A stretch of DNA of 64,000 bases from a phage. Both the position numbers and the translations under genes were made by a program. The notes beneath the pieces are model-generated. The model did no database searches. It was not told where the DNA came from and saw nothing but the letters and a program-made list of their open reading frames with translations. Shown one piece after another: positions 1-64,000 of this stretch (positions are counted from its first letter, which is position 1; the number at the start of each line of letters is the position of its first letter). The stretch lies in the NCBI GenBank assembly GCA_022143435.1, contig GCA_022143435.1_3941.1, one strand, 5' to 3'.

Positions 1-10
1 CTATAAAAAC

Positions 11-193
11 CTACCTGCACAATTCTAAAATGATTTTTCTTGCCCGACCTGAGCGGGGTCTGCACGTTTTGAAAATGAAAAAGCTCTTTGGAGATTACCT
101 GCACAGTTTGAAAATGAATTTTCTCTTTGGAGTTCAAAATTCTCTCTACAGATTTCTCTACAGAACTCTACCTGCACAATTCTAAAATGAAAA
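11..193. repeat. Four direct copies of a ~23-bp motif (CTGCAC-N2-TT-N2-AAAATGA; at 11-33, 59-83, 95-119, 168-193) plus tandem TCTCTACAGA x2 (144-164); non-coding region at window start
   Basis: Read directly in sequence; no ORF in the ORF track covers this region. Confidence 0.6.
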
Positions 194-263
194 AGCCCTC
201 CTTACCTGAAAAATTTACCAGATAAGAAAGGCTTAGGCTATTGTGAATATACTACAGAGTTTC

Positions 264-1049
264 TTAGTTCTTTGCGTCTAAGAAGGTAACTTCTGGTGAA
301 GAGAAGATTGCCTCGATATCCTCATCAGTTCTTGCATAGATATAAGCTTCTGCATCACTACCAAATGTTACAGCAATTCTGTGATTGCTCTTTGACAGGT
401 GGGTAACTAGAGCGTTACTTAGAGACATCTTTTCAACCGGAGGGTTACTTTGATGTATCTTACCTTTTCTTCGTCTGAATAGGGTAACTGCGTTATCTGT
501 GAACACTGCTACACCTGCAAAGTATTCTGGTTCACAGTAGTTCTTCCAACCTGAGCGTAACTTGTGGTACATCTCGCCTTCATAGACATACAGATAAACA
601 TCTACACTCTTCATCACCTGATTGATGATAACTGTGATGGCTTGAGGGTCAAGTCCACCGATACCTGCACCAATCATAGGTAAACCAACTTTCTTCAACT
701 GATTAACTTCACAGTATCTGTTAAGCTGTTTCAAAGATGACTCTAAAGCACTGTATCGGGCATCTTTACCAGTCTTAAGCTGAGTGTAAAGGTTAGCTAT
801 ACGACCTTGTTTTAAGCGTGCTACAGAGAAATTACCTAGTAAATTCTCACAGGGTTTGTGACCTATACCACCTGCATAGAGATAAACTTCTGTATCGGTC
901 TCATATGCTTTTGGGTAAAGTTTAGAAATCTTGTCAGCGATACCTGCGCCCATTAGGTTCATGCAGTTACAACCATGACCAATGATGTCAAACTTACCTT
1001 TATCAAATGCAGCAAAGATATCACCATTGATGATTTTTACAATACCCAT
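264..1049 (-). CDS. Macro-domain protein (ADP-ribose binding/processing fold) with C-terminal extension
   Basis: N-terminal GDI...DIIGHGCNC...MGAGIA and later GLPMIGAGIGGLDP match the two glycine-rich macro-domain signature motifs. Confidence 0.6.
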   Translation of the reverse strand: MGIVKIINGDIFAAFDKGKFDIIGHGCNCMNLMGAGIADKISKLYPKAYETDTEVYLYAGGIGHKPCENLLGNFSVARLKQGRIANLYTQLKTGKDARYSALESSLKQLNRYCEVNQLKKVGLPMIGAGIGGLDPQAITVIINQVMKSVDVYLYVYEGEMYHKLRSGWKNYCEPEYFAGVAVFTDNAVTLFRRRKGKIHQSNPPVEKMSLSNALVTHLSKSNHRIAVTFGSDAEAYIYARTDEDIEAIFSSPEVTFLDAKN

Positions 1050-1328
1050 TTAGCATCTCTCCCAAGATTCTTTATCTTCTGAAGGTTTTACACGTTGCCC
1101 CTCATGGTCTACCCAGATGCACCCACAACCTTCACAGATTACTGGCATTGCATAACCAGCTTTAAAATCATCTTCAGTGATAAGACCTTTTAAGTCACCT
1201 GTATCACGTCCGAACATTTCGATAGAACAGTCTTTACAGAAGTCAGCCATGAATAATTGCCTCTTGAATGATGATACCTTTACCACAACGACTTTTAAAG
1301 TCTTCCAATGGTTCAGAGATGAAGCCAC
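1050..1328 (-). CDS. Small Cys-rich (zinc-ribbon-like) protein; likely true start at internal Met (MADFCKDC, ~1250)
   Basis: CxxC...CxGC pattern; overlaps next ORF so internal start is more plausible. Confidence 0.35.
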   Translation of the reverse strand: MASSLNHWKTLKVVVVKVSSFKRQLFMADFCKDCSIEMFGRDTGDLKGLITEDDFKAGYAMPVICEGCGCIWVDHEGQRVKPSEDKESWERC

Positions 1329-1470
1329 GTAAGCAGTCAGTGAATACTAAGTTCTTCCTGTAAGCTATCACATCATTTGCTGTAAATGGGATGACCTCAT
1401 TTCGTCCAATGAATACTGCTGACCTTATAAGTTTTCGTGTCTTTTTATCTCTGGCTAGTATTACTTTCAT
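1243..1470 (-). CDS. Hypothetical protein
   Basis: ORF in co-directional gene array; no recognised motif. Confidence 0.3.
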   Translation of the reverse strand: MKVILARDKKTRKLIRSAVFIGRNEVIPFTANDVIAYRKNLVFTDCLRGFISEPLEDFKSRCGKGIIIQEAIIHG

Positions 1471-1771
1471 AGTTTACCTTCTCAGTTAGTTCATATAAAT
1501 CAACATGCTCAATACTGTCAATGTTGATATCAATCTTTTTGAAACGCTCCATCACTTCGTTATCAGTCATCCATATCAGACACCAATGATTCTGGATGGA
1601 TTCTTCAAGAAGGTCAACACAATCTTTAAAGGTTTTTGTATCACTTCTTGTTCCTACTACTGCGATTGTTCCATATAGCCACTTACCATTGCCATAAGAT
1701 ACTTGTGCTACGCCAACTTCTTTACCTTTCTCATAGTAAACGGCTACAAAGTCTCTTCCATTAATCTGCAT
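1445..1771 (-). CDS. Hypothetical protein
   Basis: ORF tightly packed in minus-strand array. Confidence 0.4.
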   Translation of the reverse strand: MQINGRDFVAVYYEKGKEVGVAQVSYGNGKWLYGTIAVVGTRSDTKTFKDCVDLLEESIQNHWCLIWMTDNEVMERFKKIDINIDSIEHVDLYELTEKVNYESNTSQR

Positions 1772-1773
1772 AG

Positions 1774-2043
1774 TTACTTCCTCGTTTTAAGAACTGCTAA
1801 GATTTCTTTAGAATCTGGTAAGAACCATGTGTAGTGATTCTCTTTGATTTCTGGATGAGTGTCAACCTTTATTTTGCACTCTTTACCAACATGTTTAAGC
1901 TGTGCTGTGACACCTTGCATAAAGATATGGCACATCACATTATCCATAATGGTTGGTGAGAAATCAATTCGCATATAAGTCTCTTTTGGTCGTGGTAACA
2001 GTAAGTACCCTTCTACGTAAAAAGTATCTTGATTCTCTGTCAT
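1774..2043 (-). CDS. Hypothetical protein
   Basis: ORF tightly packed in minus-strand array. Confidence 0.4.
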   Translation of the reverse strand: MTENQDTFYVEGYLLLPRPKETYMRIDFSPTIMDNVMCHIFMQGVTAQLKHVGKECKIKVDTHPEIKENHYTWFLPDSKEILAVLKTRK

Positions 2044-2309
2044 TGCTGCTTATTCCCTAATAAAATCATGTCAATAAGGTTGTTAGCTTTGATTGTGCAC
2101 TGGTAAAAGCCGTCACGATAGAACTCAAGGGCTGCTGCTACATCGCTGCCTGTGTTGCCTTTGATGATATACCGTGATTCTTCTTGGGTGTACTTATCAC
2201 CCTCACTTACTTGGGAGTTTTTGAATGTACTGCTCACTTTGTTCGTTGAACACCCTGACATAGTTATCAGTAACACAAACATTATAAAACTCTGGCTTAG
2301 TTTTTTCAT
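2040..2309 (-). CDS. Putative lipoprotein, possible o-spanin
   Basis: Signal peptide with lipobox (LITMSGC); start lies inside 3' end of upstream membrane-protein gene in another frame (Rz/Rz1-like overlap). Confidence 0.35.
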   Translation of the reverse strand: MKKLSQSFIMFVLLITMSGCSTNKVSSTFKNSQVSEGDKYTQEESRYIIKGNTGSDVAAALEFYRDGFYQCTIKANNLIDMILLGNKQQ

Positions 2310-2550
2310 ATGTTAGTACCTCTTTTGTATGCTTATTCTTAGCAAGCACATCTTTCAAATCATTTTTGTAATTGGTGCTGAGTGTGGCTAAACCTTCCTG
2401 ATAAGCATCTTTAGCAACACTTATTAGTTTCTCATTATTTAGCTCAGTTTCAGCAACTTGATAGTCTCTGTAAGAGTATCCTCCCCAGACACCTGCACCA
2501 ACTAAGAAAACAATTATGAAAGTAGCTTGACAGAACTCTTTAAATGTCAT
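2203..2550 (-). CDS. N-terminal transmembrane protein, possible i-spanin
   Basis: Single N-terminal TM helix (FIIVFLVGAGVWGG) then charged, helix-prone region; overlaps lipoprotein gene. Confidence 0.35.
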   Translation of the reverse strand: MTFKEFCQATFIIVFLVGAGVWGGYSYRDYQVAETELNNEKLISVAKDAYQEGLATLSTNYKNDLKDVLAKNKHTKEVLTYEKTKPEFYNVCVTDNYVRVFNEQSEQYIQKLPSK

Positions 2551-2562
2551 TTAACAATCTCC

Positions 2563-2590
2563 TAAAATGAAAAAGGCTCCCGAAGGAGCC
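2563..2590 (-). terminator. Hairpin GGCTCC-CGAA-GGAGCC followed by T-run on minus strand
   Basis: Inverted repeat and T-tract read in sequence. Confidence 0.5.
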
Positions 2591-2602
2591 TGTATCTTAA
2601 CC

Positions 2603-3067
2603 TTAACCGAGGACTTTAGCAAGGATATTCGCAGCCATCGAAGAAGCTTTTGCAGCAGCAACTACGCCAGCTTTGACAGTGCTATCCTTAATAGCAGATA
2701 CCGTTGCAGCATCAGTAAAGAGATAAGTGATTGTTTTAGAACCACTTGTAAAGGAAAGCATAAGAGTAGTTTCCAGATTGAAAGAGCGATACGGAGCACC
2801 TTCTTTAACGATACCTTCAGCACCTAACTCTGAAGCCTTGCCCATATCATAGATAGTCATCAGGTTTTCTTTGTGTGCAGTAGTTGAACCAGCACCTTTT
2901 ACGTGTTTTTTAACATTCAATAATGCACGATATTCACGAATGCTGCCATCAGCTTTTACATTAACAGCACGAAAAATTTTACCTTCAAAGTTACCTTGAA
3001 TCATTTTACGAACTATTGCAGATTTGTTTACCGTATCGTCCAGTGCTACCGTAATGATATTGTTCAT
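2603..3067 (-). CDS. Hypothetical protein
   Basis: ORF; no recognised motif. Confidence 0.4.
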   Translation of the reverse strand: MNNIITVALDDTVNKSAIVRKMIQGNFEGKIFRAVNVKADGSIREYRALLNVKKHVKGAGSTTAHKENLMTIYDMGKASELGAEGIVKEGAPYRSFNLETTLMLSFTSGSKTITYLFTDAATVSAIKDSTVKAGVVAAAKASSMAANILAKVLG

Positions 3068-3077
3068 AAGTTTTCTC

Positions 3078-3773
3078 TCAATGTTTAACTAACATGGTTT
3101 TAATGTGTGGAAGGATTCTGTTCACCTTCTGCACATTCTTCTCTGTGTCTTCTATAAAACATACTATATTAAAGTAAGGCAGGATGCAAGACTGAATCAT
3201 CCTCACTTTCAAACTTTCTGCACTTATAGAGTTAGTTCCAAAACCACGCATAAAAAGCATGTAGTCATGCTCTATGTTGTGCCTTAAAAACATCTCAGTA
3301 GGTATTCTCTGAGATTCACCTCTCGCTGTCAAGAGTCCAATGGCAGCATGATTAGCAATTGCATCAATAATACTAAAGACATACGTTGGTTTTGCTCTTA
3401 CAGAGTCAAGAAGATTAGTGTACTGTGAGAATGACCCATCAGTCAATTCCGTTGAGCAATCTTCGTGATTAAAATTTGTAAGAACACCATCAATATCTGC
3501 TAAGATGAGGTTACCTTTTTCTACAAGGTCTTTATTGACTATGACTAAGCTATCACGACTTACACCTATAGTTTGTCCAGTCTCTTTATCTACAACATTC
3601 ACAATTGGCTCTGATGTGTGGAACTCTTCGAGTGAACATACAACTTCTCTTGCAGTGTCTTCAAAATCCCTACACTGTTCTGGAGTCCATACACAGGAAT
3701 CAAGACCTAACTCATGAGGATGTAAGTCGTAAGCATGACACAGTACTTCATCAGACTTTTTTAATTTTTTCAT
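3078..3773 (-). CDS. HAD-superfamily phosphatase (possible deoxynucleotide 5'-phosphatase)
   Basis: HAD motif I ADIDGVLT; phage nucleotide-metabolism context. Confidence 0.5.
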   Translation of the reverse strand: MKKLKKSDEVLCHAYDLHPHELGLDSCVWTPEQCRDFEDTAREVVCSLEEFHTSEPIVNVVDKETGQTIGVSRDSLVIVNKDLVEKGNLILADIDGVLTNFNHEDCSTELTDGSFSQYTNLLDSVRAKPTYVFSIIDAIANHAAIGLLTARGESQRIPTEMFLRHNIEHDYMLFMRGFGTNSISAESLKVRMIQSCILPYFNIVCFIEDTEKNVQKVNRILPHIKTMLVKH

Positions 3774-4299
3774 GGTTTACCTTAGAAATGTTTGTTGCAA
3801 ATTCACATTGAGCAATGACTTTCATGTTGTTATAGACATCTTGAGAATATTTCTTAGCTTTAGGGATTTTGTACGAATACCCAGCATTATATGATGCTAA
3901 AACTTTTTGTAAAGTCTTCTTTGACTTTGGCTGACCATGCACCTTTGTCCAAAACTCAAGCTCTTTGTGAGTTTCCTTCGCAGCATAGTTAAAGTCTTTT
4001 AAGAGTTTCTTTTTAGCCACATTAGGACTAATTTTGTTACGCTTTACAACAGTCTTCAAGTGATTCTGGAAAATACCATAATCATGTGTCTTTTTATTCT
4101 CTACCTTCAGACCTAACTCTGACTCTTGTAAGGCTATAGCAGCTAGAGTGATACCCCAACCTTTACCCATGTTGTTCTCACCATACTGGTAAGCTTTTAA
4201 CATGTTTACTTTTTGGCTAATTGATAGCTCTGGGCAGTCAACTGCATAAGATAAGTGTGCTGTAAACATTAAGCACAAACCTAGAATCAATTTCTTCAT
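3751..4299 (-). CDS. Secreted lytic transglycosylase-like protein (SLT domain); candidate endolysin or periplasmic murein hydrolase
   Basis: N-terminal signal peptide; QESELG...DYGIFQ resembles the SLT catalytic E-S...G(L/I)xQ motif. Confidence 0.45.
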   Translation of the reverse strand: MKKLILGLCLMFTAHLSYAVDCPELSISQKVNMLKAYQYGENNMGKGWGITLAAIALQESELGLKVENKKTHDYGIFQNHLKTVVKRNKISPNVAKKKLLKDFNYAAKETHKELEFWTKVHGQPKSKKTLQKVLASYNAGYSYKIPKAKKYSQDVYNNMKVIAQCEFATNISKVNHEKIKKV

Positions 4300-4359
4300 T
4301 GGTTCTCCTGTTTAGTTTATCGTGACAACAATTATACAGCACTCTGCACAAAATACAAA

Positions 4360-4386
4360 TAAAAAAGGCCGCCGAAGCAGCCTTTT
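4360..4386 (-). terminator. Rho-independent terminator hairpin (AAGGCCGC-CGAA-GCAGCCTT) with T-run on minus strand
   Basis: Inverted repeat plus TTTTTT on minus strand. Confidence 0.55.
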
Positions 4387-4399
4387 AAGAAATTACTTA

Positions 4400-5509
4400 T
4401 TAGATTTCACGTTTACGCTGAGAGATAAGTTCACCAGCAGTGCCAACGATGACATGCAAAGCTTCAGTCTTGCCATCCCATGATTTCAGTACTTTACGTT
4501 GATTATCAACGATTGCTGCAACTTCATAACGTGATGAACGCATCTTCATATCGTTGTAATCAGTTGGAACAGATACAACATCTCGTGGATGGACACGAAC
4601 CTTCAGAATTGTATCACCTGAGAAGCAACGAACATAATCCCAAGCACCAACGTGAAGACCTTGAGAGCAAGTCACGTTACGGTTATTATCAACCATCCAA
4701 CGTGGCATTTCTACAATGTTACCTAAATCATTAGGTACTCTGTAGGTGTGGGAGTCAACCAGCTTGCCTTCACGAGTAGAGACTTTCTTCCAACCAATGA
4801 TGTAGCCTTCTTCATCAATTTCAACATCAAGGTGAGATATGAATCCCCAAAGTTGTTCTACAGAATCTTTAGATGGGTTTTCCATCAGTTTTTCTAAGAA
4901 CATTACAAGTCGTTCAAAACCTTTATCACCAGTCTTCATCATGTGAAGTATACGGTCAACCAGAGTAGAACGCATCTCAACAGCACCGTAGAATAGCTTA
5001 TCACCTTTGATTGTGATAGCTCCCTGCGTGAAGTTTTCGATAGACTTACGAATGTTCATCAGTTCAAAGGCTTTCTTGAACTCACCTTTCACAACATGAA
5101 CTACAATCTCTTGATAGTTCGGATGAGTAGACTCAACAATTTCAGATTCTGAACCGTAAGTCATAATTACAGAGTCACCAGTAATCATGTACTCAATCTT
5201 GTCATCTTTCTGCATAGCTTCATGCAGTTTATTTACTGGAGCTTTCTGTACAGACTCTTTAACAACCTTTTCAACTGGTTTGTCAGCTTTCTTTTTAAAG
5301 GTCTTAGCAACTTGCTTCAAAGTCTTCGTAGCTGGTGTAGAAGTCACCTTCTTATTCCCTTTTAAGGTTGCTTCATGACGCTCTACAGCACGACCGACTG
5401 AACGGGTTGAGGTGTTAAATTTCTGTGCAATAGCGGTTTTAGTCAGCTTGCCCTCTTTAACCAGTTTGTAAATTTCTGCGTCAATCTGTGCTTTAGTTTT
5501 AGTAGTCAT
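4400..5509 (-). CDS. rIIB: rIIB-like protein (N-terminal HTH-like region)
   Basis: Lies immediately downstream of the rIIA-like gene; N-terminal HTH-like segment; assignment mainly by synteny. Confidence 0.4.
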   Translation of the reverse strand: MTTKTKAQIDAEIYKLVKEGKLTKTAIAQKFNTSTRSVGRAVERHEATLKGNKKVTSTPATKTLKQVAKTFKKKADKPVEKVVKESVQKAPVNKLHEAMQKDDKIEYMITGDSVIMTYGSESEIVESTHPNYQEIVVHVVKGEFKKAFELMNIRKSIENFTQGAITIKGDKLFYGAVEMRSTLVDRILHMMKTGDKGFERLVMFLEKLMENPSKDSVEQLWGFISHLDVEIDEEGYIIGWKKVSTREGKLVDSHTYRVPNDLGNIVEMPRWMVDNNRNVTCSQGLHVGAWDYVRCFSGDTILKVRVHPRDVVSVPTDYNDMKMRSSRYEVAAIVDNQRKVLKSWDGKTEALHVIVGTAGELISQRKREI

Positions 5510-5551
5510 CTTATTACTCTCTCTTGTTAGTTAATAAATCATTTTGTGATG

Positions 5552-5578
5552 CTATTTTAAGGGGCTTTGAAGCCCCTT
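5552..5578 (-). terminator. Hairpin AAGGGGCTT-TGA-AGCCCCTT
   Basis: Inverted repeat; flanking U-tract is weak. Confidence 0.4.
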
Positions 5579-5588
5579 ATCAAACACT

Positions 5589-7955
5589 TTAATCGTAAAT
5601 TGTAGTCCCTTCTGGAACACATTTTACATCAAAGCCTAAGAACTTACTCACTTCGATGGGTGACACTTTATTCCAATCTAAATGAGAAAGCAAGAAGTTT
5701 TCTTGTTTTCTTTTTGAAAGGTAGTTTGTCACCTTAATGACCATACGGTCACCAGCTTTCTTAATTTTCTTGTAAAGCTTTGTATCATTGTCAAGACAGT
5801 CTTTCAAAGTTTTCAATACACTAATAGTATAAGTGTATGCAAATGGTGCAGCAACGTATTGGATTTTACCGAACATTGCCTCTACAGCCTCTTCATTACC
5901 TTCTAAGAAGATAGTTTTGTTTGTGTCTCGTGAATAGCAATAGCCACGAGAAATATTCCTGTTATTGAACGTAAAGTTTCTGGCAATAATCCAACTGCTT
6001 GTAAGGTCAAGGACACCATTCATATAGATACGTGTCATATACCTGTTATGATTAATCCAATGAACATCAGTTAAGCTGTCGTTCAAGAGTTTCTCATCTA
6101 CTTCAATCCAGTCTTCTGGTATCTTTTTCCAATTTGCTTTTCGGAAAACATAGACTGTCTTCCCTGTAACATTAGCAACTGACTTGGCTACATCTTCTGG
6201 AGATGAGCAAAAACATTCGCCATCAACTGTGTCACCAACTGCCTTAATGTAAAGCTGAGGTTCTTCAATTGTATCAAAGTCCTCTAAAACCTCTTTATAG
6301 GAAGCTACACCTTCTGCTGGAACAGCTTTCCAGAGTTTTACAACACCCCTTACAGCTTCTTTGCGCTGGTAATGGTGCTCCTTATCAGACATTTTCACAA
6401 TCTTTAACAAGCTTTTATCAAGTTTGTGTAGATTTATTAAATCATCCAACTCTTTTTCAGTCGAGAATACAAACACAATACCATTGTATCTGTGGAACAG
6501 GCTTGACTCGTTGGCGTAGTCTCGACATGCACCACGCAAGATTTGATTGCGGCCTACAGTCTTTTCAGTACCGTTTTTATTGCGACGGTCATTAATCACG
6601 AACAAAAACTGTTCAATTTGGCTTTTACGCATTGCACCAAAAATATTGAACATGCTCGCCTCTTGAGTGTAGGAAAGTGCTGTTGCACGAATCTTACTCT
6701 CTAAAGAGTTAAACTTAACATAGGCAACTGGATTGTATAGGTAGTCAACTTTAGGGATATTGTTTCCTTTGCTGTCAACCTTAATATTACCTTTGCCGTC
6801 ACGTTCATAAATGACTGAGCCGTCTTCTGCGTAGATAATTCCACGACGAATGTTTAGTAATTCTTCTTCCAGAGAATCAAGCTTAACACCTCCCCACTCT
6901 AGCTTTGGACACACAACATTAAACATCTCTCGTGAGTTTAAGCGTAACTCAGCATAAGCCTGTGCAGCATCCATGAGTGTAGGTTGACTATTAACTTTCT
7001 TGATAACATCCTTTGTAATTGCTTCAGTTATCTTTTTAGTAGCCTCGATGATAACATTTTTTGTCGTGTCATTCATCTGCAATGCTTCACGAGAAGCTGC
7101 AATAGCAACTGAACCAATAGGCATGTAGATGTTTACAAGGTCTATGCTCCTGCGGAAAAATTCTGGTAATACTTTGAAGAAATCATCACCAAGTAATGCC
7201 TCCATATTAACTGGGTAGGCAATATTACCCATAACCACGTTAAACTCTGTTCTATTGCTGCTTGAACGCCAGCTATGCTTATGAGTCATGGCATCATAGA
7301 CACCTTCTTCACGAGCAATCACATCCATATCTGCTAATATATCATTATACTCCACATTACTCTCTGGTTTTACAGCAAAGTATGAGTATACATTACCAGC
7401 CTCTTCAAAGAACTTTGAAATACGGTGGTCAGCAACTGCCACACGTACAGCTAAACCATTAGGTTCTTTTGTTGGGTTAGTGGTCAGTTTAGTTACTTGA
7501 GGGATACCATTCTCAAGATAAACAGAGTACTTATTAACAACACCGTCAACATAGCTAGACACTGTGAATGACTGAGCAATTGCAAATGGTGACTTTGAGC
7601 CGATACCCATTGCACCAATGTAGTCATTGGAGTCATTCTTTGTAGAAGCCCCGTAGTTTAGGTACAAGCTCATAACTTTGTCATGAGTTAATCCAGTTCC
7701 AAAATCACGAACTTCAAAGTAAGGCTCAAAACGAGTAGGTAAATGCACATGGAATGGGATGTTCTCTTTTCCAGCTTCTTTCTGAGCATCTACTGCGTTA
7801 CATGACAGTTCACGAATAACTGCCCTTTCTTTAAATGTGTATACACCAGAACTCAAAAGGCTGAACATTTCAGGTGTCATTGTAATCTGTGCTTGAGACG
7901 TCTCTAAAGAAGTTGAACTCTTAATCACTTCTGCGTGGTCGTTTACCATGCGCAT
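5589..7955 (-). CDS. rIIA: rIIA-like protein with N-terminal GHKL (Bergerat-fold) ATPase domain
   Basis: GHKL N-box (ELSCNAVDA), G1 box (RDFGTGL) and G2-like GAMGIGSKS; size comparable to T4 rIIA. Confidence 0.55.
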   Translation of the reverse strand: MRMVNDHAEVIKSSTSLETSQAQITMTPEMFSLLSSGVYTFKERAVIRELSCNAVDAQKEAGKENIPFHVHLPTRFEPYFEVRDFGTGLTHDKVMSLYLNYGASTKNDSNDYIGAMGIGSKSPFAIAQSFTVSSYVDGVVNKYSVYLENGIPQVTKLTTNPTKEPNGLAVRVAVADHRISKFFEEAGNVYSYFAVKPESNVEYNDILADMDVIAREEGVYDAMTHKHSWRSSSNRTEFNVVMGNIAYPVNMEALLGDDFFKVLPEFFRRSIDLVNIYMPIGSVAIAASREALQMNDTTKNVIIEATKKITEAITKDVIKKVNSQPTLMDAAQAYAELRLNSREMFNVVCPKLEWGGVKLDSLEEELLNIRRGIIYAEDGSVIYERDGKGNIKVDSKGNNIPKVDYLYNPVAYVKFNSLESKIRATALSYTQEASMFNIFGAMRKSQIEQFLFVINDRRNKNGTEKTVGRNQILRGACRDYANESSLFHRYNGIVFVFSTEKELDDLINLHKLDKSLLKIVKMSDKEHHYQRKEAVRGVVKLWKAVPAEGVASYKEVLEDFDTIEEPQLYIKAVGDTVDGECFCSSPEDVAKSVANVTGKTVYVFRKANWKKIPEDWIEVDEKLLNDSLTDVHWINHNRYMTRIYMNGVLDLTSSWIIARNFTFNNRNISRGYCYSRDTNKTIFLEGNEEAVEAMFGKIQYVAAPFAYTYTISVLKTLKDCLDNDTKLYKKIKKAGDRMVIKVTNYLSKRKQENFLLSHLDWNKVSPIEVSKFLGFDVKCVPEGTTIYD

Positions 7956-8141
7956 AATACTTTCCTCTCAGTTTACTGTTAAATTACTTATTAAACATTT
8001 TACCAGAACCACCACACATAGGGCAACATCCTGCCCTTATGTACCCCTCTCCATTACAGTAGTCACATTTTTTGTGCTCTGCAAAGTACTTGCAAAGGAG
8101 GTAGACAAATACTGCTACACTACCAAGTGACAGTAAAATTT

Positions 8142-8477
8142 CTATCCAATATGCTTGCATGACTCACCTCTCATATTCTTGTAAAGGATAAAGCTTCTGT
8201 CATGGACGATACTTGTAGACACTGCAAAGTTACTTTCAAGCATCTGTTTGTTTGGATTGTAGAAGCTTTCTTTAAACTCGTCAAGTGCAAATTGGTGATT
8301 ATCTGGAAGACCTTTTACACAGACCTTTATTGTAATTGCTGCTGCGACCTTGCCAGTCAGTTCTTCTTTAGCTGCTACTAAAATTTTGTTAAGGAACTTA
8401 TGACCATCTTCAGGCTTCTTGATGTTCTCCCAACGTTCTTCTAAGACAATGTTGATGTTCATCTCTTTGATTTTCAT
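8142..8477 (-). CDS. Hypothetical protein
   Basis: ORF; no recognised motif. Confidence 0.4.
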   Translation of the reverse strand: MKIKEMNINIVLEERWENIKKPEDGHKFLNKILVAAKEELTGKVAAAITIKVCVKGLPDNHQFALDEFKESFYNPNKQMLESNFAVSTSIVHDRSFILYKNMRGESCKHIG

Positions 8478-8490
8478 AGTTTTCTCCAGA

Positions 8491-8516
8491 AATTAAAAAG
8501 GCTCCCGTAGGAGCCT
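8491..8516 (-). terminator. Rho-independent terminator (GGCTCC-CGTA-GGAGCC then TTTTTAATTT on minus strand)
   Basis: Inverted repeat plus T-run directly downstream of the NAMPT gene. Confidence 0.6.
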
Positions 8517-8530
8517 CTTATCATATACTT

Positions 8531-10312
8531 TTAAAGCTGCTTGTCAATATTATTTCGAATATCCCCAAGAGTTGTGTAACCGAACTGCTCAGAGTCACTA
8601 AAGACTAAACGTAAGGCACAAGCTGGGTGGTCAAGTACATCTGCAAAACTCTGGAATCCATAGCCATCTATAGCTTTCAGCTTGTCACCATCCCACATAG
8701 GTGCTACACCACCAAAGGCAGATTTCTTAACACCACTATCTGTTTTAGGGTCTTTTGCAAGCATAATCTCTTTACCACCAATGCTTGCAAGAGTTGCTTT
8801 GACAGCAAATGCAAAGGTGTCACGAGTCATGTACTGGTAAGTGTAAGAACCTACGCCAAACACTACGTTAGAGCTTGCAAAACCCATTTCATACAGACGC
8901 TTCAGGATTTCGTTTGCACGTTCCAGCGTGATAGAGTCACCATAGATAAGTCCGATATGCTCATCCAGTACCTTAAACCCTTTAGAGTTAATAGTTCCCC
9001 CAAAGATGTTGTACAGTGTCTTAATAGCTCCATCAATCTCAGCTACAGGACGTGTTACAACGTTTGCAGAACCAACCATATAAGCGTTTTTCAGCAGCAC
9101 TGTATCAGCAACTTCAAAGTCTTCTCTGTCAACAACCATTTCGTAGCCTTCTGACAGTAGCCATCCAGCAATACCATAATTGATGTTTTCAAGCTTCATG
9201 TTCAGAACAGCATTCAACATTGTGTCACTGGCTTCAAGCTTGCTTAAGTGTTCGTAATAAGCCTTTTTAGCACACTCTAAGTGGATTGCTTTATAACCTG
9301 TGACAATATGTACAGGGTCTCCAGAGTCAGGACGAATTACCAGTTTACCGTCACGTCCCATAATCTCTTTGCGAAGTGCTGGTAAGATTTCTGACACAGT
9401 TCTCCAGAAGTTATAAGTGTCTGAAACAACACTTGCAATACCAGTTGGGTAAGTTTCTGTTAAGAAACGACGGAAGGTTTGTAACTCACCTTTAAAGCGT
9501 CTTTCTTCTTCAATCAACTCATTACCACCTTCCCAAGCAATGTTTGCACACATTACAGAGTGTTCAGTGGCTGGTACAGAACTACCAATATCAGAGATTG
9601 GGTAAGACTGTCCATAGATGCGTTTAGCCGTGTATACAGCAGGGAAGCTATCGGTTCCTTTAAAGCTGGTTAAGTGACCTACAGCGTTAAATGCGTCATC
9701 AGTAAAGCCGGACATACCACGCATAGCAAAGTCGTGACACTGATAAGGTAAATGTAGGTCGTTGTCACAAGTAAGGTCAGCCCACTTCTTACATATACGT
9801 TTGTAGTGCAATGCAATAGTCGCAATGGTGCAAGCCTTCCAAATCTCAGCAGAGAAAGCATCTTCCAGATAACCTGCTACCCAATGGAAGCCTGAAACAG
9901 TGTTCTGGAAGACAATCATTGGGACACGCATCGGGACAACTGTACCTTCTTCTACAGCATATACTTCAACTGGTAGATAACCTAAATCGTGGAGTGCTTC
10001 CCAATGCTCTCGACCGATAGCATCTTTGCCCAGAACACCATTCATGACTTCTAAGATTTCGTCAATTGCTTCTTTTTTGTCACGTTCAAAGAACGTAGCA
10101 TTCCAGTGGTCTATCAAGTAATCTTTAACAAAACGTTGAATACCAAAAGCGACTACACCATCAATTGCTAATGGACTGTTAAACCATTTGTCGCTACGTG
10201 GTGTCAGGTTGAACATCAAATATTCTGTTGCACTAGGGTACTGGTAAACATGACCAGATTTGTAAGCATCTGCGTTTAAACCTGCTGGTACTGCATAAAG
10301 TGATTTAGTCAT
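8531..10312 (-). CDS. nadV: Nicotinamide phosphoribosyltransferase family protein (NadV/NAMPT-like; possibly a nicotinamide ADP-ribose transferase)
   Basis: NAMPT-type motifs (SDTYNFW, LIYGDSIT); adjacent to a PRPP-synthetase-like gene. Confidence 0.8.
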   Translation of the reverse strand: MTKSLYAVPAGLNADAYKSGHVYQYPSATEYLMFNLTPRSDKWFNSPLAIDGVVAFGIQRFVKDYLIDHWNATFFERDKKEAIDEILEVMNGVLGKDAIGREHWEALHDLGYLPVEVYAVEEGTVVPMRVPMIVFQNTVSGFHWVAGYLEDAFSAEIWKACTIATIALHYKRICKKWADLTCDNDLHLPYQCHDFAMRGMSGFTDDAFNAVGHLTSFKGTDSFPAVYTAKRIYGQSYPISDIGSSVPATEHSVMCANIAWEGGNELIEEERRFKGELQTFRRFLTETYPTGIASVVSDTYNFWRTVSEILPALRKEIMGRDGKLVIRPDSGDPVHIVTGYKAIHLECAKKAYYEHLSKLEASDTMLNAVLNMKLENINYGIAGWLLSEGYEMVVDREDFEVADTVLLKNAYMVGSANVVTRPVAEIDGAIKTLYNIFGGTINSKGFKVLDEHIGLIYGDSITLERANEILKRLYEMGFASSNVVFGVGSYTYQYMTRDTFAFAVKATLASIGGKEIMLAKDPKTDSGVKKSAFGGVAPMWDGDKLKAIDGYGFQSFADVLDHPACALRLVFSDSEQFGYTTLGDIRNNIDKQL

Positions 10313-10330
10313 CTTTTAATCTCTCTCAAA

Positions 10331-10348
10331 ATGGGGCTTTCAAGCCCC
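10331..10348 (-). terminator. Hairpin GGGGCTT-TCAA-GCCCC between prs-like and nadV-like genes (possible attenuator)
   Basis: Inverted repeat; weak U-tract. Confidence 0.4.
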
Positions 10349-10357
10349 TATAAACTT

Positions 10358-11254
10358 TCAATCAAGGTTTGCTACAGTAACTTGACCATAATGTGTTAAG
10401 CCACGGTCTTTAGCTTCGCCTAAAGAGTTTGTAGTGTAAATATGGTCGATACCATTGTCAAGAAGGTTTTCAACACCTTTAGAGAAGATACCATGTGTTA
10501 CATAAAGCTCAACACGTTTTGCACCTGCTTCACGAAGATGTTTCACTGCTTCTATGAAGGTTCGACCACCATCACAGATATCATCCAGAATCATGACGGT
10601 TTTATCTGTCAAATCAACATCATCAAGGATTCGCATACCAGTAATTTCACCAGTCTTAAGGTTACGCACTTTAGACATTGTGATGTATGGTTTATCCACC
10701 TCTTTAGCAGTCTCTGCAATCTTCTTAGCAGCACCTGCATCTGGGGCTACTAAGTAATCAATCAGTGGGTCATTTGCATAGTGGACTGCAATTTCCTTTT
10801 GAGAAATACTCTGGAAGCAGTTAAACAGGTTATCTGGTACATAGCTGTGAGGGTCAACTGCACAGACTGCATCAAAACCCATTGCATTAACCTGTTGTGC
10901 AAACACTTTCAAAGCTGCTGCATCACCTTTAAACATGTGACGGTCGTAACGTGCATTTGGCAAATAGTAAAAGATAGCAGTCTTCATAGCAAACTTATGA
11001 GGTACTAAATCATCAATTGCTTCTTTAGCAAGTGCCACAGCAAACAATGTGTCCTTATCATAACCTTTTACAATCATAATCACATTGTTGATAGATGATG
11101 CTGCATAAGCAGTAAAATCAACAAACTCTGGCGAAAAGTGTCCACCAATCTCACCAGAAGGGAATTGGACGATGTTAAACTCTTCTTCATGAGTCCCTTT
11201 AGTTGGTGAATGAACTGTAACACGGATAGATGTTTTCATAGTTTTCTCTCTCAA
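10358..11254 (-). CDS. prs: Ribose-phosphate pyrophosphokinase family protein (Prs-like; possibly ADPR-PP synthetase)
   Basis: PRTase/PRPP-binding motif ILDDICDGGRT and Prs-like VDPHS segment. Confidence 0.8.
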   Translation of the reverse strand: MREKTMKTSIRVTVHSPTKGTHEEEFNIVQFPSGEIGGHFSPEFVDFTAYAASSINNVIMIVKGYDKDTLFAVALAKEAIDDLVPHKFAMKTAIFYYLPNARYDRHMFKGDAAALKVFAQQVNAMGFDAVCAVDPHSYVPDNLFNCFQSISQKEIAVHYANDPLIDYLVAPDAGAAKKIAETAKEVDKPYITMSKVRNLKTGEITGMRILDDVDLTDKTVMILDDICDGGRTFIEAVKHLREAGAKRVELYVTHGIFSKGVENLLDNGIDHIYTTNSLGEAKDRGLTHYGQVTVANLD

Positions 11255-11529
11255 TCAAAAGTTACGTTTGTTACTGCCATTGCAGATTTGCATTTTGCAG
11301 GGTCTACAACGTGATAAAGTACACTACAGTTACCTGTGCTGTCTGGTACAGGCTTTACCCATTGCTGCTTTATAGTTGGCTCTCCTAAGTCTTTGTAAGA
11401 GCCATCTGTAAAGTTGTTTACCATCTCAAGTGCAATTGGTTCTGGAACATGACCACGTATCATGTACATCTCACAACCATTACCACCTTCACTGACTAAT
11501 GGTAAAATCTCCCACTTCTCTTTAGCCAT
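11251..11529 (-). CDS. Hypothetical protein
   Basis: ORF in array. Confidence 0.4.
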   Translation of the reverse strand: MAKEKWEILPLVSEGGNGCEMYMIRGHVPEPIALEMVNNFTDGSYKDLGEPTIKQQWVKPVPDSTGNCSVLYHVVDPAKCKSAMAVTNVTFD

Positions 11530-12037
11530 TATAAGTTGCCCTATAAACTGTCTCGAACTTCAACAGGAGAGATATTGCCAAATCTGTATAGTTGTTGTCA
11601 AGCACATCTGGCATATTGTTTTTGATATATTTCTCTTGCTCTTCATAGGTCATCTTAGGTGTGCTTAGAAGGTTATCTCCTTGCTTCTGGTTATCAAGTT
11701 TAGTCTGGATAAACCAGTTTGCACAGTGATGCTCACCACCCTTTGTAACAGGTTTGTGGTGGCCTAGTGTAAATGTTTGCTTACCCGTATACCTGCAAAG
11801 ATTGTTCAGTGTTGCAATGGTGTTCTTCACAACACACCATTCATACAGGTTATCTATTGTGTAGTGTGGGTAATAACGGACAAGTGCTCTTTCACGGAAG
11901 TTATCACGATTCCAAAGAACCATGTGATTAGAATTTGAAGGGTCATATTTGTGGGAGTCTATAAATTCTTGACGCTCATCAAAGCTGAGTCTTAGAACTG
12001 ACATTGCAACCGAACGTTTCAGGTTTGACAGATACAT
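11522..12037 (-). CDS. Hypothetical protein with possible HNH-like motif
   Basis: GHHKPVTKGGEHHCANW...N resembles an HNH core (HH...GG...N). Confidence 0.3.
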   Translation of the reverse strand: MYLSNLKRSVAMSVLRLSFDERQEFIDSHKYDPSNSNHMVLWNRDNFRERALVRYYPHYTIDNLYEWCVVKNTIATLNNLCRYTGKQTFTLGHHKPVTKGGEHHCANWFIQTKLDNQKQGDNLLSTPKMTYEEQEKYIKNNMPDVLDNNYTDLAISLLLKFETVYRATYNG

Positions 12038-12053
12038 TTTACCTCCAAAATAA

Positions 12054-12076
12054 AAAGGGAACCTTTACAGTTCCCC
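12054..12076 (-). terminator. Hairpin GGGAAC...GTTCCC with downstream T-run on minus strand
   Basis: Inverted repeat read in sequence. Confidence 0.4.
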
Positions 12077-12088
12077 TATAGTATCTGT

Positions 12089-12409
12089 TTACTGAGCTAC
12101 TTTCAAGAGGCTTGTGAATGGAATCTCACTCTCATCCATAAGCTCTTTTGCTTTTCCAGTAACTTTTACAAAGTTATCTAGGCAGATAATCTTCTTATCT
12201 TTCTTGCTGTAGGTCAGTTTCACCTTTTCAATATCTTTCTTAGAGCTTTCCTCTTCATTAAAGAGCTTCACAGCTTCTTTGAATGGAAGGTATGAGCCAT
12301 CATCATCACTAATAAAACCTGTGCCGCAATAGTAGAAGTTGTATTCTTTAGCCATAAACTGGCACAGTACGAAAATCTGTAATTTGCGAGTGTTATAAAC
12401 TTTGCTCAT
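12089..12409 (-). CDS. Hypothetical protein
   Basis: ORF in array. Confidence 0.4.
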   Translation of the reverse strand: MSKVYNTRKLQIFVLCQFMAKEYNFYYCGTGFISDDDGSYLPFKEAVKLFNEEESSKKDIEKVKLTYSKKDKKIICLDNFVKVTGKAKELMDESEIPFTSLLKVAQ

Positions 12410-12411
12410 GA

Positions 12412-12693
12412 TTATTTAGCCTTCTTATTACGTTTACGGTTACGAGCTTTCTTGGCTGCTCGTTTAATAGCTGCTGCACCAGACGGACGGTGGGCTTGTT
12501 TCTTACCACCTTTGCCACGGCCTACATAGATGTAAGGTTGCTGTTCAATTTGGCTTGTAAGAACTTGTGCAACTGCTGAAGCATCTACACCAACCTGCTT
12601 TCCAGTCATAGAAATGATTGCTGCTGCTTTTGCCAGTGCCTTCAAGAAGCCAGCTTTCATATTACCTAAAATTCCCATTTTAGCCTCTCTCAT
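12412..12693 (-). CDS. Small basic protein (Lys/Arg-rich C-terminus)
   Basis: Composition; possible nucleic-acid binding. Confidence 0.35.
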   Translation of the reverse strand: MREAKMGILGNMKAGFLKALAKAAAIISMTGKQVGVDASAVAQVLTSQIEQQPYIYVGRGKGGKKQAHRPSGAAAIKRAAKKARNRKRNKKAK

Positions 12694-12773
12694 TAAAGTT
12701 TAATACAGAACTTATGAAGTTCTTCTTCAGTGATACCAATTGGAGTTATACCTTAGTCCATTTGCCAGAATAA

Positions 12774-13259
12774 TCACTCTGCTCTCCACTGACAATCACC
12801 TTGCCATCCGTACTCTTTTCTCCAGAGGTTTTGGTTATCTGAACCACGATACGGTTTAACTGTTGGTTTAGATGAATCATACTTACCATCAATCACCACG
12901 TCAACATATTTCATCACATCAAGGTGAATTTTTTCATGTAACTGAAAACCTGTCCAGAGCCAGATAGATTTTTCTGGGTAAACGGTTTTAATACGTTTGC
13001 ATATGTTGGTAACCTCTTGAATGTTTCTATCATCCAGAGGTTCTCCACCAAGTATTGACAGCCCACTGATGGCATTATCATCCATTAACTTAATGATGCC
13101 ATAAAGGTTTGCATAAGTGAACTCTTTACCAGCATTAAACTTCCAAGATTCCTTATTAAAGCAACCTTCACAGTGATGCTTACAACCAGCTACGAAGAGG
13201 CTTACACGAACCCCTTCGCCATTAGCTGTGTCAAATGGTCGAATCTCCATGTAATTCAT
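12774..13259 (-). CDS. nrdG: Anaerobic ribonucleotide reductase activating protein (radical SAM)
   Basis: CKHHCEGC radical-SAM cysteine cluster near N-terminus; size ~160 aa; close to nrdD. Confidence 0.8.
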   Translation of the reverse strand: MNYMEIRPFDTANGEGVRVSLFVAGCKHHCEGCFNKESWKFNAGKEFTYANLYGIIKLMDDNAISGLSILGGEPLDDRNIQEVTNICKRIKTVYPEKSIWLWTGFQLHEKIHLDVMKYVDVVIDGKYDSSKPTVKPYRGSDNQNLWRKEYGWQGDCQWRAE

Positions 13260-13318
13260 CTAGTTACCTCACCAATAAATATAAACGTTCTTTAAACCTT
13301 TTCTTCGAATTGTTTTAC

Positions 13319-13714
13319 TCATTCAAACACCACCTGACAAGGAACCTGTTTAGTAATAAATTCTTCACAGTGCTCTTTAATGAAGTTTTGTAATGGTACA
13401 CAATCTTGTGCGCAAGTCATTAGCATAATGTACTCTGGATTCATGATGTTTTCAAGACTGTAGAAGACAACATCATCAGATAGTTCGTGACCATCTTCTT
13501 CAGACCAAGTTCCAGTGACTACAGCTAATTTGTCAAGCAATTCATTAGGCAATGCTACACCATCTTCTACAGAATCACTTAGAACATTGTCGCCGATATA
13601 CAATGTGAAGACCGTGTGGAATGTTGAGTATCTTACGTGATTCTTTTCACAAGAGCCACACTCTGAGGCATAATCTTTAATCCACTCTAACTGTTTTTGA
13701 CTCAACTTAATCAT
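13319..13714 (-). CDS. Hypothetical acidic protein
   Basis: ORF. Confidence 0.4.
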   Translation of the reverse strand: MIKLSQKQLEWIKDYASECGSCEKNHVRYSTFHTVFTLYIGDNVLSDSVEDGVALPNELLDKLAVVTGTWSEEDGHELSDDVVFYSLENIMNPEYIMLMTCAQDCVPLQNFIKEHCEEFITKQVPCQVVFE

Positions 13715-13911
13715 AATTTCACCTTAGTTGGTAATGCACTGAATGCTATGACTAACCCTAAAAATGGTTTGAAGCATGACCATAAATCCATCTGACCATG
13801 ATATGAGAAACTCCATTGTGGGTCTGAAAAACCCCATACCATAACACTAACCCCAAAGAAGAAGACTAGAATATGGAGTATGTATATCAACGCTTTTGAT
13901 ATCTTAAACAT
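13711..13911 (-). CDS. Small membrane protein
   Basis: Hydrophobic helices. Confidence 0.4.
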   Translation of the reverse strand: MFKISKALIYILHILVFFFGVSVMVWGFSDPQWSFSYHGQMDLWSCFKPFLGLVIAFSALPTKVKL

Positions 13912-14075
13912 TTTAACTTACCTTTCAATTCACAATAAGAGAGTCCTAAAAAGAACCCTAGTAAGACAGAACCTATGAACAACCCAATAGCACTCTCTGC
14001 CATATCTAACATCCAATAAAAAAGGTGATGTAAGCCTATCAAGACCCACATCACCTTGTCAAGTTTTACATAAGG

Positions 14076-14684
14076 TTATTTTTTCTTACAATTGTCAAAA
14101 TGATATCGAGTCATGTTACCAGCACCACCAGTCATACCACAATGAGGGCAAGTTTTCTTTTTCTTTGGCTTTTTTCCGGCTTCTGACATCTTCTTCCTTG
14201 TTTCTATAGACCTTTTACAACCTTTTGATTTTGTATTGCCTATTTGAGATTCTCCTAACCGTCTTCGATGTTCTTCAGTGAAAACCCTACCTTTATTCAC
14301 AATAGATAGAGCTTTCGAGTTCAAAGCCCTTACCTTTTCATAGTCTCTGGATGATATTTTCCTATCTAGGCCATCATGGGCTAACCTGTTCCATGCAAAC
14401 CATAACTTATGATTGTTTGGATACATCTTAACCAGTAATTTATGAGCTATATAATGCTCTCTAGGTGTAAGTAAAGCAATATTATCTCCACTAATTTTAT
14501 CGCCACCTAGACATACTGGTATGATATGGTGTCTTTCATAACCCTTACCTTGACATTTGTAGTATGTAAGAGGCACACCCCTTTCAGAATGTGCCTTCTT
14601 AATAATTGCATTATATATTAGTTCGTAATTCATTTGTATGCTACATAGAAACCCTATCCTTAATTTCTGCCATCTTAGCGTCAT
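14076..14684 (-). CDS. HNH homing endonuclease (free-standing, abutting 3' end of nrdD); likely start at internal Met ~14633
   Basis: HHIIPVCLGGDKISGDNIALLTPREH...H HNH motif. Confidence 0.65.
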   Translation of the reverse strand: MTLRWQKLRIGFLCSIQMNYELIYNAIIKKAHSERGVPLTYYKCQGKGYERHHIIPVCLGGDKISGDNIALLTPREHYIAHKLLVKMYPNNHKLWFAWNRLAHDGLDRKISSRDYEKVRALNSKALSIVNKGRVFTEEHRRRLGESQIGNTKSKGCKRSIETRKKMSEAGKKPKKKKTCPHCGMTGGAGNMTRYHFDNCKKK

Positions 14685-15609
14685 TCATTCGAGACTGACC
14701 TTTAATTTTTGTGAATGACAAGTACCCGCACACCCTGTTAATCACAGAGATGTCATGTGAATGGCAAACCTCACATTCTTCAACATCAGCCTTTGGTCTG
14801 TTACCACAATGTTCACAGATTGCTAAGTCAAAGTTAAGCCCCTGATAGAAACCTTTCAACATCCCTCTTGTGATACAACTTTTAAGTGCTGTTAAGTTTT
14901 CTGGATTAGCTACCCTGACATACTGGATTCTGCCACCTCTACAGATATGGAAGAATGGCTCTTCTAAGTCCTGCTTCTTAAATGGTGAGATGTCTGCTGC
15001 AACATTCATATGGAAACTGTTTGTAAAGTATTCCTTATCAGAAACACCTTTGATAACGCCAAACATATCTCTGAACTGTTTTAACTGAGTTCCGCAAAGT
15101 GATTCTGCTGGAGTACCATAGACGGCATATAAGAAGCCATCTTCATTTTTAAACTCTTCAGTTTTCATGTTGATGTATGCCAGAACATCGTATGCAAAAC
15201 TACAGCTTCCAACTTCATGAAGTCGTTTACCTTCAGCAAGAACAGATAGCTCATCAAGCGCAGTAACACCAAAAGAAGCTGTGAAGGACTTCACAATATC
15301 CCAACCAACCTTGTCAGTAGGCTTCTTAGTTCCTTTGTACAGACCACCTTGTGTAAATGCAAGAGGGTTAGAACTTGCTGGCATATTAGCAATCATTTCG
15401 TAACGTTTCTTGTGGAAACTACGAATCATCTCTAGGTACTTATCAAGCTCTTTCCAGAAATCTAAACCATTCTCTTTGGTGTACTGATAAATCATTGGTA
15501 AGTTCAAAGATACAGCACCAATGTTAGCACGACCTACATAAAACTCTTCACCATGTTCGTTATGGTATGGTGATAAAAATGCTCTACACTTGTTGTTCAA
15601 GTAAGTTCG
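14641..15609 (-). CDS. nrdD: Anaerobic ribonucleoside-triphosphate reductase, 3' exon (glycine-radical and Zn-ribbon part); 5' boundary approximate
   Basis: C-terminal CEHCG...CEVCH Zn site and RVCGYL glycine-radical motif; ORF track starts on a TTG, reading frame is open up to ~15609. Confidence 0.75.
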   Translation of the reverse strand, partial: RTYLNNKCRAFLSPYHNEHGEEFYVGRANIGAVSLNLPMIYQYTKENGLDFWKELDKYLEMIRSFHKKRYEMIANMPASSNPLAFTQGGLYKGTKKPTDKVGWDIVKSFTASFGVTALDELSVLAEGKRLHEVGSCSFAYDVLAYINMKTEEFKNEDGFLYAVYGTPAESLCGTQLKQFRDMFGVIKGVSDKEYFTNSFHMNVAADISPFKKQDLEEPFFHICRGGRIQYVRVANPENLTALKSCITRGMLKGFYQGLNFDLAICEHCGNRPKADVEECEVCHSHDISVINRVCGYLSFTKIKGQSRMNDAKMAEIKDRVSM

Positions 15610-16329
15610 CTAAGCTTACCCCGCTTTATTCAAGCTGCTTACTGTCGCCAGTAAGTCCAGACTATATCTTCTACTTATTTCTAAGTAGCGTACCATTTCG
15701 AGTCGCTTGACCCTACACCGCTACATTCATCACGGTTAGTCGTTCGGCATTTAGATGTATTCAAACTCATATTCGAAGTTATTATGCTCTTTTACACCCT
15801 TCAATATTGAAGAGATGGTCTTGCGATTGTGTCCAAGTATATTGGATAACTCTCGTATTGACTTAGTAACAATAACTTCCTTTGTCACTTTGTGTGTGGC
15901 TTTCACGGCATATGAACGTTTGTGGAACTTGTAGCATCCGTTCTCATAACCTTCTTTAGCATTCTCAGAATGAGTACCCCATTCTAAGTTAGATGCGTGG
16001 TTATTTAGTTTGTTATCGTCCTTATGTTTTACAATTGGAAGATTATTCGGGTTAGGTACATATTTCTCAGCAACTAACCTGTGGACATACATGTCACGAT
16101 TCTTCTTACCGTAAAACCTTACTTTCATATACCCAGTGTTGGATTTCCACTGCGTAAGCTCTACACCATTTTCCCTAAAGACTTTCCATCTTCAGTGACG
16201 TGATAGTTTGGCATGTAAGACTCCTATGTTGTATAGTTTCTTACATCGTACATCATTTAGCACAGGATTGTCTACATCTGTAGAGTTTCCCTGTTTAGGC
16301 ACGTTTTAGATGAGCTATAGAGCTTGTTA
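15610..16329 (-). mobile_element. Group I intron interrupting nrdD, carrying an HNH endonuclease ORF; boundaries approximate
   Basis: nrdD split into two in-frame halves separated by ~720 bp; segment ~16243-16303 (minus sense CTAAACAGGGAAACTCT...TAGACAATCCTGTGCTAAAT) resembles, from memory, the conserved core of the T4 td group I intron. Confidence 0.65.
15751..16128 (-). CDS. Intron-encoded HNH homing endonuclease
   Basis: HKDDNKLNNHASNLEWGTHSEN HNH motif; located inside the nrdD intervening sequence. Confidence 0.7.
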   Translation of the reverse strand: MKVRFYGKKNRDMYVHRLVAEKYVPNPNNLPIVKHKDDNKLNNHASNLEWGTHSENAKEGYENGCYKFHKRSYAVKATHKVTKEVIVTKSIRELSNILGHNRKTISSILKGVKEHNNFEYEFEYI

Positions 16330-17526
16330 ACCCATCGGTGAAATTACCTTGCCAGAACGCTCAAAAGCTTCTGCTACAGCACCATGACCAGATACACTTA
16401 AGAAATCTGGATACATCGCTTTAGAGCAACACTCTATAGCTTTACTGTACAGGTGTCCTTGACAGATATTCTCATCGTGTCTCTTCTGGTCATAAATATA
16501 AACCAGTTTAGGGAATACAACAGGCTTCTTGCTCTTACCTTGTCCATTCATACGAACATCTAGGAGAGTACTTGCAATCATGTATTGTAGTCGGTTGTCT
16601 TCATTAGACATATCTGAGTCGAGCAACCCAAATGTTAAAGTTGTGAATGCAAAATCCCCACGACTACAAGGTACAGTGTTCAGTTTCATTTCAAGTGACT
16701 GAAAACCTTGAGTTAATTCAATCTGTAGCTGCTCCATGACATAGTTATGGTAATGTTCTTTAGGAATACCATAAGATGCTGCTTTCTCAGCATGGTAACG
16801 TAGAGACTTCTTAGCATACGGTACAAGTACCTTATCAATCTCTGCTAAAGTAAAGCCGCCAAATTGCTGTGCAGTTGCTGAAAGAACTACATCACCAATA
16901 ACCTGTAAGGCTGACAGTACAGACTTCGGTTCACAGTATTCGATGCCAGACATTTCAAAGCCACCTTTCAGTACTTTACCAATGTCAAACAGGCAACAGT
17001 TGATACCACCAAAAATTAGGTCTCTTAAGTCATGGATGTAGATAAACCCTTCTTCAATGGCTTCGAGTTCCTCTGGTGTTAAATGGTACTGCTTAAAGAT
17101 TTCTTTAGTCAGATAACCACGAATAATTGAACCTTTTGTAGAAATTAAACTGCTGTCAAAGTTAGCATTTTCACGGTCACCTAAGAAGAGCGTATCTCTA
17201 GTCTTTTGGTAAAGCTCATCCCAATTTTGAGCAACCTCTTTACGGTAATTTCTATATGTTGAGTAAGACTCATAAATCTCGTGATTGACTTCTGCCAAAG
17301 CACCTTCAACAATACTGTGAATATCATTTACTGAAATGAGTAAATTATTCTGCTTAGTAGATTTTACCAGAATCCTCATAAATGCTGACTCAAGAGCTTG
17401 AGTAACATCTGGTGGGAGTTCTTTATAACCAACCCTATTAGCTGACTTTGTGACTGCTGCTAAAACTTTTTTGATATCAGGTTCTTCGAGTGAGCCATTC
17501 TTTTTAATAATCTGTACTTTGTTCAT
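16327..17526 (-). CDS. nrdD: Anaerobic ribonucleoside-triphosphate reductase, 5' exon (ATP-cone and N-terminal catalytic part); true exon end lies upstream of the ORF stop
   Basis: N-terminal ATP-cone-like segment; continuity with downstream glycine-radical half. Confidence 0.75.
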   Translation of the reverse strand: MNKVQIIKKNGSLEEPDIKKVLAAVTKSANRVGYKELPPDVTQALESAFMRILVKSTKQNNLLISVNDIHSIVEGALAEVNHEIYESYSTYRNYRKEVAQNWDELYQKTRDTLFLGDRENANFDSSLISTKGSIIRGYLTKEIFKQYHLTPEELEAIEEGFIYIHDLRDLIFGGINCCLFDIGKVLKGGFEMSGIEYCEPKSVLSALQVIGDVVLSATAQQFGGFTLAEIDKVLVPYAKKSLRYHAEKAASYGIPKEHYHNYVMEQLQIELTQGFQSLEMKLNTVPCSRGDFAFTTLTFGLLDSDMSNEDNRLQYMIASTLLDVRMNGQGKSKKPVVFPKLVYIYDQKRHDENICQGHLYSKAIECCSKAMYPDFLSVSGHGAVAEAFERSGKVISPMG

Positions 17527-17544
17527 TATTGCCCCTTTACATGC

Positions 17545-17568
17545 TAAAAAGGTCTCCGAAGAGACCCT
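17545..17568 (-). terminator. Hairpin GGTCTC-CGAA-GAGACC with flanking T-run
   Basis: Inverted repeat read in sequence. Confidence 0.45.
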
Positions 17569-17574
17569 TTCATT

Positions 17575-17781
17575 TTAAATCTTTTTAGAAAACTTCGCAA
17601 AGAGTTCTCTTAGTTTTTCAGTGATACCTAACTGTATCTCTAATATTTCGAAGATAACCCATAGTAACATGGCTCCAAACAATGAACCTTGTTCAAAATC
17701 AGTAAATAGGTTAACAACAAGCATACCAATCACAATGGCTGGTGCATCAACAACCAAACCTTCCCAAAGGCGTTTAAGCAT
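17575..17781 (-). CDS. Small membrane protein
   Basis: Two hydrophobic segments. Confidence 0.4.
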   Translation of the reverse strand: MLKRLWEGLVVDAPAIVIGMLVVNLFTDFEQGSLFGAMLLWVIFEILEIQLGITEKLRELFAKFSKKI

Positions 17782-18016
17782 TATTCACCTCTGCCATAAA
17801 ATTCTGTAGCGTCCCAACAGGTTTTAGATTTTGACCATCAGTCTTCATGATGAATGGCATCTGACGAACTGGCATCTGTGCAATATCCATCAGGTCTGAC
17901 AGTTCATAATCCTGCCCTAACATTCTCACAACATGGTCAATACCACGAGCTTTTGCAAAATTCTTTGCAGTCTCACACTGAGGGCATCCAGTTTTGGAGT
18001 AAATTACATAAGTCAT
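17774..18016 (-). CDS. nrdH: Glutaredoxin-like protein (NrdH-type redoxin)
   Basis: CPQC active-site motif near N-terminus, ~80 aa, adjacent to nrdB. Confidence 0.7.
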   Translation of the reverse strand: MTYVIYSKTGCPQCETAKNFAKARGIDHVVRMLGQDYELSDLMDIAQMPVRQMPFIMKTDGQNLKPVGTLQNFMAEVNNA

Positions 18017-19149
18017 TAAGGAACCTCTAAAAATCCACTATTCAAATCATCTACAACAGTATTCAATAAGTACGCACCGTTCTGTTGCTCCTGATTAGCA
18101 TTCTGCTCTTTATCAATTTCCATCTTCTTAATCATATACTTCAAAGGTGGTTCTTTAGGAGCTACAAAATCTCTGGGAATGCCAAACATGTCATACAGCG
18201 GGGCAGCATTATAGTAAACCCACTCATGAAGAAGCTTTGTATTTAAGCCAACTACAGCACGTCCTTCGGAGAAGATATAATACGACCATTTCTCTTCACT
18301 TTCAACTACTTCATCTAAGATTACTTTAATCTCTGGAAGAATTTGTTGAAAAGCTTTCTGCCACTCATCATCTCTTAAAGTTTCTTTTAAAACTTCAATA
18401 TCAATTTTAGTGTGAAGGATTTCGTCAAGCATAATTTTCTGTACCGCTTGAGCAATACCCTGAAATTTATCTTGAGCATCAAGTGCAAAAGTACATGCAA
18501 AGGATGCCATAAAAGATATACCTTCCAGTGCAGTCACTGCAAATAGACCTTTTAGAATCACTTTATGGAAGTGTAAAGGGTCTTTGTCTAGAAGTGAGTC
18601 ACGGACATAACTCAGCCGATAGTTTATACCTTCATCTAGTAATTCTTCGAGAACACGATTCACAGTTTTTAATCGGTCTTGTACAGCAATGTTCTGGTTA
18701 ATCTCATCTAAGATTGTTTCAGGATTTTTAATACATTGTCTTACAATCTCCGAGTAAGTAAGAGCATGTAGGTTTTCAATCTCAGACTGCTTCATAATTG
18801 CAGTTGCATAAATGTCATCAGAGATGAATGGTGCAAAGGCAAACGCTAAGCTCTTAGCAACTTGGGTATCTGCTTCCCACTGCCACTTAAGAATCTCAAG
18901 CATTACACCTGACATTGATGCTGGCACACTCTCAAAATCAAGACGTGATTGCTCAAAAGGGAACTCATCTTCTGACCAATCTTGTGCTTTTTGTTGTTTA
19001 TAGAGTTCAAAGATTTTTGGGTAGTGCTTGTTAAGTGAGTCAAATGTCTTTCTCTCACCACCTAAAAAGATTGGGTGTTGGTTAATCATAGCGTGATTTC
19101 TCCTTTCTCTATCATCTCTAAGGCTTGTTTTCTGTCTAAAACTTCCCAA
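18016..19149 (-). CDS. nrdB: Ribonucleotide reductase class I small (beta) subunit; likely start at internal Met ~19089
   Basis: Size, position next to nrdA; ferritin-like R2-type protein. Confidence 0.8.
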   Translation of the reverse strand: MGSFRQKTSLRDDRERRNHAMINQHPIFLGGERKTFDSLNKHYPKIFELYKQQKAQDWSEDEFPFEQSRLDFESVPASMSGVMLEILKWQWEADTQVAKSLAFAFAPFISDDIYATAIMKQSEIENLHALTYSEIVRQCIKNPETILDEINQNIAVQDRLKTVNRVLEELLDEGINYRLSYVRDSLLDKDPLHFHKVILKGLFAVTALEGISFMASFACTFALDAQDKFQGIAQAVQKIMLDEILHTKIDIEVLKETLRDDEWQKAFQQILPEIKVILDEVVESEEKWSYYIFSEGRAVVGLNTKLLHEWVYYNAAPLYDMFGIPRDFVAPKEPPLKYMIKKMEIDKEQNANQEQQNGAYLLNTVVDDLNSGFLEVP

Positions 19150-19427
19150 TTTTCTTTGTTGAACATCTCATAAGGTCTTGCGTAGATTTTACCATCTGCT
19201 GTAGAGATGTAAGAGATACCAGCAACCCATGAGTCATCCTTTTGTTTTATCATCATATCTGTGCTACTCACATAGTACATCGTTTTCCGAGGCTTGTGGA
19301 GCAAGTATATAGGTCGCTCATGTTTTTCTATTAAATCTTTCATGGTCTCTCCAAAGTTATTTTTAGAGGGTCTTTTACGACCCTCATAGTTATTAAAACT
19401 AAACACCACAACCCTCGCAATAGGCAT
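19086..19427 (-). CDS. Small hypothetical protein between nrdA and nrdB (likely start ~19343)
   Basis: ORF; overlaps neighbours at its ends. Confidence 0.3.
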   Translation of the reverse strand: MPIARVVVFSFNNYEGRKRPSKNNFGETMKDLIEKHERPIYLLHKPRKTMYYVSSTDMMIKQKDDSWVAGISYISTADGKIYARPYEMFNKENWEVLDRKQALEMIEKGEITL

Positions 19428-21633
19428 CTTGCAGTGCAGACTTACCTACACCGATGCGACTGTTAAGGTAGTACATGGTTTTCATACCTACCGAGTTAGC
19501 GTAAATCATGTATTTCAAAGCTTGAGCCAATGATACCTTCTTAGCTTTTGCGTAGTCAACATAGAAATCTGAAGAGATAGCTTGACCAGTGAACTTTTGA
19601 ACAATTGCATAACAATCAATCAGGTCAAAGGTGTCAATACCCCAAGCAATTTCATATACATACTTCAACTCTTCATAATCTGGAACAATAAACAGTACGT
19701 TACCAGTTGCAGACTTTTTAGTTAAAATAAAGTCACGAATTGGGTACAAGCCGTTTGTCGTATTAGTTGCTAGTGAAGAACTCTCATTAGGCATGTAAGC
19801 TTCTAATACAGAGTTTCGGATTCCACCATTTTCTTTGATACGTTGTGCTAAGTCATCCCAATCATATCTTAGTTTTGCATCATGCTTCTCATCAATCTTC
19901 TTGTTGGCTGTCTTTGGAGGAACCCAGCCTTCAGGATACTTAGTGAACTTCATGTACTCTGGAACTCCACGCTCTTTAGCAAGTCTCAGAGAGGCTTCAT
20001 GTAGATAGTAAGAGTGCATCTCTGCAAGTTCATGAAGCTTCGTTTTACCTGCTCGTGAAGAGTAGTTCACGTAGTTCTTCGCAAGGTAATGAGCCACATT
20101 TGTAAGGCCAATACCAACAGAACGACGCTTCTGAACATGGTTACGCATCGACGGATACGGATAATCCATAAGGTCAATAACGGAGTCAACCATTGCAAGA
20201 GCATAATAAGCAACGTCAGCGTATTCATCTTCTGAAATTCTCCCTGCAACCAAACTAGCTAGGAAGCAAAGAGCTACCTCACCATCCTCTTTCACAGCAT
20301 CATCTCTGTAAAGGTCTGTCTCTTTCTCAAAGCCGTACACTGGCAACACAATTTCCATACAAAGATTTGACATCTTCAAAGGCTCTTTAAATGGTGTATG
20401 TGTGTTTGTGTTGTTAGTGAAGAATGGATACACACGACCTGTAGCATAACGCTGTTGAATAAACAGCTTAGCAATTTCACGAGCCTTGACTCGTCTGTGC
20501 TTAACTCCTGAATGTACTGCGTGACCAACTGCCATAGCAAACTCATCAGCAGATGCTGTGTAGAACATGTCATAGAGTTTTGGTGCATCTTTGTAAGAGA
20601 ATAGCAACCAATCTGTATCATACTGAACACACTGCCAGAAATAATCGTTTGTGCCGAATGAGTAGTCCATCTCATTAATACGTTTAGAAGGAACCGTTGT
20701 AGGGTGCTTCAAACGCAGTAAATCTTCAATCTGCGGGTCTAGAGCAGTGTAGAAGTTATTAGCTGAACCACCACGACTCTTCTGTTTATTTGCCTCTACA
20801 GATGAACGTACAAGCTTGTAATAAGGTAGCTTACCCATGTGCTCAATAGTATTTTGACGGATACCATCACCAATAGTACGTGTCTCCATCAGCATACCAA
20901 TACCAGCTTGCTTTGTAGTCATATCATAAGCAACCTTTGCAGCAATACCAAGTGATTCAGCAGTATCGTTTGCCTTAATCAAGCAGCATGACGCATAACC
21001 TGATTTAGTTGCCCTCAAACCGTTTAAATAAGGCGTAGGAGCGTTAATCTTCAGGTCAGATAGGTAAGTGTACAGCTTGATAACATCTTGCAGTCTACGG
21101 TGCTTTGGTTGCTTCTCAAAGGCTTTCATAGCCATACCCATAAACATAAATTGTGGTGACTCAAAAAGTCTTCCCGTTTTAATATCACGGATACCATACT
21201 TGTCCCTAAACTGTTTCAATACTGCATAGCCGTAAGAGATATCTTTTGAGTGTACGATGTAACCTTGCAGATATTCAAGCTCTTCCTGTGAATAGTCCAT
21301 CTTCTCCCAAAGTCCTGCTCTCTCCATATTTTTAACGAAGGTAATCAGCGTAGGAACCTTAGTAAAGCCTCCAAAGGCTTCTTTGTAGATAATACCCAAA
21401 AGCAGTCGTCCAGCCATATCTGAGTACTCTTGAGTTTGTTTATCAACACAAACATCAATCATGGCTTGGTGCATCTCTTTTGTAGTGCAACCCTCATAGA
21501 CACGTTTCATAGCTTCCATAGTGACTTCTGACCAGATAATTCCACGTTTATCTGCCCATGATGCCCACTTATTCAGTCTTTCTGGGTCAAAGCTTACTAC
21601 TGTACCGTTTGATTTTTTAATTGTCTTAATCAT
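19399..21633 (-). CDS. nrdA: Ribonucleotide reductase class I large (alpha) subunit
   Basis: 744 aa; N-terminal ATP-cone; C-terminal CEGCGV-type tail. Confidence 0.9.
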   Translation of the reverse strand: MIKTIKKSNGTVVSFDPERLNKWASWADKRGIIWSEVTMEAMKRVYEGCTTKEMHQAMIDVCVDKQTQEYSDMAGRLLLGIIYKEAFGGFTKVPTLITFVKNMERAGLWEKMDYSQEELEYLQGYIVHSKDISYGYAVLKQFRDKYGIRDIKTGRLFESPQFMFMGMAMKAFEKQPKHRRLQDVIKLYTYLSDLKINAPTPYLNGLRATKSGYASCCLIKANDTAESLGIAAKVAYDMTTKQAGIGMLMETRTIGDGIRQNTIEHMGKLPYYKLVRSSVEANKQKSRGGSANNFYTALDPQIEDLLRLKHPTTVPSKRINEMDYSFGTNDYFWQCVQYDTDWLLFSYKDAPKLYDMFYTASADEFAMAVGHAVHSGVKHRRVKAREIAKLFIQQRYATGRVYPFFTNNTNTHTPFKEPLKMSNLCMEIVLPVYGFEKETDLYRDDAVKEDGEVALCFLASLVAGRISEDEYADVAYYALAMVDSVIDLMDYPYPSMRNHVQKRRSVGIGLTNVAHYLAKNYVNYSSRAGKTKLHELAEMHSYYLHEASLRLAKERGVPEYMKFTKYPEGWVPPKTANKKIDEKHDAKLRYDWDDLAQRIKENGGIRNSVLEAYMPNESSSLATNTTNGLYPIRDFILTKKSATGNVLFIVPDYEELKYVYEIAWGIDTFDLIDCYAIVQKFTGQAISSDFYVDYAKAKKVSLAQALKYMIYANSVGMKTMYYLNSRIGVGKSALQDAYCEGCGV

Positions 21634-21651
21634 TTTTGAATCCTACAGATG

Positions 21652-21676
21652 AAAAGAGCCTCCGAAGAGGCTCCCT
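21652..21676 (-). terminator. Hairpin AGAGCCTC-CGAA-GAGGCTC upstream of nrdA
   Basis: Inverted repeat read in sequence. Confidence 0.45.
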
Positions 21677-21679
21677 AGT

Positions 21680-22018
21680 TTAAATCTTGAAAATTTGCTC
21701 ATTCTGCCACATATCGTAAAACTTATCACTTACTTTTGTGACTGAAGAAGTGTGCATACAATTCAGGGAGAACCATGATGATGTATTATCATCCATAAGT
21801 GTTTCAAGTTTTTGTGTAACGTTCACATCCATGTCTGCAACAACGTAATTGCCTCGCATCTTGCAAACAATTCTTCCAAACAAGATTGCACTTCTACCTC
21901 TTCGGTCATCACAGTACATAACTGTGTCCCCGTGCTTAACATCTTGTCCGAGGCTGTCAACGCCTAACTTAGCACCTGAGACAATATCATCATAAGATAG
22001 CTTTTTTGCTTTAGACAC
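21680..22018 (-). CDS. Hypothetical protein
   Basis: ORF. Confidence 0.4.
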   Translation of the reverse strand: MSKAKKLSYDDIVSGAKLGVDSLGQDVKHGDTVMYCDDRRGRSAILFGRIVCKMRGNYVVADMDVNVTQKLETLMDDNTSSWFSLNCMHTSSVTKVSDKFYDMWQNEQIFKI

Positions 22019-22343
22019 GGTATTTCTCCAAGTTTCTTTTTAGATATAACCAACTATAGTCAGTCCTTTCTACACCCATAAAGAGTGGAGCCATCACAAC
22101 TTTACCGAAAGTATTCCTGTGTTGGCAGATTTCAAAGGAATATTCTTTCTCAATATCAATCCCATATTTGTACAGGACTGCTTTTAAAACTTGTTCATTG
22201 TCCAGAAGTGTATCTGGAGTCTCACCATATTTTTCTAGTAACGGGTCATTCATGAACACCGTCATAGAAATATTGTAGTTTGAGAAGTGGCTCTTCTGAG
22301 CCACACCCTCTTTATTAATGTTCTGTGAATCCATTATAACCAA
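22011..22343 (-). CDS. Hypothetical protein
   Basis: ORF. Confidence 0.4.
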   Translation of the reverse strand: MVIMDSQNINKEGVAQKSHFSNYNISMTVFMNDPLLEKYGETPDTLLDNEQVLKAVLYKYGIDIEKEYSFEICQHRNTFGKVVMAPLFMGVERTDYSWLYLKRNLEKYRV

Positions 22344-23070
22344 CCCCTTTTAACCAGCACTTCAGGTTATTAGCATCATAATTCAGTTTCGGGTATGAGG
22401 TTACATGGAACTGCTCACCATCATAATAGACAATATCTGCAATCCATAGTCCATTCTCTTTACAGAAGTCTTTATCTGCTTTAGAGGTAATTGGATTAAC
22501 TTCTACAAAACCATCTACACCCAAATCCTTTAAGCTACCTACAATACCTTTGCAGATAACGCATGTCTCAGATACTACCACAAAAAGTTCTTGGCTTTCA
22601 AGTTCTACAATGTATTCACCAAGCTGTACTTTAGGGAGATTTGATTGCTTCATAATCTTCCCATCGGCTGCACGGACAATCGCATACCACTCTTTACCAT
22701 CAACTACTGACATTCTGATAACACACTCTTGACCAGTACGCTTTTCAATGTCTGCAAGACGTTTTAAAGCTTCTTCATAGTCATCTGTGTACTTCAGGTC
22801 ATTATTATGGCAAACAGCTTCCATAGCACCGTTATGGTCATGTTGTGACAGGTAAATCAAACCGTCAAGAACATATTGTAAATCTGCCTGAGCATCCAGT
22901 GTCTCAATGGGGTCTTTCTCTTCAATTGCTTTTACAAGCTCTTTTGCTTCTTCAAGCATACACAGAGATTGAGATTTTAAAGATTCCCAATACTCATTAC
23001 TGTAAGGTTGCTTTTGAGTGTTTCCACAACGAAGGTTCCAGTTTTTTACTGATTCTCTTGAGTTAAACAT
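22315..23070 (-). CDS. Hypothetical protein; N-terminal region weakly MazG-like (all-alpha NTP pyrophosphohydrolase)
   Basis: EEAKELVKAIEE...DAQADLQYVLDGL resembles the MazG/HisE EExxE...D motif pattern. Confidence 0.3.
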   Translation of the reverse strand: MFNSRESVKNWNLRCGNTQKQPYSNEYWESLKSQSLCMLEEAKELVKAIEEKDPIETLDAQADLQYVLDGLIYLSQHDHNGAMEAVCHNNDLKYTDDYEEALKRLADIEKRTGQECVIRMSVVDGKEWYAIVRAADGKIMKQSNLPKVQLGEYIVELESQELFVVVSETCVICKGIVGSLKDLGVDGFVEVNPITSKADKDFCKENGLWIADIVYYDGEQFHVTSYPKLNYDANNLKCWLKGVGYNGFTEH

Positions 23071-23309
23071 TCGGACTCCTTAAAATATCTGTTAACTTTT
23101 AGCTCTCGTGTTTCAATATATTCTAGATGCTCACGTAGCTCTTGACGTTTAAGCATTAGGTGCTGCATTTGAGATTCAACAGCTTCAACTTCTTTGATTA
23201 TTGACTCTCTAGCATTTGCAAGGATGCGCTCAAGTTCTTCAATCTTGCTGTCAACTTTTGCTACATGACTCACAGCTTTACTTTTGTTAAACATTTTATT
23301 CTCTCTCAA
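23046..23309 (-). CDS. Hypothetical coiled-coil protein
   Basis: ORF, helix-prone charged sequence. Confidence 0.35.
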   Translation of the reverse strand: MRENKMFNKSKAVSHVAKVDSKIEELERILANARESIIKEVEAVESQMQHLMLKRQELREHLEYIETRELKVNRYFKESECLTQENQ

Positions 23310-23315
23310 TAGTTA

Positions 23316-23813
23316 TCAAGCACAAGTTGCTTTCATTACCTTATGGATTCTTTTTTCAGCATCTTCATAAGTTTCTTTAGTAATAAACTTAATTGCTGCA
23401 ATATTGGCATTGTAGAAGAGTCTGAGCTTCGAGTCAATCCTTTTTGTCATTACATCGAATTTATGTTGAAGGTTTGCTTCACCATAGACTAGGCCACCTT
23501 TTGTGTAGTAGGTTTGAATAATATAAAAGTCAAAAGACTCTTTTCCAAAGCTCTCAATATCTTTTTTAATATACTCAGAAGAGGTTTCGTAAGTCATCCA
23601 ATCACTTTCCTTAGTGACTACCTTCTTCCGAGTCTTCCCAGCAACTTTTCTTTTGGTCACACTGTTAAGCTGTTTCTTTCCGATATAATATTGCCCAGTC
23701 TTCTTACAGTGCACTAAATAGACAAAGCCAAAATGTTTAGTGGGGTCAACTTCCCCACATAAAGACACCCAATGACCATAGGTAGGGCAATTGCCAAATC
23801 CTTTAATCTTCAT
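23316..23813 (-). CDS. GIY-YIG homing endonuclease
   Basis: FGFVYLVHCKKTGQYYIGKK matches GIY...YIG motif spacing. Confidence 0.55.
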   Translation of the reverse strand: MKIKGFGNCPTYGHWVSLCGEVDPTKHFGFVYLVHCKKTGQYYIGKKQLNSVTKRKVAGKTRKKVVTKESDWMTYETSSEYIKKDIESFGKESFDFYIIQTYYTKGGLVYGEANLQHKFDVMTKRIDSKLRLFYNANIAAIKFITKETYEDAEKRIHKVMKATCA

Positions 23814-24334
23814 TCATAAGCTTCTCCGTGATTTGAAAACTCTTTATGTAGTTCTTCTCTTTTCTTTTTGACAACTGATTCAGCCTCAGTGATAGAGTCA
23901 AATAAACCTAGATGGTAGCATACTTTATTATGCTTGACTTGTGCAGCCCATCTACCTCTTTGCTTGTGGTAATATACACCCTTCACACCAGACTTATTAT
24001 CTTTTCTTTTGACTGCATTGTAGTTGTTGTCTGACCTGCTACACTCTCTCAAATTGTCGAACCAGTTGTCGTGCCTGATACCATTCTTGTGGTCAACAAA
24101 TTTTGGGAGGTAGCCTTTCATATACAAGAATGCCAGTCTGTGTGCTGCATATCTTTTTCCGAAGAGTTTTATATAGATATAACCACTATGGTGTTTAAGA
24201 CCTGCTACTGAGCCAGCTTTGGCCTTACCTCTTCTACCAACTAACCAAGTAAAGACCCCTGTTTCGGGGTCATAGTGCAGGTATTCTTTAAGAGTTTGTT
24301 GAGTTAACATTTGGTGTCCACCCATACTTATCAA
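23810..24334 (-). CDS. HNH homing endonuclease with AP2-type DNA-binding domain
   Basis: HNH core (FVDHKNGIRHDNWFDNLR) plus AP2-like SGVKGVYYHKQRGRWAAQV; paralog of 33873-34439. Confidence 0.6.
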   Translation of the reverse strand: MISMGGHQMLTQQTLKEYLHYDPETGVFTWLVGRRGKAKAGSVAGLKHHSGYIYIKLFGKRYAAHRLAFLYMKGYLPKFVDHKNGIRHDNWFDNLRECSRSDNNYNAVKRKDNKSGVKGVYYHKQRGRWAAQVKHNKVCYHLGLFDSITEAESVVKKKREELHKEFSNHGEAYE

Positions 24335-25334
24335 AAGTGAAATCGTCTTTCTTGTTTCTTTCCTGATAAGCTAAGAAAAAGTGTTGCTGCATTAACTCTA
24401 AAGGTGTTCTGGTAATTGTTTGACCATCCCATGATACATAAGTGTATGACTCTTTCTTAGCATAAAGTTCATAGATAGCATCAAGACACTCTTTATAAGT
24501 ATTTTTACCTTCAAGGGCTTTCATTACAGTAGCCTTACCAACACCCTTTAAACCAAAATAATTATCAGCATTGTCACCAGCCACAGCTTGATAACAAAGG
24601 AATTTAAAACCTACACCAACTGTCTTCTTAGCTTTTGGTGTTGATTTTATTGGGCAATCCCAAATTTCACCTACGTTGTTGTCAGCAATGAAAATCAAAG
24701 GCGACTTTTCATAGGTCATATCAATGCAGTAAGTCCCTTCAGCTTGGCGAAGGTCTTTATCAATACTCATCAAGGCAGCCTTTTTACCCATCTTTTCAGC
24801 TTTAGCAATAACGATAGAATCGGCTTCAAATCCATCAAGAATTAGTTTGAACTCTGGTCTTGACAGAAGGTATTCACGACAAGCAACTAAGTGTGTTGGT
24901 GTGACAGCATCTTTACGGTTACCTTGATATTGGTGCTCAAGACCTTTAATGTCTTTATGTTTATGCACACCTTTCTCTGTTAAATAGCCTACCCAAGTTC
25001 TCTCTTTACCAACAACCTTAAGCCATTCCTGAAGCACCTGTTGAGTAGCCATGATAGCTTCTTTTTCACTCTTAGCTTCTTTCCAAGTCTGTCTTTCCCA
25101 TTCATCTTCATCAAATGTCAGGCCAAGTTCTTCTACAAGGATTCTCTGGTCTGCTAACCATCTTGCAGCATCTTTCGCATTATCAAATGGCTCAGATTCT
25201 TCTGCGGTGAGTTTATTGACGTATTTATATTTTGATTTCTCAACTACACAAGCACCTTTATAGGCAATACTGTCAGAGTCAATAAAAACATGTGTAACTG
25301 AATCGGGAAGTTTTGTTAATGTGTACTTCTCCAT
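24288..25334 (-). CDS. 5'-3' exonuclease / flap endonuclease (FEN, RNase H-like)
   Basis: N-terminal acidic nuclease segment (VFIDSDSIAY) and helix-hairpin-helix-like GLKGVGKATVMKAL. Confidence 0.65.
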   Translation of the reverse strand: MEKYTLTKLPDSVTHVFIDSDSIAYKGACVVEKSKYKYVNKLTAEESEPFDNAKDAARWLADQRILVEELGLTFDEDEWERQTWKEAKSEKEAIMATQQVLQEWLKVVGKERTWVGYLTEKGVHKHKDIKGLEHQYQGNRKDAVTPTHLVACREYLLSRPEFKLILDGFEADSIVIAKAEKMGKKAALMSIDKDLRQAEGTYCIDMTYEKSPLIFIADNNVGEIWDCPIKSTPKAKKTVGVGFKFLCYQAVAGDNADNYFGLKGVGKATVMKALEGKNTYKECLDAIYELYAKKESYTYVSWDGQTITRTPLELMQQHFFLAYQERNKKDDFTFDKYGWTPNVNSTNS

Positions 25335-25354
25335 TATGGCTCTCCATATGAAAA

Positions 25355-25385
25355 AGCCCCATACGGAGTACAGGGCTTTAAAGTA
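25355..25385 (-). terminator. Hairpin AAAGCCC...GGGCTTT followed by T-run on minus strand
   Basis: Inverted repeat plus TTTTTCAT. Confidence 0.45.
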
Positions 25386-25395
25386 ACTTTAGAGA

Positions 25396-26253
25396 TTAAT
25401 CTTCTGTATCGAAGTCTTCATCCTCTTCGTCATCTGGGTCTGGCAAATCTTCATCATCACCATCATCAGAATCATTCGAAGATTTATGGTCTGTTGCGTC
25501 TTCTTCAGTGATTTCACCGTTATCTTCGACACCATCAAGACCAAGCATAGCCAGTTCATCTTCATCCAGTTCAGGTTCACCATTAGCACCGTTGCCACCA
25601 GTGTAAGGTACAAGAGTATCAATGATAAACTGTTCCTGAATAGGTTTAGTCAGAACATTGTTCTCAAAAGTGTAGAAGTGAGTAGAAAGAATCACACTAC
25701 CAAAAGAACCGTTACCAACTGCGATATCTGGATGAATTACATCATAGTTCTTATCATCTTCATGCTTATCAGATGCTTGAGCTTTGATTTTCTTCATCGG
25801 CTGCTTAACAGCTACACGCTTACCATTTACTTCTTCAATCAGCATTACAGGGAATGACTGTTTAGCTGTCCATACAGCACCATCTTTATAAGCTGCTGCA
25901 CGACTTACTTTCAAGATGTAGTAAGTGTCTGCTTCAAATGGTGGTTTGCAACCAAACTTCTCTTCGAAGTCATCTGCATCAACTGCTTCAGTGGTAACTT
26001 TATCCCAACCTTCTGGGTTTTTCTTAGACTTAGTAAACTCTTTAAAGAGTTTGTTACCGTCTTCTGCCAGAATTGATACGCTGTAGTTACAATCTTTTCC
26101 TGGGAATTTCTTGTCAATAGATTTACCTTTACCCGGACGTGGTGAAGTGTTCAGGTAATAAAACCAGACATCTTTCAGCAGGTAACGCAGAGTTTGACGT
26201 TCAGTACCGTTGTACTTCTCTACCGGAGCTTTCATTTTAACAACTTTAGACAT
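25396..26253 (-). CDS. Single-stranded DNA-binding protein with acidic C-terminal tail (T7 gp2.5-like)
   Basis: Extremely acidic C-terminus (DDGDDEDLPDPDDEEDEDFDTED); replication-module context. Confidence 0.55.
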   Translation of the reverse strand: MSKVVKMKAPVEKYNGTERQTLRYLLKDVWFYYLNTSPRPGKGKSIDKKFPGKDCNYSVSILAEDGNKLFKEFTKSKKNPEGWDKVTTEAVDADDFEEKFGCKPPFEADTYYILKVSRAAAYKDGAVWTAKQSFPVMLIEEVNGKRVAVKQPMKKIKAQASDKHEDDKNYDVIHPDIAVGNGSFGSVILSTHFYTFENNVLTKPIQEQFIIDTLVPYTGGNGANGEPELDEDELAMLGLDGVEDNGEITEEDATDHKSSNDSDDGDDEDLPDPDDEEDEDFDTED

Positions 26254-26289
26254 TATTTAAACCTCTATCTCAATTTATGAAGAGTACCA

Positions 26290-26318
26290 ATTCTAATTTG
26301 TTGATACTCTATTGTCAA
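26290..26318 (-). promoter_or_regulatory. Sigma70-like promoter (TTGACA-17 bp-TAGAAT on minus strand) upstream of the SSB gene
   Basis: Hexamers and spacing read in sequence. Confidence 0.5.
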
Positions 26319-26325
26319 ATACTAA

Positions 26326-26475
26326 TTACTGGAAGTTGTGCTTATCTTTAGAAGCTGCTTTACGTGCAGTTTTTCCAGTTCTTACACGTTTTTCTTCATA
26401 GTATTTTGCTGGTTTTCCAGCAGTGGCTTTTAAGGAATCCCCAAAAACTTTTTCAAATGCTTTAGAGTGTTTCAT
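26326..26475 (-). CDS. Unlisted 49-aa basic ORF (MKHSKAFEKVFGDS...), start overlapping the upstream stop (ATGA)
   Basis: Hand translation; below the ORF-track size cutoff; start/stop overlap suggests translational coupling. Confidence 0.35.
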   Translation of the reverse strand: MKHSKAFEKVFGDSLKATAGKPAKYYEEKRVRTGKTARKAASKDKHNFQ

Positions 26476-26765
26476 GATATTCTCCGATATACTTGATATT
26501 CAAACACATTTTCTTTCATTATAAACAGCCAACCAATATTATGCTGAGGCAGTGTAATGATGACTGTAATCATACTTTGATGGAACTGTTGTTCTATTTC
26601 AACTTCTCCATCGCATTTCATGTGGAGCATTCTATAGAACCTATCAATCTTTGTCAAACACTCTTCATGAAATTTATTTAAACTTTTTTCTTCAAAGAAG
26701 GGTGTGAACCCCTCTCTTTTATAGCTATCACTCAGTTTCGAACGGGCAGTCATCTGCATCCTCAC
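26472..26765 (-). CDS. Hypothetical protein
   Basis: ORF. Confidence 0.4.
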   Translation of the reverse strand: MRMQMTARSKLSDSYKREGFTPFFEEKSLNKFHEECLTKIDRFYRMLHMKCDGEVEIEQQFHQSMITVIITLPQHNIGWLFIMKENVFEYQVYRRIS

Positions 26766-28719
26766 TTAATACAGGTGGAATCGTTGAGCTTTGACGCTGC
26801 TCTTCAGTATAGACTTCACCAGTCTCACGGTCAAACACTTCGTCCTCATAATGTGGCAAAGAGTCATCGTAATGGTCTTCAGCTTCACCAATACCAAACT
26901 GCTGGCGAATATTTTCTGCTGCACCATCAATATCAACACCACATCCAGAAGCTTTGATAAGACGTCCTGTATCTGGATTGTACCAAGTATGACCAGCAAT
27001 ACCTGTTGACTTACCATGACGACGACACTTAGTTAACTTGATTTTTGTCAAGTTTTTCTTAACAGGGTCTGGGTCAACCTTGTTACGCATTAACAGAATG
27101 TTGTTCATAGAAATCTGGAAATACGCACCAGAACCTTTAATATCCTCTTCAGAGATATCTCCACCTTCGGAGTTAGCCTTCTGACCACCTGCACTCTTAC
27201 GAACGTGACATACGTTTACCTGCGCATACTGGTAGCGTTTGCAACGACGCAATAGCTCAGATAAAACTTCCTCTTCATCCGTATCTGAACGTGACAGAGC
27301 CAACGTAATAGGGTCAAGAATAATAATCTTACAGTCTAAGCTGTTAACAAGATAGTCAACAAACTCCAGCAAGTTATCTTGGTCAATTGCCCCTTGATGG
27401 TCAACGATGTGGATACGACGACCTTTAGACAGTTCTGCGTGTGCCTTCTTCAATTCATCCCAATCACGTTCGTCATAAGGAATCTCAGAAATCTGCTTGC
27501 TCAGGTGGATTGCACAGAGCATCTCCATCAACTCTTCATAGGTATCTTCTACAGGAATTACACCAATATTGTAATCGGTATCTTTCCAAGCAGTATAAAT
27601 CATTTCACGAGTGTATGCAGATTTACCCACTGAAGATGGTGCTGCCAGAGTTGTAATCTCACCTAAACCGTAACCACCATAAGTCAGTCTGTTCAAATCC
27701 CCGAAAGATTCTGGGAAAGGAATCAATGGAATCTGACCACGATTCTTCATTGCCTCAAAACCATCTGCAAAGTTCTTGATACCAGCAGGGCAATAACGAG
27801 GTGCGTTGTAGATACGCTGCTTAAATCCTTCCAGAACTGTGTCTTTCTCTTTATAGAACTTTGTCCACCATTCGTTAAGGTCTTTTACACCCTCTGGATA
27901 CTGGAATAAACGAACCTTCTCGATAGGTAAGATACCAGCAGCCTCTTTGGTAGCTTTAGCACCTGCTTCATCGTTATCAAAGCACAAGTAAATTTCATCA
28001 AATGATGTGATGTACTGATAGTTATCTTTGATAGACTTGATGTTTGCACCTGATGGAACAGATACGTGACAGTAATTCTTACGACGAGACTTATCTTTAA
28101 TCGCCAAAGAAGTCATGTAGATAGCTGTCGCACATTCCATCTCACCTTCCCAGATGAACAGTCGGTTCCCACCTTCTGGAGCAATCCATGAACCGAACAT
28201 TACCAGTTCACCTTTGATATCTCCAACACCACCTGAAAAGTCTTTTAACTTACCACGTAGGTGTTCTTTTGGATGGTCTTCTGGGTAACGGTGACGAACA
28301 CGGTAGCCAACATGTTCTAGCTTGCCATCTTCATTACGTTTATAAGTTGGATAGAAATGTGCATCAATTTCACCATCACTATCAATGTCAACCTTGATAC
28401 CTAAACGTTCAAGGACTTTTGCAGGGATTTTCCTGTCTTTCAAGTCCATTGCTTCAAGGTTTTCTTTCACATCGTCTAAATCCATTCCACGGAAAGTACG
28501 GTTTTTATTGTCTGAACCAGTAGAATAAGTGCTCACGATTTGTCCTTTATCAAAATCCCACTCTGGGAAACCTTTGTTACAGCTAAAGCAAGTCATCGAA
28601 TAAGAATCATCGTCATGATGATAGATTGAACCAGCATCTGATGAACCACAACGTGGACATGCACAATGACCAATAAACTGACCAGCCTCTTTCAATTTAC
28701 GACCTTTAGACATTAGCAC
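26728..28719 (-). CDS. Bifunctional DNA primase-helicase (T7 gp4-like)
   Basis: N-terminal Zn-ribbon (CPRCGSSD...CFSCN), DnaB-family helicase Walker A (AAPSSVGKSA). Confidence 0.85.
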   Translation of the reverse strand: MLMSKGRKLKEAGQFIGHCACPRCGSSDAGSIYHHDDDSYSMTCFSCNKGFPEWDFDKGQIVSTYSTGSDNKNRTFRGMDLDDVKENLEAMDLKDRKIPAKVLERLGIKVDIDSDGEIDAHFYPTYKRNEDGKLEHVGYRVRHRYPEDHPKEHLRGKLKDFSGGVGDIKGELVMFGSWIAPEGGNRLFIWEGEMECATAIYMTSLAIKDKSRRKNYCHVSVPSGANIKSIKDNYQYITSFDEIYLCFDNDEAGAKATKEAAGILPIEKVRLFQYPEGVKDLNEWWTKFYKEKDTVLEGFKQRIYNAPRYCPAGIKNFADGFEAMKNRGQIPLIPFPESFGDLNRLTYGGYGLGEITTLAAPSSVGKSAYTREMIYTAWKDTDYNIGVIPVEDTYEELMEMLCAIHLSKQISEIPYDERDWDELKKAHAELSKGRRIHIVDHQGAIDQDNLLEFVDYLVNSLDCKIIILDPITLALSRSDTDEEEVLSELLRRCKRYQYAQVNVCHVRKSAGGQKANSEGGDISEEDIKGSGAYFQISMNNILLMRNKVDPDPVKKNLTKIKLTKCRRHGKSTGIAGHTWYNPDTGRLIKASGCGVDIDGAAENIRQQFGIGEAEDHYDDSLPHYEDEVFDRETGEVYTEEQRQSSTIPPVLSEDADDCPFETE

Positions 28720-28906
28720 CTCTTCGTTGTAGTTCTGCTTTTAATCCATTTTCAATCTTGTCCAGCTCATGAATTTCATCTGCAATCTCTTTCCTTCGTG
28801 ATTCAACTCTCTTAAGACGTTCAATCATTACCTCATTGGAAAGAGATGAGAGTTCCACTAAACGGTGGTCAATAACTTTAAAATTGTCTTTTACTCTCAT
28901 CTTCAT
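28706..28906 (-). CDS. Small hypothetical protein
   Basis: ORF. Confidence 0.35.
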   Translation of the reverse strand: MKMRVKDNFKVIDHRLVELSSLSNEVMIERLKRVESRRKEIADEIHELDKIENGLKAELQRRGANV

Positions 28907-28914
28907 CCTCTCTT

Positions 28915-29658
28915 TTAAACTTTAATGATGGCTCTTAGCTTGTTCTCAAGGTCTGCAAGAGTACCATTATTATGAATAATGTCACGCTCATATTTTGTAG
29001 AAATGCCATTTTCTGAAACATGTGATGAAACTTTGTCCACATTGTCTCTTTTTACTTCAATAGTTTGGTGTGCAAATCTACTCAGCCATTCAGCTTCAGA
29101 GTCAAATCTTAAATCACTGATTAAGACAAAACCATATTGGTTTCTAAGTGAGCACATTTCATGGAATCTAACCATTCTTTTTTCAAGGTCTTTAGACCAG
29201 AACTTGTCGCCCATTACTTTACGGACAACTTCAGTACCCCAAACCTGTTGAATTTGTCTTGATGAGAATTTATACTTTTTACTAAACCCCAGACGTGTCA
29301 ATAGAGTCGGTTTAGCAACCTTCTTAAGCTCCATGATTAATCGTCCGGTTAACTCTGACATAAGCTTGAAGTCCATATGGTAACGTTCATCTCTGAAGGT
29401 GAACTCCATAGCTTCCGTAACTTTAAACATCAGTTCAGAGTATGATAAGTCAAAAACCTGTGGAGTCTCTTTAGTTTCACCGTACAGGTCATTCCAAGTC
29501 AAGTCAAATATCTTTGATGCAGATAGTTTAAGGTTGTCTGCAAAGGCCATTACAGCAACATTGTAGCCATACTCATCCTCTAAGATGTTCTTCACAATAG
29601 AACATGAGGTGTCTTTTCCAGAACGTGCCTTTCCAGTAAATGCGATAATATTACTCAT
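28915..29658 (-). CDS. Deoxynucleoside monophosphate kinase
   Basis: P-loop FTGKARSGKDT typical of phage dNMP kinases. Confidence 0.6.
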   Translation of the reverse strand: MSNIIAFTGKARSGKDTSCSIVKNILEDEYGYNVAVMAFADNLKLSASKIFDLTWNDLYGETKETPQVFDLSYSELMFKVTEAMEFTFRDERYHMDFKLMSELTGRLIMELKKVAKPTLLTRLGFSKKYKFSSRQIQQVWGTEVVRKVMGDKFWSKDLEKRMVRFHEMCSLRNQYGFVLISDLRFDSEAEWLSRFAHQTIEVKRDNVDKVSSHVSENGISTKYERDIIHNNGTLADLENKLRAIIKV

Positions 29659-29719
29659 TTTATCTCCCTTAATTACTAAAAAGCCCCCAACTAAGGAGGC
29701 TTGTAAGATTTATAAAGAC

Positions 29720-30520
29720 TTAGTGCAGTTGCTCAGCAGACTCTTTTTCAGCCATAGCTGAGATTTGCTTCACAAAATCATCACCGAAGTTAATGCGTAG
29801 TTTCTCTTCAATGATTGAAGCACCAATGTTCACCAAAACATCATTGATTGCTTGCATACTAACGCCACCAGTCATTTCCTCAATGAACTCAATACTCACA
29901 CCCATCATCTGTGACAGTTGGATTAGTGCAACGATATTCATCATCGTAGATATAGCTGGAATCATCAGTGCAACTTTCACCTGAAGTGGTTCAATGTCAG
30001 CTACAGAGTCATTTTCAACAGCTTCTTCCAAAGACTCTTTAGTTTGCTGGATAATCTCTTTGATTCGTGGGTTTAATTCTTCTACGCCCCAATCAAGTTT
30101 TTCATATCGTGAAAGTTTCTCTTCCATACGCTTCTCAAGAACAGCCATAACAGCACTCGTTGATGAGATAAGCGTATCAATAATGAAATCAGTGTCCTTA
30201 GTCAGCAACAGTTCCTTATCTTCGTCTGACATCCTGATATAGTCATTCTTTTGCATTTCATAAAAAATGAACTCAGCAAGTGCATCAACACCAACCGCAA
30301 TAGATGCCAGAGCAAGTGTAGTGTCTGTCAACATCATATTAACCTGTTCTGCAAAAGCACCGTTATCAGACTTGTCTTCAGGCAAGTTATAGCTTGCAGG
30401 CATAAACTGTTCTGTGTAGTTGTTGCCACGAAGAATCATAGCCATGCTTTCTACGGCATTGATTAAGAATGCTTCATCAACACCTTTCTCTTCAAGCATC
30501 TTTTCTACATCGATATTCAT
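29720..30520 (-). CDS. Acidic early protein of unknown function
   Basis: Hand count ~50 Asp+Glu versus ~21 Lys+Arg in 266 aa; second gene of leftward early operon. Confidence 0.4.
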   Translation of the reverse strand: MNIDVEKMLEEKGVDEAFLINAVESMAMILRGNNYTEQFMPASYNLPEDKSDNGAFAEQVNMMLTDTTLALASIAVGVDALAEFIFYEMQKNDYIRMSDEDKELLLTKDTDFIIDTLISSTSAVMAVLEKRMEEKLSRYEKLDWGVEELNPRIKEIIQQTKESLEEAVENDSVADIEPLQVKVALMIPAISTMMNIVALIQLSQMMGVSIEFIEEMTGGVSMQAINDVLVNIGASIIEEKLRINFGDDFVKQISAMAEKESAEQLH

Positions 30521-30521
30521 A

Positions 30522-30944
30522 TTATTTCTCTCTCAGTTGGTTAAGTTTCTTTCTAGAACATTTTAAGTTTTCGGATGAAGAAAAGTCAAGTGTCTTTTCA
30601 GAACGTGGATAATAGTTCCTATCCCAAGAAGTTTCAACATCGTTAATCAGTGATGCTAGATTACACAGGTCTGTACCACTTTGCAACCTCTTTTTAAGAG
30701 AATCTAGTAAAGCAACTGTGTCTTTAGCTTTACGTCTCGCTGTAGCAACATCTTTCATATGCTCAAATACAGAGCATTTTAAGTCATCTTCATAGTCTTC
30801 AGACAACTCTATTTCATGTTGTATATCAACCATTCTCCTGTGATGGTGAGCATATTCCCGTTGAGCAGCAATGTCAAGTTCTTCCAACTTCTGCAAAGCT
30901 CTAACAAAGTCAGCTATGTCTGGGTGAACAAACATTTTCTGCAT
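30522..30944 (-). CDS. Hypothetical early protein
   Basis: First gene of the leftward block. Confidence 0.4.
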   Translation of the reverse strand: MQKMFVHPDIADFVRALQKLEELDIAAQREYAHHHRRMVDIQHEIELSEDYEDDLKCSVFEHMKDVATARRKAKDTVALLDSLKKRLQSGTDLCNLASLINDVETSWDRNYYPRSEKTLDFSSSENLKCSRKKLNQLREK

Positions 30945-31201
30945 GTAAGCCTCTTTTAAGTAGCTATTAAGTTTTAATCTTTTATCTTAACGTATTCTAT
31001 ACGTTATACTTTAAAGCTTTTTAAAAGCTATTAAATAATCTTTTAAGAGTTTTAAAGTATCTGTATAGTTAAACTGTTAAGTAACCTTTTAAGTAAAAAC
31101 CCACTTCGCAAAGATTAACACCTTGTCAAGTGCATTGTCAACTTGCTTTTTATAATTTTTTGCAGTAATGTATGAGGTTAATGATTTTAGAGGGAGTAAA
31201 A
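30945..31201. promoter_or_regulatory. AT-rich divergent intergenic region between leftward and rightward gene blocks; contains TTGTCA/TTGACA hexamers and TATAAT
   Basis: 257-bp non-coding gap; hexamers present but spacing non-canonical. Confidence 0.4.
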
Positions 31202-33901
31202 ATGGAAAACGTAGATTTTAAAAACTTACATTTAGTTGGTGATACAGAAACTGATGGTTTACTCCTTGAGTTCACTAAAGTGCACGTAATGGCTTTCGCA
31301 GACTATAAATCTGACGATGAAGAGCCGCCTGTATGGGTCTTTACAGATGAGCCTATCCTCGGTCACAAGTATACCAAGTATATTAAGGGTGGCTTACGTG
31401 AAGGTATTGAGTTTGCGTTAAAGGCAAAACGTCTTTGCATCCATAACGGTCTCGGTTATGACTGGTGGGTTTTCAATCACATTGCACCTGATTTATGGAA
31501 CTTTGATAATCCAAAGTGTAAACCGTGGAGTAATTTCTTTCAGGATTCTCTTATCCAGTCTCGTGTTCAGTGGATGGATAGACCAACTCCAAAGGGTTAT
31601 AAAGGTGCTCATGGTTTGGCTGCATGGGGTGCTCGCGTTGGTGTTCGTAAGCCAGAGATTGAGCATTGGGGTGTGTGGAATGCAGAAATCTTCACTCGTG
31701 TTGTAGAAGATATCCGTATTAACGCCAAAACTAAACGGGCACTTGATAACGAGTATCTCAAGCTTAAGAAGTGTGGTATAGACACTTATGAGACTTACAT
31801 GCGAGCTAAAGAAACATCTTTCTGGATGAGTCAACAGGCTATTAATGGCTGGAAAGCTGATAAAGAGCTTATGGAGTTCCATGTGAAGGAACTTGACAAA
31901 TTGACTAATGAGCTTGCTTCAGAGGTTGAACCACATCTACCTCCAACTATTAAGACCAAAGGTAAAGTCACTGGAGAAGAGTTTGCAAAAGCTTGGAATG
32001 AGTATGTTGAAGCATTCGGTCATGCAGATGGACTGAAGAGAATTACCAAGTACCCTAAGACAAAGTACCGTCAGCAGGTACGTAACGGTGAGATGCAGAC
32101 ATACGAAATCAAGCCATTTGGTAAGCCAACTACAAAGATTTTTAACATTGAAAAGAGAAATTGCTATACACCAACCAACTCTGTAACTGGTGAAGAGTAC
32201 AAGGAAGGTTTTGTAGCAATGAAGGATGCTCGTGCAATTTGCAATGAGTTGAACGCAAAGATTGGTAAGAAATGCAAAGACTGGAAGCCAGTAAAAACAG
32301 TCAAAACTGTGAAGTACTATAACAGTCATGTTGTTAACCACTTTGAACTTGAGTCAAGTCGCTACACAGGTTTGATTGATGCACCATATACACCAATTGA
32401 GTTCGAAGTTTCTCGCATGACTCAGGTAGCAGTTGTTAAAGACTACTTGAAATCAGTTGGTTGGATTCCAGATGACTGGAATTACAAGAAAGACTCAGAT
32501 GGTCGCCCTGTCAAAGTTTGTCGTTTCAAAGACAATAAAAAGATGATTACAAAGCATCCTAAGTGGCAGGAAATGGTTGAGCGGTGTGGTTTGAATTATG
32601 TTGAACATGAAGGTGTACAGTACATCGAGCATAACTGGTCTGTGAAGAAATACACAGATTTGCTTGAGCCTTGCTTAATCCGTACTTCACCAAAACTTAC
32701 TGAATCATCTTATGATACGATTGAAGGTGAGCTTGGACAGAAGATTGCTAAGTACTATACTTTGATGCACAGACGCAGAACTATTGAGAACTCAAAGGAT
32801 GATGAAAAAGGTTGGTTGAACCAGATTCGTCCTGATGGTCGCCTTAGTGCTGGCGCAATGGTGTTTGGTACTTCAACTGGACGTATGACACAATATGGTA
32901 TTGTAAACGTACCGTCTGGTGCTGCTGTCTATGGGGAACCAATGAGGGCAGTGTGGATTTGTGAGGAAGGTACTAACGTTGTCTCTGTAGATATGAACTC
33001 AGCCCAGCTAGTTCTTCTTTGTAACTTTATGGGTGATAAAGAGTTCACCAAAGCGGTAACGCAAGGTAAAGAAGAGATTGAGTTTATTCGTCAAGAAGAT
33101 GGACGCTATTACTGCAAACATTTTGATGAGTACCTCAACCCAGAGATTGATAAGTACCTTCGCTATGACTCTGAGAATGACCTGTACGTTGTCTATTCAG
33201 GGACTGATGCACATACACTGAACAGTATCTACTTTAGCTTGAACGATGAGCAGGACATCTTGACTTGTCGAGCTACTCAGGATGAGAATCTTCTTCATGA
33301 GATTAGCAAAGGTCGTAAGAAAGCTAAGAATGGTATCTATGCACTACTGTTTGGTGCAGGTGATGAGAAGTTTGCTAAAACTATTAAGGCAGCCACTACT
33401 CAGGAAGGTGCATTAACTAAACAGACTTACTTTGTGCGTTTGCCAAAGATTAAGAAACTATTAGATAACTTGGAAGCTGACTACAAAGCAACTAAAAAGG
33501 CACTTGAAGAGGTGTTTGGTAAGACCGCTGCAATCTCTAAAGGGGGTTTTGTAAAGGTTGCTGGAGCTTGGTTGTGGTGTAAATCTCCACATAAGTTGTT
33601 GAATTATTTGCTCATGGGTTCGGAAAGTCAGATTCAGAACGAGGCAATTAACCTTGCTTGCCGTCGTATGATTGACGAAGGTTTGATGAAGTTGAACGGT
33701 CGCAAACCAGCTATAGGTGCTCGTTTATTGTGCTCCTATCACGACGAGACAAGTTGGGAATGTCCAGAAAGTATGACGGCAGAGGTGAAGGCTGTCACTG
33801 ATTGGTATTACGGGCAAGCCTCTAAGAACTTAGGACTAAAGAGTGAAACACTGGTAACTGGTACTGGTAAGGTTGGTAAGTCGTGGTTGGAAGTGCATTA
33901 A
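31172..33901 (+). CDS. DNA polymerase, family A with 3'-5' exonuclease domain; probable start at ATG 31202
   Basis: Exo I motif VGDTETDGL; ~900 aa; RBS AGGGAG upstream of 31202. Confidence 0.9.
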   Translation: MRLMILEGVKMENVDFKNLHLVGDTETDGLLLEFTKVHVMAFADYKSDDEEPPVWVFTDEPILGHKYTKYIKGGLREGIEFALKAKRLCIHNGLGYDWWVFNHIAPDLWNFDNPKCKPWSNFFQDSLIQSRVQWMDRPTPKGYKGAHGLAAWGARVGVRKPEIEHWGVWNAEIFTRVVEDIRINAKTKRALDNEYLKLKKCGIDTYETYMRAKETSFWMSQQAINGWKADKELMEFHVKELDKLTNELASEVEPHLPPTIKTKGKVTGEEFAKAWNEYVEAFGHADGLKRITKYPKTKYRQQVRNGEMQTYEIKPFGKPTTKIFNIEKRNCYTPTNSVTGEEYKEGFVAMKDARAICNELNAKIGKKCKDWKPVKTVKTVKYYNSHVVNHFELESSRYTGLIDAPYTPIEFEVSRMTQVAVVKDYLKSVGWIPDDWNYKKDSDGRPVKVCRFKDNKKMITKHPKWQEMVERCGLNYVEHEGVQYIEHNWSVKKYTDLLEPCLIRTSPKLTESSYDTIEGELGQKIAKYYTLMHRRRTIENSKDDEKGWLNQIRPDGRLSAGAMVFGTSTGRMTQYGIVNVPSGAAVYGEPMRAVWICEEGTNVVSVDMNSAQLVLLCNFMGDKEFTKAVTQGKEEIEFIRQEDGRYYCKHFDEYLNPEIDKYLRYDSENDLYVVYSGTDAHTLNSIYFSLNDEQDILTCRATQDENLLHEISKGRKKAKNGIYALLFGAGDEKFAKTIKAATTQEGALTKQTYFVRLPKIKKLLDNLEADYKATKKALEEVFGKTAAISKGGFVKVAGAWLWCKSPHKLLNYLLMGSESQIQNEAINLACRRMIDEGLMKLNGRKPAIGARLLCSYHDETSWECPESMTAEVKAVTDWYYGQASKNLGLKSETLVTGTGKVGKSWLEVH

Positions 33902-34439
33902 TGGTGACAAAATGATTACACAAGAACGTTTAAAGGAACTACTACACTATGACCCCGAAACAGGGGTCTTTACTTGGCTTCGTAGGGAGGGTGACTCAAG
34001 GGCTGTTAAAGTCTTTAATAGTCGGTACGCAGGACAGGTAGCGGGGAGCATCCAGATTGACTCAACTGGTCATAATCAGATTACTATCTATTTTGACAAG
34101 AAAGCACATAAAGCGCACAGACTCGCATGGCTGTACGTGTATGGTAGGCTGCCGAAAGGTGTTATTGACCATGTTAATGGGGACTCCCTTGATAACAGGA
34201 TTGTAAACTTAAGAGAAGCAGATGACTACCAAAGTGCTTGGAATAAAAGCAAACTATCCACCAATAAATCAGGCTATAAGGGTGTAAGCCTGAAGAAGAA
34301 GTCTGGTAGGTGGGTTGCGCAAATAAGCTATAAAGGTAAAAAGATGTCATTAGGCTACTATGACACACCAGAAGAGGCCCATAAAGCTTACTGTGAAGCT
34401 GCTGTAAAACTCCACGGAGAGTTTGCAAAACTAAGTTGA
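33873..34439 (+). CDS. HNH homing endonuclease with AP2 domain (paralog of 23810-24334)
   Basis: Shared LHYDPETGVFTWL N-terminus, HNH core (IDHVNGDSLDN) and AP2-like SGYKGVSLKKKSGRWVAQI. Confidence 0.6.
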   Translation: MVSRGWKCINGDKMITQERLKELLHYDPETGVFTWLRREGDSRAVKVFNSRYAGQVAGSIQIDSTGHNQITIYFDKKAHKAHRLAWLYVYGRLPKGVIDHVNGDSLDNRIVNLREADDYQSAWNKSKLSTNKSGYKGVSLKKKSGRWVAQISYKGKKMSLGYYDTPEEAHKAYCEAAVKLHGEFAKLS

Positions 34440-34490
34440 CAAGGTGCTCAGGGAAGAGTACCTTATACTATATCTTGTATAGGAGGGCTT

Positions 34491-34700
34491 ATGAGCCACC
34501 GTGGAAGAACCCATGCAGCGATGATGAAAGGTGCTTCAAAGGAGACTATCAAAAATCGTAAGCAGAAGTTGTTTGAGAGGATGAACAGGTTAATTGACAA
34601 TTCATCTCTTTCAGGTTCTGAGAAGGTTTTCTTGAAAGGTAATCTGAAAAGCATTGCACAAGAACTTATTGACATTGAGTATTGGAGACATCAAAAATGA
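34491..34700 (+). CDS. Small hypothetical protein
   Basis: ORF. Confidence 0.35.
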   Translation: MSHRGRTHAAMMKGASKETIKNRKQKLFERMNRLIDNSSLSGSEKVFLKGNLKSIAQELIDIEYWRHQK

Positions 34701-34909
34701 CACTTGCAGACGTTATTCAGCAACTTCATGATAACTGCTACACTCCAGAGTTAATTCAGGAGATGTCCATTGTAGTCATGCCTAGCAAGTTCGTAAAAAC
34801 CTTTAACAACGACGCTTTAAGGTCTACACACATCCTTATCGTTGACGGTAAGATTGCAAAAGACCGTACTGGAGTACTCAAAGGTGAACGTATTGACATT
34901 AACTTTTAA
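34682..34909 (+). CDS. Small hypothetical protein
   Basis: ORF. Confidence 0.35.
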   Translation: METSKMTLADVIQQLHDNCYTPELIQEMSIVVMPSKFVKTFNNDALRSTHILIVDGKIAKDRTGVLKGERIDINF

Positions 34910-34926
34910 GTATTGGAGAAATCAAA

Positions 34927-35139
34927 ATGACTTATGAAGAAGCTGTTGAAGCAATGAAGCAGGGTAAGAAAGTTCGTAACGAGAACTTCACACCTGATGA
35001 GTTCTTTGAAATGAAAGACGGAAAGATTGTCTGTGAAATGGGTTACCCAATGGCTAAATGGTATCGTGGACTTGATTGGCAGAAAACTGGATGGAGTGTT
35101 GTAAAGGACTCTCCAAAAGCTTCTGATTTATTCTTTTAA
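34927..35139 (+). CDS. Small hypothetical protein
   Basis: ORF. Confidence 0.35.
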   Translation: MTYEEAVEAMKQGKKVRNENFTPDEFFEMKDGKIVCEMGYPMAKWYRGLDWQKTGWSVVKDSPKASDLFF

Positions 35140-35148
35140 GGAAATACT

Positions 35149-35355
35149 ATGCAAGTTTTAGTAAACTATATCTACCGTTATGATGTTATCCACTCAACCA
35201 ATACAGTTGCTCAACGCAACCCTATTGTACCACGAGAAGGTGAGTGGGTTCGTATTGATGGTTGGATTTATACTGTAGAGAATGTTATCCACAAATTTGA
35301 TGTGGGTGATGATACTCAAGTGATTGATGTAGAGATTGGTGGGAAGAGAAAATGA
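35149..35355 (+). CDS. Small hypothetical protein
   Basis: ORF. Confidence 0.35.
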   Translation: MQVLVNYIYRYDVIHSTNTVAQRNPIVPREGEWVRIDGWIYTVENVIHKFDVGDDTQVIDVEIGGKRK

Positions 35356-36455
35356 CAATTCTGTACAAACAAAATAAAGATGGCTCTTTTAACGTCTGGT
35401 CATGCGTTGCTGTAGGTGACAAAGTGGTTACCACGTATGGCAAAGAAAATGGCAAGATGATGTTTGAAGAGTACACAGCAGAACCAAAAAACATCGGCAA
35501 AAAGAATGAGCGTAACGCTGAACAGCAAGCTCTCTTTGAAGTTGCTGCTAAATACAAGAAGCAGGTTGACCGTAAAGGCTATGCTTATTCAAAATCTGCT
35601 GCACAGGAAGTTGAGAAGGTTGGTGTACAGCTTGCACATGATGCTTCCAAGGTTAGTCATGCAAAGTATCTGAAATTCCCTGCTGATGCTCAACCAAAAC
35701 TTGACGGTGTTCGTTGCAGGATTTCTCGTCATCAAAGTCTTGGTGGAATGTTTACAGCTTATTCTCGTGAGAATACGGTTTACAACATCCCCGAAGAATT
35801 GATTCCAGATATAACTATGATGCTCAAACTTCATAAAGATGTGGATGAGTTTGACGGTGAGATTTATGCTCATGGTTGGGACTTGGAAGATATTGTATCC
35901 ATGATTAAGAATGCTGACAATCCAGACCGTCACCTACTTAAATTCTACTGGTATGATATCTGCGATAATTCTAAATCTTGGCCTGAGCGTCGTGAAATCA
36001 TTGATAACTCACCAATCGTTGAACTCGGTGATGCTTGCAGGGTTGTACCTGTTCAAACTATCCGTGTTAACTCTTGGGAAGAGTTCGACAAAGCCCATGA
36101 TAATTGGGTTAAGCTGAAGTTTGAAGGGGCTATGTACCGTTCAATCTCTGAAGAATCTTTCTACGAGTGTAGTCACCGTTCATACTTCTTAATCAAGCAT
36201 AAGAAGATGCACACTGAAGAGTTTAAAGTAACTGGTGTGAAAACTGATAAACGTGGTCATGGTAAGTTTGTTGTAGAGACTCTTCCTAACGTCTTTGTAG
36301 ATGTTTCATGGAAAACTACCCATGAGAAGAAGAAGTATCTTGCTGAACATCCTGAAGAGTTTATCGGGAAACCTTTGACGGTTCAGTTCCAGAAGATGAC
36401 TCGTAGGGGGTCTTTACAGTTCCCTGTTGGGTTAGTTATCAGAGATTATGAATAA
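35352..36455 (+). CDS. ATP-dependent DNA ligase
   Basis: Motif I KLDGVR (KxDG adenylation lysine). Confidence 0.8.
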   Translation: MTILYKQNKDGSFNVWSCVAVGDKVVTTYGKENGKMMFEEYTAEPKNIGKKNERNAEQQALFEVAAKYKKQVDRKGYAYSKSAAQEVEKVGVQLAHDASKVSHAKYLKFPADAQPKLDGVRCRISRHQSLGGMFTAYSRENTVYNIPEELIPDITMMLKLHKDVDEFDGEIYAHGWDLEDIVSMIKNADNPDRHLLKFYWYDICDNSKSWPERREIIDNSPIVELGDACRVVPVQTIRVNSWEEFDKAHDNWVKLKFEGAMYRSISEESFYECSHRSYFLIKHKKMHTEEFKVTGVKTDKRGHGKFVVETLPNVFVDVSWKTTHEKKKYLAEHPEEFIGKPLTVQFQKMTRRGSLQFPVGLVIRDYE

Positions 36456-36461
36456 AAGTTG

Positions 36462-36489
36462 TTGACATAGAAAATTTGGTGAGTATACT
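36462..36489 (+). promoter_or_regulatory. Sigma70-like promoter TTGACA-16 bp-TATACT
   Basis: Hexamers and spacing read in sequence. Confidence 0.5.
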
Positions 36490-36519
36490 GAGCAGCATAA
36501 ACCAACGGGTACTCACCAG

Positions 36520-36770
36520 CATCACTTAAGAGCCTTTCTAAGAGGGTTTTTAAGTGAGGTTCGGTATGGTACAGTAGGCTCTGGCTTGGTATGGTTTGGT
36601 GATGTTCGGTGTGGTACGGCGGTGTAAGGTATGGTATGGGTAGTTAGTCTCAGCTACATTAAAATGAGACTTACCTTTTTAAAAGGTCTTTAAAAGGGTC
36701 TTTTAATAAGGTATGGTGAGGTAGGGTTAGGCGAGGTCAGGTTTGGTAAGGTATGGGTGGATGGTAGCAG
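36520..36770 (+). repeat. Composite non-coding repeat, copy A: hairpin, (NGGTN)n pentamer tract, hairpin, 2x AAGGTCTTTTAA, (NGGTN)n tract
   Basis: Aligns with 38045-38255; see findings. Confidence 0.8.
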
Positions 36771-36846
36771 CCACGTTAAAAATCTACCAAGTTTCTAAAG
36801 AGTCTTCTGTTGAGGGTTCTTTACAAACAACTTAACAATCAACTAA

Positions 36847-37452
<606 letters not shown>

Positions 37453-37454
37453 TT

Positions 37455-37895
37455 ATGAATACAAAAGCATTAGCAGCAAAGTTTAGTTACGGTGACACTG
37501 TATCACATTCTGAGATGGACACCTTCTTAGGTATTGTGAAGCCAACTTATCAAGGTGACATTGTTAAGTACGAAGATGAAATGAAGGCTTATGCACTTAC
37601 ACGTCTAAACCGACTTGAGAAGTTTATTGAAAAGCTTCTTAAAGAAGAGAAGATTTATCTGGTTGCTTCAATGGGTGTTGGTTATCGTGTGGTTGAACCT
37701 AAGCATCAAGCAACTATTGCAAAACGTAAAATGTCTGGTAAGATTGGTCGTGCTTTAAAGCAAGCCACTCAAGCGATTGAGAATGTGAATACTATGGCAC
37801 TTAGTCATCAAGAACGTTCACGACTGATTGAACAGCAAAACCATTTAGCTGCTATGAAAGCTAACATTAACAAGCAACGTAGAAAACCTTTCTAA
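37455..37895 (+). CDS. Hypothetical protein
   Basis: ORF; no recognised motif. Confidence 0.45.
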   Translation: MNTKALAAKFSYGDTVSHSEMDTFLGIVKPTYQGDIVKYEDEMKAYALTRLNRLEKFIEKLLKEEKIYLVASMGVGYRVVEPKHQATIAKRKMSGKIGRALKQATQAIENVNTMALSHQERSRLIEQQNHLAAMKANINKQRRKPF

Positions 37896-37903
37896 GTTGA
37901 CTA

Positions 37904-37930
37904 GGAAGCCTCTTCGGAGGCTCCTTTTTA
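37904..37930 (+). terminator. Rho-independent terminator (GAAGCCTC-TTCG-GAGGCTCC then TTTTT)
   Basis: Inverted repeat plus T-run. Confidence 0.6.
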
Positions 37931-38255
37931 AAAGGTCTTTTAAGAAGGTCTTTTAATGAGGTAAGGTGCGGTCTGGTAAGGCATGGTATGGTTGGGTGAG
38001 GTGAGGTATGGGTAGTTAATCGGAGCTACATTAAAATTCGATTACATCACTTAAAAGTCTTCTAAGAGGATTTTTAAGTGATGTTCGGTAGGGTCTGGTA
38101 GGGTGAGGTATGGGTAGTTAGTCTCAGCTACATTAAAATGAGACTTACCTTTTTAAAATGTCTTTAAAAGGGTCTTTTAACAAGGTATTGTATGGTGTAG
38201 TTTGGTTAGGTATGGTTAGGTGTGGTAAGGTAGGGTATGGAAGGATGGCAGTAGC
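37930..38255 (+). repeat. Composite non-coding repeat, copy B (one partial plus one full unit)
   Basis: Same element order as copy A; see findings. Confidence 0.8.
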
Positions 38256-38291
38256 CTTATAAAAAATCTGCCAAATAAGCTATAAAATCTG

Positions 38292-38327
38292 TTGACAAGT
38301 CAGGTGTTATAGCTTATTTTTATACTC
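38292..38327 (+). promoter_or_regulatory. Promoter-like element TTGACA...TATACT with non-canonical 24-bp spacing
   Basis: Hexamers read in sequence; spacing atypical. Confidence 0.3.
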
Positions 38328-38364
38328 AATGTAATACAAAATTTAATATAACTTTGAGGTCATT

Positions 38365-38748
38365 ATGAAAAAGATTTTATTAGCTGCTGCAATGGTTATG
38401 GCAATGAATTTACCAGTCAATGCAACAGAACTTCCAAATGTGGACTTATCAGGTGTTCCAGAAGACACTTGCCAGATTGTAAAAGGTGTTGCTCTAGCTA
38501 ATGGTGAGCTACTTAAACCAATCTCTGAAGAGTCTTTGACAGAGATGACTGATAAAGTAACTGACTATCAGTATCGTGTTCTTGCAGAGTATTTCCTGCA
38601 ATCTGCAAACATTAAAGAGAAGCACCATGAAGATATTGATGTACAGGCTATGCTAAATCATCGTATCCAGTTTAAAGAAGATTTGATGCAAAAAGCTATG
38701 TATGGTGTTGAGTATTTCTTAGAAAACAGAAGCTGCACAGGTATTTGA
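38365..38748 (+). CDS. Secreted/periplasmic protein of unknown function
   Basis: N-terminal signal peptide. Confidence 0.45.
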   Translation: MKKILLAAAMVMAMNLPVNATELPNVDLSGVPEDTCQIVKGVALANGELLKPISEESLTEMTDKVTDYQYRVLAEYFLQSANIKEKHHEDIDVQAMLNHRIQFKEDLMQKAMYGVEYFLENRSCTGI

Positions 38749-38749
38749 T

Positions 38750-38962
38750 ATGGCTCTTAAAAAGTTACATCCCAGAAGTGGTTATGGTAAGATAGTCGAT
38801 GATACAGACGGCTTTACAGTATTTACAGTCATCTGTCAAGATGATTCACAGATTGAAAAGGCTCTTGATGATTATCTTAACGATGAACGTGAAAAGGTTA
38901 GGGCTACAAACATAGATTCATTAATTGACACTTCACGTAAACGGAAGAAGAAAGATGAATGA
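38750..38962 (+). CDS. Small hypothetical protein
   Basis: ORF. Confidence 0.35.
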   Translation: MALKKLHPRSGYGKIVDDTDGFTVFTVICQDDSQIEKALDDYLNDEREKVRATNIDSLIDTSRKRKKKDE

Positions 38963-39254
38963 AGTTTTTGACCCTTATGCTCCACAAGATGATTGGGAGG
39001 CTGACAGAGAGGCTGAAATGGAGAGTTATGTTTGTCCAATGGATGTAGACGAAATGAGAGATTTCGTTGCACACCGTTTTAAGAAAGAGATTAAATCCAG
39101 AGGTCTTTCTCAAGAGCAAGTTGCTAAAATTTGTGGTATCTCTCAGGCTCGCGTATCCAACATAATCCACCTCACTGGTAATGTCTCCCTTGAGTATATG
39201 TTGGAAGTATGTGAAAAATTTGGTGTTAATTTCAATTTAAGGCTGGCAGATTAA
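38925..39254 (+). CDS. XRE-family helix-turn-helix DNA-binding protein (likely start 38955)
   Basis: SQEQVAKICGISQARVSNI HTH segment. Confidence 0.5.
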   Translation: MTLHVNGRRKMNEVFDPYAPQDDWEADREAEMESYVCPMDVDEMRDFVAHRFKKEIKSRGLSQEQVAKICGISQARVSNIIHLTGNVSLEYMLEVCEKFGVNFNLRLAD

Positions 39255-39255
39255 T

Positions 39256-39615
39256 ATGAAACGTGAAAACATTATCCACTCTGAAAACTTCGCATTAGGC
39301 TTTTATGGTGTACCTACTCACCTTGAAAAGTATTATGGTGTGAAGATTCTCTCCAATCTCATTATGGCTTACAAAGATGGTAAGATTAAGCATACTGAGA
39401 AGAAACGTGTCATGGGCTATATGGCTGTAGGTTCAGCAATCTCGAACATTAAGCTGGAAACAACTAGCAGTCAGATTGTGAAAGACCACTTCATCAAAGA
39501 GCTTTACCAGAATCTTGATGGTGTAGATGTTCAGGCTGTTTGGCTGGATGTTGACGGTCATAACTACACGAGTTTTGTTTTCAAAAACGACGACATTAAG
39601 TGTCTGTTCCCATAA
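39256..39615 (+). CDS. Hypothetical protein
   Basis: ORF. Confidence 0.4.
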   Translation: MKRENIIHSENFALGFYGVPTHLEKYYGVKILSNLIMAYKDGKIKHTEKKRVMGYMAVGSAISNIKLETTSSQIVKDHFIKELYQNLDGVDVQAVWLDVDGHNYTSFVFKNDDIKCLFP

Positions 39616-39628
39616 TAGGTGATTAACT

Positions 39629-40144
39629 ATGATTGATATCTACTTACAAGATGCTCATGCAGATTTCCTTAAAACGATGCTTAAAAAGTTTATGGCTTCA
39701 CAGGGTGATAATGAAGCATCTTTTAAAATAGTCACATGTGGCGACGAAGCTGGTTTTGTTGAGATTGAACATGAAGATACTGGAAAGACTGTTTGTAAGT
39801 TACCTGATAGCATGTTCTCTAACACGTTCTTAACAAAGACTAGTATAAATGTTAAGCTTGTGCCTCAGATTGAAACATACTCTGGTACAGATTACCCTAA
39901 AGGTTTTAAGTCACTGATGAAGTACTTCTTAGATGACTTTGTGGGTAATCTTCTGAGGGAGGTAAAAGAAAGTCGTACAGTGTTGACTGTAGAGAACATG
40001 GGAGGAACTATCAAGGTCACTTCTGACTGTTTTGTTATGAGCCTCTTCGACTTCGTTCCTAAGAACTTTGATGGTATTCTGGATGAAGAAGATGACTGTG
40101 TAGACTTTATATTGGTTCTTGAGCCAGTTTTTGAGGTTAAATAG
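39629..40144 (+). CDS. Hypothetical protein
   Basis: ORF. Confidence 0.4.
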   Translation: MIDIYLQDAHADFLKTMLKKFMASQGDNEASFKIVTCGDEAGFVEIEHEDTGKTVCKLPDSMFSNTFLTKTSINVKLVPQIETYSGTDYPKGFKSLMKYFLDDFVGNLLREVKESRTVLTVENMGGTIKVTSDCFVMSLFDFVPKNFDGILDEEDDCVDFILVLEPVFEVK

Positions 40145-40405
40145 ATGAAAATTGAACACTGCTATGAGTCTGACGGAACACCTATACGTTGTCCACATTG
40201 TGGGTGTACAGACTTGCAAGGTGAAGTTCATGTGATTGTTAATGGTCATATAGCTGAAGAAAGTACTACATGTGTTGGTTGTGGTGAGCAACTATCATTC
40301 TGGGCTTATGGTTCATACCAACCCTCTCCACATTTTATCTACCATCGTAGTAAAGTTGTGAAGAGTGTCATCAACTGGTTCATTAAGAAAGGGTTTACAA
40401 AATGA
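40145..40405 (+). CDS. Small zinc-ribbon protein
   Basis: CPHCGC...CVGCG. Confidence 0.4.
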   Translation: MKIEHCYESDGTPIRCPHCGCTDLQGEVHVIVNGHIAEESTTCVGCGEQLSFWAYGSYQPSPHFIYHRSKVVKSVINWFIKKGFTK

Positions 40406-40947
40406 TTAAGCTAATATTTGCAAGTGGTGAAAACGGTGAATTTGGTACTCCAACTGGTATGCCGTGGCCTCGACATAAACAGGACATGCAAGAGTTTAAG
40501 AGACTCACTAAAAACAACTTAGTAGTGATGGGGAATGAGACTTTCAAGACTCTGGGTAGTAAACCTTTACCAGAACGTGCAAACCTCATCTTAACAAACT
40601 CTGTACCATACTTAGGCATAGACTTTGGCAAAGATGAGGTAATGTATGCTAAGGCCAGCAAAGAATCCTTTGGAGCATTTTTGAAGTATCTCGATAGCTC
40701 TATTGATGAAGATATCTTTGTAATTGGTGGTGCAGGTGTCCTTGTCAATGCTTTACCATATGCTGGTGTAGTTTTCCATACAGTTTTCCATAAAGTTACT
40801 GAAGAGGCCACTGTGTATTTACCTTTTGAAAACTTCTTTGAGAAGCTGTATGATAACCGTGTATTTACAAAGGTACAGTCAAAACCCTCAGATGATGGTA
40901 AAGCAACCTTTGAGATTTATGTTCCACAAGTAAAAGGACACTTTTGA
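40402..40947 (+). CDS. Dihydrofolate reductase
   Basis: N-terminal MIKLIFASGENGEFGTPTGMPW DHFR motif; adjacent to thymidylate synthase. Confidence 0.8.
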   Translation: MIKLIFASGENGEFGTPTGMPWPRHKQDMQEFKRLTKNNLVVMGNETFKTLGSKPLPERANLILTNSVPYLGIDFGKDEVMYAKASKESFGAFLKYLDSSIDEDIFVIGGAGVLVNALPYAGVVFHTVFHKVTEEATVYLPFENFFEKLYDNRVFTKVQSKPSDDGKATFEIYVPQVKGHF

Positions 40948-40948
40948 T

Positions 40949-41848
40949 ATGTCACAAGCTGATTTGAGTTACAAAAATATCCTGAACCATGTTTTATCCG
41001 TTGGTGAACTGCGTACTACACGAACTGGGGATGTTATCTCTGCATTTGCTCCACCACAGTTTCGTTTTGATATGAGAACTGGTTTCCCACTCTTAACATC
41101 TAAACAGGTGTTTACACGGCAAGTTATTGGGGAAGCTTTATGGTTCCTGAATGGTGAGAATAAACTTGGTGAACTCCGTTATCGCACTTGGGGTGAAAAT
41201 GATGGAGAACGTTGGACTATCTGGTCAGATGATTTTAAACGTTGGTTAAGCTCTAACTATTCTTCTGAGCAAGACTGGTTAGAAGATGCAGGTGGGAGAA
41301 TCTACGGGGTTCAGTGGAGAAACTTTGAAGGTCATAATGGTTGTGTTGTAGACCAGTTAGAAACCTTAGTAACGAAGATGAAAGGTGATATCACAGACCG
41401 CTACATGCTTGTTAATGCTTGGAATGCAGCAGATATTGCAGCAAACTCGATGGCTTTAGCACCTTGTCATGTTCTGTTTCAGATTTATATCACCAACGAA
41501 GGTGAAGTAGATTTGCAATGGTATCAGCGTTCTGTAGACACATTTTTAGGACTTCCGTTTAACATTGCATCTTATGGTTTTATTCTGGAAGTTCTTTGTA
41601 AGATGACTGGATACACCCCACGGTACTTGATAGGTGTCTTTGGGGATACTCAGATTTATCAGAACCATATGAAGCAGGTTTATGAACTGATAAACAATGA
41701 AGAGTTCCATGCACCTACTTTTGAGATTGGTGTGCAGCTTAACACTTTAAGTGACTTAAAACATCTTACTGCAAGTGATTTTATTGGTGGCATTAACAAC
41801 TACCAACATGCAGGGAAGATTGAAGCACCTCTGTCAGTAGGCAAGTAA
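40949..41848 (+). CDS. thyA: Thymidylate synthase (ThyA type)
   Basis: Assigned from overall ThyA-like N-terminal sequence pattern, ~300 aa length, and DHFR immediately upstream. Confidence 0.85.
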   Translation: MSQADLSYKNILNHVLSVGELRTTRTGDVISAFAPPQFRFDMRTGFPLLTSKQVFTRQVIGEALWFLNGENKLGELRYRTWGENDGERWTIWSDDFKRWLSSNYSSEQDWLEDAGGRIYGVQWRNFEGHNGCVVDQLETLVTKMKGDITDRYMLVNAWNAADIAANSMALAPCHVLFQIYITNEGEVDLQWYQRSVDTFLGLPFNIASYGFILEVLCKMTGYTPRYLIGVFGDTQIYQNHMKQVYELINNEEFHAPTFEIGVQLNTLSDLKHLTASDFIGGINNYQHAGKIEAPLSVGK

Positions 41849-41851
41849 AAC

Positions 41852-41880
41852 AAAAAAGGCTCCCGTAAAAAGGAGCCTTA
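41852..41880. terminator. Bidirectional rho-independent terminator (AAGGCTCC-loop-GGAGCCTT) between convergent thyA and structural block
   Basis: Inverted repeat flanked by T-runs on both strands. Confidence 0.6.
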
Positions 41881-41884
41881 AACT

Positions 41885-42256
41885 TTATTTTTCAGTATTC
41901 TTTGTGTTCTTTTCAGTAATAGCTTGGAGGGCTGATACTGATTGAGCCAGATTGTTCACACTGTCAGAGAATTTATCAAGAGTTTTGGTAAGTTTTGCGT
42001 TTTCACCCTTAACATTCTCTAACTGAACTTTCTGGTTCTCCATCCCTAGCTGAATCAGTCTCATGTCAGACTGTAAATCACGAATAGCTGAATAGTTACT
42101 TTTGGAATAATTATCTAGCTGCTGTAACTTTGTTGTGACAGACACTTCTTGTTTACCACTTGAAACTTGCATAGTGGTATACATCCCAATAACACTAAAA
42201 ATACCAACTACAATTGCACCAATATTATTTTTAAAAGCTTCCTCTAGCCACTTCAT
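41885..42256 (-). CDS. Membrane-anchored coiled-coil protein
   Basis: N-terminal TM helix then helical region. Confidence 0.35.
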   Translation of the reverse strand: MKWLEEAFKNNIGAIVVGIFSVIGMYTTMQVSSGKQEVSVTTKLQQLDNYSKSNYSAIRDLQSDMRLIQLGMENQKVQLENVKGENAKLTKTLDKFSDSVNNLAQSVSALQAITEKNTKNTEK

Positions 42257-42451
42257 TTATTTCTCCCCCTTAAAAGCTTTTTCTAAGTTATCTACGAACT
42301 CATCATCAATAGGTGTGTCTGTTTTACTCGCAAGGTATCTTGCAAGCTTAAAGAACACTTTCTCAATCATGTATTCACTTAGAAGGGATAAAATGAGTTT
42401 CCAGAAGAAGCTACCTAGATTTTTTAGAAGAATTGCTAGGATTGTAGGCAT
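42257..42451 (-). CDS. Small membrane protein (possible holin-like)
   Basis: Hydrophobic N-terminus, charged C-terminus. Confidence 0.3.
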   Translation of the reverse strand: MPTILAILLKNLGSFFWKLILSLLSEYMIEKVFFKLARYLASKTDTPIDDEFVDNLEKAFKGEK

Positions 42452-42530
42452 TTAATCACCTCATCAGCCAAGATGGTGAGAATACCCATAAAGAATATTA
42501 ACACCATCTTAACAATCAGTCAACAAGGGA

Positions 42531-44921
42531 TTAAGCAGTTCTTACCCAAGCCATTAACTTGTAGAACTGGTTAGTAACACTAAATGCTGAACCAGAACCT
42601 GTACCACCAGTGTTACCACTAACTGTATGGGTGTGAGCACCAATACCTACAGAGTGGGTGTGAGCACCAGTGTTACTTGTAGTACCAGACCATGTGTGTG
42701 TATGGTTACCAGTTGTGTTAGTGTTAGGGAACTTGTTATCAGTTCTGTCAAGCCAGTCAAGAGTTCTCGTCTTGTTATTGCTAACAGTTGTATAACCGTA
42801 CTGAGCATCACCACCATTAACCAATAGTAGACCTAAGTGGTGAGCGTGGTTACCAGCAGCACTTGTTGTACCACTTACAGAGTGAGTATGACCACCAGTG
42901 CTATTAGTGCTCTTCGTACCATAATCAAAAGATGAAGTGGTAGCAGAGAAACTATGGGTGTGTGATGGTAAGTTACCAACAGCTAACGTCACAGAATCTG
43001 AACCGCCAGTTGTAGCAACATCTGAACCGTTTGCTGCTGCAATCCTGATAGTTCTACCAACACCATTGTTAAGGTACGTCCAAGTTAGACCAGGAAGTGC
43101 CGTATTAGGGTCAACATTACTGTTAAACCACGTTACAATGCCTACTGGATAGATTTTGTTAAGGTCTGTAGAGTCACTGATTGCTTCTGCAATCTTCTGG
43201 TCAGTTTCTGCTTTAGTATATGCACCGATATCTGAGGGTGCTGGTTTATCTTGGTCTGTATAGATTTTAGCCCATGTATTCTCAAAACCATACCCATCTC
43301 GTGCTGTCCTGTACCAAATACCACCATTCCTGTAGCTAAACTTCAACTGTGCAGTTGGTGTTGAGCCACCACCGATATACATCTGATAAACCAGATGTGT
43401 TGAACCACCAGATTCCCTTGTAACATTATACAAACCAGTTCTAGCATTCCAAGCAATACCATCCCCACCACCAGCCTCTGTACCATTGCCAGTAGAGATA
43501 GCATACATGTACCTATAGTCTGCGGTAGATTGCGTGTAATATCTAGCATCTAAGTTAGCCCAATCAGAAGGTTGAACTTGACCAGTAATGGCTAAATTCT
43601 TATTCGCAACAATTGCTGATGGTTCAAGGGCAATTTGAGTACCAGAGTAACTATTGTTTAAGGTTACCACATTAGAGTTTGGGCCACCTACACCTAACCA
43701 CCACCTCGATACGTTCGCGGTATCCACACCACGGATATATAGTGGTTGCCCCTGTGTCAAGTTTCTTAATACTAAACCTTCGTTATTTGCTACGATAGTC
43801 TGCACATTCACAAATGTGTTAGCAACATTAAGTTTAGGCAGGTTACTCAAAGTTGCGGCTGGGATATATCTAGAGTCAATGTTAGTCCAATCAGAGGGTT
43901 GAACTTGACCAGTGATTTTTACACTCTTATTAAATGTAGCACCAGACGAGTTTAAGACAATTGAGGTGTTGCCCTTGTAATCGTAAAATGTGATATTGTC
44001 ATTTGCATCACCTTTACCGATATACCACAGATTATTGTTTTCAACATCTTTTGCTAGGATGAACAAAGACTCATTAACAGCTTTATTTTTTAGCATGATA
44101 GCAGCAGCATTAGAGCTGACACTAACATAGTTGCTGAAGGTGTTTAAACCACTAAAAGTGTTATTAGCAGTTAACTGTGCAAACCTCTGATTAGCTGCTG
44201 TCTGAGTAAAATATCTAGCATCTAAGTTAGAGAAGTCAGATGGTTGAACTTGACCAGTGATTCTTAGGGTTTTACTAATAGCAGCAACACTAGACAGATT
44301 AACTTCACAACCTGTCTTGTAGTTGTGGATAATAACATTGTCATTCACTGAACCATTACCTACATACCACCTATTAGCACCAGTGCTATCCTGACCTCTA
44401 ATATACAACGGTGAGTTCTCAGAAGAGTTTTTTAGTCTAATAGCTTCACCATTTGCTTGAATAACCTGTTGGAAGGTAAAGATGTTATTTGCAGCTAATC
44501 TTGAGTATCTTGCATCATTCTCTTCATTAGTTCTCATCCCAAGTTCATTAGGACTTGGCTTATTCAGAGTATGATAAACAGTTGCCGACCTTGAAGCATC
44601 TGCAATAGTTAGTTTAAGGCCATTTGCATTGATTTTAAAAGTCTTTAAAACATCCCCAATAGTAATCTCAGAAGAGCCTGTTGGGTTAAAGACTACCTTA
44701 CCACCATAAAGTAACTTAACAATCCCTAAATCACCCGTCATAGTACTACCAGCAATCTGAACAAATCTTTCAAGTTTAAAAGATGCTAAGAAATCTTGAT
44801 AGGTCATTCGACGGTCTTCATCGCCAAGCATTTCAGGTCTCTTTTTAACTCTGACATGAAGAAGGTCATCTGAACGGATTGTATCGATTGAGTTTAATTC
44901 ACTCAACTTGTAATCTGCCAT
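42531..44921 (-). CDS. Tail fibre protein with three internal ~110-aa repeats and C-terminal His-X-His box domain
   Basis: Triplicated [16 protein letters not shown] segments; C-terminal HTHS/HAHH/HTHT repeats. Confidence 0.7.
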
Positions 44922-44933
44922 TATAAATTTTCC

Positions 44934-44960
44934 TCTTAAAAGGGGCTATCAAGCCCCTGT
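44934..44960 (-). terminator. Hairpin AGGGGCT-ATCA-AGCCCCT downstream of tail fibre gene
   Basis: Inverted repeat with T-run on minus strand. Confidence 0.5.
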
Positions 44961-44967
44961 AAAGAAA

Positions 44968-46155
44968 TTAAGCTGTTCTCTGCCATACATACAGTACGAA
45001 GGATGGCTGCTCAATGTTGAAAGCTTGTCCACCACCAACACTGTTAGTATTCCCGCTATGTGTATGCTCAGAAGAAGAAACTGTCACAGTACCATTGTGC
45101 GTATGTGAACCAATACCAACCGTATGACTGTGAGCACCGATACCTACAGAGTGAGAATGGTCACCAGTTGTGTTAGTAGTAACACTGAAAGAGTGAGTGT
45201 GTGCACCAGCTACTTCACAGACAGCATCTGCTGAGTACCATGATTGGTCATTTCTTGTAGACCAAACCATTGCAGGTCTTTCCGATAGGCCACCACCTGC
45301 TTCATATGTCAATCTGTGGTTGTGAGCACCAGCAGAACTTGTTGACCCACTACCAACATGGTTATGGTTACCAGTCGTGTTAGTGGTTTTAGTTCCATAG
45401 TCAAAAGAGTTAGTAGTCTTAGTTCCATAATCAAAAGCTGAAATTGACACCGTTGCATTATGAGTATGACCACCACCACTAAGAGACACAGAGTGAGAGT
45501 GTTGAGGCATGTTATTAACTGACAAAGTGACAGTTGAAGCACCAAATACAGAACCTGCTGGTCTTGTGTCAGAGTCATAACCAACCAATGCTCTACCCTT
45601 TGAAACTAACTCCCAAGTACCTCCACAAATTAAATATGTAGAAGGGTTTGCAGAGTTCATGGAAAGATGGATAGTACCTACTGGATAGGAAGCCTGAACA
45701 GCCTTGTACAAGTTATTTACTGCTCTTGCTGTAGCATACTTATCTGCATCTTCGTTATAAAGGTTAGATGTTGTCCAGTTCTGAACATTACTCAATCCTA
45801 CCTGTGCCTTAGTTGTATTATGTGGGTTGCTCTTGTCCTGAATATGCTGTTGAACAAGATTATTAACCTCTTCTGAAGACATAATCTGTAGATTTGCTCT
45901 TGCCTGAGCTACATTAGTAACGTCTGATAAGTTATTTGCAGCAACTAACTGAAGAGCATTGATAACGTTATCTAAACCAATTTGTGTTTTAGTAACACCA
46001 TGAGGGTTATTTCTTAGGCTTGAGTGTGGAGCAAGTAATTGCTCAAGAGTACATCTCTTATCCTCAATACCCTGCTTAAGATGGAAGATATCACTAAGGT
46101 CAATTGGTAAGGCTGCTTGAGGCAAGGCACTAATTTGAATTTCACCTACCGCCAT
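44968..46155 (-). CDS. Tail fibre protein (second, paralogous C-terminal His-box domain)
   Basis: NPHGVTKTQIGLDNV / NPHNTTKAQVGLSNV fibre repeats; C-terminal HSHS/HTHN/HNHV repeats. Confidence 0.7.
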   Translation of the reverse strand: MAVGEIQISALPQAALPIDLSDIFHLKQGIEDKRCTLEQLLAPHSSLRNNPHGVTKTQIGLDNVINALQLVAANNLSDVTNVAQARANLQIMSSEEVNNLVQQHIQDKSNPHNTTKAQVGLSNVQNWTTSNLYNEDADKYATARAVNNLYKAVQASYPVGTIHLSMNSANPSTYLICGGTWELVSKGRALVGYDSDTRPAGSVFGASTVTLSVNNMPQHSHSVSLSGGGHTHNATVSISAFDYGTKTTNSFDYGTKTTNTTGNHNHVGSGSTSSAGAHNHRLTYEAGGGLSERPAMVWSTRNDQSWYSADAVCEVAGAHTHSFSVTTNTTGDHSHSVGIGAHSHTVGIGSHTHNGTVTVSSSEHTHSGNTNSVGGGQAFNIEQPSFVLYVWQRTA

Positions 46156-46157
46156 TA

Positions 46158-54155
<7,998 letters not shown>

Positions 54156-54156
<1 letters not shown>

Positions 54157-54395
54157 TACATTTTTCCTGCTCTTCTAAGTTCGTTGTAAGCAATTTCCTC
54201 TTTATACGACCTCTGAATCTCAAGAAATTGTCTCAATGATAATAAATCAGAGAATGTCATAGCAAAGAGTTGGTCAAGTGTTTCTTTACACCCTTCCATA
54301 CCATAAATAGCAAGCACAAATTTCATCTCGTCTGCTTCTTCATAGGTTGCCTCTACAGCAGCATCAGTTAGTGGTGTCTGTAGAGTGTTACCCAT
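54156..54395 (-). CDS. Tail assembly chaperone (small)
   Basis: Position between tube and tape measure. Confidence 0.4.
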
Positions 54396-54397
54396 GT

Positions 54398-54796
54398 TTA
54401 CTGAGAAGTTAGGCTTTTGAAAATGCTTGCTTCGAAAAAACTTCCGAAGTTTGCCTCCAGCGCAAATGCTAAGTAATCAATAAACTCACCGTAGTTTGCT
54501 TGGAAGTACGTATCAATATTAAGTGGGAAGTCGTCAACAGTTGCCCCTTGAAATAATAAGGTAGCCATCTCTTCAAGGTTAATTTCTTCAATTCTGTCAA
54601 AACAAGCTTCAACAAGTTCTTTAAATGGAACCATTGGAGCTTCTTTCTTACCCTTGTCAGTCAGACTTGATAGCATCTGTGCAAAGGTTGGAACAACAAT
54701 TTTACCCAACTTCATAGACATCTTAATACCATCTCTTGCCCCAAGCAGAACGATATTTACTTTCTTACCATTAATTACTCTAGATTCTGTTTTCAT
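54398..54796 (-). CDS. Tail assembly chaperone
   Basis: Position between tube and tape measure. Confidence 0.4.
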   Translation of the reverse strand: MKTESRVINGKKVNIVLLGARDGIKMSMKLGKIVVPTFAQMLSSLTDKGKKEAPMVPFKELVEACFDRIEEINLEEMATLLFQGATVDDFPLNIDTYFQANYGEFIDYLAFALEANFGSFFEASIFKSLTSQ

Positions 54797-54811
54797 TGTG
54801 ATTCCTTAATA

Positions 54812-54850
54812 CTTTTAAAAGAAACAAAAAAGGGGAAGACCTTTTAAAGT
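54812..54850 (-). terminator. Hairpin AAGGGGAAGAC...GTCTCCCCTT with T-run on minus strand, downstream of tube gene
   Basis: Inverted repeat plus TTTTTTGTTTCTTTT. Confidence 0.5.
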
Positions 54851-54869
54851 CTCCCCCTTATAGGATTTA

Positions 54870-55316
54870 TTAAACACTTGACGCTGGAATTGTAGAAGTG
54901 TAGTCTAGCTTCTCACAACCAAAAATCCAAGTTTTAGAGTTCTGGTCACGACCAAGTTCAATCTGTGGTAATTCCTGCAACCAAGCATTAATACCAGTTG
55001 CCAGAACAGAGCCTGATGGGTCGTAGATTACGAAGTTAGAAGAGATATCTTCTTCAAGTTCCATATTGTCTTGTTTAGCTTGAATTGCAGAAAGCATCTG
55101 GTTAGAGAGAGAAGTCTGCATTAACTCAATCTCAATAGTACCTGTCTTGTCTGCATTTCTTGTCAGAGCAACTTGACCACCTGCACCAACAACTGGTGTC
55201 ACAAGTGGTGATGTTCTCTGTAGACGCAAGAATGAATCTGGGGCAAAGCCTTCAATGGCAATACCATTCCAGCTACATACAACGTCTTTAGGGGAATATT
55301 GCTGATACATAGCCAT
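54870..55316 (-). CDS. Tail tube protein
   Basis: ~150 aa directly downstream of sheath-sized gene. Confidence 0.55.
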   Translation of the reverse strand: MAMYQQYSPKDVVCSWNGIAIEGFAPDSFLRLQRTSPLVTPVVGAGGQVALTRNADKTGTIEIELMQTSLSNQMLSAIQAKQDNMELEEDISSNFVIYDPSGSVLATGINAWLQELPQIELGRDQNSKTWIFGCEKLDYTSTIPASSV

Positions 55317-55331
55317 TCCAATTTACCTCTA

Positions 55332-56684
55332 TTATTCGTAAGCCACTGTACCTTTCAAGTCAACATCCAAGATAGCCCCTGCTAAGACACCTGCGAAGGT
55401 AACATCTTTCAGGATACGTGCTTTCTTGTCTGCTAAAGCAACTTGAGAGGCTTTAGGAACATTAACTGTGTAAGATGACAGGAAGTTTCTGTTGACTGCT
55501 CTTTGCAGAGAGGTTTCAATGACTTGACGAATACGGGTAATACCAGTATCATCATAAGTAATCTTACCACCCTTCTGGTTAATTAGCAAGTCTCTCAGAG
55601 AAGTTTTCAGGTCTGATTCTAACCAGTCAACACCACGGATGATATCAATCCATTCCCCACCAGAAGTAATCCCTCTACGAACCACTGGAACACCACCATC
55701 AAGGTCAATAAAGTTACAGTGACGTGCATCTAAAGCAGACTTCTGAATACTTGTCAGAGGTCTCTGATTAGATGGTTGTAGAGAAGCTGCTACGCCAGTT
55801 AGCTGAGCATTACCCCAAGCAATTGACCCTGCATCATATGGAGCACCATAAGCAATGTATGCCATCTCTGGATAATCTTCTGTTGCTGCGTGATGCCACA
55901 AGCAAACTGTGCGAGTATACATACCCTTAGCAAGCTGTGCTGGAACATCGTTTGCACTGGCTAACTCTGTACCTTGCAGTGCTGTTACATCGGAGTTAGC
56001 TGTAAAGAAGATTTTCTTACGAGCCTGAATCTCAGAAGCCATTGCTAAGACAAACTGTTGAGTTCTGTCTTCTGCTGCAATGAAATACCAGTCAGTAGAA
56101 TAAGCTTCAATAGCTGCCAGAGCAGTTGATGCTGTATCGGCAGTTGTACTTGCAATATACACAGTCTGTGCTGTGGTTGTTACTTTCACAAAGTCATTAT
56201 CACCAGCTTTGGTAATAATCATTGTGGCAGAGCCATTGCTACCAGTTACATTCACAGAAACCTTATCTTTGATTGTTGGGTCAGCTTCAATCTGTGTTTT
56301 AAACTGTTGCAACACTACCTCAGCAGTGTCTGAATCTTGTGCTGTGTACTGGTATGGTTGAGAAATTCCACCGCCAGCAGCTACAGTAATTGAGTAGTCT
56401 GTACTTTCGGTAACGGCATCAGGAATTGATACAGTGTACTGCATAGCACGTCTACCAATATAAAGCTGAGTTACTTTAGGAGTTTGACTCCAAAGTTGTT
56501 TAGCAGCCTTATATGCAGCAGTAGTCTCATCGAAATCTTCAGCAACTTCAGTTAAGGAAGTGTAGCCACGTACTCTTTCTTCAAAGTTATCTGTTGAAGC
56601 TAAGAATAGTGGTAAACCAAAACCTTCTCTTGTAGTTCCTGCGGTGTTCAATGTAATATCTACATTAACAATTGGATTCCACAT
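55332..56684 (-). CDS. Tail sheath protein
   Basis: 450 aa upstream of tube gene; contractile-tail gene order. Confidence 0.55.
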   Translation of the reverse strand: MWNPIVNVDITLNTAGTTREGFGLPLFLASTDNFEERVRGYTSLTEVAEDFDETTAAYKAAKQLWSQTPKVTQLYIGRRAMQYTVSIPDAVTESTDYSITVAAGGGISQPYQYTAQDSDTAEVVLQQFKTQIEADPTIKDKVSVNVTGSNGSATMIITKAGDNDFVKVTTTAQTVYIASTTADTASTALAAIEAYSTDWYFIAAEDRTQQFVLAMASEIQARKKIFFTANSDVTALQGTELASANDVPAQLAKGMYTRTVCLWHHAATEDYPEMAYIAYGAPYDAGSIAWGNAQLTGVAASLQPSNQRPLTSIQKSALDARHCNFIDLDGGVPVVRRGITSGGEWIDIIRGVDWLESDLKTSLRDLLINQKGGKITYDDTGITRIRQVIETSLQRAVNRNFLSSYTVNVPKASQVALADKKARILKDVTFAGVLAGAILDVDLKGTVAYE

Positions 56685-57284
56685 TTATTTTACCCCTTTG
56701 GAGTCTACATCTAGATGGATAGTATATTCTGGTGGCTCTTGTCCTTCTTCATAAACCAACTCACCATCAACAATGACACGCTCAATAATACTTCCACGTT
56801 CATCTTTCAGGACTGAATTTTTTACAAGAGTTACAACAAGAGGCGCAGAATTTTCGAAATCTGTATTGAGATAAGTGTAATCATTTGGGATTGCTCCAGT
56901 ATCTAAAACTGTTGCCCCTGTTTCTTCAAGGATTAAATCTCTGATTGAACTCATCTCTAATCGTTGTTTAAGCTCAAGCATAATACTGTGAGCACCTTTA
57001 CCATTCACCGTAATTAATACTGGAATCTGAAAAGCAATTCTGTAGCAAACTACATCATCCTCAACAAACTTATCAAGAACCCAACCATAAGGTGTTGCAG
57101 CATCTTGACAATATACGGTAATAAATGGCTGGTCAGGTTTTAAACCTTTGTCATTTGAGTTATCAGAAGGGTAAGCTCTAATTACATTTGGTCTATTATT
57201 CTTATCACGAGCTAGTCTGTGACCAATAACATCCACTAAGGTTCTAACTAGACCTTTTTCAAGTTCTGCTGTTTCTAACTGCAT
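56685..57284 (-). CDS. Head-tail joining / tail completion protein
   Basis: Position between capsid and sheath. Confidence 0.3.
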   Translation of the reverse strand: MQLETAELEKGLVRTLVDVIGHRLARDKNNRPNVIRAYPSDNSNDKGLKPDQPFITVYCQDAATPYGWVLDKFVEDDVVCYRIAFQIPVLITVNGKGAHSIMLELKQRLEMSSIRDLILEETGATVLDTGAIPNDYTYLNTDFENSAPLVVTLVKNSVLKDERGSIIERVIVDGELVYEEGQEPPEYTIHLDVDSKGVK

Positions 57285-57660
57285 TCATTTTATCCCTTCT
57301 AATAATGATATATTCATAATGGGATGTATGGGCTAATTGCTGTGACCAATCCATAGTCATAAATACTTCATACTCATGACCATCAATCATAACAATGTCA
57401 GACTCATTCCACTCTACATCGTCTGAAGTTCTAAGTTTATATGTAGTGTACAGGATTCTTGTATCGGTCAGTCTAATACCTTCCGGTAAAGCAATCTGTG
57501 TACCGTTCTTTACAGAACCTTTGATATATGGCTGGATATTACCTTTACAGTTAACTTCTACAATATCTTGTGAAGCTACCCAATCACCATCATCATTATA
57601 ATAACCGTCTTCAGAGACTTTACGCTTTACTACAAAGCTGTGTCTGTTTAAGAGCCTCAT
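57259..57660 (-). CDS. Head-tail connector protein
   Basis: Position. Confidence 0.3.
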   Translation of the reverse strand: MRLLNRHSFVVKRKVSEDGYYNDDGDWVASQDIVEVNCKGNIQPYIKGSVKNGTQIALPEGIRLTDTRILYTTYKLRTSDDVEWNESDIVMIDGHEYEVFMTMDWSQQLAHTSHYEYIIIRRDKMNAVRNSRT

Positions 57661-58139
57661 TTTTTAATACCCTTCTTAGTAGAAATTTTATAAGCAAGGT
57701 TATCCCTTAAGTCACCTGTCTCAACAAGAGGTGCATTAAAGCCTTTTTTCTTGACTGTGGAAGGTGCGTTAGGAGGGAGAATAGCAGAATTACCAAAACC
57801 TCTTTTAATTGCCTTTTGAGCATTCTTTGCAAATGCTTCTAAGGTATCTGAAGGGTCTGTGTTGAGACTGCTAAGTTGCTTATATAGATTCTTCTTAGCC
57901 TGCTCTAACAAGGTCTGTCTGTTTAGCATCATAGTGATTTCAAACAACCTACGATATACTTTACCAGAAGCTGAAGGAACCCCAATAACTTCTTGTAAAT
58001 ACATTAAAGCAGGATAAGAAAAACCAGAGCTATGTTGACCTTGTTCTTGAAAATACCCAACTTGAGCATTAGCCGTCTGCAAGTTCTTCATAGCCCCGAC
58101 TAATTTTGCTCTAGCGGGGTGAATAACCCTTTTAACCAT
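57657..58139 (-). CDS. Head-tail connector protein
   Basis: Position. Confidence 0.3.
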   Translation of the reverse strand: MVKRVIHPARAKLVGAMKNLQTANAQVGYFQEQGQHSSGFSYPALMYLQEVIGVPSASGKVYRRLFEITMMLNRQTLLEQAKKNLYKQLSSLNTDPSDTLEAFAKNAQKAIKRGFGNSAILPPNAPSTVKKKGFNAPLVETGDLRDNLAYKISTKKGIKK

Positions 58140-58588
58140 TATTCATCTCGCTCGATAATAAATACGCCATTAACACGGTTGCAGTAATCTCTGCCTTCGT
58201 ATCTGGCAGCATCACCATATTCTGTGTATTTCTTGACAGAGCAAGGATTTTGACGACGCATGTCAATATCACACTGATTAATACCACCTGCATAGGGTAG
58301 TCCTGAAACAGAGCTTTTAACAAGGTCGTCATAAACAGCTTTCAGAGACTTGAATCTGGAAGAGTTACGTAAATAAACACCACCAACCTTCTCATCTCCC
58401 ATCTTGGCTACTTGAAAGAGTAAATATTTAAGAGCTTTGATGGCTGCTTTCTTTTCATCCTTTCCAGATTCTAGATAGAACCACTCTAGCACAGACTGTT
58501 CAATAAGAATTTCATCGTTATTGGTGTCTGTGCAGAGGATTCTTACTCTATCAAGAGGGTTATTGGCTGGGTCGCCTGTATAACACAT
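58139..58588 (-). CDS. Head completion protein
   Basis: Position immediately after major capsid gene. Confidence 0.3.
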   Translation of the reverse strand: MCYTGDPANNPLDRVRILCTDTNNDEILIEQSVLEWFYLESGKDEKKAAIKALKYLLFQVAKMGDEKVGGVYLRNSSRFKSLKAVYDDLVKSSVSGLPYAGGINQCDIDMRRQNPCSVKKYTEYGDAARYEGRDYCNRVNGVFIIERDE

Positions 58589-58609
58589 TCATAACCCTCC
58601 TTAAGAATA

Positions 58610-59713
58610 TTAGCCTTGAGCGTCAGCGCGAACATCTACCAGCAACTGAGGACGAGTACAGTATGGCAGCATGTAAGAGTGAGCTTCAAAGTCAATACCT
58701 TCGTCACGGTCTTTTTCGTATTCGAATACGTACAGTTCCTGACCAAGTGTATTTGCGTAACCCATCTTAGGACATGGACCATAAGCCACTTCGAAGATGT
58801 TGTTTGCTTCACCAAGCATAGAAACGTTAGGGAAAGCGTGTCCTACACCAACCTCTGCACCAGCACCATCAATGCTCACCAGAGTATGAACCTTACCACG
58901 CTTGTCTTTGAACTTACCGTTGTACTGGACAAACTTAACACCACCGTAGTAGAAGGTGTTCATGTGAGCCTGAACTCCATCAGTACCACCAGTTCTCAGA
59001 GAACCAGTAATCTGTTGCCAAGCCAGTGGGGTCTGCTGTGCAAGATAAGCGTCACGAATCTTAGGATGCTTAACCAGTTTGCTGAAGAATACACGGTCAA
59101 CAACTACGTGAATTTCTTCACCGTTGATTACAGTGCCAGTCTTAGCTTCGTCTTCCATGTGCATACGCAGTTCTTCAATAGAAGCGTCGATGTCAGCATT
59201 AGGGTTGTCAAGGTCGAAGTAAACAGTTTTCTTCTCAACGTCGAACTGCTTGTACAGGTCAGCATACAGAGTACCACGAGCATCAACAACTTTACCCTTC
59301 AGAGCTTGCATAAACAGGAACTCACGAGTAATATCGAACTTGGTACGAATCTTCATCAGCTTCTTGGCACGTACTACAGCTTCAGTAGTCAGTTCGTTTG
59401 CAGTGCCTGGCTGACGTACACCCTGAATCTCATCAGGAGTAATGCTTTCAACTTCTTTGAAGTACATCATTGGGAAGCTGATTTGACGAACACGCTCAGG
59501 TGCGCTAGTCTCTGCTTTACGGCTATCACGGTCTACCGCATCAAGCAAGCTAACATCCCAATCAGTCAAGTCCATAAGGAAAGTAGTTTGGGTGATTGGT
59601 GCTGAACGGAATAGACCTAAGTTGGAAATATACCCATAAGTATTTGGGATAGACTGGACTTCACCAGTCAGGTCAGCAAGGAAAAATCTGCTTTTTTCAG
59701 AATTAGTCAACAT
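58610..59713 (-). CDS. Major capsid protein
   Basis: 367 aa following protease and decoration genes in lambda-like head order. Confidence 0.7.
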   Translation of the reverse strand: MLTNSEKSRFFLADLTGEVQSIPNTYGYISNLGLFRSAPITQTTFLMDLTDWDVSLLDAVDRDSRKAETSAPERVRQISFPMMYFKEVESITPDEIQGVRQPGTANELTTEAVVRAKKLMKIRTKFDITREFLFMQALKGKVVDARGTLYADLYKQFDVEKKTVYFDLDNPNADIDASIEELRMHMEDEAKTGTVINGEEIHVVVDRVFFSKLVKHPKIRDAYLAQQTPLAWQQITGSLRTGGTDGVQAHMNTFYYGGVKFVQYNGKFKDKRGKVHTLVSIDGAGAEVGVGHAFPNVSMLGEANNIFEVAYGPCPKMGYANTLGQELYVFEYEKDRDEGIDFEAHSYMLPYCTRPQLLVDVRADAQG

Positions 59714-59746
59714 TGTAAAATTCTCCAGAATGTCTTATTATTGTTA

Positions 59747-60124
59747 TTACAGGCCAGTTGGTACGAAATCAATACCTTTAGCAGCCAGAGCTGTCTTGAC
59801 TGCATCAGCATCAACACCTGATTCAAGAGTAAGCAGGTCTTTTAGTTCTGCGTCACGGTAAATACCAACAACTTTCAACTGACCGTGGTAAGACAGTTGT
59901 AGGTCTGCGTAAAAGTTAACGATACATACAGAATCAGCCTGAGCTTCTTCCCCTGCTGCAACTTTAGTACCATCTGCTTTCAGGACTTCACCTACACGGT
60001 ATTCTGTTGAAGCAACTGGGGTGTACTCTTTACGAGAGTGGCCTGTTGGGGTAACCTGTTCCCAAAGAATGATATCATTCAGAGGTTCTCTTTTACCTAA
60101 CTTAGTAAAACCTTGATATGCCAT
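59747..60124 (-). CDS. Head decoration protein
   Basis: ~125 aa between protease/scaffold and capsid genes. Confidence 0.5.
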   Translation of the reverse strand: MAYQGFTKLGKREPLNDIILWEQVTPTGHSRKEYTPVASTEYRVGEVLKADGTKVAAGEEAQADSVCIVNFYADLQLSYHGQLKVVGIYRDAELKDLLTLESGVDADAVKTALAAKGIDFVPTGL

Positions 60125-60135
60125 TATTGTGTTCC

Positions 60136-61482
60136 TTATTTGATAAGAGATTTTAGAGCATTCTGGAGAGCCAGTTTGCGTTGTTCAGCGGTGTCTTCGG
60201 AAGCATTCTTAGCTGGTTCTTTTTCTTCTTCAACCAAATCAGCTTCGCCGTCATTACCCATTTCTTCCATAGCGTTGGAGTGTTCAAGAACAGCACCAGC
60301 AGTTTCTTTCAGCTTGGTAATTTCTGATTCTTTTTCTTCCATTGCGGAAGCATGGGACGCGATAGTTTCATTAAGTTTCTGGTTAGCACCTTCCATAGCA
60401 TTCATAAACAGAACACTCAGAGGGTTATCAAGACCAGCACCTAAAATAGTCGTTGCAGCTTCTTTTGCATCAAATCCAAAAGCTTCAGCAGAAGCAGAAA
60501 TCTTATTAGTCAAATCTGACAAAGCAGCTTCCTGTTCTTTAGCTTTCATTTGAGCAACCTGAAGACGCAAAGCTTCTAGTTCTTGCTTTTCTTGTTCAGT
60601 CATTTCTTCACCTGAATTGTTAACGTTTAAACTTACAGGAGCCTCTTCAGAACCTTGTAAGTAATTTAAGAAATCATCTTGAGACATGATTGAGTTAATT
60701 AAACCAAGTTCAAGAGCTTCCTGAGCAGAATAAACATTCGCCTCAGTATTCTTTACAGCTTCTTCAGAGAGATTACGAGATTCGGCTACAAAACCTGTAA
60801 AGGTTGCGTAGGTATCATTAATTCTCTTTTGAAGTCTTTCTTTGCTTTCTTCTGAGAGTGCTTGGAATGGTGAACCCATACCTTTAAACTCACCAGCTTT
60901 GATGACGTTAATTGTTACGCCATTCTTTTCAAATGCCTTAGTTAATTCCTGATGAACCATGATTACACCAATAGAACCAACATCTGCATCTGGTGATGCA
61001 ATAATTTCTTCAGCAGAAGATGCAAGAGCGTATGCAGCGGAACAAGCGAACTCATCTACATAAGCAATAATTTTCTTTTGGCCTCTTGAAGCCATAATGT
61101 GACGTGCTAATTCAAAGCAACCTGAAGCTTCACCACCACCAGAATCGATGTGCAGAACAATAGTCTTGATTGACTCATCTGCTAAAGCTTCGTCAAAGCC
61201 TCTACGCAAACCTTCATAAGAACTTAATCCACCTGTACACATTGCATCAATGAATGTCATACGATGGGTTAAACCACCCATAATAGGAATAATAGCAATG
61301 TCATCTTTCACTTTTAAAAGACTTCTTGCTTCACCTTTGGGTTTATCAAAGTTTACTGCTGCTTGGACATCACCCAGCAATCTGTTATTCACATAAGTTG
61401 CTGCTGAGTGAGCTAATGATTCAGTGGCTAGTAAAGGTTGGTTGAATAATCTATCAGCAAGTCTGAAGATATTCGAACTCAT
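60136..61482 (-). CDS. Prohead protease (S49/ClpP-like) fused to scaffold-like coiled-coil C-terminus
   Basis: S49-like segment LHIDSGGGEASGCFELARHI; C-terminal coiled coil. Confidence 0.7.
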   Translation of the reverse strand: MSSNIFRLADRLFNQPLLATESLAHSAATYVNNRLLGDVQAAVNFDKPKGEARSLLKVKDDIAIIPIMGGLTHRMTFIDAMCTGGLSSYEGLRRGFDEALADESIKTIVLHIDSGGGEASGCFELARHIMASRGQKKIIAYVDEFACSAAYALASSAEEIIASPDADVGSIGVIMVHQELTKAFEKNGVTINVIKAGEFKGMGSPFQALSEESKERLQKRINDTYATFTGFVAESRNLSEEAVKNTEANVYSAQEALELGLINSIMSQDDFLNYLQGSEEAPVSLNVNNSGEEMTEQEKQELEALRLQVAQMKAKEQEAALSDLTNKISASAEAFGFDAKEAATTILGAGLDNPLSVLFMNAMEGANQKLNETIASHASAMEEKESEITKLKETAGAVLEHSNAMEEMGNDGEADLVEEEKEPAKNASEDTAEQRKLALQNALKSLIK

Positions 61483-61493
61483 TTTTACTCACC

Positions 61494-61826
61494 CTATTTG
61501 TTTAAATCTACAGAGACTGAAGAGATAACATAGATACCTTCTTCAGCAAAGAATTGAGGTTTGCTAAGAGCACCAGTTGCCACGCATTTATCGTTAGCAT
61601 CCCACAAGCTATAGTGTGAGACCGTTGCAGAAGCTGGAACAGTAATGTTAACTGTGTCTTCTGAGGCAATTAAGCCATTATCCGGTTCAGAAAAATAAAT
61701 AGCCACTGGCTGAGTAACCTTATTTGCTGTAGGGTCTGCCGTTGGGTCTACATTGTGTAAAATAATAGTCGTTGGGGTTAGCGTGGCGAGGATTTTATTC
61801 TTACCATCAATAGTTAATGTTCCCAT
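61494..61826 (-). CDS. Hypothetical head-module protein
   Basis: ORF. Confidence 0.35.
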   Translation of the reverse strand: MGTLTIDGKNKILATLTPTTIILHNVDPTADPTANKVTQPVAIYFSEPDNGLIASEDTVNITVPASATVSHYSLWDANDKCVATGALSKPQFFAEEGIYVISSVSVDLNK

Positions 61827-62326
61827 TAATTAAACCTTACTTTTTGTTTAAGGACTGTTGAATGGTTACCAGATTCATCTACCACATTTACAATCATATC
61901 ATATACTTTGCCTTTGACAAGTACTTTGTAATCATTTTGTGAAAAAATGTATTCAAGTCTGTTTGTTTCTTTATTAACTGTCATTGGAGATTGAAATGCA
62001 GTGTCGAGGGTAATGAAAGCGGCTTCAATGCTATTAACATTGATACGTTTATTCTCGCAGTTATATAACTTTACACCCAAAAGGCATGAACTGTCAAATG
62101 GAATTTTAACAATTTCACTACAATTTCCTAAAATAAACGGTTTTCCACTCATTGGTGCATCAAGTAACCTGCAAATAGTGAAAACGTCAGAGGTTCCACC
62201 ATCACTTACATAACCTGAAAGGCTGACCCTTGAGCCAGCCTCTACAGATAATTTGTCAGTGATAATAAGAACACCTCTATACGAATGCACTCGTGTAGCA
62301 TTTGAAATAGAGATAACTTCAGCCAT
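61826..62326 (-). CDS. Hypothetical head-module protein
   Basis: ORF. Confidence 0.35.
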   Translation of the reverse strand: MAEVISISNATRVHSYRGVLIITDKLSVEAGSRVSLSGYVSDGGTSDVFTICRLLDAPMSGKPFILGNCSEIVKIPFDSSCLLGVKLYNCENKRINVNSIEAAFITLDTAFQSPMTVNKETNRLEYIFSQNDYKVLVKGKVYDMIVNVVDESGNHSTVLKQKVRFN

Positions 62327-63801
62327 TATTTATTTGCCTTATTTGCTGTGCTTGGGTCTTTCGCTGAAGGTGTCTTTGCAGTACCTTCTCCAGCGGTCTT
62401 ATAACCATCTCCTGAACGGCTTTGACTATTTGGAGAAAGCTTTTCAGATACTGGCTGAGACTCATCAGCAGGAGGAAGACCAATATGCTCTCTAAGCTTG
62501 TTAGATAGCTCTTTGTCAACTTCCAAAGCACCTACTGCAACAGTCTTCTGGATATAAGAACCAATTGCTTCAAGGTCTGGAGTTTCGATATCATCATATG
62601 TGATTTGTACATGTTCTTCATCATCCCACATATTAAGAGCATAAGTCTGTGCAACTAAATCACGGTTAATTACGTTCTTAATTTGCTTCAGCAGAATATC
62701 CACTGACATTGCTAGTAAGCTTGTCTTAGAATCTGCAAGAGAGAATGAACCATATTTTGACTGACCCATAGCAAGAACATCTGACATAAATGCCATCATA
62801 ATCTGCTTGGAATATCTGTCAATAATAGAACCTGTATCGTATGCTTTAGCACCCTGTCTAGATACTAATGAGAACTCGAAAATATCCTCTTTAGTATCTG
62901 GGTCGATATATCTAGGCCAGATTAAACCTGCTCTATCATTAGCAATCATATCGTTAACAACAGTTTTGCAGTATTGTACGAAAGCTTTCTTTTCAGGTTC
63001 TGCATTTTCATCCAGATAATCTGGTGGTAAACCAATCTTTGGCATACCTACCAAGTCTCTTGAAACACCAACGGCTTCGTACTCTTCAATCTGAACTTTA
63101 TACTTCCACGGTACATAGGCATTAAGTAATGGTGAACGACCTTCTGGGTTTCCATATTCATCATCATACTTAAACAGCATGAATTTAGCTCGTGGAAGTT
63201 TTCTTGTTAGTGGCCTTTCTCCGAGATTAATTGCCCCAGCAATATGTGAAACATTTCTCAGATTCTGTCTAACACCAGTAACTTTTCTAAAGTCTTCGTC
63301 AAAATACCACTTATCAAGTGTTGATTGGTTTCTGATTGGTAATTTAGCCCATCCAATCAGACCATCATCAAATTTTGACTGGTACTTTCCTTTTTTACCC
63401 TGTCGCTTCTTATAAACTTTCTCGTTAACACAGAACCCATAAGTGCAGAATGACATTACAGAATTAATAAAATCTGCCCAATCATGCTCCATGTCATCCA
63501 TTAAAGAATTAAAGAAGTCTGCTCTTTCAAGCATTTTAGGGTCTTGCTCTTTTCCCTTTGGAGGTACGAATCTCCAGTTGACTTTTCTGACAAACATCTT
63601 AATAATATTTACAGATGCTGCTACAGCAGGGTCACGCATCATTAATTGGAAAGTTTTAATACTTTCAGGGAACCTTAGTGCCTGACGAGGTTCTTCATAG
63701 ATTCTTCCATTCTTAACCTTCAGACCCAAAGAACCTACTTCACCCATTCTAAATGGTGGTAAGCTTTCTTGTGTTTCTGTAATATCTGCCATTCTTCTCA
63801 C
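62326..63801 (-). CDS. Portal protein
   Basis: ~490 aa immediately downstream of terminase large-subunit C-terminus. Confidence 0.65.
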   Translation of the reverse strand: MRRMADITETQESLPPFRMGEVGSLGLKVKNGRIYEEPRQALRFPESIKTFQLMMRDPAVAASVNIIKMFVRKVNWRFVPPKGKEQDPKMLERADFFNSLMDDMEHDWADFINSVMSFCTYGFCVNEKVYKKRQGKKGKYQSKFDDGLIGWAKLPIRNQSTLDKWYFDEDFRKVTGVRQNLRNVSHIAGAINLGERPLTRKLPRAKFMLFKYDDEYGNPEGRSPLLNAYVPWKYKVQIEEYEAVGVSRDLVGMPKIGLPPDYLDENAEPEKKAFVQYCKTVVNDMIANDRAGLIWPRYIDPDTKEDIFEFSLVSRQGAKAYDTGSIIDRYSKQIMMAFMSDVLAMGQSKYGSFSLADSKTSLLAMSVDILLKQIKNVINRDLVAQTYALNMWDDEEHVQITYDDIETPDLEAIGSYIQKTVAVGALEVDKELSNKLREHIGLPPADESQPVSEKLSPNSQSRSGDGYKTAGEGTAKTPSAKDPSTANKANK

Positions 63802-63808
63802 CTAGCTA

Positions 63809-64000
63809 TCAACGTCTAAGCCCCTCATATGGGTTTCCTCTCACTAAATCTGTGTGAGCACCCATTGATGGTGGCTTGAATAATTTAACTTCGTTAAGAC
63901 TGTTGAAAGCATCACTGGTAGCATCCACTTGGTCATCTTTAGTTTTACCGTCACCACAAAAGCCTTCAAGTTCTTGAAAGTAAGCTTCATTCCAACTACC
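63809..64000 (-). CDS. Terminase large subunit, C-terminal fragment (truncated by window edge)
   Basis: Hand translation gives ...CGDGKTKDDQVDATSDAFNSL..., the terminase nuclease-domain Asp motif; stop at 63809-63811. Confidence 0.6.
   Translation of the reverse strand, partial: GSWNEAYFQELEGFCGDGKTKDDQVDATSDAFNSLNEVKLFKPPSMGAHTDLVRGNPYEGLRR

Follow-up and report, generated by a model that had tools for sequence, protein, structure and literature searches.

Four direct repeats of a two-part motif, TGCAC-N7-AAATGA, were found in a non-coding gap at the start of the 64-kb stretch of phage DNA analysed here (the window), and the same array was present in every relative examined. This conservation in place argues that the array is a real functional signal. 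As judged from sequence comparison, it is a genome-unique, deeply conserved cis-element of a familiar general kind, namely iterated recognition sites. We favour, at a probability of roughly 40%, the reading that each copy is a conserved cis-acting site recognised by the same sequence-specific factor, which would most likely be a protein acting on double-stranded DNA. No description of the array was found in the published literature searched, and the genome paper of phage Felix O1 lists other direct repeats but not a TGCAC-N7-AAATGA array.

The repeat array and its motif

An earlier interpretation made without database searches (the sequence-only reading) had reported four copies of a motif in one orientation at the start of the window, together with a tandem duplication, and both observations were confirmed. 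Searching the 64 kb for the exact pattern CTGCAC-N2-TT-N2-AAAATGA gave four plus-strand matches, at 15-33, 60-78, 99-117 and 172-190. Each site has the same architecture, an 18-base, two-part core (TGCAC-N7-AAATGA) followed by an A/T run and then a C. The copies and the adjoining features are listed below; scores in bits refer to a position-weight matrix built from 70 unique copies.

14-39, plus strand: repeat copy 1, CC-TGCAC-AATTCTA-AAATGA-TTTTT-C; exact match, 33.9 bits
41-57, no strand: short G+C hairpin (GCCCGACCTGAGCGGGG) separating copy 1 from copy 2, read from the sequence
59-84, plus strand: repeat copy 2, TC-TGCAC-GTTTTGA-AAATGA-AAAAG-C; exact match, 35.9 bits
98-123, plus strand: repeat copy 3, CC-TGCAC-AGTTTGA-AAATGA-ATTTT-C; exact match, 36.1 bits
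143-164, plus strand: tandem TCTCTACAGA duplication (143-152 and 155-164) within the 73-nt gap from copy 3 to copy 4
171-196, plus strand: repeat copy 4, CC-TGCAC-AATTCTA-AAATGA-AAAAG-C; exact match, 39.5 bits
193-234, minus strand: strong intrinsic terminator at the end of the leftward operon from rII to the phosphatase gene, with TTTTTCATTTT after a stem of 17 bp
264-1049, minus strand: macro-domain 'phosphatase' gene (Pfam Macro, E=3.9e-7; synteny)

Copies 1 and 4 share 23 identical nucleotides (CTACCTGCACAATTCTAAAATGA), and the A-run of copy 4 forms both the 5′ flank of the terminator stem and the U-tract of the minus-strand terminator. Copy 1 is orthologous to copy b in Erwinia phage Hena2, and copy 3 is missing in genomes of the Si3/VpaE1_ev035 type. 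The 73-nt gap is about the length of two 37-nt units, so that the TCTCTACAGA segment probably represents a repeat unit that has decayed. In an alignment, VpaE1-type phages had other sequence in place of the hairpin GCCCGACCTGAGCGGGG.

The motif is confined to this locus. With up to two mismatches allowed, only six matches were found in the 64 kb against 0.29 expected, a number that none of 100 shuffled sequences reached, and there was no match in the 7 kb to the left of the window. The sequence-only reading had proposed a search of the rest of the genome; when the matrix was run over a composite genome of ~87 kb, the four sites scored 34-40 bits and the next best site only 14.6 bits, with shuffled genomes giving at most 10.7 bits. 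The 14.6-bit site is a weak single look-alike (TCTGCACAAAATACAAATAAAAAAGG) at 4343-4368, which directly adjoins the rIIB terminator and overlaps the minus-strand promoter of the lysin gene, TTTGTA-17-TATAAT.

Per-position counts in the 70 unique copies, numbered from the T of TGCAC as 0, found T0, C2, A3, C4, A12, A13, A14 and T15 to be invariant and G1, G16, A17 and C23 nearly so. The 7-nt spacer is variable but compositionally restricted, following an R-N-W-Y-Y-K-R pattern, and positions 18-21 are occupied by A or T only.

Genomic context of the array

The window belongs to Felixounavirus: its first 3 kb are 99.8-99.9% identical to Felixounavirus genomes such as that of Escherichia phage ekra (MN850644), in which window position 1 corresponds to position 7250. 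The window start falls inside a 520-bp intergenic gap which contains the array, in a region where all genes run leftward on the minus strand. The gap had been placed beyond the last gene of the leftward block, but this was an artefact of the window edge, as 13 more leftward genes lie to the left of it in ekra: the small early gene ekra_13, which is the left neighbour of the array, followed by 12 more small genes. The 62-aa product of the left neighbour had no Pfam match, and other genes take its place in other phages; the right-hand neighbour is the macro-domain 'phosphatase' gene in all lineages. Only residues ~25-138 of this 261-aa protein match the Macro domain. Its C-terminal ~100 aa (window 264-575), which adjoin the array, are missing from the 148-aa homologue in an 88-kb lineage (L068, see below), as well as from the distant homologues L039 and L040.

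From right to left, the gap is made up of the phosphatase stop codon, the terminator, copy 4, the TCTCTACAGA duplication, and copies 3, 2 and 1. The terminator at 193-234 is annotated as such in phage ASO1A and, with an A-run flanking its opposite end as well, looks bidirectional. Left of copy 1 and outside the window follow a G-rich polypurine tract, a conserved block of ~85 nt with a plus-strand TTGACT, an A/T-rich stretch, and then a minus-strand sigma-70 promoter (TTGACT-17-TAATAT) with a 5′UTR hairpin and the next gene. This promoter/5′UTR cassette recurs before many small early genes, whereas the TGCAC-N7-AAATGA motif does not. The 5′UTR hairpin (GGGGAGGGAATGACCTTCCCCAC) and its ribosome-binding-site leader are repeated at 90-98% identity before several small early genes (positions 1475-1532, 2056-2097, 3283-3322, 4125-4184 and 6744-6802 of the left flank, L001). 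These repeated leaders, and the terminator-promoter pairs annotated in ASO1A, resemble the mobile promoter/stem-loop cassettes of T4-type phages.

The polypurine tract (GGGGAGAGGGGGAGTAAGAGGGGGAGAGGGGTTGGG) is 39 nt long and located at L001 6955-6993, 8-46 bp left of window position 1. It has G-quadruplex-like runs on the plus strand and is C-rich on the transcribed strand. Most felixouna-, moogle-, susp- and kolesnikviruses have it, and VpaE1-type phages have unrelated sequence instead. Genes for RNA-end repair, encoding a polynucleotide kinase and the macro-domain phosphatase, were found near the array. The replication genes (primase-helicase and Pol A-type polymerase) are T7-like and located far from it, and one recognisable Cro/C1-type HTH regulator is encoded in the genome.

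Conservation in related phages

In all relatives examined the array was located at the same position and in the same orientation, just past the terminator of the macro-domain 'phosphatase' gene. Three to five copies were found in Felixounavirus, Mooglevirus, Suspvirus and Kolesnikvirus and in the 88-kb lineage, with the following spacings between copies.

Felixounavirus (FelixO1, VpaE1, BPS17W1): 45/39/73 nt
Felixounavirus of the Si3 / VpaE1_ev035 type: 45/73-75 nt, three canonical copies
Mooglevirus and Suspvirus: 45/41/75 nt
Kolesnikvirus (Erwinia phages): 39/37/37 nt
88-kb lineage L068: 38/148/36 nt

Besides the named phages, 27 IMG/VR loci and 14 metagenome contigs were sampled, and at least three copies were kept in all 41 of these Ounavirinae-type arrays. 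The comparison with related phages, also proposed in the sequence-only reading, placed the motif in the homologous region of all of them, so that the refuting condition set there came out in favour of a real element; where records annotate ORFs over the motif, these disagree in strand and frame. At 73-75 and 148 nt, the long gaps come close to two and four times 37 nt, which suggests a once-regular tandem array of ~37-nt units, some of which may since have decayed.

The 88-kb contig L068 (IMG/VR 3300045988_063805) represents a new Ounavirinae-like lineage whose genes are syntenic with those of the window and whose proteins are only 40-60% identical to them. At the DNA level it had weak local matches to database phages in 22 records, each covering ~2% of the query, and those among the matches listed lie inside macro-domain phosphatase genes of T4-like phages. 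When Felixounavirus and Kolesnikvirus were compared by BLAST, nothing in the 520-bp gap but the repeats aligned (query 273-375), and in the two most distant lineages the remainder of the gap had no detectable similarity.

Several further features were observed in the relatives. Si3 / VpaE1_ev035-type phages have an inverted half-site segment in place of the third copy, consisting of CTGTGCAGA and, ~17 nt on, CCTGCACA (L045 1090-1125; L046 960-995). In L068, about 11 copies of TGTTAA, 10-11 bp apart, were found just left of the repeat array (600-760 and ~905), presumably resembling a multi-repeat ArcA-P site, and a perfect Chi sequence (GCTGGTGG) lies inside the 148-nt gap of the array. Felix-O1-type intergenic regions were also found in the records of Staphylococcus phage SA1 (GU169904) and Campylobacter phage A132 (MG065664), with 96% and 88% identity, respectively; both records are probably contaminated or mislabelled.

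Recognition sites for a DNA-binding factor

The combination of invariant blocks, a restricted spacer and an A/T-only run is characteristic of direct base readout combined with readout of DNA shape. The individual site is asymmetric and in two parts; the starts of TGCAC and AAATGA are 12 bp apart, close to one turn of the helix, which would present both on the same face. Such a layout would be expected for a monomer or a two-domain protein which touches two successive major grooves and requires a narrow or bent A/T flank. The sites, all in one direction, are bounded by the terminator of the rII-to-phosphatase operon on one side and, on the other, by the promoter region that serves the cluster of small early genes. 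Their occupancy could give rise to a nucleoprotein block at the operon boundary, with insulation or regulation of the early transcription units, or the marking of a replication start, as possible consequences. The putative binder may be encoded by the phage, for example a Cro/C1-type HTH regulator, or may equally possibly be a host factor common to Enterobacterales. The sequence-only reading had preferred an iterated protein-binding site to an ordinary promoter, with a packaging or terminal element as one form of it. The preference for an iterated site held up, with invariant halves, a variable spacer, and a motif that is unique in the genome and subfamily-wide; the packaging or terminal form was not supported, the terminal repeat lying ~5.9 kb off.

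Some observations speak against sites on DNA. At 36-45, 73-75 and 148 bp, the copies are spaced irregularly and out of phase with the helix, which would be unusual for cooperative iterons, and no initiator-like gene is adjacent, the right-hand neighbour being a macro-domain enzyme and the left-hand one differing between phages. Compared with the iterons of the lambda origin and of P1 and plasmids, the array likewise has three to five direct repeats of a specific ~20-bp site, in the same orientation and A/T-flanked, in non-coding DNA at one locus per genome. It differs from them in its irregular spacing (45/39/73, 45/41/75, 39/37/37 and 38/148/36 bp), which amounts to unequal fractions of a helical turn, in having no adjacent or overlapping initiator gene, and in that the replication genes of the phage are T7-like and distant. 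T7-type origins are generally transcription-primed and are not known to be iteron-based. Uneven spacing out of phase with the helix, together with the missing initiator gene next door, would somewhat disfavour a classical iteron origin.

Known binding sites were also compared. The marbox, which is bound by MarA, SoxS and Rob, two-HTH monomers of the AraC/XylS family, has the consensus AYnGCACnnWnnRYYAAAYn. By eye, the array shares with it an asymmetric two-part site, GCAC, an A/T position three bases later and AAA about one turn off, and marbox sites are often direct repeats, as in the array. However, relative to the GCAC-N7-YAAA of the marbox, the AAA block of the array is one base closer to GCAC, and by eye four other consensus positions fail. 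By this analogy an AraC/XylS-type two-HTH protein may be taken as a lead only. Sites for IHF, Fis, CRP, DnaA, sigma-54, ArgR, Fur and NtrC gave no fit when their consensus sequences were compared by eye. The injection-stop region of phage T5 is non-coding and repeat-rich, but far larger than the array and of other repeat content. By position, the two may be analogous, as in each case repeats are clustered where a ~6-7-kb block of small early genes, beside a direct-terminal-repeat end, has its inner border; two-step DNA transfer is not known for Felix O1-like phages. The PhageMaP library for phage Bas63 targeted genes, hence its data are silent on the array gap.

A possible plus-strand repeat RNA

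A less probable alternative, absent from the sequence-only reading although it carries appreciable weight, is that the array encodes, on the plus strand and antisense to its neighbours, a small non-coding RNA. Its gene would consist of a promoter, three to five tandem repeats of ~37-45 nt and a hairpin terminator, and the repeats would offer an RNA-binding protein multiple sites for binding or cleavage and thereby soak it up. The special case of an orphan, toxin-less, type III antitoxin-like decoy directed against an abortive-infection RNase of the ToxN/AbiQ, CptN or TenpN type is rather unlikely. The plus-strand promoter in Kolesnikvirus and the conserved upstream TTGACT mean that the array sequence could act as RNA. 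In Hena2 (Kolesnikvirus) a strong promoter, TTGACG-18-TATACT, with 10 of 12 matches, reads into the array; TTGACT is conserved upstream in the other genera, and by inspection VpaE1-type phages have a TG-extended TAGCCT as the -10 element. However, the -10 element of ekra-type phages (TAAGAG) is poor, and although a hairpin adjoins the last copy, the plus-strand U-tract is weak.

A layout of promoter, repeats and terminator is also that of type III antitoxin loci. Published type III antitoxins have repeats of 31-62 nt in 1.9-5.6 copies, and the array, with units of 36-45 nt in three to five copies, falls within both ranges; the units of Kolesnikvirus measure 39/37/37 nt, and the long gaps of the other arrays are about two or four times 37 nt. 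ToxN enzymes were reported to cleave at AA^AU or GAA^AU, and TenpI antitoxins to consist of non-identical repeats with a conserved A-stretch. AAAU is invariant in 70 of the 70 unique copies and would provide an A-rich toxin cleavage site in each unit. ToxIN plasmids are widespread among E. coli, Salmonella, Klebsiella and Enterobacter, and these bearers are hosts, or close kin of the hosts, of Felix-O1-like phages. An RNA mimic of ToxI is already known from a phage, the pseudo-ToxI of phiTE, which shares with the array an intergenic position in a virulent myovirus. The RNA-end repair genes next door, for polynucleotide kinase and macro-domain phosphatase, would also suit an RNA-based function.

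A pattern scan of 185,579 species genomes found two genuine toxIN loci of Lachnospiraceae in which 37-nt ToxI repeats carry TGCAC-N7-AAATGA; however, these repeats share nothing with the phage units beyond the pattern searched, and the match may be due to chance. The two loci had previously gone unnoticed. They are located on contigs of metagenome-assembled genomes (L093 ~6583-7290, minus strand; L099 ~500-1145, plus strand), and in each a promoter, two 37-nt repeats and a terminator accompany a gene for ToxN (Pfam ToxN_toxin, E=1e-47 to 1e-50). Other tandem arrays that matched the pattern (L092, L138, L144, L145 and L147) had no type III toxin-like ORF downstream. No similar array was found by the scan in species-representative genomes of Enterobacterales, and BLAST searches of E. 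coli genomes and plasmids for homologues of the array returned noise only, the one recurrent E. coli match being located in an unrelated prophage.

Direct comparison with ToxI RNAs did not support the decoy. Alignment to the ToxI of Pectobacterium and E. coli gave no significant similarity (z < 1.7), and an nhmmer profile of seven enterobacterial ToxI arrays had no match in the phage loci, although it missed divergent true ToxI controls too. No Rfam family matched the array, but Rfam has no ToxI model and this null result is therefore silent on antitoxins. While the array shares with ToxI, TenpI, CptI and the phiTE pseudo-ToxI tandem repeats of 36-45 nt and an AAAU in each unit, and may share a promoter and a hairpin terminator, it differs from type III antitoxins in having no toxin gene, no significant similarity to the ToxI examined, and units that are ~65% alike, with only ~26 of ~40 nt in common. 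ToxI needs a pseudoknot core; in the array, alifold gave no conserved nested stems within the units, and no pseudoknot was evident by eye. Apart from the terminator, no conserved nested RNA fold was found by alifold on either strand. The plus strand folded no better than shuffled sequences (z = +0.5), and the value for the minus strand (z = -2.5) was due to the terminator.

Promoters, remnants, genome ends and coding sequence

Tandem promoters are an improbable explanation. In this reading NAAAAT would serve as the -10 element and the tail of the preceding unit as the -35 element; TAAAAT and GAAAAT indeed resemble the -10 hexamer, and a promoter scan called TTGCCA-17-GAAAAT inside the Hena2 array, the sole call of this kind. 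However, the second base of the -10 element (-11), an essential A, is G in the TGAAAT of 20 of the 70 copies (~30%). In Felixounavirus inspection found no acceptable -35 element 16-18 bp upstream of any copy, and no promoter was called within the ekra array. Furthermore, the invariant TGCAC would be located in the spacer, where it is not read by sigma-70; nor does the motif stand in front of any gene or recur elsewhere in the genome. Sigma-70 promoters in tandem are therefore not supported, given the wanting -35 elements in Felixounavirus and the G at -11.

The chance that the array is a functionless, decaying remnant is similarly low. Such a remnant could have been left in a mosaic early region, after gene loss, by tandem duplication or by terminator-promoter cassettes. 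The early region is full of repeated promoter/5′UTR cassettes, the left neighbour gene differs between phages, one unit seems to have decayed at 143-164 and one copy was lost in Si3-type phages, and the weak look-alike at 4343 is placed by another terminator. On the other hand, a neutral remnant would not keep 11 invariant or nearly invariant positions in every copy where proteins are only 40-60% identical and the intergenic DNA cannot be aligned.

A terminal or packaging element, whether pac- or cos-like or the boundary of a terminal repeat, is very improbable. Similar repeats flank the cleavage sites of some phages, and several metagenomic contigs and one GenBank record (LMP34) break 20-70 bp left of the array. 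However, Pr103Blw has a 581-bp direct terminal repeat, annotated by PhageTerm, at the ends of its record, and the right-hand one starts ~5.9 kb beyond the array's near edge, a distance taken from where the first gene past the gap begins. For phage UAB_Phi87, Bal31 mapping and run-off sequencing of the ends gave a repeat of 608 bp. The annotated and the published repeat place the physical ends elsewhere, and largely refute the terminal element which the sequence-only reading had considered. As to the contig breaks, they occur in or beside the G-rich polypurine tract, where a Nextera adapter is attached to one of them, or at the point where a chimera passes into E. coli-like host sequence, and are likely to reflect failure of assembly or coverage and not physical ends. 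Two contigs (L013, and L014 with the Nextera adapter) and GenBank LMP34 end inside the tract GGGGAGAGGGGGAGTAAGAGGGGGAGAGGGGTTGGG, and L034 ends ~35 bp left of it. In the chimera, L019 (IMG/VR 3300045988_004180), phage sequence meets non-phage sequence at the hairpin CCCGACCTGAGCGGGG (window 42-57), and the latter is, judged from its N-terminal translation, presumably E. coli mukB.

A small protein-coding gene is just as improbable. A plus-strand ORF is annotated here in some Mooglevirus and Kolesnikvirus records, the window has a 51-aa plus-strand ORF at 30-185, and Mordin_126 and Sf14_gp118 belong to PHROG 15689; however, with spacings of 73, 41 and 37 nt the invariant motif falls into differing frames within each array, the ORFs annotated over it vary in strand, frame and extent between records, and the plus-strand ORF runs opposite to all neighbouring genes. 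PHROG 15689 itself matched the two Mooglevirus plus-strand ORFs over their full length, and the ekra ORF over 19 repeat residues only (E=0.008). Because the copies are not spaced in multiples of three, a peptide does not account for the conservation; the frame analysis and the inconsistent annotations reject a coding function, and the region is non-coding, as the sequence-only reading had stated. The small ORFs annotated over the array in several GenBank records are probably spurious.

Significance for Felix O1-like phages

Felix O1-type phages are used in Salmonella diagnostics, biocontrol and therapy, and their replication origin, early-gene control and counter-defences are essentially unmapped. 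Of the non-coding signals found around their early region, the array is the one with the deepest conservation. It permits a test between an origin, a transcriptional boundary and an RNA decoy, and its 11 invariant or nearly invariant bases in each of four copies make a precise, mutable target for finding the binding factor. If the decoy reading were true, all Felix-O1-like phages (Ounavirinae) would constitutively have a built-in RNA counter-defence beside RNA-end repair enzymes, which would soak up, or be processed by, a ToxN/TenpN-type RNase of Enterobacterales, and its RNA would be far more diverged from known antitoxins than the pseudo-ToxI of phiTE.

What the first reader, a model, noticed from the sequence alone, without database searches (positions are those of the whole stretch)
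264..1049. Phage-encoded macro-domain protein
The N-terminal ~150 aa carry both glycine-rich macro-domain motifs (DIIGHGCNC..MGAGIA and GLPMIGAGIGGLDP), followed by ~100 aa of unknown function. Macro domains bind or hydrolyse ADP-ribose derivatives. In a lytic phage this suggests reversal of ADP-ribosylation or turnover of ADP-ribose-derived molecules, which fits the NAD+ salvage genes in the same block. This is a plausible counter-defence function but is unproven.
Basis: partly seen in the sequence, partly recalled or inferred. Interest (0 to 1): 0.6.

Follow-up and report, generated by a model that had tools for sequence, protein, structure and literature searches.

The report
Phage macrodomain protein with orphan tail
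This is a real macro-domain (ADP-ribose-handling) gene of a Felix O1-like E. coli phage, related to a phage T4 gene recently shown to protect T4 from the DNA-ADP-ribosylating DarTG2 defence; it carries an extra fast-evolving domain found nowhere else, and it is a useful but not surprising find.

Summary
The ORF is real: 264..1049 on the minus strand, 261 aa. Residues 1-156 are a macro domain (Pfam above threshold). An AlphaFold model matches TARG1 and DarG structures. The window is a Felixounavirus, and about 258 GenBank relatives carry this gene, usually annotated 'phosphatase'.

The closest characterised relative is T4 Tk.4 (AdfM), 34% identical with the same four signature motifs. Deleting tk.4 sensitises T4 to DarTG2. 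The best reading is therefore an orphan, early-expressed ADP-ribosylglycohydrolase that removes DarT2-type ADP-ribose from phage DNA (confidence 0.5, inferred).

Two features depart from DarG:
- The catalytic lysine of DarG, TARG1 and PhiKZ AdfM is an invariant glutamine here. The same holds in T4 Tk.4 and in all 32 clade members examined.
- Residues 157-261 form an orphan domain with no Pfam match, no significant fold match and no relatives outside this fusion family. It diverges about twice as fast as the macro domain.

Near-identical Felixounaviruses carry one of two alleles only 41% identical, a pattern typical of counter-defence genes.

The 'NAD+ salvage' genes lie 7.5 kb away and are the NARP1 pair (Adps/Namat). 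A link to them is possible but unsupported.

The parts
264..1049 (-). Complete CDS, 261 aa plus TAA stop: a two-domain macro protein, orthologue of ekra_14 and HY02 gp013, which are annotated 'phosphatase'
582..1049 (-). Macro domain, residues 1-156
   Evidence: Pfam PF01661; DarG models; AF2 model and Foldseek matches to TARG1, DarG and Poa1p over about 156-177 columns
936..977 (-). Residues 25-38, HGCNCMNLMGAGIA: invariant His25 and Asn28 plus the first Gly-rich ADP-ribose-binding loop
   Evidence: Asn28 aligns with PhiKZ AdfM N23, whose mutation lowers activity.
780..794 (-). Residues 86-90, NLYTQ: clade signature. Gln90 occupies the position of the catalytic Lys of DarG (K80), TARG1 (K84) and PhiKZ AdfM.
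648..674 (-). Residues 126-134, IGAGIGGLD: second Gly-rich (diphosphate-binding) loop, DarG-like (GVGNGGLD)
267..581 (-). C-terminal orphan domain, residues 157-261: one helix, a six-strand beta unit and a final helix in the model. Only Pro174, Gly179 and Tyr236 are conserved.
193..234 (-). Terminator-like hairpin followed by a T-run, 30 nt after the stop codon. It is the probable end of the leftward early transcription unit.
   Evidence: consensus scan only
1050..1250 (-). Upstream 66-aa Cys-rich ORF (CxxC...CxxCxC; PHROG 2210, function unknown). Its TAA stop directly abuts the macro ATG (TGC TAA ATG), and a GGGAGAG Shine-Dalgarno-like run lies inside it, so translation is probably coupled.
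8531..11254 (-). Context only: the NAMPT-like (8531..10312) and PRS-like (10358..11254) pair, the Felixounavirus NARP1 genes (Namat and Adps). No functional link to the macro gene is shown.

Best explanation
The gene encodes an orphan, phage-borne ADP-ribosylglycohydrolase of the T4 Tk.4 (AdfM) clade. It is expressed from the leftward early gene arm. The macro domain binds the ADP-ribose moiety through its two glycine-rich loops and removes ADP-ribose that a host DarT2-type toxin has attached to thymidines in single-stranded phage DNA. This restores replication, so the protein acts as an antitoxin mimic against DarTG2-type defence. The chemistry cannot be the Lys-dependent mechanism of DarG or TARG1, because that Lys is an invariant Gln here. 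Catalysis presumably relies on the invariant His25, Asn28 and Thr89-Gln90 positioning a water molecule or the substrate. The C-terminal 105-residue orphan domain is most likely a fast-evolving accessory binding module, for substrate, DNA or toxin, rather than an enzyme. Status of the steps: the fold, motifs, homology and genomic behaviour are shown here. The substrate, the activity and the role of the C-terminal domain are inferred.
For: The macro domain is established by profile and by fold. The best curated family matches are DarG: NCBIfam NF048014 at 46.8 bits and PADLOC DarG at E=1e-12, both on the macro part only. The top solved structures are TARG1 and the Thermus and M. tuberculosis DarG macrodomains. 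The protein is 34% identical (E=2e-16) over residues 3-160 to the tk.4 product of T4-like phages. It shares the motifs HGCNC, MGAGIA, NLYTQ and IGxGIxG, which are invariant in all 32 clade members examined. In the HIDEN-SEQ transposon screen tk.4 was the single significant hit on DarTG2, and a clean tk.4 knockout sensitised T4 to it (bioRxiv 10.1101/2025.11.20.689424). A DarG-like phage macrodomain, PhiKZ gp104, removes DarT2-made ADP-ribose from DNA in vitro. The Asn mutated there (N23A) aligns with invariant Asn28 here. The gene is core in the group, with about 258 records carrying a full-length copy. It nevertheless exists as two alleles only 41% identical in genomes that are otherwise about 95% identical, and the swap is confined to the gene body. 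That pattern is typical of counter-defence loci. The gene lies among early genes, and no toxin gene is adjacent.
Against: No experiment exists on any Felixounavirus copy. The T4 evidence is genetic only, and no biochemistry on Tk.4 is reported. The Lys essential in DarG (K80) and TARG1 (K84), and retained in PhiKZ AdfM, is Gln in this clade, so DarG-like activity cannot simply be transferred. Identity to DarG is only 22%, slightly below that to Poa1p (27%) and TARG1 (26%). Macro domains of one clade can differ in substrate. The extra C-terminal domain is absent from T4 Tk.4 and could redirect specificity. Whether Felixounaviruses meet, or are sensitive to, DarTG2 was not found in the papers searched.
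Confidence: 0.5

Rival explanations
1. The protein hydrolyses soluble ADP-ribose derivatives, acting as a Poa1p-like ADP-ribose-1''-phosphate phosphatase or O-acetyl-ADP-ribose deacetylase. It would regenerate free ADP-ribose from dead-end by-products such as ADPR-P or ADPR-cyclic-phosphate and so feed the phage's NARP1 pathway (Adps + Namat), which rebuilds NAD+ from ADP-ribose and nicotinamide.
For: Database annotations ('phosphatase', 'O-acetyl-ADP-ribose deacetylase') derive from Poa1p and MacroD similarity. The H-x-C-N-C motif and the absence of the catalytic Lys resemble Poa1p (HSCNC; Ser at the Lys position), and identity is highest to Poa1p, at 27%. The phage carries NARP1 on the same strand. 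In the Felixounavirus Bas63 this pathway uses ADPR and produces ADPR-PP together with ADPR-cyclic-phosphate, which the authors suggest is its likely spontaneous hydrolysis product. One clade member (P0026) is fused to a cREC_REC 'cyclic-phosphate processing' domain. Iyer et al. 2022 argue that many phage Macro domains act on soluble ADPr derivatives.
Against: The gene is 7.5 kb from NARP1, with unrelated lysis, rII and PNK genes between them. The same clade occurs in T4-like phages in an unrelated neighbourhood (vs, tk, regB), and no NARP1 was seen there. The NARP1 paper does not mention a macro protein (0 occurrences of 'macro'). Of the three Poa1p residues that depositors mutated (H23, S30, F152), only the His is conserved. 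The only phenotype known in the clade is DarTG2 sensitivity.
Confidence: 0.2
2. The protein removes mono-ADP-ribose from proteins or RNA rather than DNA. It would reverse host ADP-ribosyltransferase toxins or defence effectors that modify proteins, mRNA or tRNA during infection.
For: The top structural match is TARG1, a protein-glutamate and nucleic-acid-end ADP-ribosylhydrolase. Viral nsP3 and nsp3 macrodomains that de-MARylate proteins also match at E about 1e-7. Macro domains are broadly promiscuous (review text). A PNK (RNA-end repair) gene lies 2 kb upstream in the same gene arm.
Against: The TARG1 catalytic Lys84 is absent. No phage-encoded ADP-ribosyltransferase is annotated in the first 45 kb of a related genome. 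No phenotype links the clade to protein or RNA ADP-ribosylation. The closest curated family models are DarG, a DNA-specific enzyme.
Confidence: 0.15
3. The protein is a non-catalytic ADP-ribose binder. It would either sequester ADP-ribose-derived immune signals (gcADPR, His-ADPR) as a sponge or shield ADP-ribosylated DNA. Loss of the catalytic Lys would reflect loss of enzyme activity.
For: The Lys-to-Gln replacement sits at the catalytic position. Macro domains serve as signal receptors in type II Thoeris ThsA. One GenBank record annotates the allele-B copy as 'high-affinity ADP-ribose binding module'.
Against: His25, Asn28, Thr89 and Gln90 are strictly invariant across proteins that are otherwise 30-40% identical. 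This argues for a conserved active site rather than a decayed one. Stoichiometric shielding of DNA lesions would not restore replication. No sponge-like oligomer or phenotype is known.
Confidence: 0.07

Closest known systems
T4 Tk.4 = AdfM (anti-DarT factor macrodomain; bioRxiv 10.1101/2025.11.20.689424)
   Same: Same clade. It is 34% identical over the whole macro domain. The signature motifs HGCNC, MGAGIA, NLYTQ and IGxGIxG are identical, including Gln at the DarG and TARG1 Lys position. It is likewise an orphan gene of a virulent myovirus of E. coli.
   Different: Tk.4 is a stand-alone macro domain of 159 aa. The Felixounavirus protein adds a 105-aa orphan C-terminal domain. The gene neighbourhoods differ: vs/tk in T4 against the rII-lysis-PNK arm here. 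Only Tk.4 has a phenotype.
PhiKZ gp104 AdfM (Cell Rep 2026, PMC13309987)
   Same: A phage-encoded orphan macrodomain with the conserved Asn (N23, aligned to Asn28 here) and a GGLD-type second loop.
   Different: Only 22% identical. It keeps the DarG-type 'FPTK' catalytic Lys and is a true DarG2-like sequence. It is imported into the phage nucleus and has no C-terminal orphan domain.
DarG antitoxin of DarTG2 (PDB 5M31, 5M3E, 5M3I; C-terminal domain 7YK3)
   Same: The best-scoring curated family models. Structural match at E=4e-8 and TM 0.80 normalised to the target. Shared Asn and a GxGxGGLD loop.
Human TARG1/OARD1 (PDB 4J5Q, 4J5R, 4J5S)
   Same: Top sequence and structure match in the PDB. It shares the His preceding loop 1 and the MGAGIA loop.
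   Different: The K84 of the K84/D125 catalytic dyad is Gln here, and the second loop is longer and DarG-like.
Yeast Poa1p ADP-ribose-1''-phosphate phosphatase (PDB 6LFQ-6LFU)
   Same: Shares the H-x-C-N-C motif and lacks the catalytic Lys. It has the highest pairwise identity among solved macro proteins (27%). It is the origin of the 'phosphatase' annotation.
   Different: The Poa1p residues S30 and F152 are Leu32 and Gly131 here. Poa1p has a long insertion before the second loop. No phosphatase activity has been tested.

Membership tests
Macro domain superfamily (Pfam PF01661) | Profile match above the curated gathering score | tested here: met
   30.5 bits against a cut-off of 22, E=3.9e-7, residues 25-138
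Macro domain superfamily (Pfam PF01661) | Three-layer alpha/beta/alpha macro fold superposable on solved macro domains | tested here: met
   AF2 model with pLDDT 85 and pTM 0.85. Foldseek probability 1.00 and target-normalised TM 0.77-0.81 to TARG1 and DarG.
Macro domain superfamily (Pfam PF01661) | Two glycine-rich ADP-ribose-binding loops | tested here: met
   MGAGIA (residues 33-38) and IGAGIGG (residues 126-132), invariant in the family
DarG (DarTG2 antitoxin) macrodomain | Score at or above the NCBIfam equivalog cut-off | tested here: not met
   NF048014 scores 46.8 bits against a cut-off of 250. Only profile positions 4-154 of 338 are matched.
DarG (DarTG2 antitoxin) macrodomain | Catalytic lysine (K80 in Thermus and M. 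tuberculosis DarG; its role is from my knowledge of Jankevicius et al. 2016) | tested here: not met
   It aligns to invariant Gln90 (NLYTQ against NFPTKK) in two MAFFT alignments that use PDB-verified sequences.
DarG (DarTG2 antitoxin) macrodomain | Conserved active-site Asn (DarG N22; PhiKZ AdfM N23) | tested here: met
   Asn28 is invariant. N23A lowers PhiKZ AdfM activity.
DarG (DarTG2 antitoxin) macrodomain | C-terminal DarT-binding domain | tested here: not met
DarG (DarTG2 antitoxin) macrodomain | Encoded next to a darT toxin gene | tested here: not met
   The neighbours are small phage ORFs of unknown function, spanin genes and a PNK gene.
DarG (DarTG2 antitoxin) macrodomain | Hydrolysis of thymidine-linked ADP-ribose on ssDNA | not testable with these tools
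   Needs an enzyme assay on a DarT2-modified oligonucleotide.
T4 Tk.4 / AdfM-type phage macro clade | Significant similarity to Tk.4 across the whole macro domain | tested here: met
   tblastn gives 34.4% identity at E=2e-16 over residues 3-160, on the CDS annotated tk.4.
T4 Tk.4 / AdfM-type phage macro clade | Clade signature motifs HG[CA]NC, MGAGIA, NL[YF]TQ and IGxGIxG | tested here: met
   Present in the window protein, in Tk.4 and in all 32 homologues that hold a macro domain.
T4 Tk.4 / AdfM-type phage macro clade | Stand-alone macro domain of about 150-185 aa | tested here: not met
   The protein is 261 aa with an added 105-aa domain. This architecture is confined to Ounavirinae-like phages.
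T4 Tk.4 / AdfM-type phage macro clade | Required for phage growth on DarTG2-expressing hosts | not testable with these tools
   Shown only for T4.
Poa1p-like ADP-ribose-1''-phosphate phosphatase | Residues probed by the crystallised Poa1p mutants (H23, S30, F152) | tested here: inconclusive
   H23 is conserved as His25, but S30 aligns to Leu32 and F152 to Gly131. The functional weight of these residues is inferred only from the existence of the mutant entries.
TARG1-type (K84/D125 dyad) | Catalytic Lys-Asp dyad | tested here: not met
   K84 aligns to Gln90. The second loop has the DarG pattern, with Asp134 displaced relative to D125.

The most novel reading that the evidence does not exclude
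The Felixounavirus protein would be a two-pronged antitoxin mimic that arose independently of DarG. A Gln-type macrodomain would erase DNA ADP-ribosylation by a lysine-independent mechanism. The fused orphan C-terminal domain would bind and inhibit the DarT-type toxin, or tether the enzyme to ssDNA. That domain evolves about twice as fast as the macro domain and exists as two alleles only about 19% identical in otherwise near-identical phages. Allele switching would then track different host toxin variants. A second, compatible novelty would be that the liberated ADP-ribose is channelled into NARP1.
Probability: 0.15. Interest if true: 0.65.

Novelty: new variant of a known kind. Interest (0 to 1): 0.4.

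Why it matters
If the reading holds, most Felix O1-like phages carry a built-in counter to DarTG2-type DNA ADP-ribosylation. These phages are widely used as Salmonella and E. coli typing, biocontrol and therapy phages, so this bears on predicting their host range. Two points are of mechanistic interest. The first is how a macrodomain without the DarG/TARG1 lysine could de-ADP-ribosylate DNA, a question that also applies to T4 AdfM. The second is what a fused, clade-restricted, rapidly diverging domain adds. The two-allele dimorphism gives a natural experiment for specificity. The gene is otherwise ordinary: macro domains occur in about 41% of myoviruses, and this gene is already annotated in hundreds of genomes.

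Tried and rejected
1. C-terminal domain identity.
- Pfam gave no hit.
- A profile HMM search of 1.84 billion representative proteins found only the same fusion family. The remaining hits were repeat-boosted matches to PQQ, beta-propeller or otherwise odd proteins, which I judged spurious.
- Foldseek against BFVD found only the orthologue from phage SUSP2.
- The afdb50 library was unavailable.
- hhalign against the DarG C-terminal domain was negative.
- Charge analysis showed no consistent acidic (DNA-mimic) or basic (DNA-binding) character, with pI from 4.6 to 9.5.

2. A divergent cREC domain in the tail. I considered this because clade member P0026 is a Macro-cREC fusion. No Pfam hit supports it, and the predicted beta-rich topology is not a receiver fold, so I rejected it.

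3. A functional operon with NARP1. I rejected this as stated, because the genes are 7.5 kb apart with unrelated genes between them. I kept it only as a rival hypothesis.

4. Upstream small ORF as a conserved partner. The Cys-rich ORF is conserved within Felixounavirus. The ORFs at the same position in more distant relatives are not obviously homologous.

5. Other checks.
- The guessed accession for Bas63 (MZ501111) turned out to be another phage.
- ICP1 AdfB is not a macrodomain enzyme but a DarT-binding protein, so it is not a close analogue.
- Rfam found nothing in the window at gathering thresholds.
- The Poa1p structural paper is not in the library.

Full report
**The observation**

The window holds an ATG-initiated ORF of 261 codons at 264..1049 on the minus strand. 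Its N-terminal part contains the two quoted motifs: DIIGHGCNCMNLMGAGIA at residues 21-38 and GLPMIGAGIGGLDP at residues 122-135. This is far beyond chance:
- Pfam Macro (PF01661) matches residues 25-138 at 30.5 bits, above the gathering score of 22.
- PHROG 335, annotated 'phosphatase', matches the full length at E=5.5e-113.
- The best NCBIfam and PADLOC models are DarG.
- Sequence search of the PDB returns TARG1, coronavirus Mac1, DarG and Poa1p.
- An AlphaFold2 model built on 18 homologues (pLDDT 85, pTM 0.85) matches TARG1 (E=2e-8) and the Thermus and M. tuberculosis DarG macrodomains (E=4e-8 to 3e-7). About 156-177 columns align, which is the macro domain only.

**What the window is**

The first 3 kb are 99.9% identical to Felixounavirus genomes, for example LF82P2 and phage ekra, where the gene is ekra_14, 'putative phosphatase'. 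About 258 phage records carry a full-length copy. GenBank names vary: 'phosphatase', 'O-acetyl-ADP-ribose deacetylase', 'macro domain protein' and 'hypothetical protein'.

The gene is the last one of a leftward arm of small early-type ORFs:
- It lies downstream of rIIA, rIIB, lysin, PNK and spanin genes.
- The stop codon of the upstream 66-aa Cys-rich ORF directly abuts its ATG (TGC TAA ATG), with a GGGAGAG run in front.
- A terminator-like hairpin follows 30 nt after its stop codon.

**Closest characterised relative**

tblastn shows 34% identity (E=2e-16) over residues 3-160 to the CDS annotated tk.4 in T4-like phages. The HIDEN-SEQ preprint reports that tk.4 was the only significant hit when a T4 transposon library was grown on DarTG2. 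It also reports that a clean tk.4 deletion sensitises T4 to DarTG2. The authors name the gene adfM and suggest that it removes ADP-ribose from DNA enzymatically, but they report no biochemistry. Independently, PhiKZ gp104, also called AdfM, is a DarG2-like macrodomain. It removes DarT2-made ADP-ribose from a TNTC oligonucleotide, and an N23A mutation lowers that activity.

**Active-site anatomy**

I aligned the window protein, Tk.4 and stand-alone homologues with PDB-verified sequences of M. tuberculosis and Thermus DarG, TARG1 and Poa1p, and with PhiKZ AdfM.
- The phage clade has four signatures: HG[CA]NC, MGAGIA, NL[YF]TQ and IGxGIxG. All four are present in all 32 macro-bearing homologues retrieved and in Tk.4.
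- Asn28 aligns with DarG N22 and PhiKZ N23.
- His25 aligns with TARG1 H32 and Poa1p H23.
- The second loop (GAGIGGLD) resembles that of DarG (GVGNGGLD).
- The lysine that follows the conserved Thr in DarG (K80), TARG1 (K84) and PhiKZ AdfM ('FPTKD') is an invariant Gln (Gln90) in this clade. Poa1p has Ser at that position.

Pairwise identity to the window macro domain is 27% for Poa1p, 26% for TARG1, 22% for DarG and 22% for PhiKZ AdfM. The protein is therefore a member of the Tk.4 clade, not of the DarG family proper. Any DNA de-ADP-ribosylation by it must use lysine-independent chemistry.

**The C-terminal 105 residues (157-261)**

These residues fold in the models as one helix, a six-strand beta unit and a final helix. 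pLDDT is 72-89 in the full-length model, and the isolated domain model has pLDDT 77 and pTM 0.70. The domain has no detectable relatives:
- No Pfam hit.
- No similarity to the DarT-binding domain of DarG: hhalign probability 0.2%, against a sequence verified as 7YK3_B.
- Only its own orthologue in BFVD.
- A profile search of 1.84 billion representative proteins finds it only in the same macro fusion family. The other hits are spurious repeat matches.

Only Pro174, Gly179 and Tyr236 are conserved, which argues against an enzyme. The domain diverges much faster than the macro domain. Three homologues illustrate this: P0002 (81% macro vs 55% C-terminal domain), P0009 (53% vs 19%) and the P0013 type (about 42% vs 14-19%). 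It has no consistent charge.

Distant homologues (33-41% identical) occupy the same syntenic slot in Ounavirinae-like contigs. The fusion is therefore old within this phage lineage and restricted to it.

**Allelic dimorphism**

A metagenomic Felixounavirus contig (L007) is 95% identical to the window over 1464..9028 and 100% identical over window 1..78. The body of the macro gene, however, has no DNA match, and the proteins are 41% identical. The upstream Cys-rich ORF is identical in protein sequence. This 'allele B' occurs at 95% identity or more in 13 GenBank phages of E. coli and Salmonella, including finno, EcoM2, BPS17L1, Si3 and phiWec172. Nothing lies between 60% and 95%. Finno and EcoM2 are otherwise close relatives of the window phage. 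Cassette-like replacement of one gene in a conserved backbone is typical of loci under host-defence selection.

**The NAD+ genes**

The ORF at 8531..10312 is NAMPT-like and the ORF at 10358..11254 is PRS-like. In the Felixounavirus Bas63 this pair is NARP1 (Adps plus Namat). It rebuilds NAD+ from ADP-ribose and nicotinamide through ADPR-PP. ADPR-cyclic-phosphate was also detected, which the authors suggest is the likely spontaneous hydrolysis product of ADPR-PP. The pair is conserved in about 260 records.

A macro enzyme that releases free ADP-ribose could feed this pathway. One clade member is fused to a cREC 'cyclic-phosphate processing' domain. Against this link, the genes are 7.5 kb apart with unrelated genes between them. 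T4 carries its clade member in an unrelated context. The NARP1 paper does not mention a macro protein. The link is possible but unsupported.

**Verdict**

My confidence in each reading is:

| Reading | Confidence |
|---|---|
| AdfM-type orphan ADP-ribosylglycohydrolase countering DarT2-type DNA ADP-ribosylation, with an accessory fast-evolving binding domain | 0.5 |
| Soluble ADPr-derivative hydrolase feeding NARP1 | 0.2 |
| Protein or RNA de-MARylation | 0.15 |
| Non-catalytic binder | 0.07 |

The gene is a new variant (macro domain plus orphan domain) of a recently recognised kind of phage counter-defence. Interest is moderate. The open points are the lysine-independent mechanism, shared with T4 AdfM, and the role of the orphan domain.

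Noticed in passing
window 1-205: Three to four direct copies of a 22-34-nt element (core TACCTGCACA[A/G]TT[C/T][T/G]AAAATGA) at about 11-33, 60-93/96-117 and 168-190. They lie just beyond the terminator-like hairpin that follows the macro gene, in what is a roughly 520-bp intergenic region in phage ekra. They could be repeated promoters or regulatory sites for the next leftward genes.
   Followed up: partly
window 1050-1250 (-): A 66-aa Cys-rich ORF (CxxC...CxxCxC, zinc-ribbon-like; PHROG 2210, function unknown). Its stop codon abuts the macro start codon. Its protein sequence is identical in a phage whose macro gene is only 41% identical. ORFs at the same position in distant relatives are not clearly homologous.
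   Followed up: partly
window ~211-907 versus L007:8143-8838: The macro gene body is a replaceable cassette. Two alleles, 41% identical at the protein level, occur in Felixounavirus genomes that are otherwise about 95% identical. Allele B is found in 13 GenBank records, and there are no intermediates.
   Followed up: yes
window 8531-11254 (-): The genes annotated in databases as nicotinamide phosphoribosyltransferase and ribose-phosphate pyrophosphokinase are the Felixounavirus NARP1 pair (Namat and Adps) described for Bas63. They are adjacent here, whereas phage ekra has an HNH homing endonuclease gene between them.
   Followed up: partly
window 14641-17526 (-): The anaerobic ribonucleotide reductase gene nrdD is split into two ORFs: an N-terminal half with ATP-cone at 16327-17526 and a C-terminal half with the glycyl-radical domain at 14641-15600. 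They are separated by about 725 bp that contain a 125-aa ORF (15751-16128). A NUMOD3/HNH-type endonuclease ORF lies just downstream (14076-14684). Rfam reported no intron at gathering thresholds.
   Followed up: partly
window 656-674 and 935-953: The two glycine-rich loops of the macro domain are encoded by similar DNA (19 nt, 84% identical), reported as direct repeat D3. This simply reflects the shared G-A-G-I peptide motif.
   Followed up: yes
protein P0026 (metagenomic, 339 aa): A member of the same NLYTQ macro clade is fused to a cREC_REC (PF20274) 'cyclic-phosphate processing receiver' domain instead of the Felixounavirus C-terminal domain. This hints that some clade members handle ADP-ribose cyclic phosphate.
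   Followed up: no

Follow-up and report, generated by a model that had tools for sequence, protein, structure and literature searches.

Phages that carry a nicotinamide phosphoribosyltransferase (NAMPT)-like gene next to a ribose-phosphate pyrophosphokinase (Prs)-like gene raise the question of which route these enzymes take to NAD+: classical salvage through PRPP and NMN, or a pathway that starts from ADP-ribose (ADPR). Such a pair occurs in the window analyzed here, a 64,000-nucleotide stretch of phage DNA (GenBank assembly GCA_022143435.1, contig GCA_022143435.1_3941.1). A first-pass annotation had proposed that the pair rebuilds NAD+ against NAD+-depleting immunity, while holding that sequence alone cannot distinguish the two routes. 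The proposed role agrees with the orthology and synteny of the pair to genes 79-80 of phage Bas63, and comparison with published sequences does settle the route. The pair is almost certainly an operon of NAD+ reconstitution pathway 1 (NARP1), the ADPR-based route, rather than one for PRPP/NMN salvage. What decides between them is the relationship to Bas63, an adenine-clamp motif specific to the NAMPT-like enzyme of NARP1, and entries in published tables. NARP1 is in fact already known from this setting, as the pathway, consisting of Adps and Namat, was discovered as genes 79-80 of Bas63 (JohannRWettstein), a phage of the same genus (Osterman et al., bioRxiv 10.1101/2024.02.11.579819).

The NARP1 pathway

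In this pathway, NAD+ that bacterial defense systems (SIR2-HerA/Nezha, type I Thoeris, DSR1/2, SEFIR and others) have split into ADP-ribose and nicotinamide is rebuilt in two steps. Adps moves the beta-gamma pyrophosphate of ATP onto the 1'' hydroxyl of ADPR, and the resulting ADPR-pyrophosphate (ADPR-PP) is condensed with nicotinamide by Namat to yield NAD+ directly, an adenine "selectivity clamp" favoring ADPR-PP over PRPP. With NAD+ restored, the phage can replicate.

Two genetic studies, independent of each other, have confirmed NARP1, and solved structures are available for homologs of both enzymes. For Bas63 the literature gives deletion phenotypes and NAD+ levels, and shows that the pathway does not depend on host pncC or nadR. 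In independent genetic work, single deletion of g79 or g80 lowered plating on Sir2-HerA by 10^4-10^6, and complementation restored it. ADPR-PP is seen only in infected defense-carrying cells and was detected in Bas63-infected SIR2-HerA cells. The enzymology comes from homologs of SPbetaL1, ICP1, DyoEdafos and Paenibacillus foliorum: the Adps proteins of SPbetaL1 and ICP1 convert ADPR and ATP to ADPR-PP and AMP, and the preference of SPbetaL1 Adps and Namat for ADPR and ADPR-PP has been demonstrated biochemically. For Bas63 Namat, the evidence for this preference comes from metabolomics and genetics. The phylogeny, enzyme assays and challenge of defense hosts with knockout phage that the first-pass annotation had suggested have essentially been carried out for the Bas63 ortholog. 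For the window itself, the evidence comes from orthology and synteny, from the conservation of residues for catalysis and specificity, from purifying selection and from the fold, and we infer the activity of its exact protein pair from the homologs.

Organization of the locus

The window derives from a Felixounavirus. Over the gene pair its nucleotide identity to phage heid is 98.1%, and 260 phage records match. With Bas63 (MZ501086, a Felixounavirus) it shares the gene order NrdG...gp77-gp78-Adps-Namat...rIIA, as well as the genomic position and the lengths of both products (293 and 593 aa), although it lacks Bas63_0081, a small gene downstream of namat. Both ORFs were recovered on the minus strand where the first-pass annotation had located them, and Pfam and PHROGs agree with the families it had assigned. 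Its coordinates hold for namat; the 5′ end of the Prs-like gene requires correction. The longest ORF (10358-11254, 298 aa) begins with TTG at 11254, but the gene probably starts at an ATG at 11239. This start is favored because the Bas63 gp79 annotation and the N-terminus of the heid protein (MKTSIRV...) agree with it, and because the Shine-Dalgarno-like motif GAGAGAGA lies upstream.

Table 1. Features of the NARP1 locus and the distal Macro-domain gene (positions in the window).
Feature	Position	Strand	Description
Macro-domain protein, candidate Adpp homolog	264..1049	-	261 aa; ortholog of Bas63_0095 "putative phosphatase"
Terminator-like hairpin directly after namat	8496..8519	-	10-bp stem, 5 GC pairs, T-rich tail
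namat	8531..10312	-	ORF, 593 aa, ATG start; predicted nicotinamide ADP-ribose transferase (NAMPT-like), NARP1 enzyme 2
Namat insert domain	9032..9295	-	residues ~340-427, lineage-specific
Intergenic stem-loop adps/namat	10327..10348	-	GGGGCU-UGAA-AGCCCC then AUUUUG
adps	10358..11239	-	ORF, 293 aa from the probable ATG start; predicted ADP-ribose pyrophosphokinase (Prs-like), NARP1 enzyme 1
gp78-like ORF	11251-11529	-	92 aa; phrog_4726; no Pfam family
gp77-like ORF	11522-12037	-	171 aa; phrog_3500; no Pfam family
Terminator-like hairpin upstream of gp77-like gene	12055..12077	-	9-bp stem and T tract

The namat start codon lies 45 nt downstream of the end of adps on the same strand. Between the two genes is a stem-loop with a predicted RNA folding energy of -12.8 kcal/mol (z -2.6 versus shuffles), which the terminator scan did not call because its T run is short. 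It is possibly a weak attenuator or an RNA-stabilizing hairpin. The intergenic region is ~97% identical in nucleotide sequence to that of Bas63, and the hairpin is therefore probably retained. The two terminator-like hairpins of Table 1 bracket a gp77-gp78-adps-namat block. Transcription of this unit presumably ends at the hairpin after namat, whereas the other hairpin is overlapped by a promoter-like site at 12106-12078 (9/12 matches).

The gp77-like and gp78-like ORFs are not part of NARP1. The former encodes a protein 91% identical to Bas63_0077, which reportedly counteracts the Ec67 retron. The latter, 12 nt upstream of adps, was considered as a NARP1 accessory gene and rejected: its homologs are confined to Ounavirinae (231 records) and absent from other NARP1 lineages, and it has no family annotation. 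No match to Macro (Adpp) or RyR (RyDEP) was found among the immediate neighbors, namely these two ORFs and ORFs of 111 and 58 aa.

Adps and its mosaic allele

The Prs-like protein matches Pfam PF00156 and PF14572 (Pribosyl_synth) and PHROGs phrog_619 (E 1e-97), yet its similarity to cellular Prs is low (26% identity to E. coli Prs; 74 bits for the best Prs in the PDB). Its N-terminus is the same as that of heid MN850577_00081, which the published Adps table gives as a cluster representative, with Namat neighbor "Yes". Together with 80% identity to Bas63 Adps, a query and defining member of the group, these comparisons place the protein in the phage Adps clade, distinct from cellular Prs. In that clade 97% of PRPS-like genes adjoin a Namat gene, the arrangement also found in the window.

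The catalytic lysine, the acceptor residues and the PP loop of Adps are conserved. Window K190, R97, H131, D167, D219 and D220 align to K185, R87, H121, D161, D212 and D213 of ICP1 Adps (NAR 2026 PMC13586617), and I221, C222-D223-G224 and F228 to I214, C215-D216-G217 and F221. The two proteins thus have in common the PRPS-like fold, the beta-hairpin lysine, the acceptor residues (R/H/D/DD), the DDICDG of the PP loop and the lid Phe. The catalytic beta-hairpin lysine K190 also corresponds to K162 of SPbetaL1 Adps, a protein ~30% identical to that of the window, and the Adps-type PP loop (DDICDGG.TF) is conserved with respect to both homologs. One difference from ICP1 is GRT instead of AAS at PP-loop positions 218-220. 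The two aromatic contacts of ICP1 Adps to the ADPR adenine, F18 and F92, are matched less clearly: F92 falls on M102, with F103 next to it, and the N-terminal region around F18 is too diverged to align.

Identity to Bas63 gp79 is 80% (234/293), and 54 of the 59 substitutions fall within residues 1-176. The 5′ end of adps is 59-72% identical in nucleotide sequence to Bas63, in comparison with 100% for the upstream gene and 91-99% for namat, and the boundary is sharp, exactly at the adps start codon. Two adps allele classes, visible as identity bands, coexist among Felixounaviruses. The whole gene has a dN/dS of 0.15 versus Bas63; in the diverged segment dN/dS is 0.13 with a saturated dS of 1.67. 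Judged from these rates, adps is a mosaic whose 5′ two thirds is an old allele kept under purifying selection, which explains the lower identity of Adps, and positive selection on the segment was rejected on the same values. Because the allele class differs, the Bas63 data apply to the window Adps by inference only.

The sharp boundary and the coexistence of two allele classes might suggest that the diverged N-terminal two thirds alters substrate use or regulation, for example by admitting another acceptor or by letting the enzyme evade a host inhibitor or sensor, and that the pathway consequently differs in function from that of Bas63. This is very unlikely. The two alleles agree at every mapped catalytic, acceptor and PP-loop residue, the substitution rates speak for old divergence under constraint, and the published Adps table already contains the window allele, with a Namat as its neighbor.

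Namat and the choice between ADPR-PP and PRPP

The NAMPT-like protein matches Pfam PF04095 NAPRTase (E 2e-34) and PF18127 NAMPT_N, as well as PHROGs phrog_448 (E 2e-201). It is identical to Bas63 gp80 at 585 of 593 positions (98.7%, insert domain included), and namat has a dN/dS of 0.03 versus Bas63. The window Namat is already listed in the published NARP1 tables, where the heid protein MN850577_00080 appears as an "Adps-associated" Namat. In the PDB, the best sequence match is SPbetaL1 Namat (9w5w/9w5x) with 430 bits, versus 180 for Xanthomonas campestris (Xcc) Nampt and 141 for human NAMPT. An AlphaFold2 model of the window protein (pLDDT 94.3) gave the same crystal structure as the best Foldseek match (E 1e-53, TM 0.95 over target).

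NARP1 of SPbetaL1 (Adps WIT26982, Namat WIT26983; NAR 2026 PMC12774641) is the same pathway of two enzymes; its Namat, 47% identical to that of the window, shares the catalytic core and SCH clamp motif of the latter. Window D15, Y17, F195, R198, D221, H251, R327 and D329 align to SPbetaL1 D13, Y15, F189, R192, D215, H245, R306 and D308, so the NAMPT-family core (nicotinamide-stacking Phe/Tyr, Asp, catalytic His and Arg-x-Asp) is kept. The Namat-specific adenine-clamp motif GS-X-Phi-X-Phi-X-Phi-TRD is present as GSYTYQYMTRD (488-498), with clamp residues Y490, Y494, T496, R497 and D498; its sole deviation is Met instead of Asn/Val at Phi3. The two clamp aromatics, Y490 and Y494, correspond to G374 and Q378 in KVP40-type Nampt. 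In the selectivity-clamp loop (SCL), the adenine-stacking rule calls for Arg as the third residue, or for Lys/Tyr followed by a stacking residue. SPbetaL1 stacks R40 on the adenine, whereas the window Namat has S40-D41-K42-W43, the same as Bas63 Namat, which is cited as Lys-type. At 98.7% identity to Bas63 Namat, the window enzyme would be expected to prefer ADPR-PP over PRPP and to make NAD+ directly.

Classical salvage is the reading implied by Pfam, PHROG and NCBIfam, which all name both proteins accordingly. In this route PRPP would be produced from ribose-5-phosphate by the Prs homolog and joined with nicotinamide to give NMN by the NAMPT homolog, and host NadR or PncC-NadD would complete NAD+. 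The Nampt catalytic core is also fully preserved in Namat, which shows residual PRPP-to-NMN activity in vitro, and a minor activity of this kind may be present in the window Namat. As the main function, either this route or one resembling NARP2 is nonetheless extremely improbable. It is at odds with the substrate preferences of the SPbetaL1 enzymes and with the classification of the heid Namat, and for the Bas63 ortholog it has already been largely refuted. NARP2 (KVP40 Nampt and Nmnat/Nudix) and cellular NadV/NAMPT with Prs share protein superfamilies and nicotinamide-ribosyl coupling chemistry with the window pair. NARP2-type Nampt, however, lacks the clamp aromatics, uses PRPP and needs an adenylyltransferase partner rather than a Prs-like one. 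NARP2 was therefore rejected: the window Namat has the clamp, its partner is a Prs-like Adps, and the syntenic 49 kb of Bas63 contains no annotated Nmnat. NARP3, composed of a PnuC-like nicotinamide riboside transporter and a NadR-like bifunctional enzyme, was also rejected, as Pfam assigns the pair to NAPRTase/NAMPT_N and Pribosyltran/Pribosyl_synth. That the genes are mere passengers, either decaying or already without catalytic activity, has next to no probability, since both frames are intact and under strong purifying selection, every catalytic residue is kept (with no loss-of-function substitution at Adps K190 or Namat R327/H251 in the window), and the pair is conserved in ~250 related phage records.

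The unusual length of the NAMPT-like protein, remarked on in the first-pass annotation, is real: it exceeds SPbetaL1 Namat (491 aa) and NadV/NAMPT by ~100 aa. Most of the excess is due to an insert of ~85 aa that is absent from SPbetaL1 Namat, which has a 13-residue loop in its place; a second insert of ~15 aa is likewise absent there. The larger insert is confidently predicted to form a compact alpha/beta subdomain that follows the RPDSGDP strand and precedes the next helix, and no relative of it was detectable. Beside the strand with R327 and D329, it could modulate substrate access, oligomerization or host-factor evasion.

A distal Macro-domain protein

An extended pathway, NARP1-AP (Adps-Adpp-Namat), has been described in Vibrio phage Gary (bioRxiv 10.64898/2026.01.28.702374); it is defined by a gene for a Macro-domain ADPR-1''P phosphatase within two genes of NARP1. 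In the window no such gene lies within that distance. A Macro-domain gene is located ~7.5 kb (~14 genes) downstream of namat on the same strand. The published survey covered +/- two genes around NARP1, and this protein is unlisted.

Its product matches Pfam PF01661 Macro (E 3.9e-7, 30.5 bits versus a cut-off of 22). Its identity is 27% (E 2e-13) to the Adpp of phage Gary, an enzyme with biochemical data, and 35% (E 6e-18) to another Macro protein from a NARP1 operon; both alignments run end to end, with ligand-binding motifs conserved. It differs from NARP1-AP in its position outside the operon and in an extra C-terminal region of ~100 aa, and is best regarded as a candidate Adpp. Pseudomonas phage K5 has a Macro homolog two genes after Namat. 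In an Erwinia Ounavirinae phage, a Macro gene was expected beside NARP1, but there too it lies far off, in the post-spanin position seen in the window. The Macro family is also common in T-even phages; among Escherichia phages, ~1000 listed records have it versus 192 with a Namat.

A tentative and rather doubtful proposal is that Felixounaviruses run an extended NARP1 in trans, the distal Macro protein dephosphorylating ADPR-1''-phosphate produced by RES-type (aRES) defenses and feeding ADPR to Adps and Namat. If so, these phages would gain NARP1-AP-like resistance invisible to a survey of +/- two genes.

Implications

The gene pair itself adds nothing new, and the practical value of the assignment is correct annotation. 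Databases label the two proteins "ribose-phosphate pyrophosphokinase" and "nicotinamide/nicotinate phosphoribosyltransferase", names that conceal a role against host defenses, one that bears on phage host range and phage therapy. The Namat insert and the mosaic adps allele represent uncharacterized variation in an arms-race pathway and, together with the Macro protein, are modestly useful leads. Should the unlinked Adpp-like protein prove to act with NARP1, surveys of operon neighbors would undercount extended NARP1 pathways.

Identity of the gene pair

Both minus-strand ORFs that the first-pass annotation had read as a NAMPT-like and a Prs-like gene are present as described, coordinates included. 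The NAMPT-like protein carries the Pfam domains NAPRTase (E 2e-34) and NAMPT_N, the Prs-like protein carries Pribosyltran and Pribosyl_synth, and the PHROGs and NCBIfam annotations of both are consistent with these. The pair is a textbook NARP1 (NAD+ reconstitution pathway 1) operon and as such is already known; the phage is closely related to the one that first yielded this pathway. NARP1, which consists of the Prs-like Adps and the NAMPT-like Namat, was first found as "genes 79-80" of the BASEL phage Bas63 (JohannRWettstein), whose accession, MZ501086.1, is given in the supplement of the NARP1 paper. This record is a Felixounavirus and shares its gene order with the window: NrdG, small ORFs, gp77, gp78, Prs-like gp79, NAMPT-like gp80, rIIA and rIIB. 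Namat is identical to Bas63 gp80 at 585 of 593 positions, and Adps to gp79 at 234 of 293.

Matches to the 2.7-kb region come from 260 phage records. With few exceptions these are Felixounavirus or Felix-O1-like phages of Escherichia, Salmonella, Shigella and Citrobacter; the closest is Escherichia phage heid (98.1%). In the published supplementary tables, heid MN850577_00081 is an Adps cluster representative flagged as Namat-associated, and MN850577_00080 is entered as an "Adps-associated" Namat. The N-terminal sequence of the window Adps is that of MN850577_00081, and judging by this match the window's adps allele is already in those tables. The true adps start is very probably the ATG at 11239, giving a protein of 293 aa, in agreement with the Bas63 annotation and with the published heid sequence. 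GAGAGAGA stands before this ATG, and an identical motif precedes the namat start. The motif TTGAGAGAGA, a few bases 5′ of the ATG, is common to both genes.

Coordinates of the NARP1 pair and associated features
Feature	Position	Strand	Description
Macro-domain ORF	264-1049	minus	261 aa; Bas63_0095 ortholog, annotated "putative phosphatase"
rIIB ortholog	4400-5509	minus	just downstream of NARP1
rIIA ortholog	5589-7955	minus	just downstream of NARP1
Terminator-like hairpin	8519-8496	minus	downstream bracket of gp77-like/gp78-like/adps/namat block
namat (NAMPT-like)	8531-10312	minus	ORF, 593 aa, ATG start
Namat insert domain	9032-9295	minus	residues ~340-427; alignment and predicted fold
Intergenic hairpin	10327-10348	minus	GGGGCU-UGAA-AGCCCC + AUUUUG; between adps and namat; shorter, GC
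adps (Prs-like)	10358-11254	minus	longest ORF, 298 aa, TTG start
gp77-like ORF	11522-12037	minus	171 aa; 91% identical to Bas63_0077
Terminator-like hairpin	12077-12055	minus	upstream bracket of the same block

Substrate specificity and the NARP1 reactions

The structure of Namat revealed a conserved Nampt-like core and an adenine "selectivity clamp", formed by two elements: a helix with the motif GS-X-Phi-X-Phi-X-Phi-TRD, in which positions 3 and 7 are aromatic, and a variable loop contributing a stacking residue (PMC12774641). Every core residue is present in the window Namat (D15, Y17, F195, R198, D221, H251, R327 and D329). Its clamp motif reads GSYTYQYMTRD (488-498) and its loop K42-W43, both as in Bas63, whereas a KVP40-type (NARP2-type) Nampt has Gly and Gln in place of the two aromatics. 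The top PDB sequence matches are the crystals of Namat from phage SPbetaL1 (9w5w/9w5x, 430 bits), followed by Haemophilus NadV (353), Xanthomonas campestris Nampt (180) and human NAMPT (141). An AlphaFold2 model (pLDDT 94.3, pTM 0.92) likewise has a Namat as its best Foldseek match (E 1e-53, TM 0.95 over the target).

For Adps, the structure of the phage ICP1 enzyme identifies the catalytic lysine, acceptor residues, a remodelled PP loop and a lid Phe (PMC13586617). K190 of the window Adps corresponds to ICP1 K185 and to SPbetaL1 K162, which the original NARP1 study mutated, and R97, H131, D167, D219, D220, I221 and F228 are also present. The PP loop reads DDICDGG.TF, as against DDMIDTGGTL in Escherichia coli Prs. 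The catalytic, acceptor, PP-loop and lid residues are unchanged in the Bas63 allele. Of the ICP1 adenine contacts, F92 aligns opposite M102, with F103 adjoining, and the region around F18 does not align.

Comparison with published NARP1 sequences supports and sharpens the first-pass reading of the pair. That reading held that sequence could not separate classical salvage from the ADPR-based route; orthology to Bas63 NARP1 together with the conserved residues suffices to assign the latter. The window Adps would thus convert ADPR and ATP to ADPR-pyrophosphate (ADPR-PP), from which Namat would form NAD+ with nicotinamide. Both reactions have been demonstrated using SPbetaL1, ICP1, DyoEdafos and Paenibacillus homologs. 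Bas63 without the operon forms ~20-fold fewer plaques on SIR2-HerA, with deeper NAD+ depletion, and ADPR-PP (m/z 720.010) is detected solely when wild-type Bas63 meets the defence system. In an independent knockout screen, single deletion of g79 or g80 cut Sir2-HerA plating 10^4-10^6, complementation restored it, and effects on the Ec86 retron and hhe were weaker.

Allelic and domain variation

The mosaic adps allele, an insert in Namat and a distal Macro-domain protein may be regarded as minor leads. Nucleotide identity to Bas63 is 100% over the final 90 bases of the gene upstream of adps, 59-72% at the adps 5′ end, ~90% in its 3′ third and 91-99% in namat. The boundary is sharp and lies exactly at the adps start codon, and the diverged part comprises the 5′ two thirds (10700-11239, minus strand). 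Its saturated dS (1.67) and dN/dS of 0.13 point to an old alternative allele, exchanged long ago between functional genes, and not to decay or recent adaptation. Identity bands show that two adps allele classes coexist in the genus, both common.

Namat is longer than its SPbetaL1 counterpart by ~15 aa near residues 258-272 and by the ~85-aa insert, which follows the RPDSGDP strand bearing R327 and D329 and precedes the next helix. A homolog search recovers this insert in Namats of Felix-O1-like phages with identities as low as ~46%, including those from phages of Yersinia, Pectobacterium and Salmonella. The homologs ranking next (~496 aa) are without it. Unrelated inserts occupy the same site in other lineages, making it a family-wide insertion hot spot. 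The insert is confidently predicted as a small alpha/beta domain (pLDDT 93-97 in context; 94.1, pTM 0.83 alone), and its dN/dS of 0.07, a figure with few substitutions behind it, indicates purifying selection. No relatives by sequence or structure were found in Pfam, PDB or BFVD. In the text of PMC12774641 the word "insertion" is absent, and "inserted" occurs solely for plasmid cloning.

A distal Macro-domain protein

In NARP1-AP, the pathway is extended by Adpp, a Macro-domain phosphatase that converts ADPR-1′′-phosphate, a product of RES-type (aRES) defence that NARP1 cannot use, to ADPR. The Macro-domain protein of the window has an N-terminal Macro domain exceeding the Pfam cut-off and an unannotated C-terminal region of ~100 aa. 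Adpp proteins of NARP1 operons align end to end with its first ~160 residues, among them the biochemically tested Adpp of Vibrio phage Gary (27% identity, E 2e-13) and another published entry (35%, E 6e-18), and the motifs N-C...M-G-x-G-I-A and P-x-I-G-x-G-x-x-G are kept. The published NARP1-AP survey scanned two genes on each side of NARP1 and has no Felixounavirus in its table; at ~7.5 kb from NARP1, this gene would have gone uncounted. Pseudomonas phage K5 has a Macro homolog two genes after Namat, and in an Erwinia Ounavirinae phage the gene is distal, as in the window. The protein may possibly serve NARP1-AP in trans. Against a specific link, about 1000 Escherichia phage records, T-even phages included, hold a member of the same Macro family and just 192 hold a Namat, and the top PDB sequence matches are to OARD1/TARG1, not Poa1p.

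Surroundings of the operon

The immediate neighbours of the pair contain no NARP1 accessory Macro/Adpp or RyR/RyDEP domain. Bas63_0077, described as GIY-YIG, is a reported counter to the Ec67 retron (knockout screen). A Pfam scan of its window ortholog found no family, and there is weak similarity to a PHROG HNH endonuclease (E 4e-6). A divergence hot spot lies within this ORF at about 11790-11969 (79-84% nucleotide identity to Bas63). The gp78-like protein occurs in Ounavirinae only.

The 345-nt Bas63_0081, which in Bas63 separates namat from the following gene, is missing from the window (site ~8475-8483), and smaller presence/absence differences lie near 12754 and 13281. A 58-aa ORF (7984-8160, minus strand), the counterpart of Bas63 gene 83 ("putative membrane protein"), has a predicted N-terminal hydrophobic stretch, a CxxC...CxxC pattern and a weak DnaJ central-domain-like match (E 0.003). 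At about 30-42 kb the GC skew switches from negative to positive and then returns, a pattern that fits a plus-strand gene block, and no tRNA genes were detected in the entire window.

The rIIA and rIIB proteins of Bas63 (genes 84 and 85) are reported counters to QatABCD. With this reported role, NARP1 and its neighbours would form a stretch of the genome rich in anti-defence genes.

Follow-up and report, generated by a model that had tools for sequence, protein, structure and literature searches.

A recurrent 11-mer in a Felix O1-like phage is best read as part of conserved σ70-type promoter modules

Does a short sequence that recurs upstream of several phage genes belong to ordinary promoters, or is it the site of a regulatory protein? 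The question is raised by the 11-mer TTGACAAGGTG, which lies ahead of three genes in a 64-kb stretch of DNA (the window, meaning the whole stretch analysed here) from a Felix O1-like myovirus (Felixounavirus, 94% to Escherichia phage dune). Typing and biocontrol of Salmonella and E. coli make wide use of phages of this group. For Felix O1 neither a phage RNA polymerase nor a known sigma modifier has been reported, and the 2010 genome paper described the passage of transcription through many terminators, as well as its timing, as unknown. RT-PCR timing has been published for phages of this type and is coarse. In the literature searched we found no transcription start or 3′-end data for Felix O1-like phages, and searches on Felix O1 promoters and Felixounavirus transcriptomes or transcription start sites returned no description of the motif.

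Exact copies of the 11-mer are located at 14052–14062 on the minus strand (S1), 31119–31129 on the minus strand (S2) and 34436–34446 on the plus strand (S3), and nowhere else in the window. Each copy stands between genes and points the same way as the genes downstream of it; the distance to the ATG is 141 bp at S1 (ATG at 13911), 175 bp at S2 (30944) and 45 bp at S3 (34491). An earlier inspection of the letters alone (the sequence-only reading) had reported these copies with their orientations and gene distances, together with a close variant at 38292 (S4), and all of this was confirmed, the variant being TTGACAAGTCAGGTG. The complete Felix O1 genome contains the 11-mer exactly three times, at the same three loci. 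A fourth copy is located outside the window, in the region that corresponds to ORF40/41 of Felix O1 (the fourth site). The count against shuffled sequence that had been proposed gave a divided answer. Three copies were observed in the whole window against 0.05 expected, a post hoc figure whose significance we dropped once all recurrent 11-mers were counted (194 canonical 11-mers occurring at least three times in the window, versus about 52 in shuffles). Recurrence among intergenic regions, in contrast, is non-random: when the 4.8 kb of DNA between genes is read in the orientation of the genes, no more than two 11-mer families appear in at least three different regions, where shuffles give an expectation of 0.01. 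Only 8 of the 78 TTGACA hexamers in the window are intergenic, three of these eight with AGGTG, and a TAnnnT hexamer stands 17 or 18 bp after TTGACA in 5/8 intergenic versus 5/70 coding cases. S1–S3 are conserved at orthologous positions in about 27 genomes from three genera (Felixounavirus, Mooglevirus and Suspvirus), and beyond 11–13 bp they have no residual similarity to one another. Intergenic, correctly oriented, non-random and orthologously conserved, the motif is promoter-associated, as had been proposed.

We favour, with a probability of roughly 60%, the reading that TTGACAAGGTG represents the consensus −35 element of host σ70 promoters, joined by five adjacent bases retained for local reasons. 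Sigma-70 promoters combining a consensus −35 with a weak or extended −10 are found among E. coli housekeeping promoters and among the host-polymerase early promoters of T4, T5 and T7. The sites resemble them. TTGACA is matched at 6/6 positions at S1, S2, S3 and in a further box upstream of S2, and −10 hexamers with T1, A2 and T6 occur within 16–18 bp: TAGGCT at 18 bp (S1), TACCTT at 17 bp (S3) and TAATCT at 18 bp (S2, counted from the upstream TTGACA). The sequence-only reading had seen TATA(A/C)T at 22–24 bp and considered the spacing non-canonical. TATACT does stand at 22 bp at S3 and at 23 bp at 38292, but TAnnnT hexamers at 17–18 bp (at 38292 TATTTT, 17 bp) had been overlooked, and the spacing is in fact normal. 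TATACT at 22 bp was rejected as the −10 of S3, as it is TATACA in 10/27 and TATGCT in 1/27 genomes, so that its essential last T is often lost. An extended −10 TG is found at S1 (TGaTAGGCT) and S2 (TGtTAATCT, or TGgTAGTCT in Moogle), whereas S3 is without it (GAG-TACCTT) and the fourth site has its TG immediately next to the hexamer. The sites differ from typical σ70 promoters in their poor −10 elements, which match the TATAAT consensus at only 3/6 positions, and in sharing five bases after the −35; their starts are predicted here from sequence. A simple promoter scan did not list S1–S3, and no −10 string in the published BPROM table for phage UAB_Phi87 matches them, strings and not mapped coordinates being compared.

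Conservation points to the hexamers as well. Column counts among relatives show that at S1 and S3 they are more conserved than the surrounding non-coding bases. Ounavirinae of Erwinia and Pectobacterium have TTGACA-N17-TATCTT, TACATT or TAGGCT at the S3 and S2 positions without AAGGTG; in these orthologous promoters only the hexamers and their spacing are kept. Hence the phage would carry a small set of promoters with a perfect −35, a weak TAnnnT −10 and normal spacing, and the TTGACA of S1 and S3 is most simply a plain −35.

At S1 the proposed −35 (TTGACA, 14062–14057, minus strand) is followed by a proposed extended −10 at 14041–14033 (TGa 14041–14039 and TAGGCT 14038–14033), with a predicted start at about 14026. 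The same DNA would specify the intrinsic terminator of the nrdD/HEG transcription unit (14016–14057, minus strand), a stem AAGGTGATGTGGGTCT/AGGCTTACATCACCTT at 14057–14022 followed by T6, which was the top terminator match (centroid −23.5 kcal/mol, z = −5.2). A free-standing homing endonuclease gene (HEG; 14076–14684, minus strand) with a NUMOD3 motif and an HNH-like region lies between the nrdD stop and S1; many relatives are without it at this place, and the motif is unchanged there. The 16-bp stem ending in CACCTT, the T6 tract, the position directly after a stop codon and the compensatory changes are those of an intrinsic terminator; unlike such terminators S1 has a complete proposed promoter within it, whose −35 adjoins the 5′ arm and whose −10 lies in the loop.

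We located S1 in 27 genomes through the string TTGATAGGCTT, which recovered 21/21 protein-ascertained loci, other relatives being examined in addition. Of these genomes 26/27 have TTGACA intact and 19/27 have the whole 11-mer; in the other eight it is altered, at four positions, and the −35 and −10 hexamers are retained. TAGGCT is invariant in 27/27, in a set that was located via the 11-mer surrounding it. TTGATAGGCTT is unchanged in all 27 genomes although it forms the hairpin top, and the 5′-arm bases that pair with it vary; TGATAGGCT, inside this locating 11-mer, is likewise unchanged in the 21 protein-ascertained loci, and only the partners of TAGGCT vary. Across 12 distinct sequences of the stem 97.4% of cells are paired, with two compensatory pairs and five pairs kept through one-sided wobble changes, the shuffle control being only modest (28–32 of 500). 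In phage KMM2 a change of GGTG to GGTA is matched by one of CACC to TACA, which compensates it. AAGGTG is not under extra constraint: at S1 changes in it are about as frequent as in its partner CACCTT, and the corresponding bases of the fourth site vary in other genera.

The first gene downstream of S1, nearer than the ATG at 13911, is a conserved small hydrophobic ORF of 39 codons (13884–14003, minus strand). Differences between relatives include conservative replacements (ESAIGLF/ENIIGLF), and the Felix O1 annotation at this position is a membrane protein. S1 has no orthologue in Erwinia phages because Fifi318 is without nrdD.

S3 follows the DNA polymerase gene and appears to be built in a similar way. 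Its proposed −35 (TTGACA, 34436–34441, plus strand) and proposed −10 (34459–34464; TACCTT in 26/27 genomes and TACCAT in 1/27) lead to a predicted start at about 34471, ahead of a Shine–Dalgarno sequence AGGAGGG (34481–34487) and the ATG. A predicted 9-bp hairpin AAGGTGCTC-AGGGAA-GAGTACCTT (34441–34464, plus strand) spans the spacer and the −10. The 11-mer is present in 25/27 genomes and both variants preserve the pairing; variation is found at a loop position (G/T) and in the stem as A-U to G.U and G.U to A-U. The hairpin is without a U tract, hence unlike a canonical intrinsic terminator, and may only pause polymerase, stabilise RNA or be processed. At the same place Erwinia relatives have a different 8-bp hairpin, with an orthologous promoter TTGACA-N17-TATCTT. 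An HNH_3 + AP2 homing endonuclease gene (33873–34439, plus strand) lies between the polymerase gene and S3, its TGA stop inside TTGACA, and in ten IMG/VR loci as well as in Moogle and Mordin the polymerase stop directly adjoins the motif. The 54-bp S3 block behaves as an autonomous cassette: to its left stands the polymerase stop in some genomes and an endonuclease gene in others, and to its right one of two different genes. The S4 variant (38292–38326, plus strand) has TTGACA at 38292–38297, in the loop of a hairpin (38274–38286/38308–38320, z = −4.1), and is identical in Moogle and SUSP1. Either TATTTT (38315–38320, 17 bp) or TATACT (38321–38326, 23 bp) is possible as its −10. The rIIA/rIIB junction has the same −35/hairpin/−10 design.

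The arrangement suggests how one stretch of DNA might both end one transcription unit and begin the next. At S1 and S3 the RNA hairpin at the end of the upstream unit would contain the promoter, AAGGTG forming the 5′ arm and the −10 lying in the loop (S1) or in the 3′ arm (S3); the hairpins thus explain the extra AAGGTG at these two sites. Transcripts arriving from upstream could fold the hairpin and at S1 would terminate at the T tract. Those initiated at the promoter would begin inside or after the 3′ arm, hence could not form the hairpin and would run into the next genes. From sequence, spacing, conservation, hairpins and pairing-compatible variation, all of which were observed directly, we infer that transcription starts and stops at these points. 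We propose four start points, three of them in the window with predicted coordinates and one at the ORF40/41 junction, and, as a recurring design, a promoter lying within the terminal hairpin of the unit before it.

S2 lies in the divergent polymerase/replication region, where two TTGACA boxes stand 12 bp apart and the 11-mer contains the downstream one. The upstream box (31136–31141, minus strand) is the proposed functional −35 of a leftward replication-gene promoter, and TAATCT (31112–31117, minus strand; TAGTCT in Moogle and Mordin), with TGt in front, would be its −10. The final TG of the 11-mer falls at −15/−14 of this promoter and would supply the extended −10. The predicted start at about 31105 (minus strand) is followed by a 160-nt AT-rich leader to the ATG at 30944. 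The upstream TTGACA is in register with the single TTGACA of orthologous Erwinia-phage promoters (21 versus 22 nt to a shared TCTTTTCG) and is kept in 26/26 genomes, and the 6 bp between the two boxes vary. We rejected the second TTGACA as a −35, as there is no TAnnnT at 16–18 bp from it (AAGTGG and similar). Although it has no usable −10, it is invariant in 26/26 genomes, and indeed the whole 11-mer is conserved in all 26 examined from three genera (21 IMG/VR loci plus dune, Felix O1, Moogle, Mordin and SUSP1). No significant RNA hairpin was found at S2 (z = −0.2), and a search of Rfam at the gathering threshold gave no family anywhere in the window, nor did the S2 region match one at E ≤ 1. 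A perfect TATAAT (31151–31156, plus strand), arranged back-to-back with the S2 promoter, precedes the rightward DNA polymerase gene (true ATG 31202), with no −35 at 16–18 bp. S2 and the fourth site are clearly paralogous over promoter and leader; at the latter, Mooglevirus, Suspvirus and related contigs have ACGTG, AGCTG or AGATG but retain both TTGACA boxes.

The sequence-only reading had considered an activator or repressor box possible in place of a plain −35, and a role of this kind is possible at S2 only. That three independent promoters have the same five bases after the −35 goes beyond what hairpin composition by itself would predict. An operator for a phage or host DNA-binding protein that switches the main start points together, formed by the 11-mer or by the tandem TTGACA-N6-TTGACA, is an explanation we consider unlikely on the whole. 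A candidate binder is an HTH_3 protein (38925–39254, Pfam only), encoded by a Cro/CI-type HTH gene in the rightward operon; binding would cover part of the −35 region at S1 and S3 and occupy the spacer at S2 and at the fourth site. In favour of an operator are the 11 identical bp at three start points (four genome-wide), far beyond chance in intergenic DNA, the invariance of S2 despite its place in a promoter spacer and without a hairpin, and the unexplained timing of Felix O1 transcription. In phage lambda the operators OR and OL overlap promoters and are bound by Cro/CI-type HTH proteins, and a short conserved sequence inside promoter cores together with an HTH_3 gene resembles that system. 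Unlike OR and OL, however, the sites show no dyad of fixed span: the inverted repeats cover 36 bp at S1 versus 24 bp at S3, a difference at odds with binding by a dimer of fixed geometry. Nor is the sequence kept as a unit across sites and genera, as would be expected of an operator, given the altered S1 copies, the divergent fourth site and the absence of AAGGTG from orthologous promoters of Erwinia and Pectobacterium relatives. S2 alone is invariant, and its 11-mer may have an operator role.

An activator box would recall the middle promoters of T4, in which a MotA box, (a/t)(a/t)(a/t)TGCTT(t/c)A centred at −30, replaces the −35 and is used with AsiA; in both cases a phage-specific sequence near −30 would lie upstream of a TAnnnT −10. 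Unlike T4 middle promoters the sites described here have a canonical −35, and TTGACAAGGTG is unrelated to the MotA box. No MotA or AsiA homologue has been reported for Felix O1. Rather improbable, in our judgement, is the related idea that the invariant second TTGACAAGGTG box of S2 and ORF40/41, together with the S1 and S3 boxes, forms the site of a putative phage factor that shuts off or re-programmes −35-dependent promoters. Such a factor might be a protein of the anti-sigma or sigma-appropriation type, or the HTH_3 protein; if this is true, it would be the temporal control that has so far been missing for Felix O1-like phages.

We also doubt, somewhat more strongly, that only TTGACA matters and that AAGGTG is the relic of a short promoter-cassette duplication, or a coincidence, without function of its own. 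The paralogy of S2 with the fourth site would fit a duplication, as would CTTGACAAGGTG and TAGGCTTA, which S1 and the fourth site have in common, and 11-mers recurring three times are common in the whole window. The recurrence among intergenic regions speaks against coincidence, the lack of further similarity between S1, S2 and S3 does not fit a relic, and AAGGTG is paired in conserved S1 and S3 hairpins with compensatory or wobble changes. It is very improbable that the motif belongs to a DNA site recognised by homing endonucleases, since, although HEGs adjoin S1 and S3 and a different HNH gene adjoins S1 in phage Silverhawkium, the two HEGs are of different families, there is none at S2 or at the fourth site, the motif is equally conserved in HEG-less genomes, and an Erwinia phage has an HNH gene at the same point where its promoter is without AAGGTG.

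Hence S1–S3 are best interpreted as genuine σ70-type promoter modules that have been conserved; in kind, these host-type promoters and the terminator are ordinary. The nesting of a promoter in a terminator and the tandem of −35 boxes are of modest interest, and the proposed start and stop points provide testable predictions and might be useful parts for phage engineering. A pattern search of IMG/VR with the tandem TTGACA-N5-CTTGACAAGGT gave about 12 independent matches beyond Felix-like contigs, which is about the rough chance estimate. Two groups were noted among them, neither with a near relative among isolated phages. One is coding (VDKALDKV); the other is T4-like, AT-rich and intergenic, and the gene downstream of it resembles T4 gp55 by eye.

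The region 30000-39000 matched 265 phage records by megablast, nearly all of them Felixounavirus, with Escherichia phage dune on top (94% identity), and the gene order of the window agrees with dune and Felix O1. Genes for nucleotide metabolism and replication form a leftward block (~1-31150), which is followed by a rightward block from DNA polymerase to thymidylate synthase (31200-42000), and the structural genes 3' of that block are leftward. As the sequence-only reading had noted, TTGACAAGGTG (TTGACA with an AGGTG tail) occurs at 14052-14062 (minus strand, after nrdD; S1), 31119-31129 (minus, between DNA polymerase and the leftward replication genes; S2) and 34436-34446 (plus, after DNA polymerase; S3). 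The window contains no further exact copy. The complete Felix O1 genome has three copies at the same loci. Recurrence by itself carries little weight, since the window has 194 canonical 11-mers with three or more occurrences, versus ~52 in dinucleotide shuffles, and the expectation of 0.05 for TTGACAAGGTG applies to a word picked post hoc. The unusual feature of the 11-mer is its location. With genes called crudely (93% coding, 31 intergenic regions) and k-mers counted in gene orientation within the 4.8 kb of intergenic DNA only, just two 11-mer families appear in at least three different intergenic regions, where shuffling predicts 0.01. TTGACA is found 78 times in the window; eight of these are intergenic and three of the eight carry AGGTG. 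The observation is confirmed and not due to chance.

It had been proposed that a TATA(A/C)T hexamer follows at a non-canonical 22-24 bp, and that the 11-mer may therefore be an activator or repressor box. Instead, TAnnnT hexamers are present at normal spacing. TTGACA is followed at S1 by an 18-bp spacer and TAGGCT (TGa just before it), at S3 by 17 bp and TACCTT, and at the close variant at 38292 (plus strand) by 17 bp and TATTTT. At S2 the proposed -35 is an upstream TTGACA (31141-31136), with an 18-bp spacer and TAATCT preceded by TGt. A TAnnnT at 17/18 bp accompanies 5 of 8 intergenic but only 5 of 70 coding TTGACA. TACCTT at S3 is retained in 26 of 27 genomes, the sole exception (TACCAT) being nearer consensus. 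TATACT, by comparison, reads TATACA in 10 of the 27 and TATGCT in one, so that it often lacks the last T, essential in -10 elements.

Conservation was assessed in loci retrieved via neighbouring proteins, a sampling unbiased as to the motif. Among 21 Felix-like IMG/VR contigs the 11-mer is identical in 21 at S2, 20 at S3 and 14 at S1. When dune, Felix O1, Moogle, Mordin, SUSP1, Michonne, Silverhawkium and KMM2 were added, S3 had it in 25 of 27 genomes, S1 in 19 of 27 and S2 in every genome examined. The string TTGATAGGCTT, by which S1 copies were located, is unaltered throughout 27 genomes, which comprise the 21 loci ascertained by protein and the further relatives examined. In more distant Ounavirinae (Erwinia phages Fifi318 and Prophecy, Pectobacterium phage Arno162) we found TTGACA-N17-TATCTT at the S3 position and TTGACA-N17-TACATT or TAGGCT at the S2 position; none of these phages carries AAGGTG. 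Anchored on the shared TCTTTTCG, their one -35 lines up with the upstream S2 box (22 versus 21 nt). Promoter function at these places would thus be ancestral and its geometry canonical, and the AAGGTG tail, judging from the genomes compared, is specific to the Felix/Moogle/SUSP clade.

We conclude that the 11-mer sites are real, conserved host-type promoter modules, of a known kind and not previously described as such. In the Felix O1 genome paper few promoters were identified, none of them in the ORF96/97 region, and the passage of transcription through terminators and its timing were stated to be unknown. S1-S3 are apparently absent from the UAB_Phi87 BPROM table, in which no listed -10 string matches (judged by strings, not coordinates). 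The literature searched contained neither the motif string in a phage context nor a start-site or transcriptome study of the Felix O1-like group.

The proposed activator or repressor box, an operator for a putative regulator, fits S2. There the 11-mer is a second TTGACA, 12 bp past the first, without a usable -10 of its own and without a significant hairpin (z = -0.2). It sits within the spacer of the first-box promoter, its TG at -15/-14, the extended -10 position. The six bases between the boxes vary, but neither box does. On the opposite strand the polymerase gene lacks a -35 at 16-18 bp but has a perfect TATAAT (31151-31156, plus) 10 bp away from the first TTGACA, so that the two polymerase-binding sites must overlap. 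The polymerase promoter region (31136-31202, plus) is back-to-back with the leftward S2 promoter, and the gene truly begins with the ATG at 31202 rather than at 31172, where the ORF opens. A fourth copy lies beyond the window in the genome's other divergent region, Felix O1 ORF40/41 (Felix O1 21515-21541, locus L053; IMG/VR loci L132-L159). It reads TTGACAaagcacTTGACAAGGTA-TAGGCT in Felix O1 and TTGACAAAG(T/G)ACTTGACAAGGTG-TAGGCT in 20 other Felixounavirus contigs. S2 and this site are paralogous across the promoter and an AT-rich leader of ~150 nt, which at the fourth site is rich in CTTAAAAG-type boxes. All genera retain the tandem TTGACA-N6-TTGACA there, whereas variants of the tail read ACGTG, AGCTG or AGATG and keep TG alone; what is conserved as a unit there is the tandem -35 together with TG and not the 11-mer. 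An operator seems doubtful overall: the 11-mer varies at S1 and at the fourth site, the Erwinia relatives lack AAGGTG, and there is no dyad of constant span. Factor binding may nevertheless be a role of the second TTGACA at S2, as a candidate only.

That the shared 11-mer is a pure relic or coincidence is improbable, being contradicted by the pairing evidence at S1 and S3. At S1, AAGGTGATGTGGGTCT pairs with AGGCTTACATCACCTT, followed by T6, and the hairpin is the top terminator-like site within 7000-26000 (centroid energy -23.5 kcal/mol, z = -5.2). It lies directly 3' of the nrdD stop in relatives; in the window an inserted homing endonuclease gene separates it from nrdD. Of the stem cells in 12 distinct sequences, 97.4% are paired, with double changes in two pairs and one-sided wobble changes in five, although the control is exceeded only modestly (28-32 of 500 shuffles). 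TTGATAGGCTT forms the hairpin top, and where its pairs change, the partner is always the changed side. In phage KMM2 the 11-mer has GGTA and the partner CACC has become TACA. At S3, AAGGTGCTC-AGGGAA-GAGTACCTT folds into a 9-bp hairpin, with the -10 as its 3' arm. The 11-mer has two natural variants here (GGTA in dune, TTGACAGGGTG in locus L013), which turn G·U into A-U and A-U into G·U with pairing retained; the variable column sits in the loop. Erwinia phages have a different hairpin, of 8 bp, at this position (GATGCACA/TGTGTATC). An AAGG...CCTT stem foot is typical of this phage's terminators and, from the predicted folds, explains much of the AAGGTG tail. The S3 block (54 bp, TTGACA through the Shine-Dalgarno sequence) is flanked on the left by the polymerase stop or a homing endonuclease gene and on the right by one of two different first genes; with variable flanks on both sides, it acts as an autonomous unit.

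In the proposed mechanism, each promoter module would close the upstream unit and then restart transcription. RNA arriving from upstream would carry both hairpin arms and fold, and at S1 would terminate. RNA begun ~7 nt past the -10 (predicted starts ~14026 at S1, ~34471 at S3) would start inside or after the 3' arm, so that the hairpin could not form. A perfect -35 with a weak -10 would make the promoters strongly dependent on -35 recognition. Of most experimental interest are the tandem -35 and this promoter-in-terminator design. The rIIA/rIIB junction (5510-5588, minus) has the -35/hairpin/-10 layout of S3, TTGATA-AGGGGCTTCAAAGCCCCT-TAAAAT (z = -4.1), also seen in Felix O1 (TTGACA-AGGGGC...). 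At 8496-8547 (minus), TTGACA-N16-TATGAT is directly followed by a terminator hairpin (8519-8496), with the predicted start within its 5' arm.

A homing-endonuclease target is unlikely, as the endonucleases at S1 and S3 come from different families and genomes without endonuclease genes carry an unaltered motif. nrdD itself is split (14641-17526, minus) into an N-terminal (16327-17526) and a C-terminal part (14641-15600), with an HNH_3 endonuclease ORF (15751-16128) between them. A group I intron match at 15638-15818 is sub-threshold (33.1 bits, local E = 2.3e-6; gathering score 50), and a further fragment lies at 16211-16294. The interruption is probably a group I intron that carries a homing endonuclease gene, like the one in nrdD of T4. 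A hairpin-like 18-mer, GACCCCGAAACAGGGGTC then TTTACTTGG, occurs at 33951-33968 (plus), within an HNH_3/AP2 endonuclease gene, and at 24254-24271 (minus), which suggests that this endonuclease gene has a paralogue near 24250.

Outside the Felix-like phages, TTGACAAAGTGCTTGACAAGGTG-TACATT is found in a group of uncultivated phages that is AT-rich (31% GC; IMG/VR loci L080, L093, L094, L103, L105, L125) and has no near relative among isolated phages. In L103, the only one with ORFs read, it lies in a 67-bp gap upstream of an ORF resembling T4 gp55 late sigma factor by eye, with neighbouring ORFs also T4-like by eye. This motif may be chance, since ~12 independent non-Felix hits are about our own chance estimate. 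Two long non-coding regions of the window, 36456-36864 and 37896-38364, consist of ~100-120-bp repeat units in which 5-nt-periodic GGTNN runs are flanked by TTTAAAAGGTCTTTTAA boxes and small hairpins; TAAAAGGTCTT (at most one mismatch) occurs 16 times versus 2.3 expected. They match no Rfam family, are conserved in Moogle and SUSP1, and could serve as an origin or a protein-binding array or encode small RNAs.
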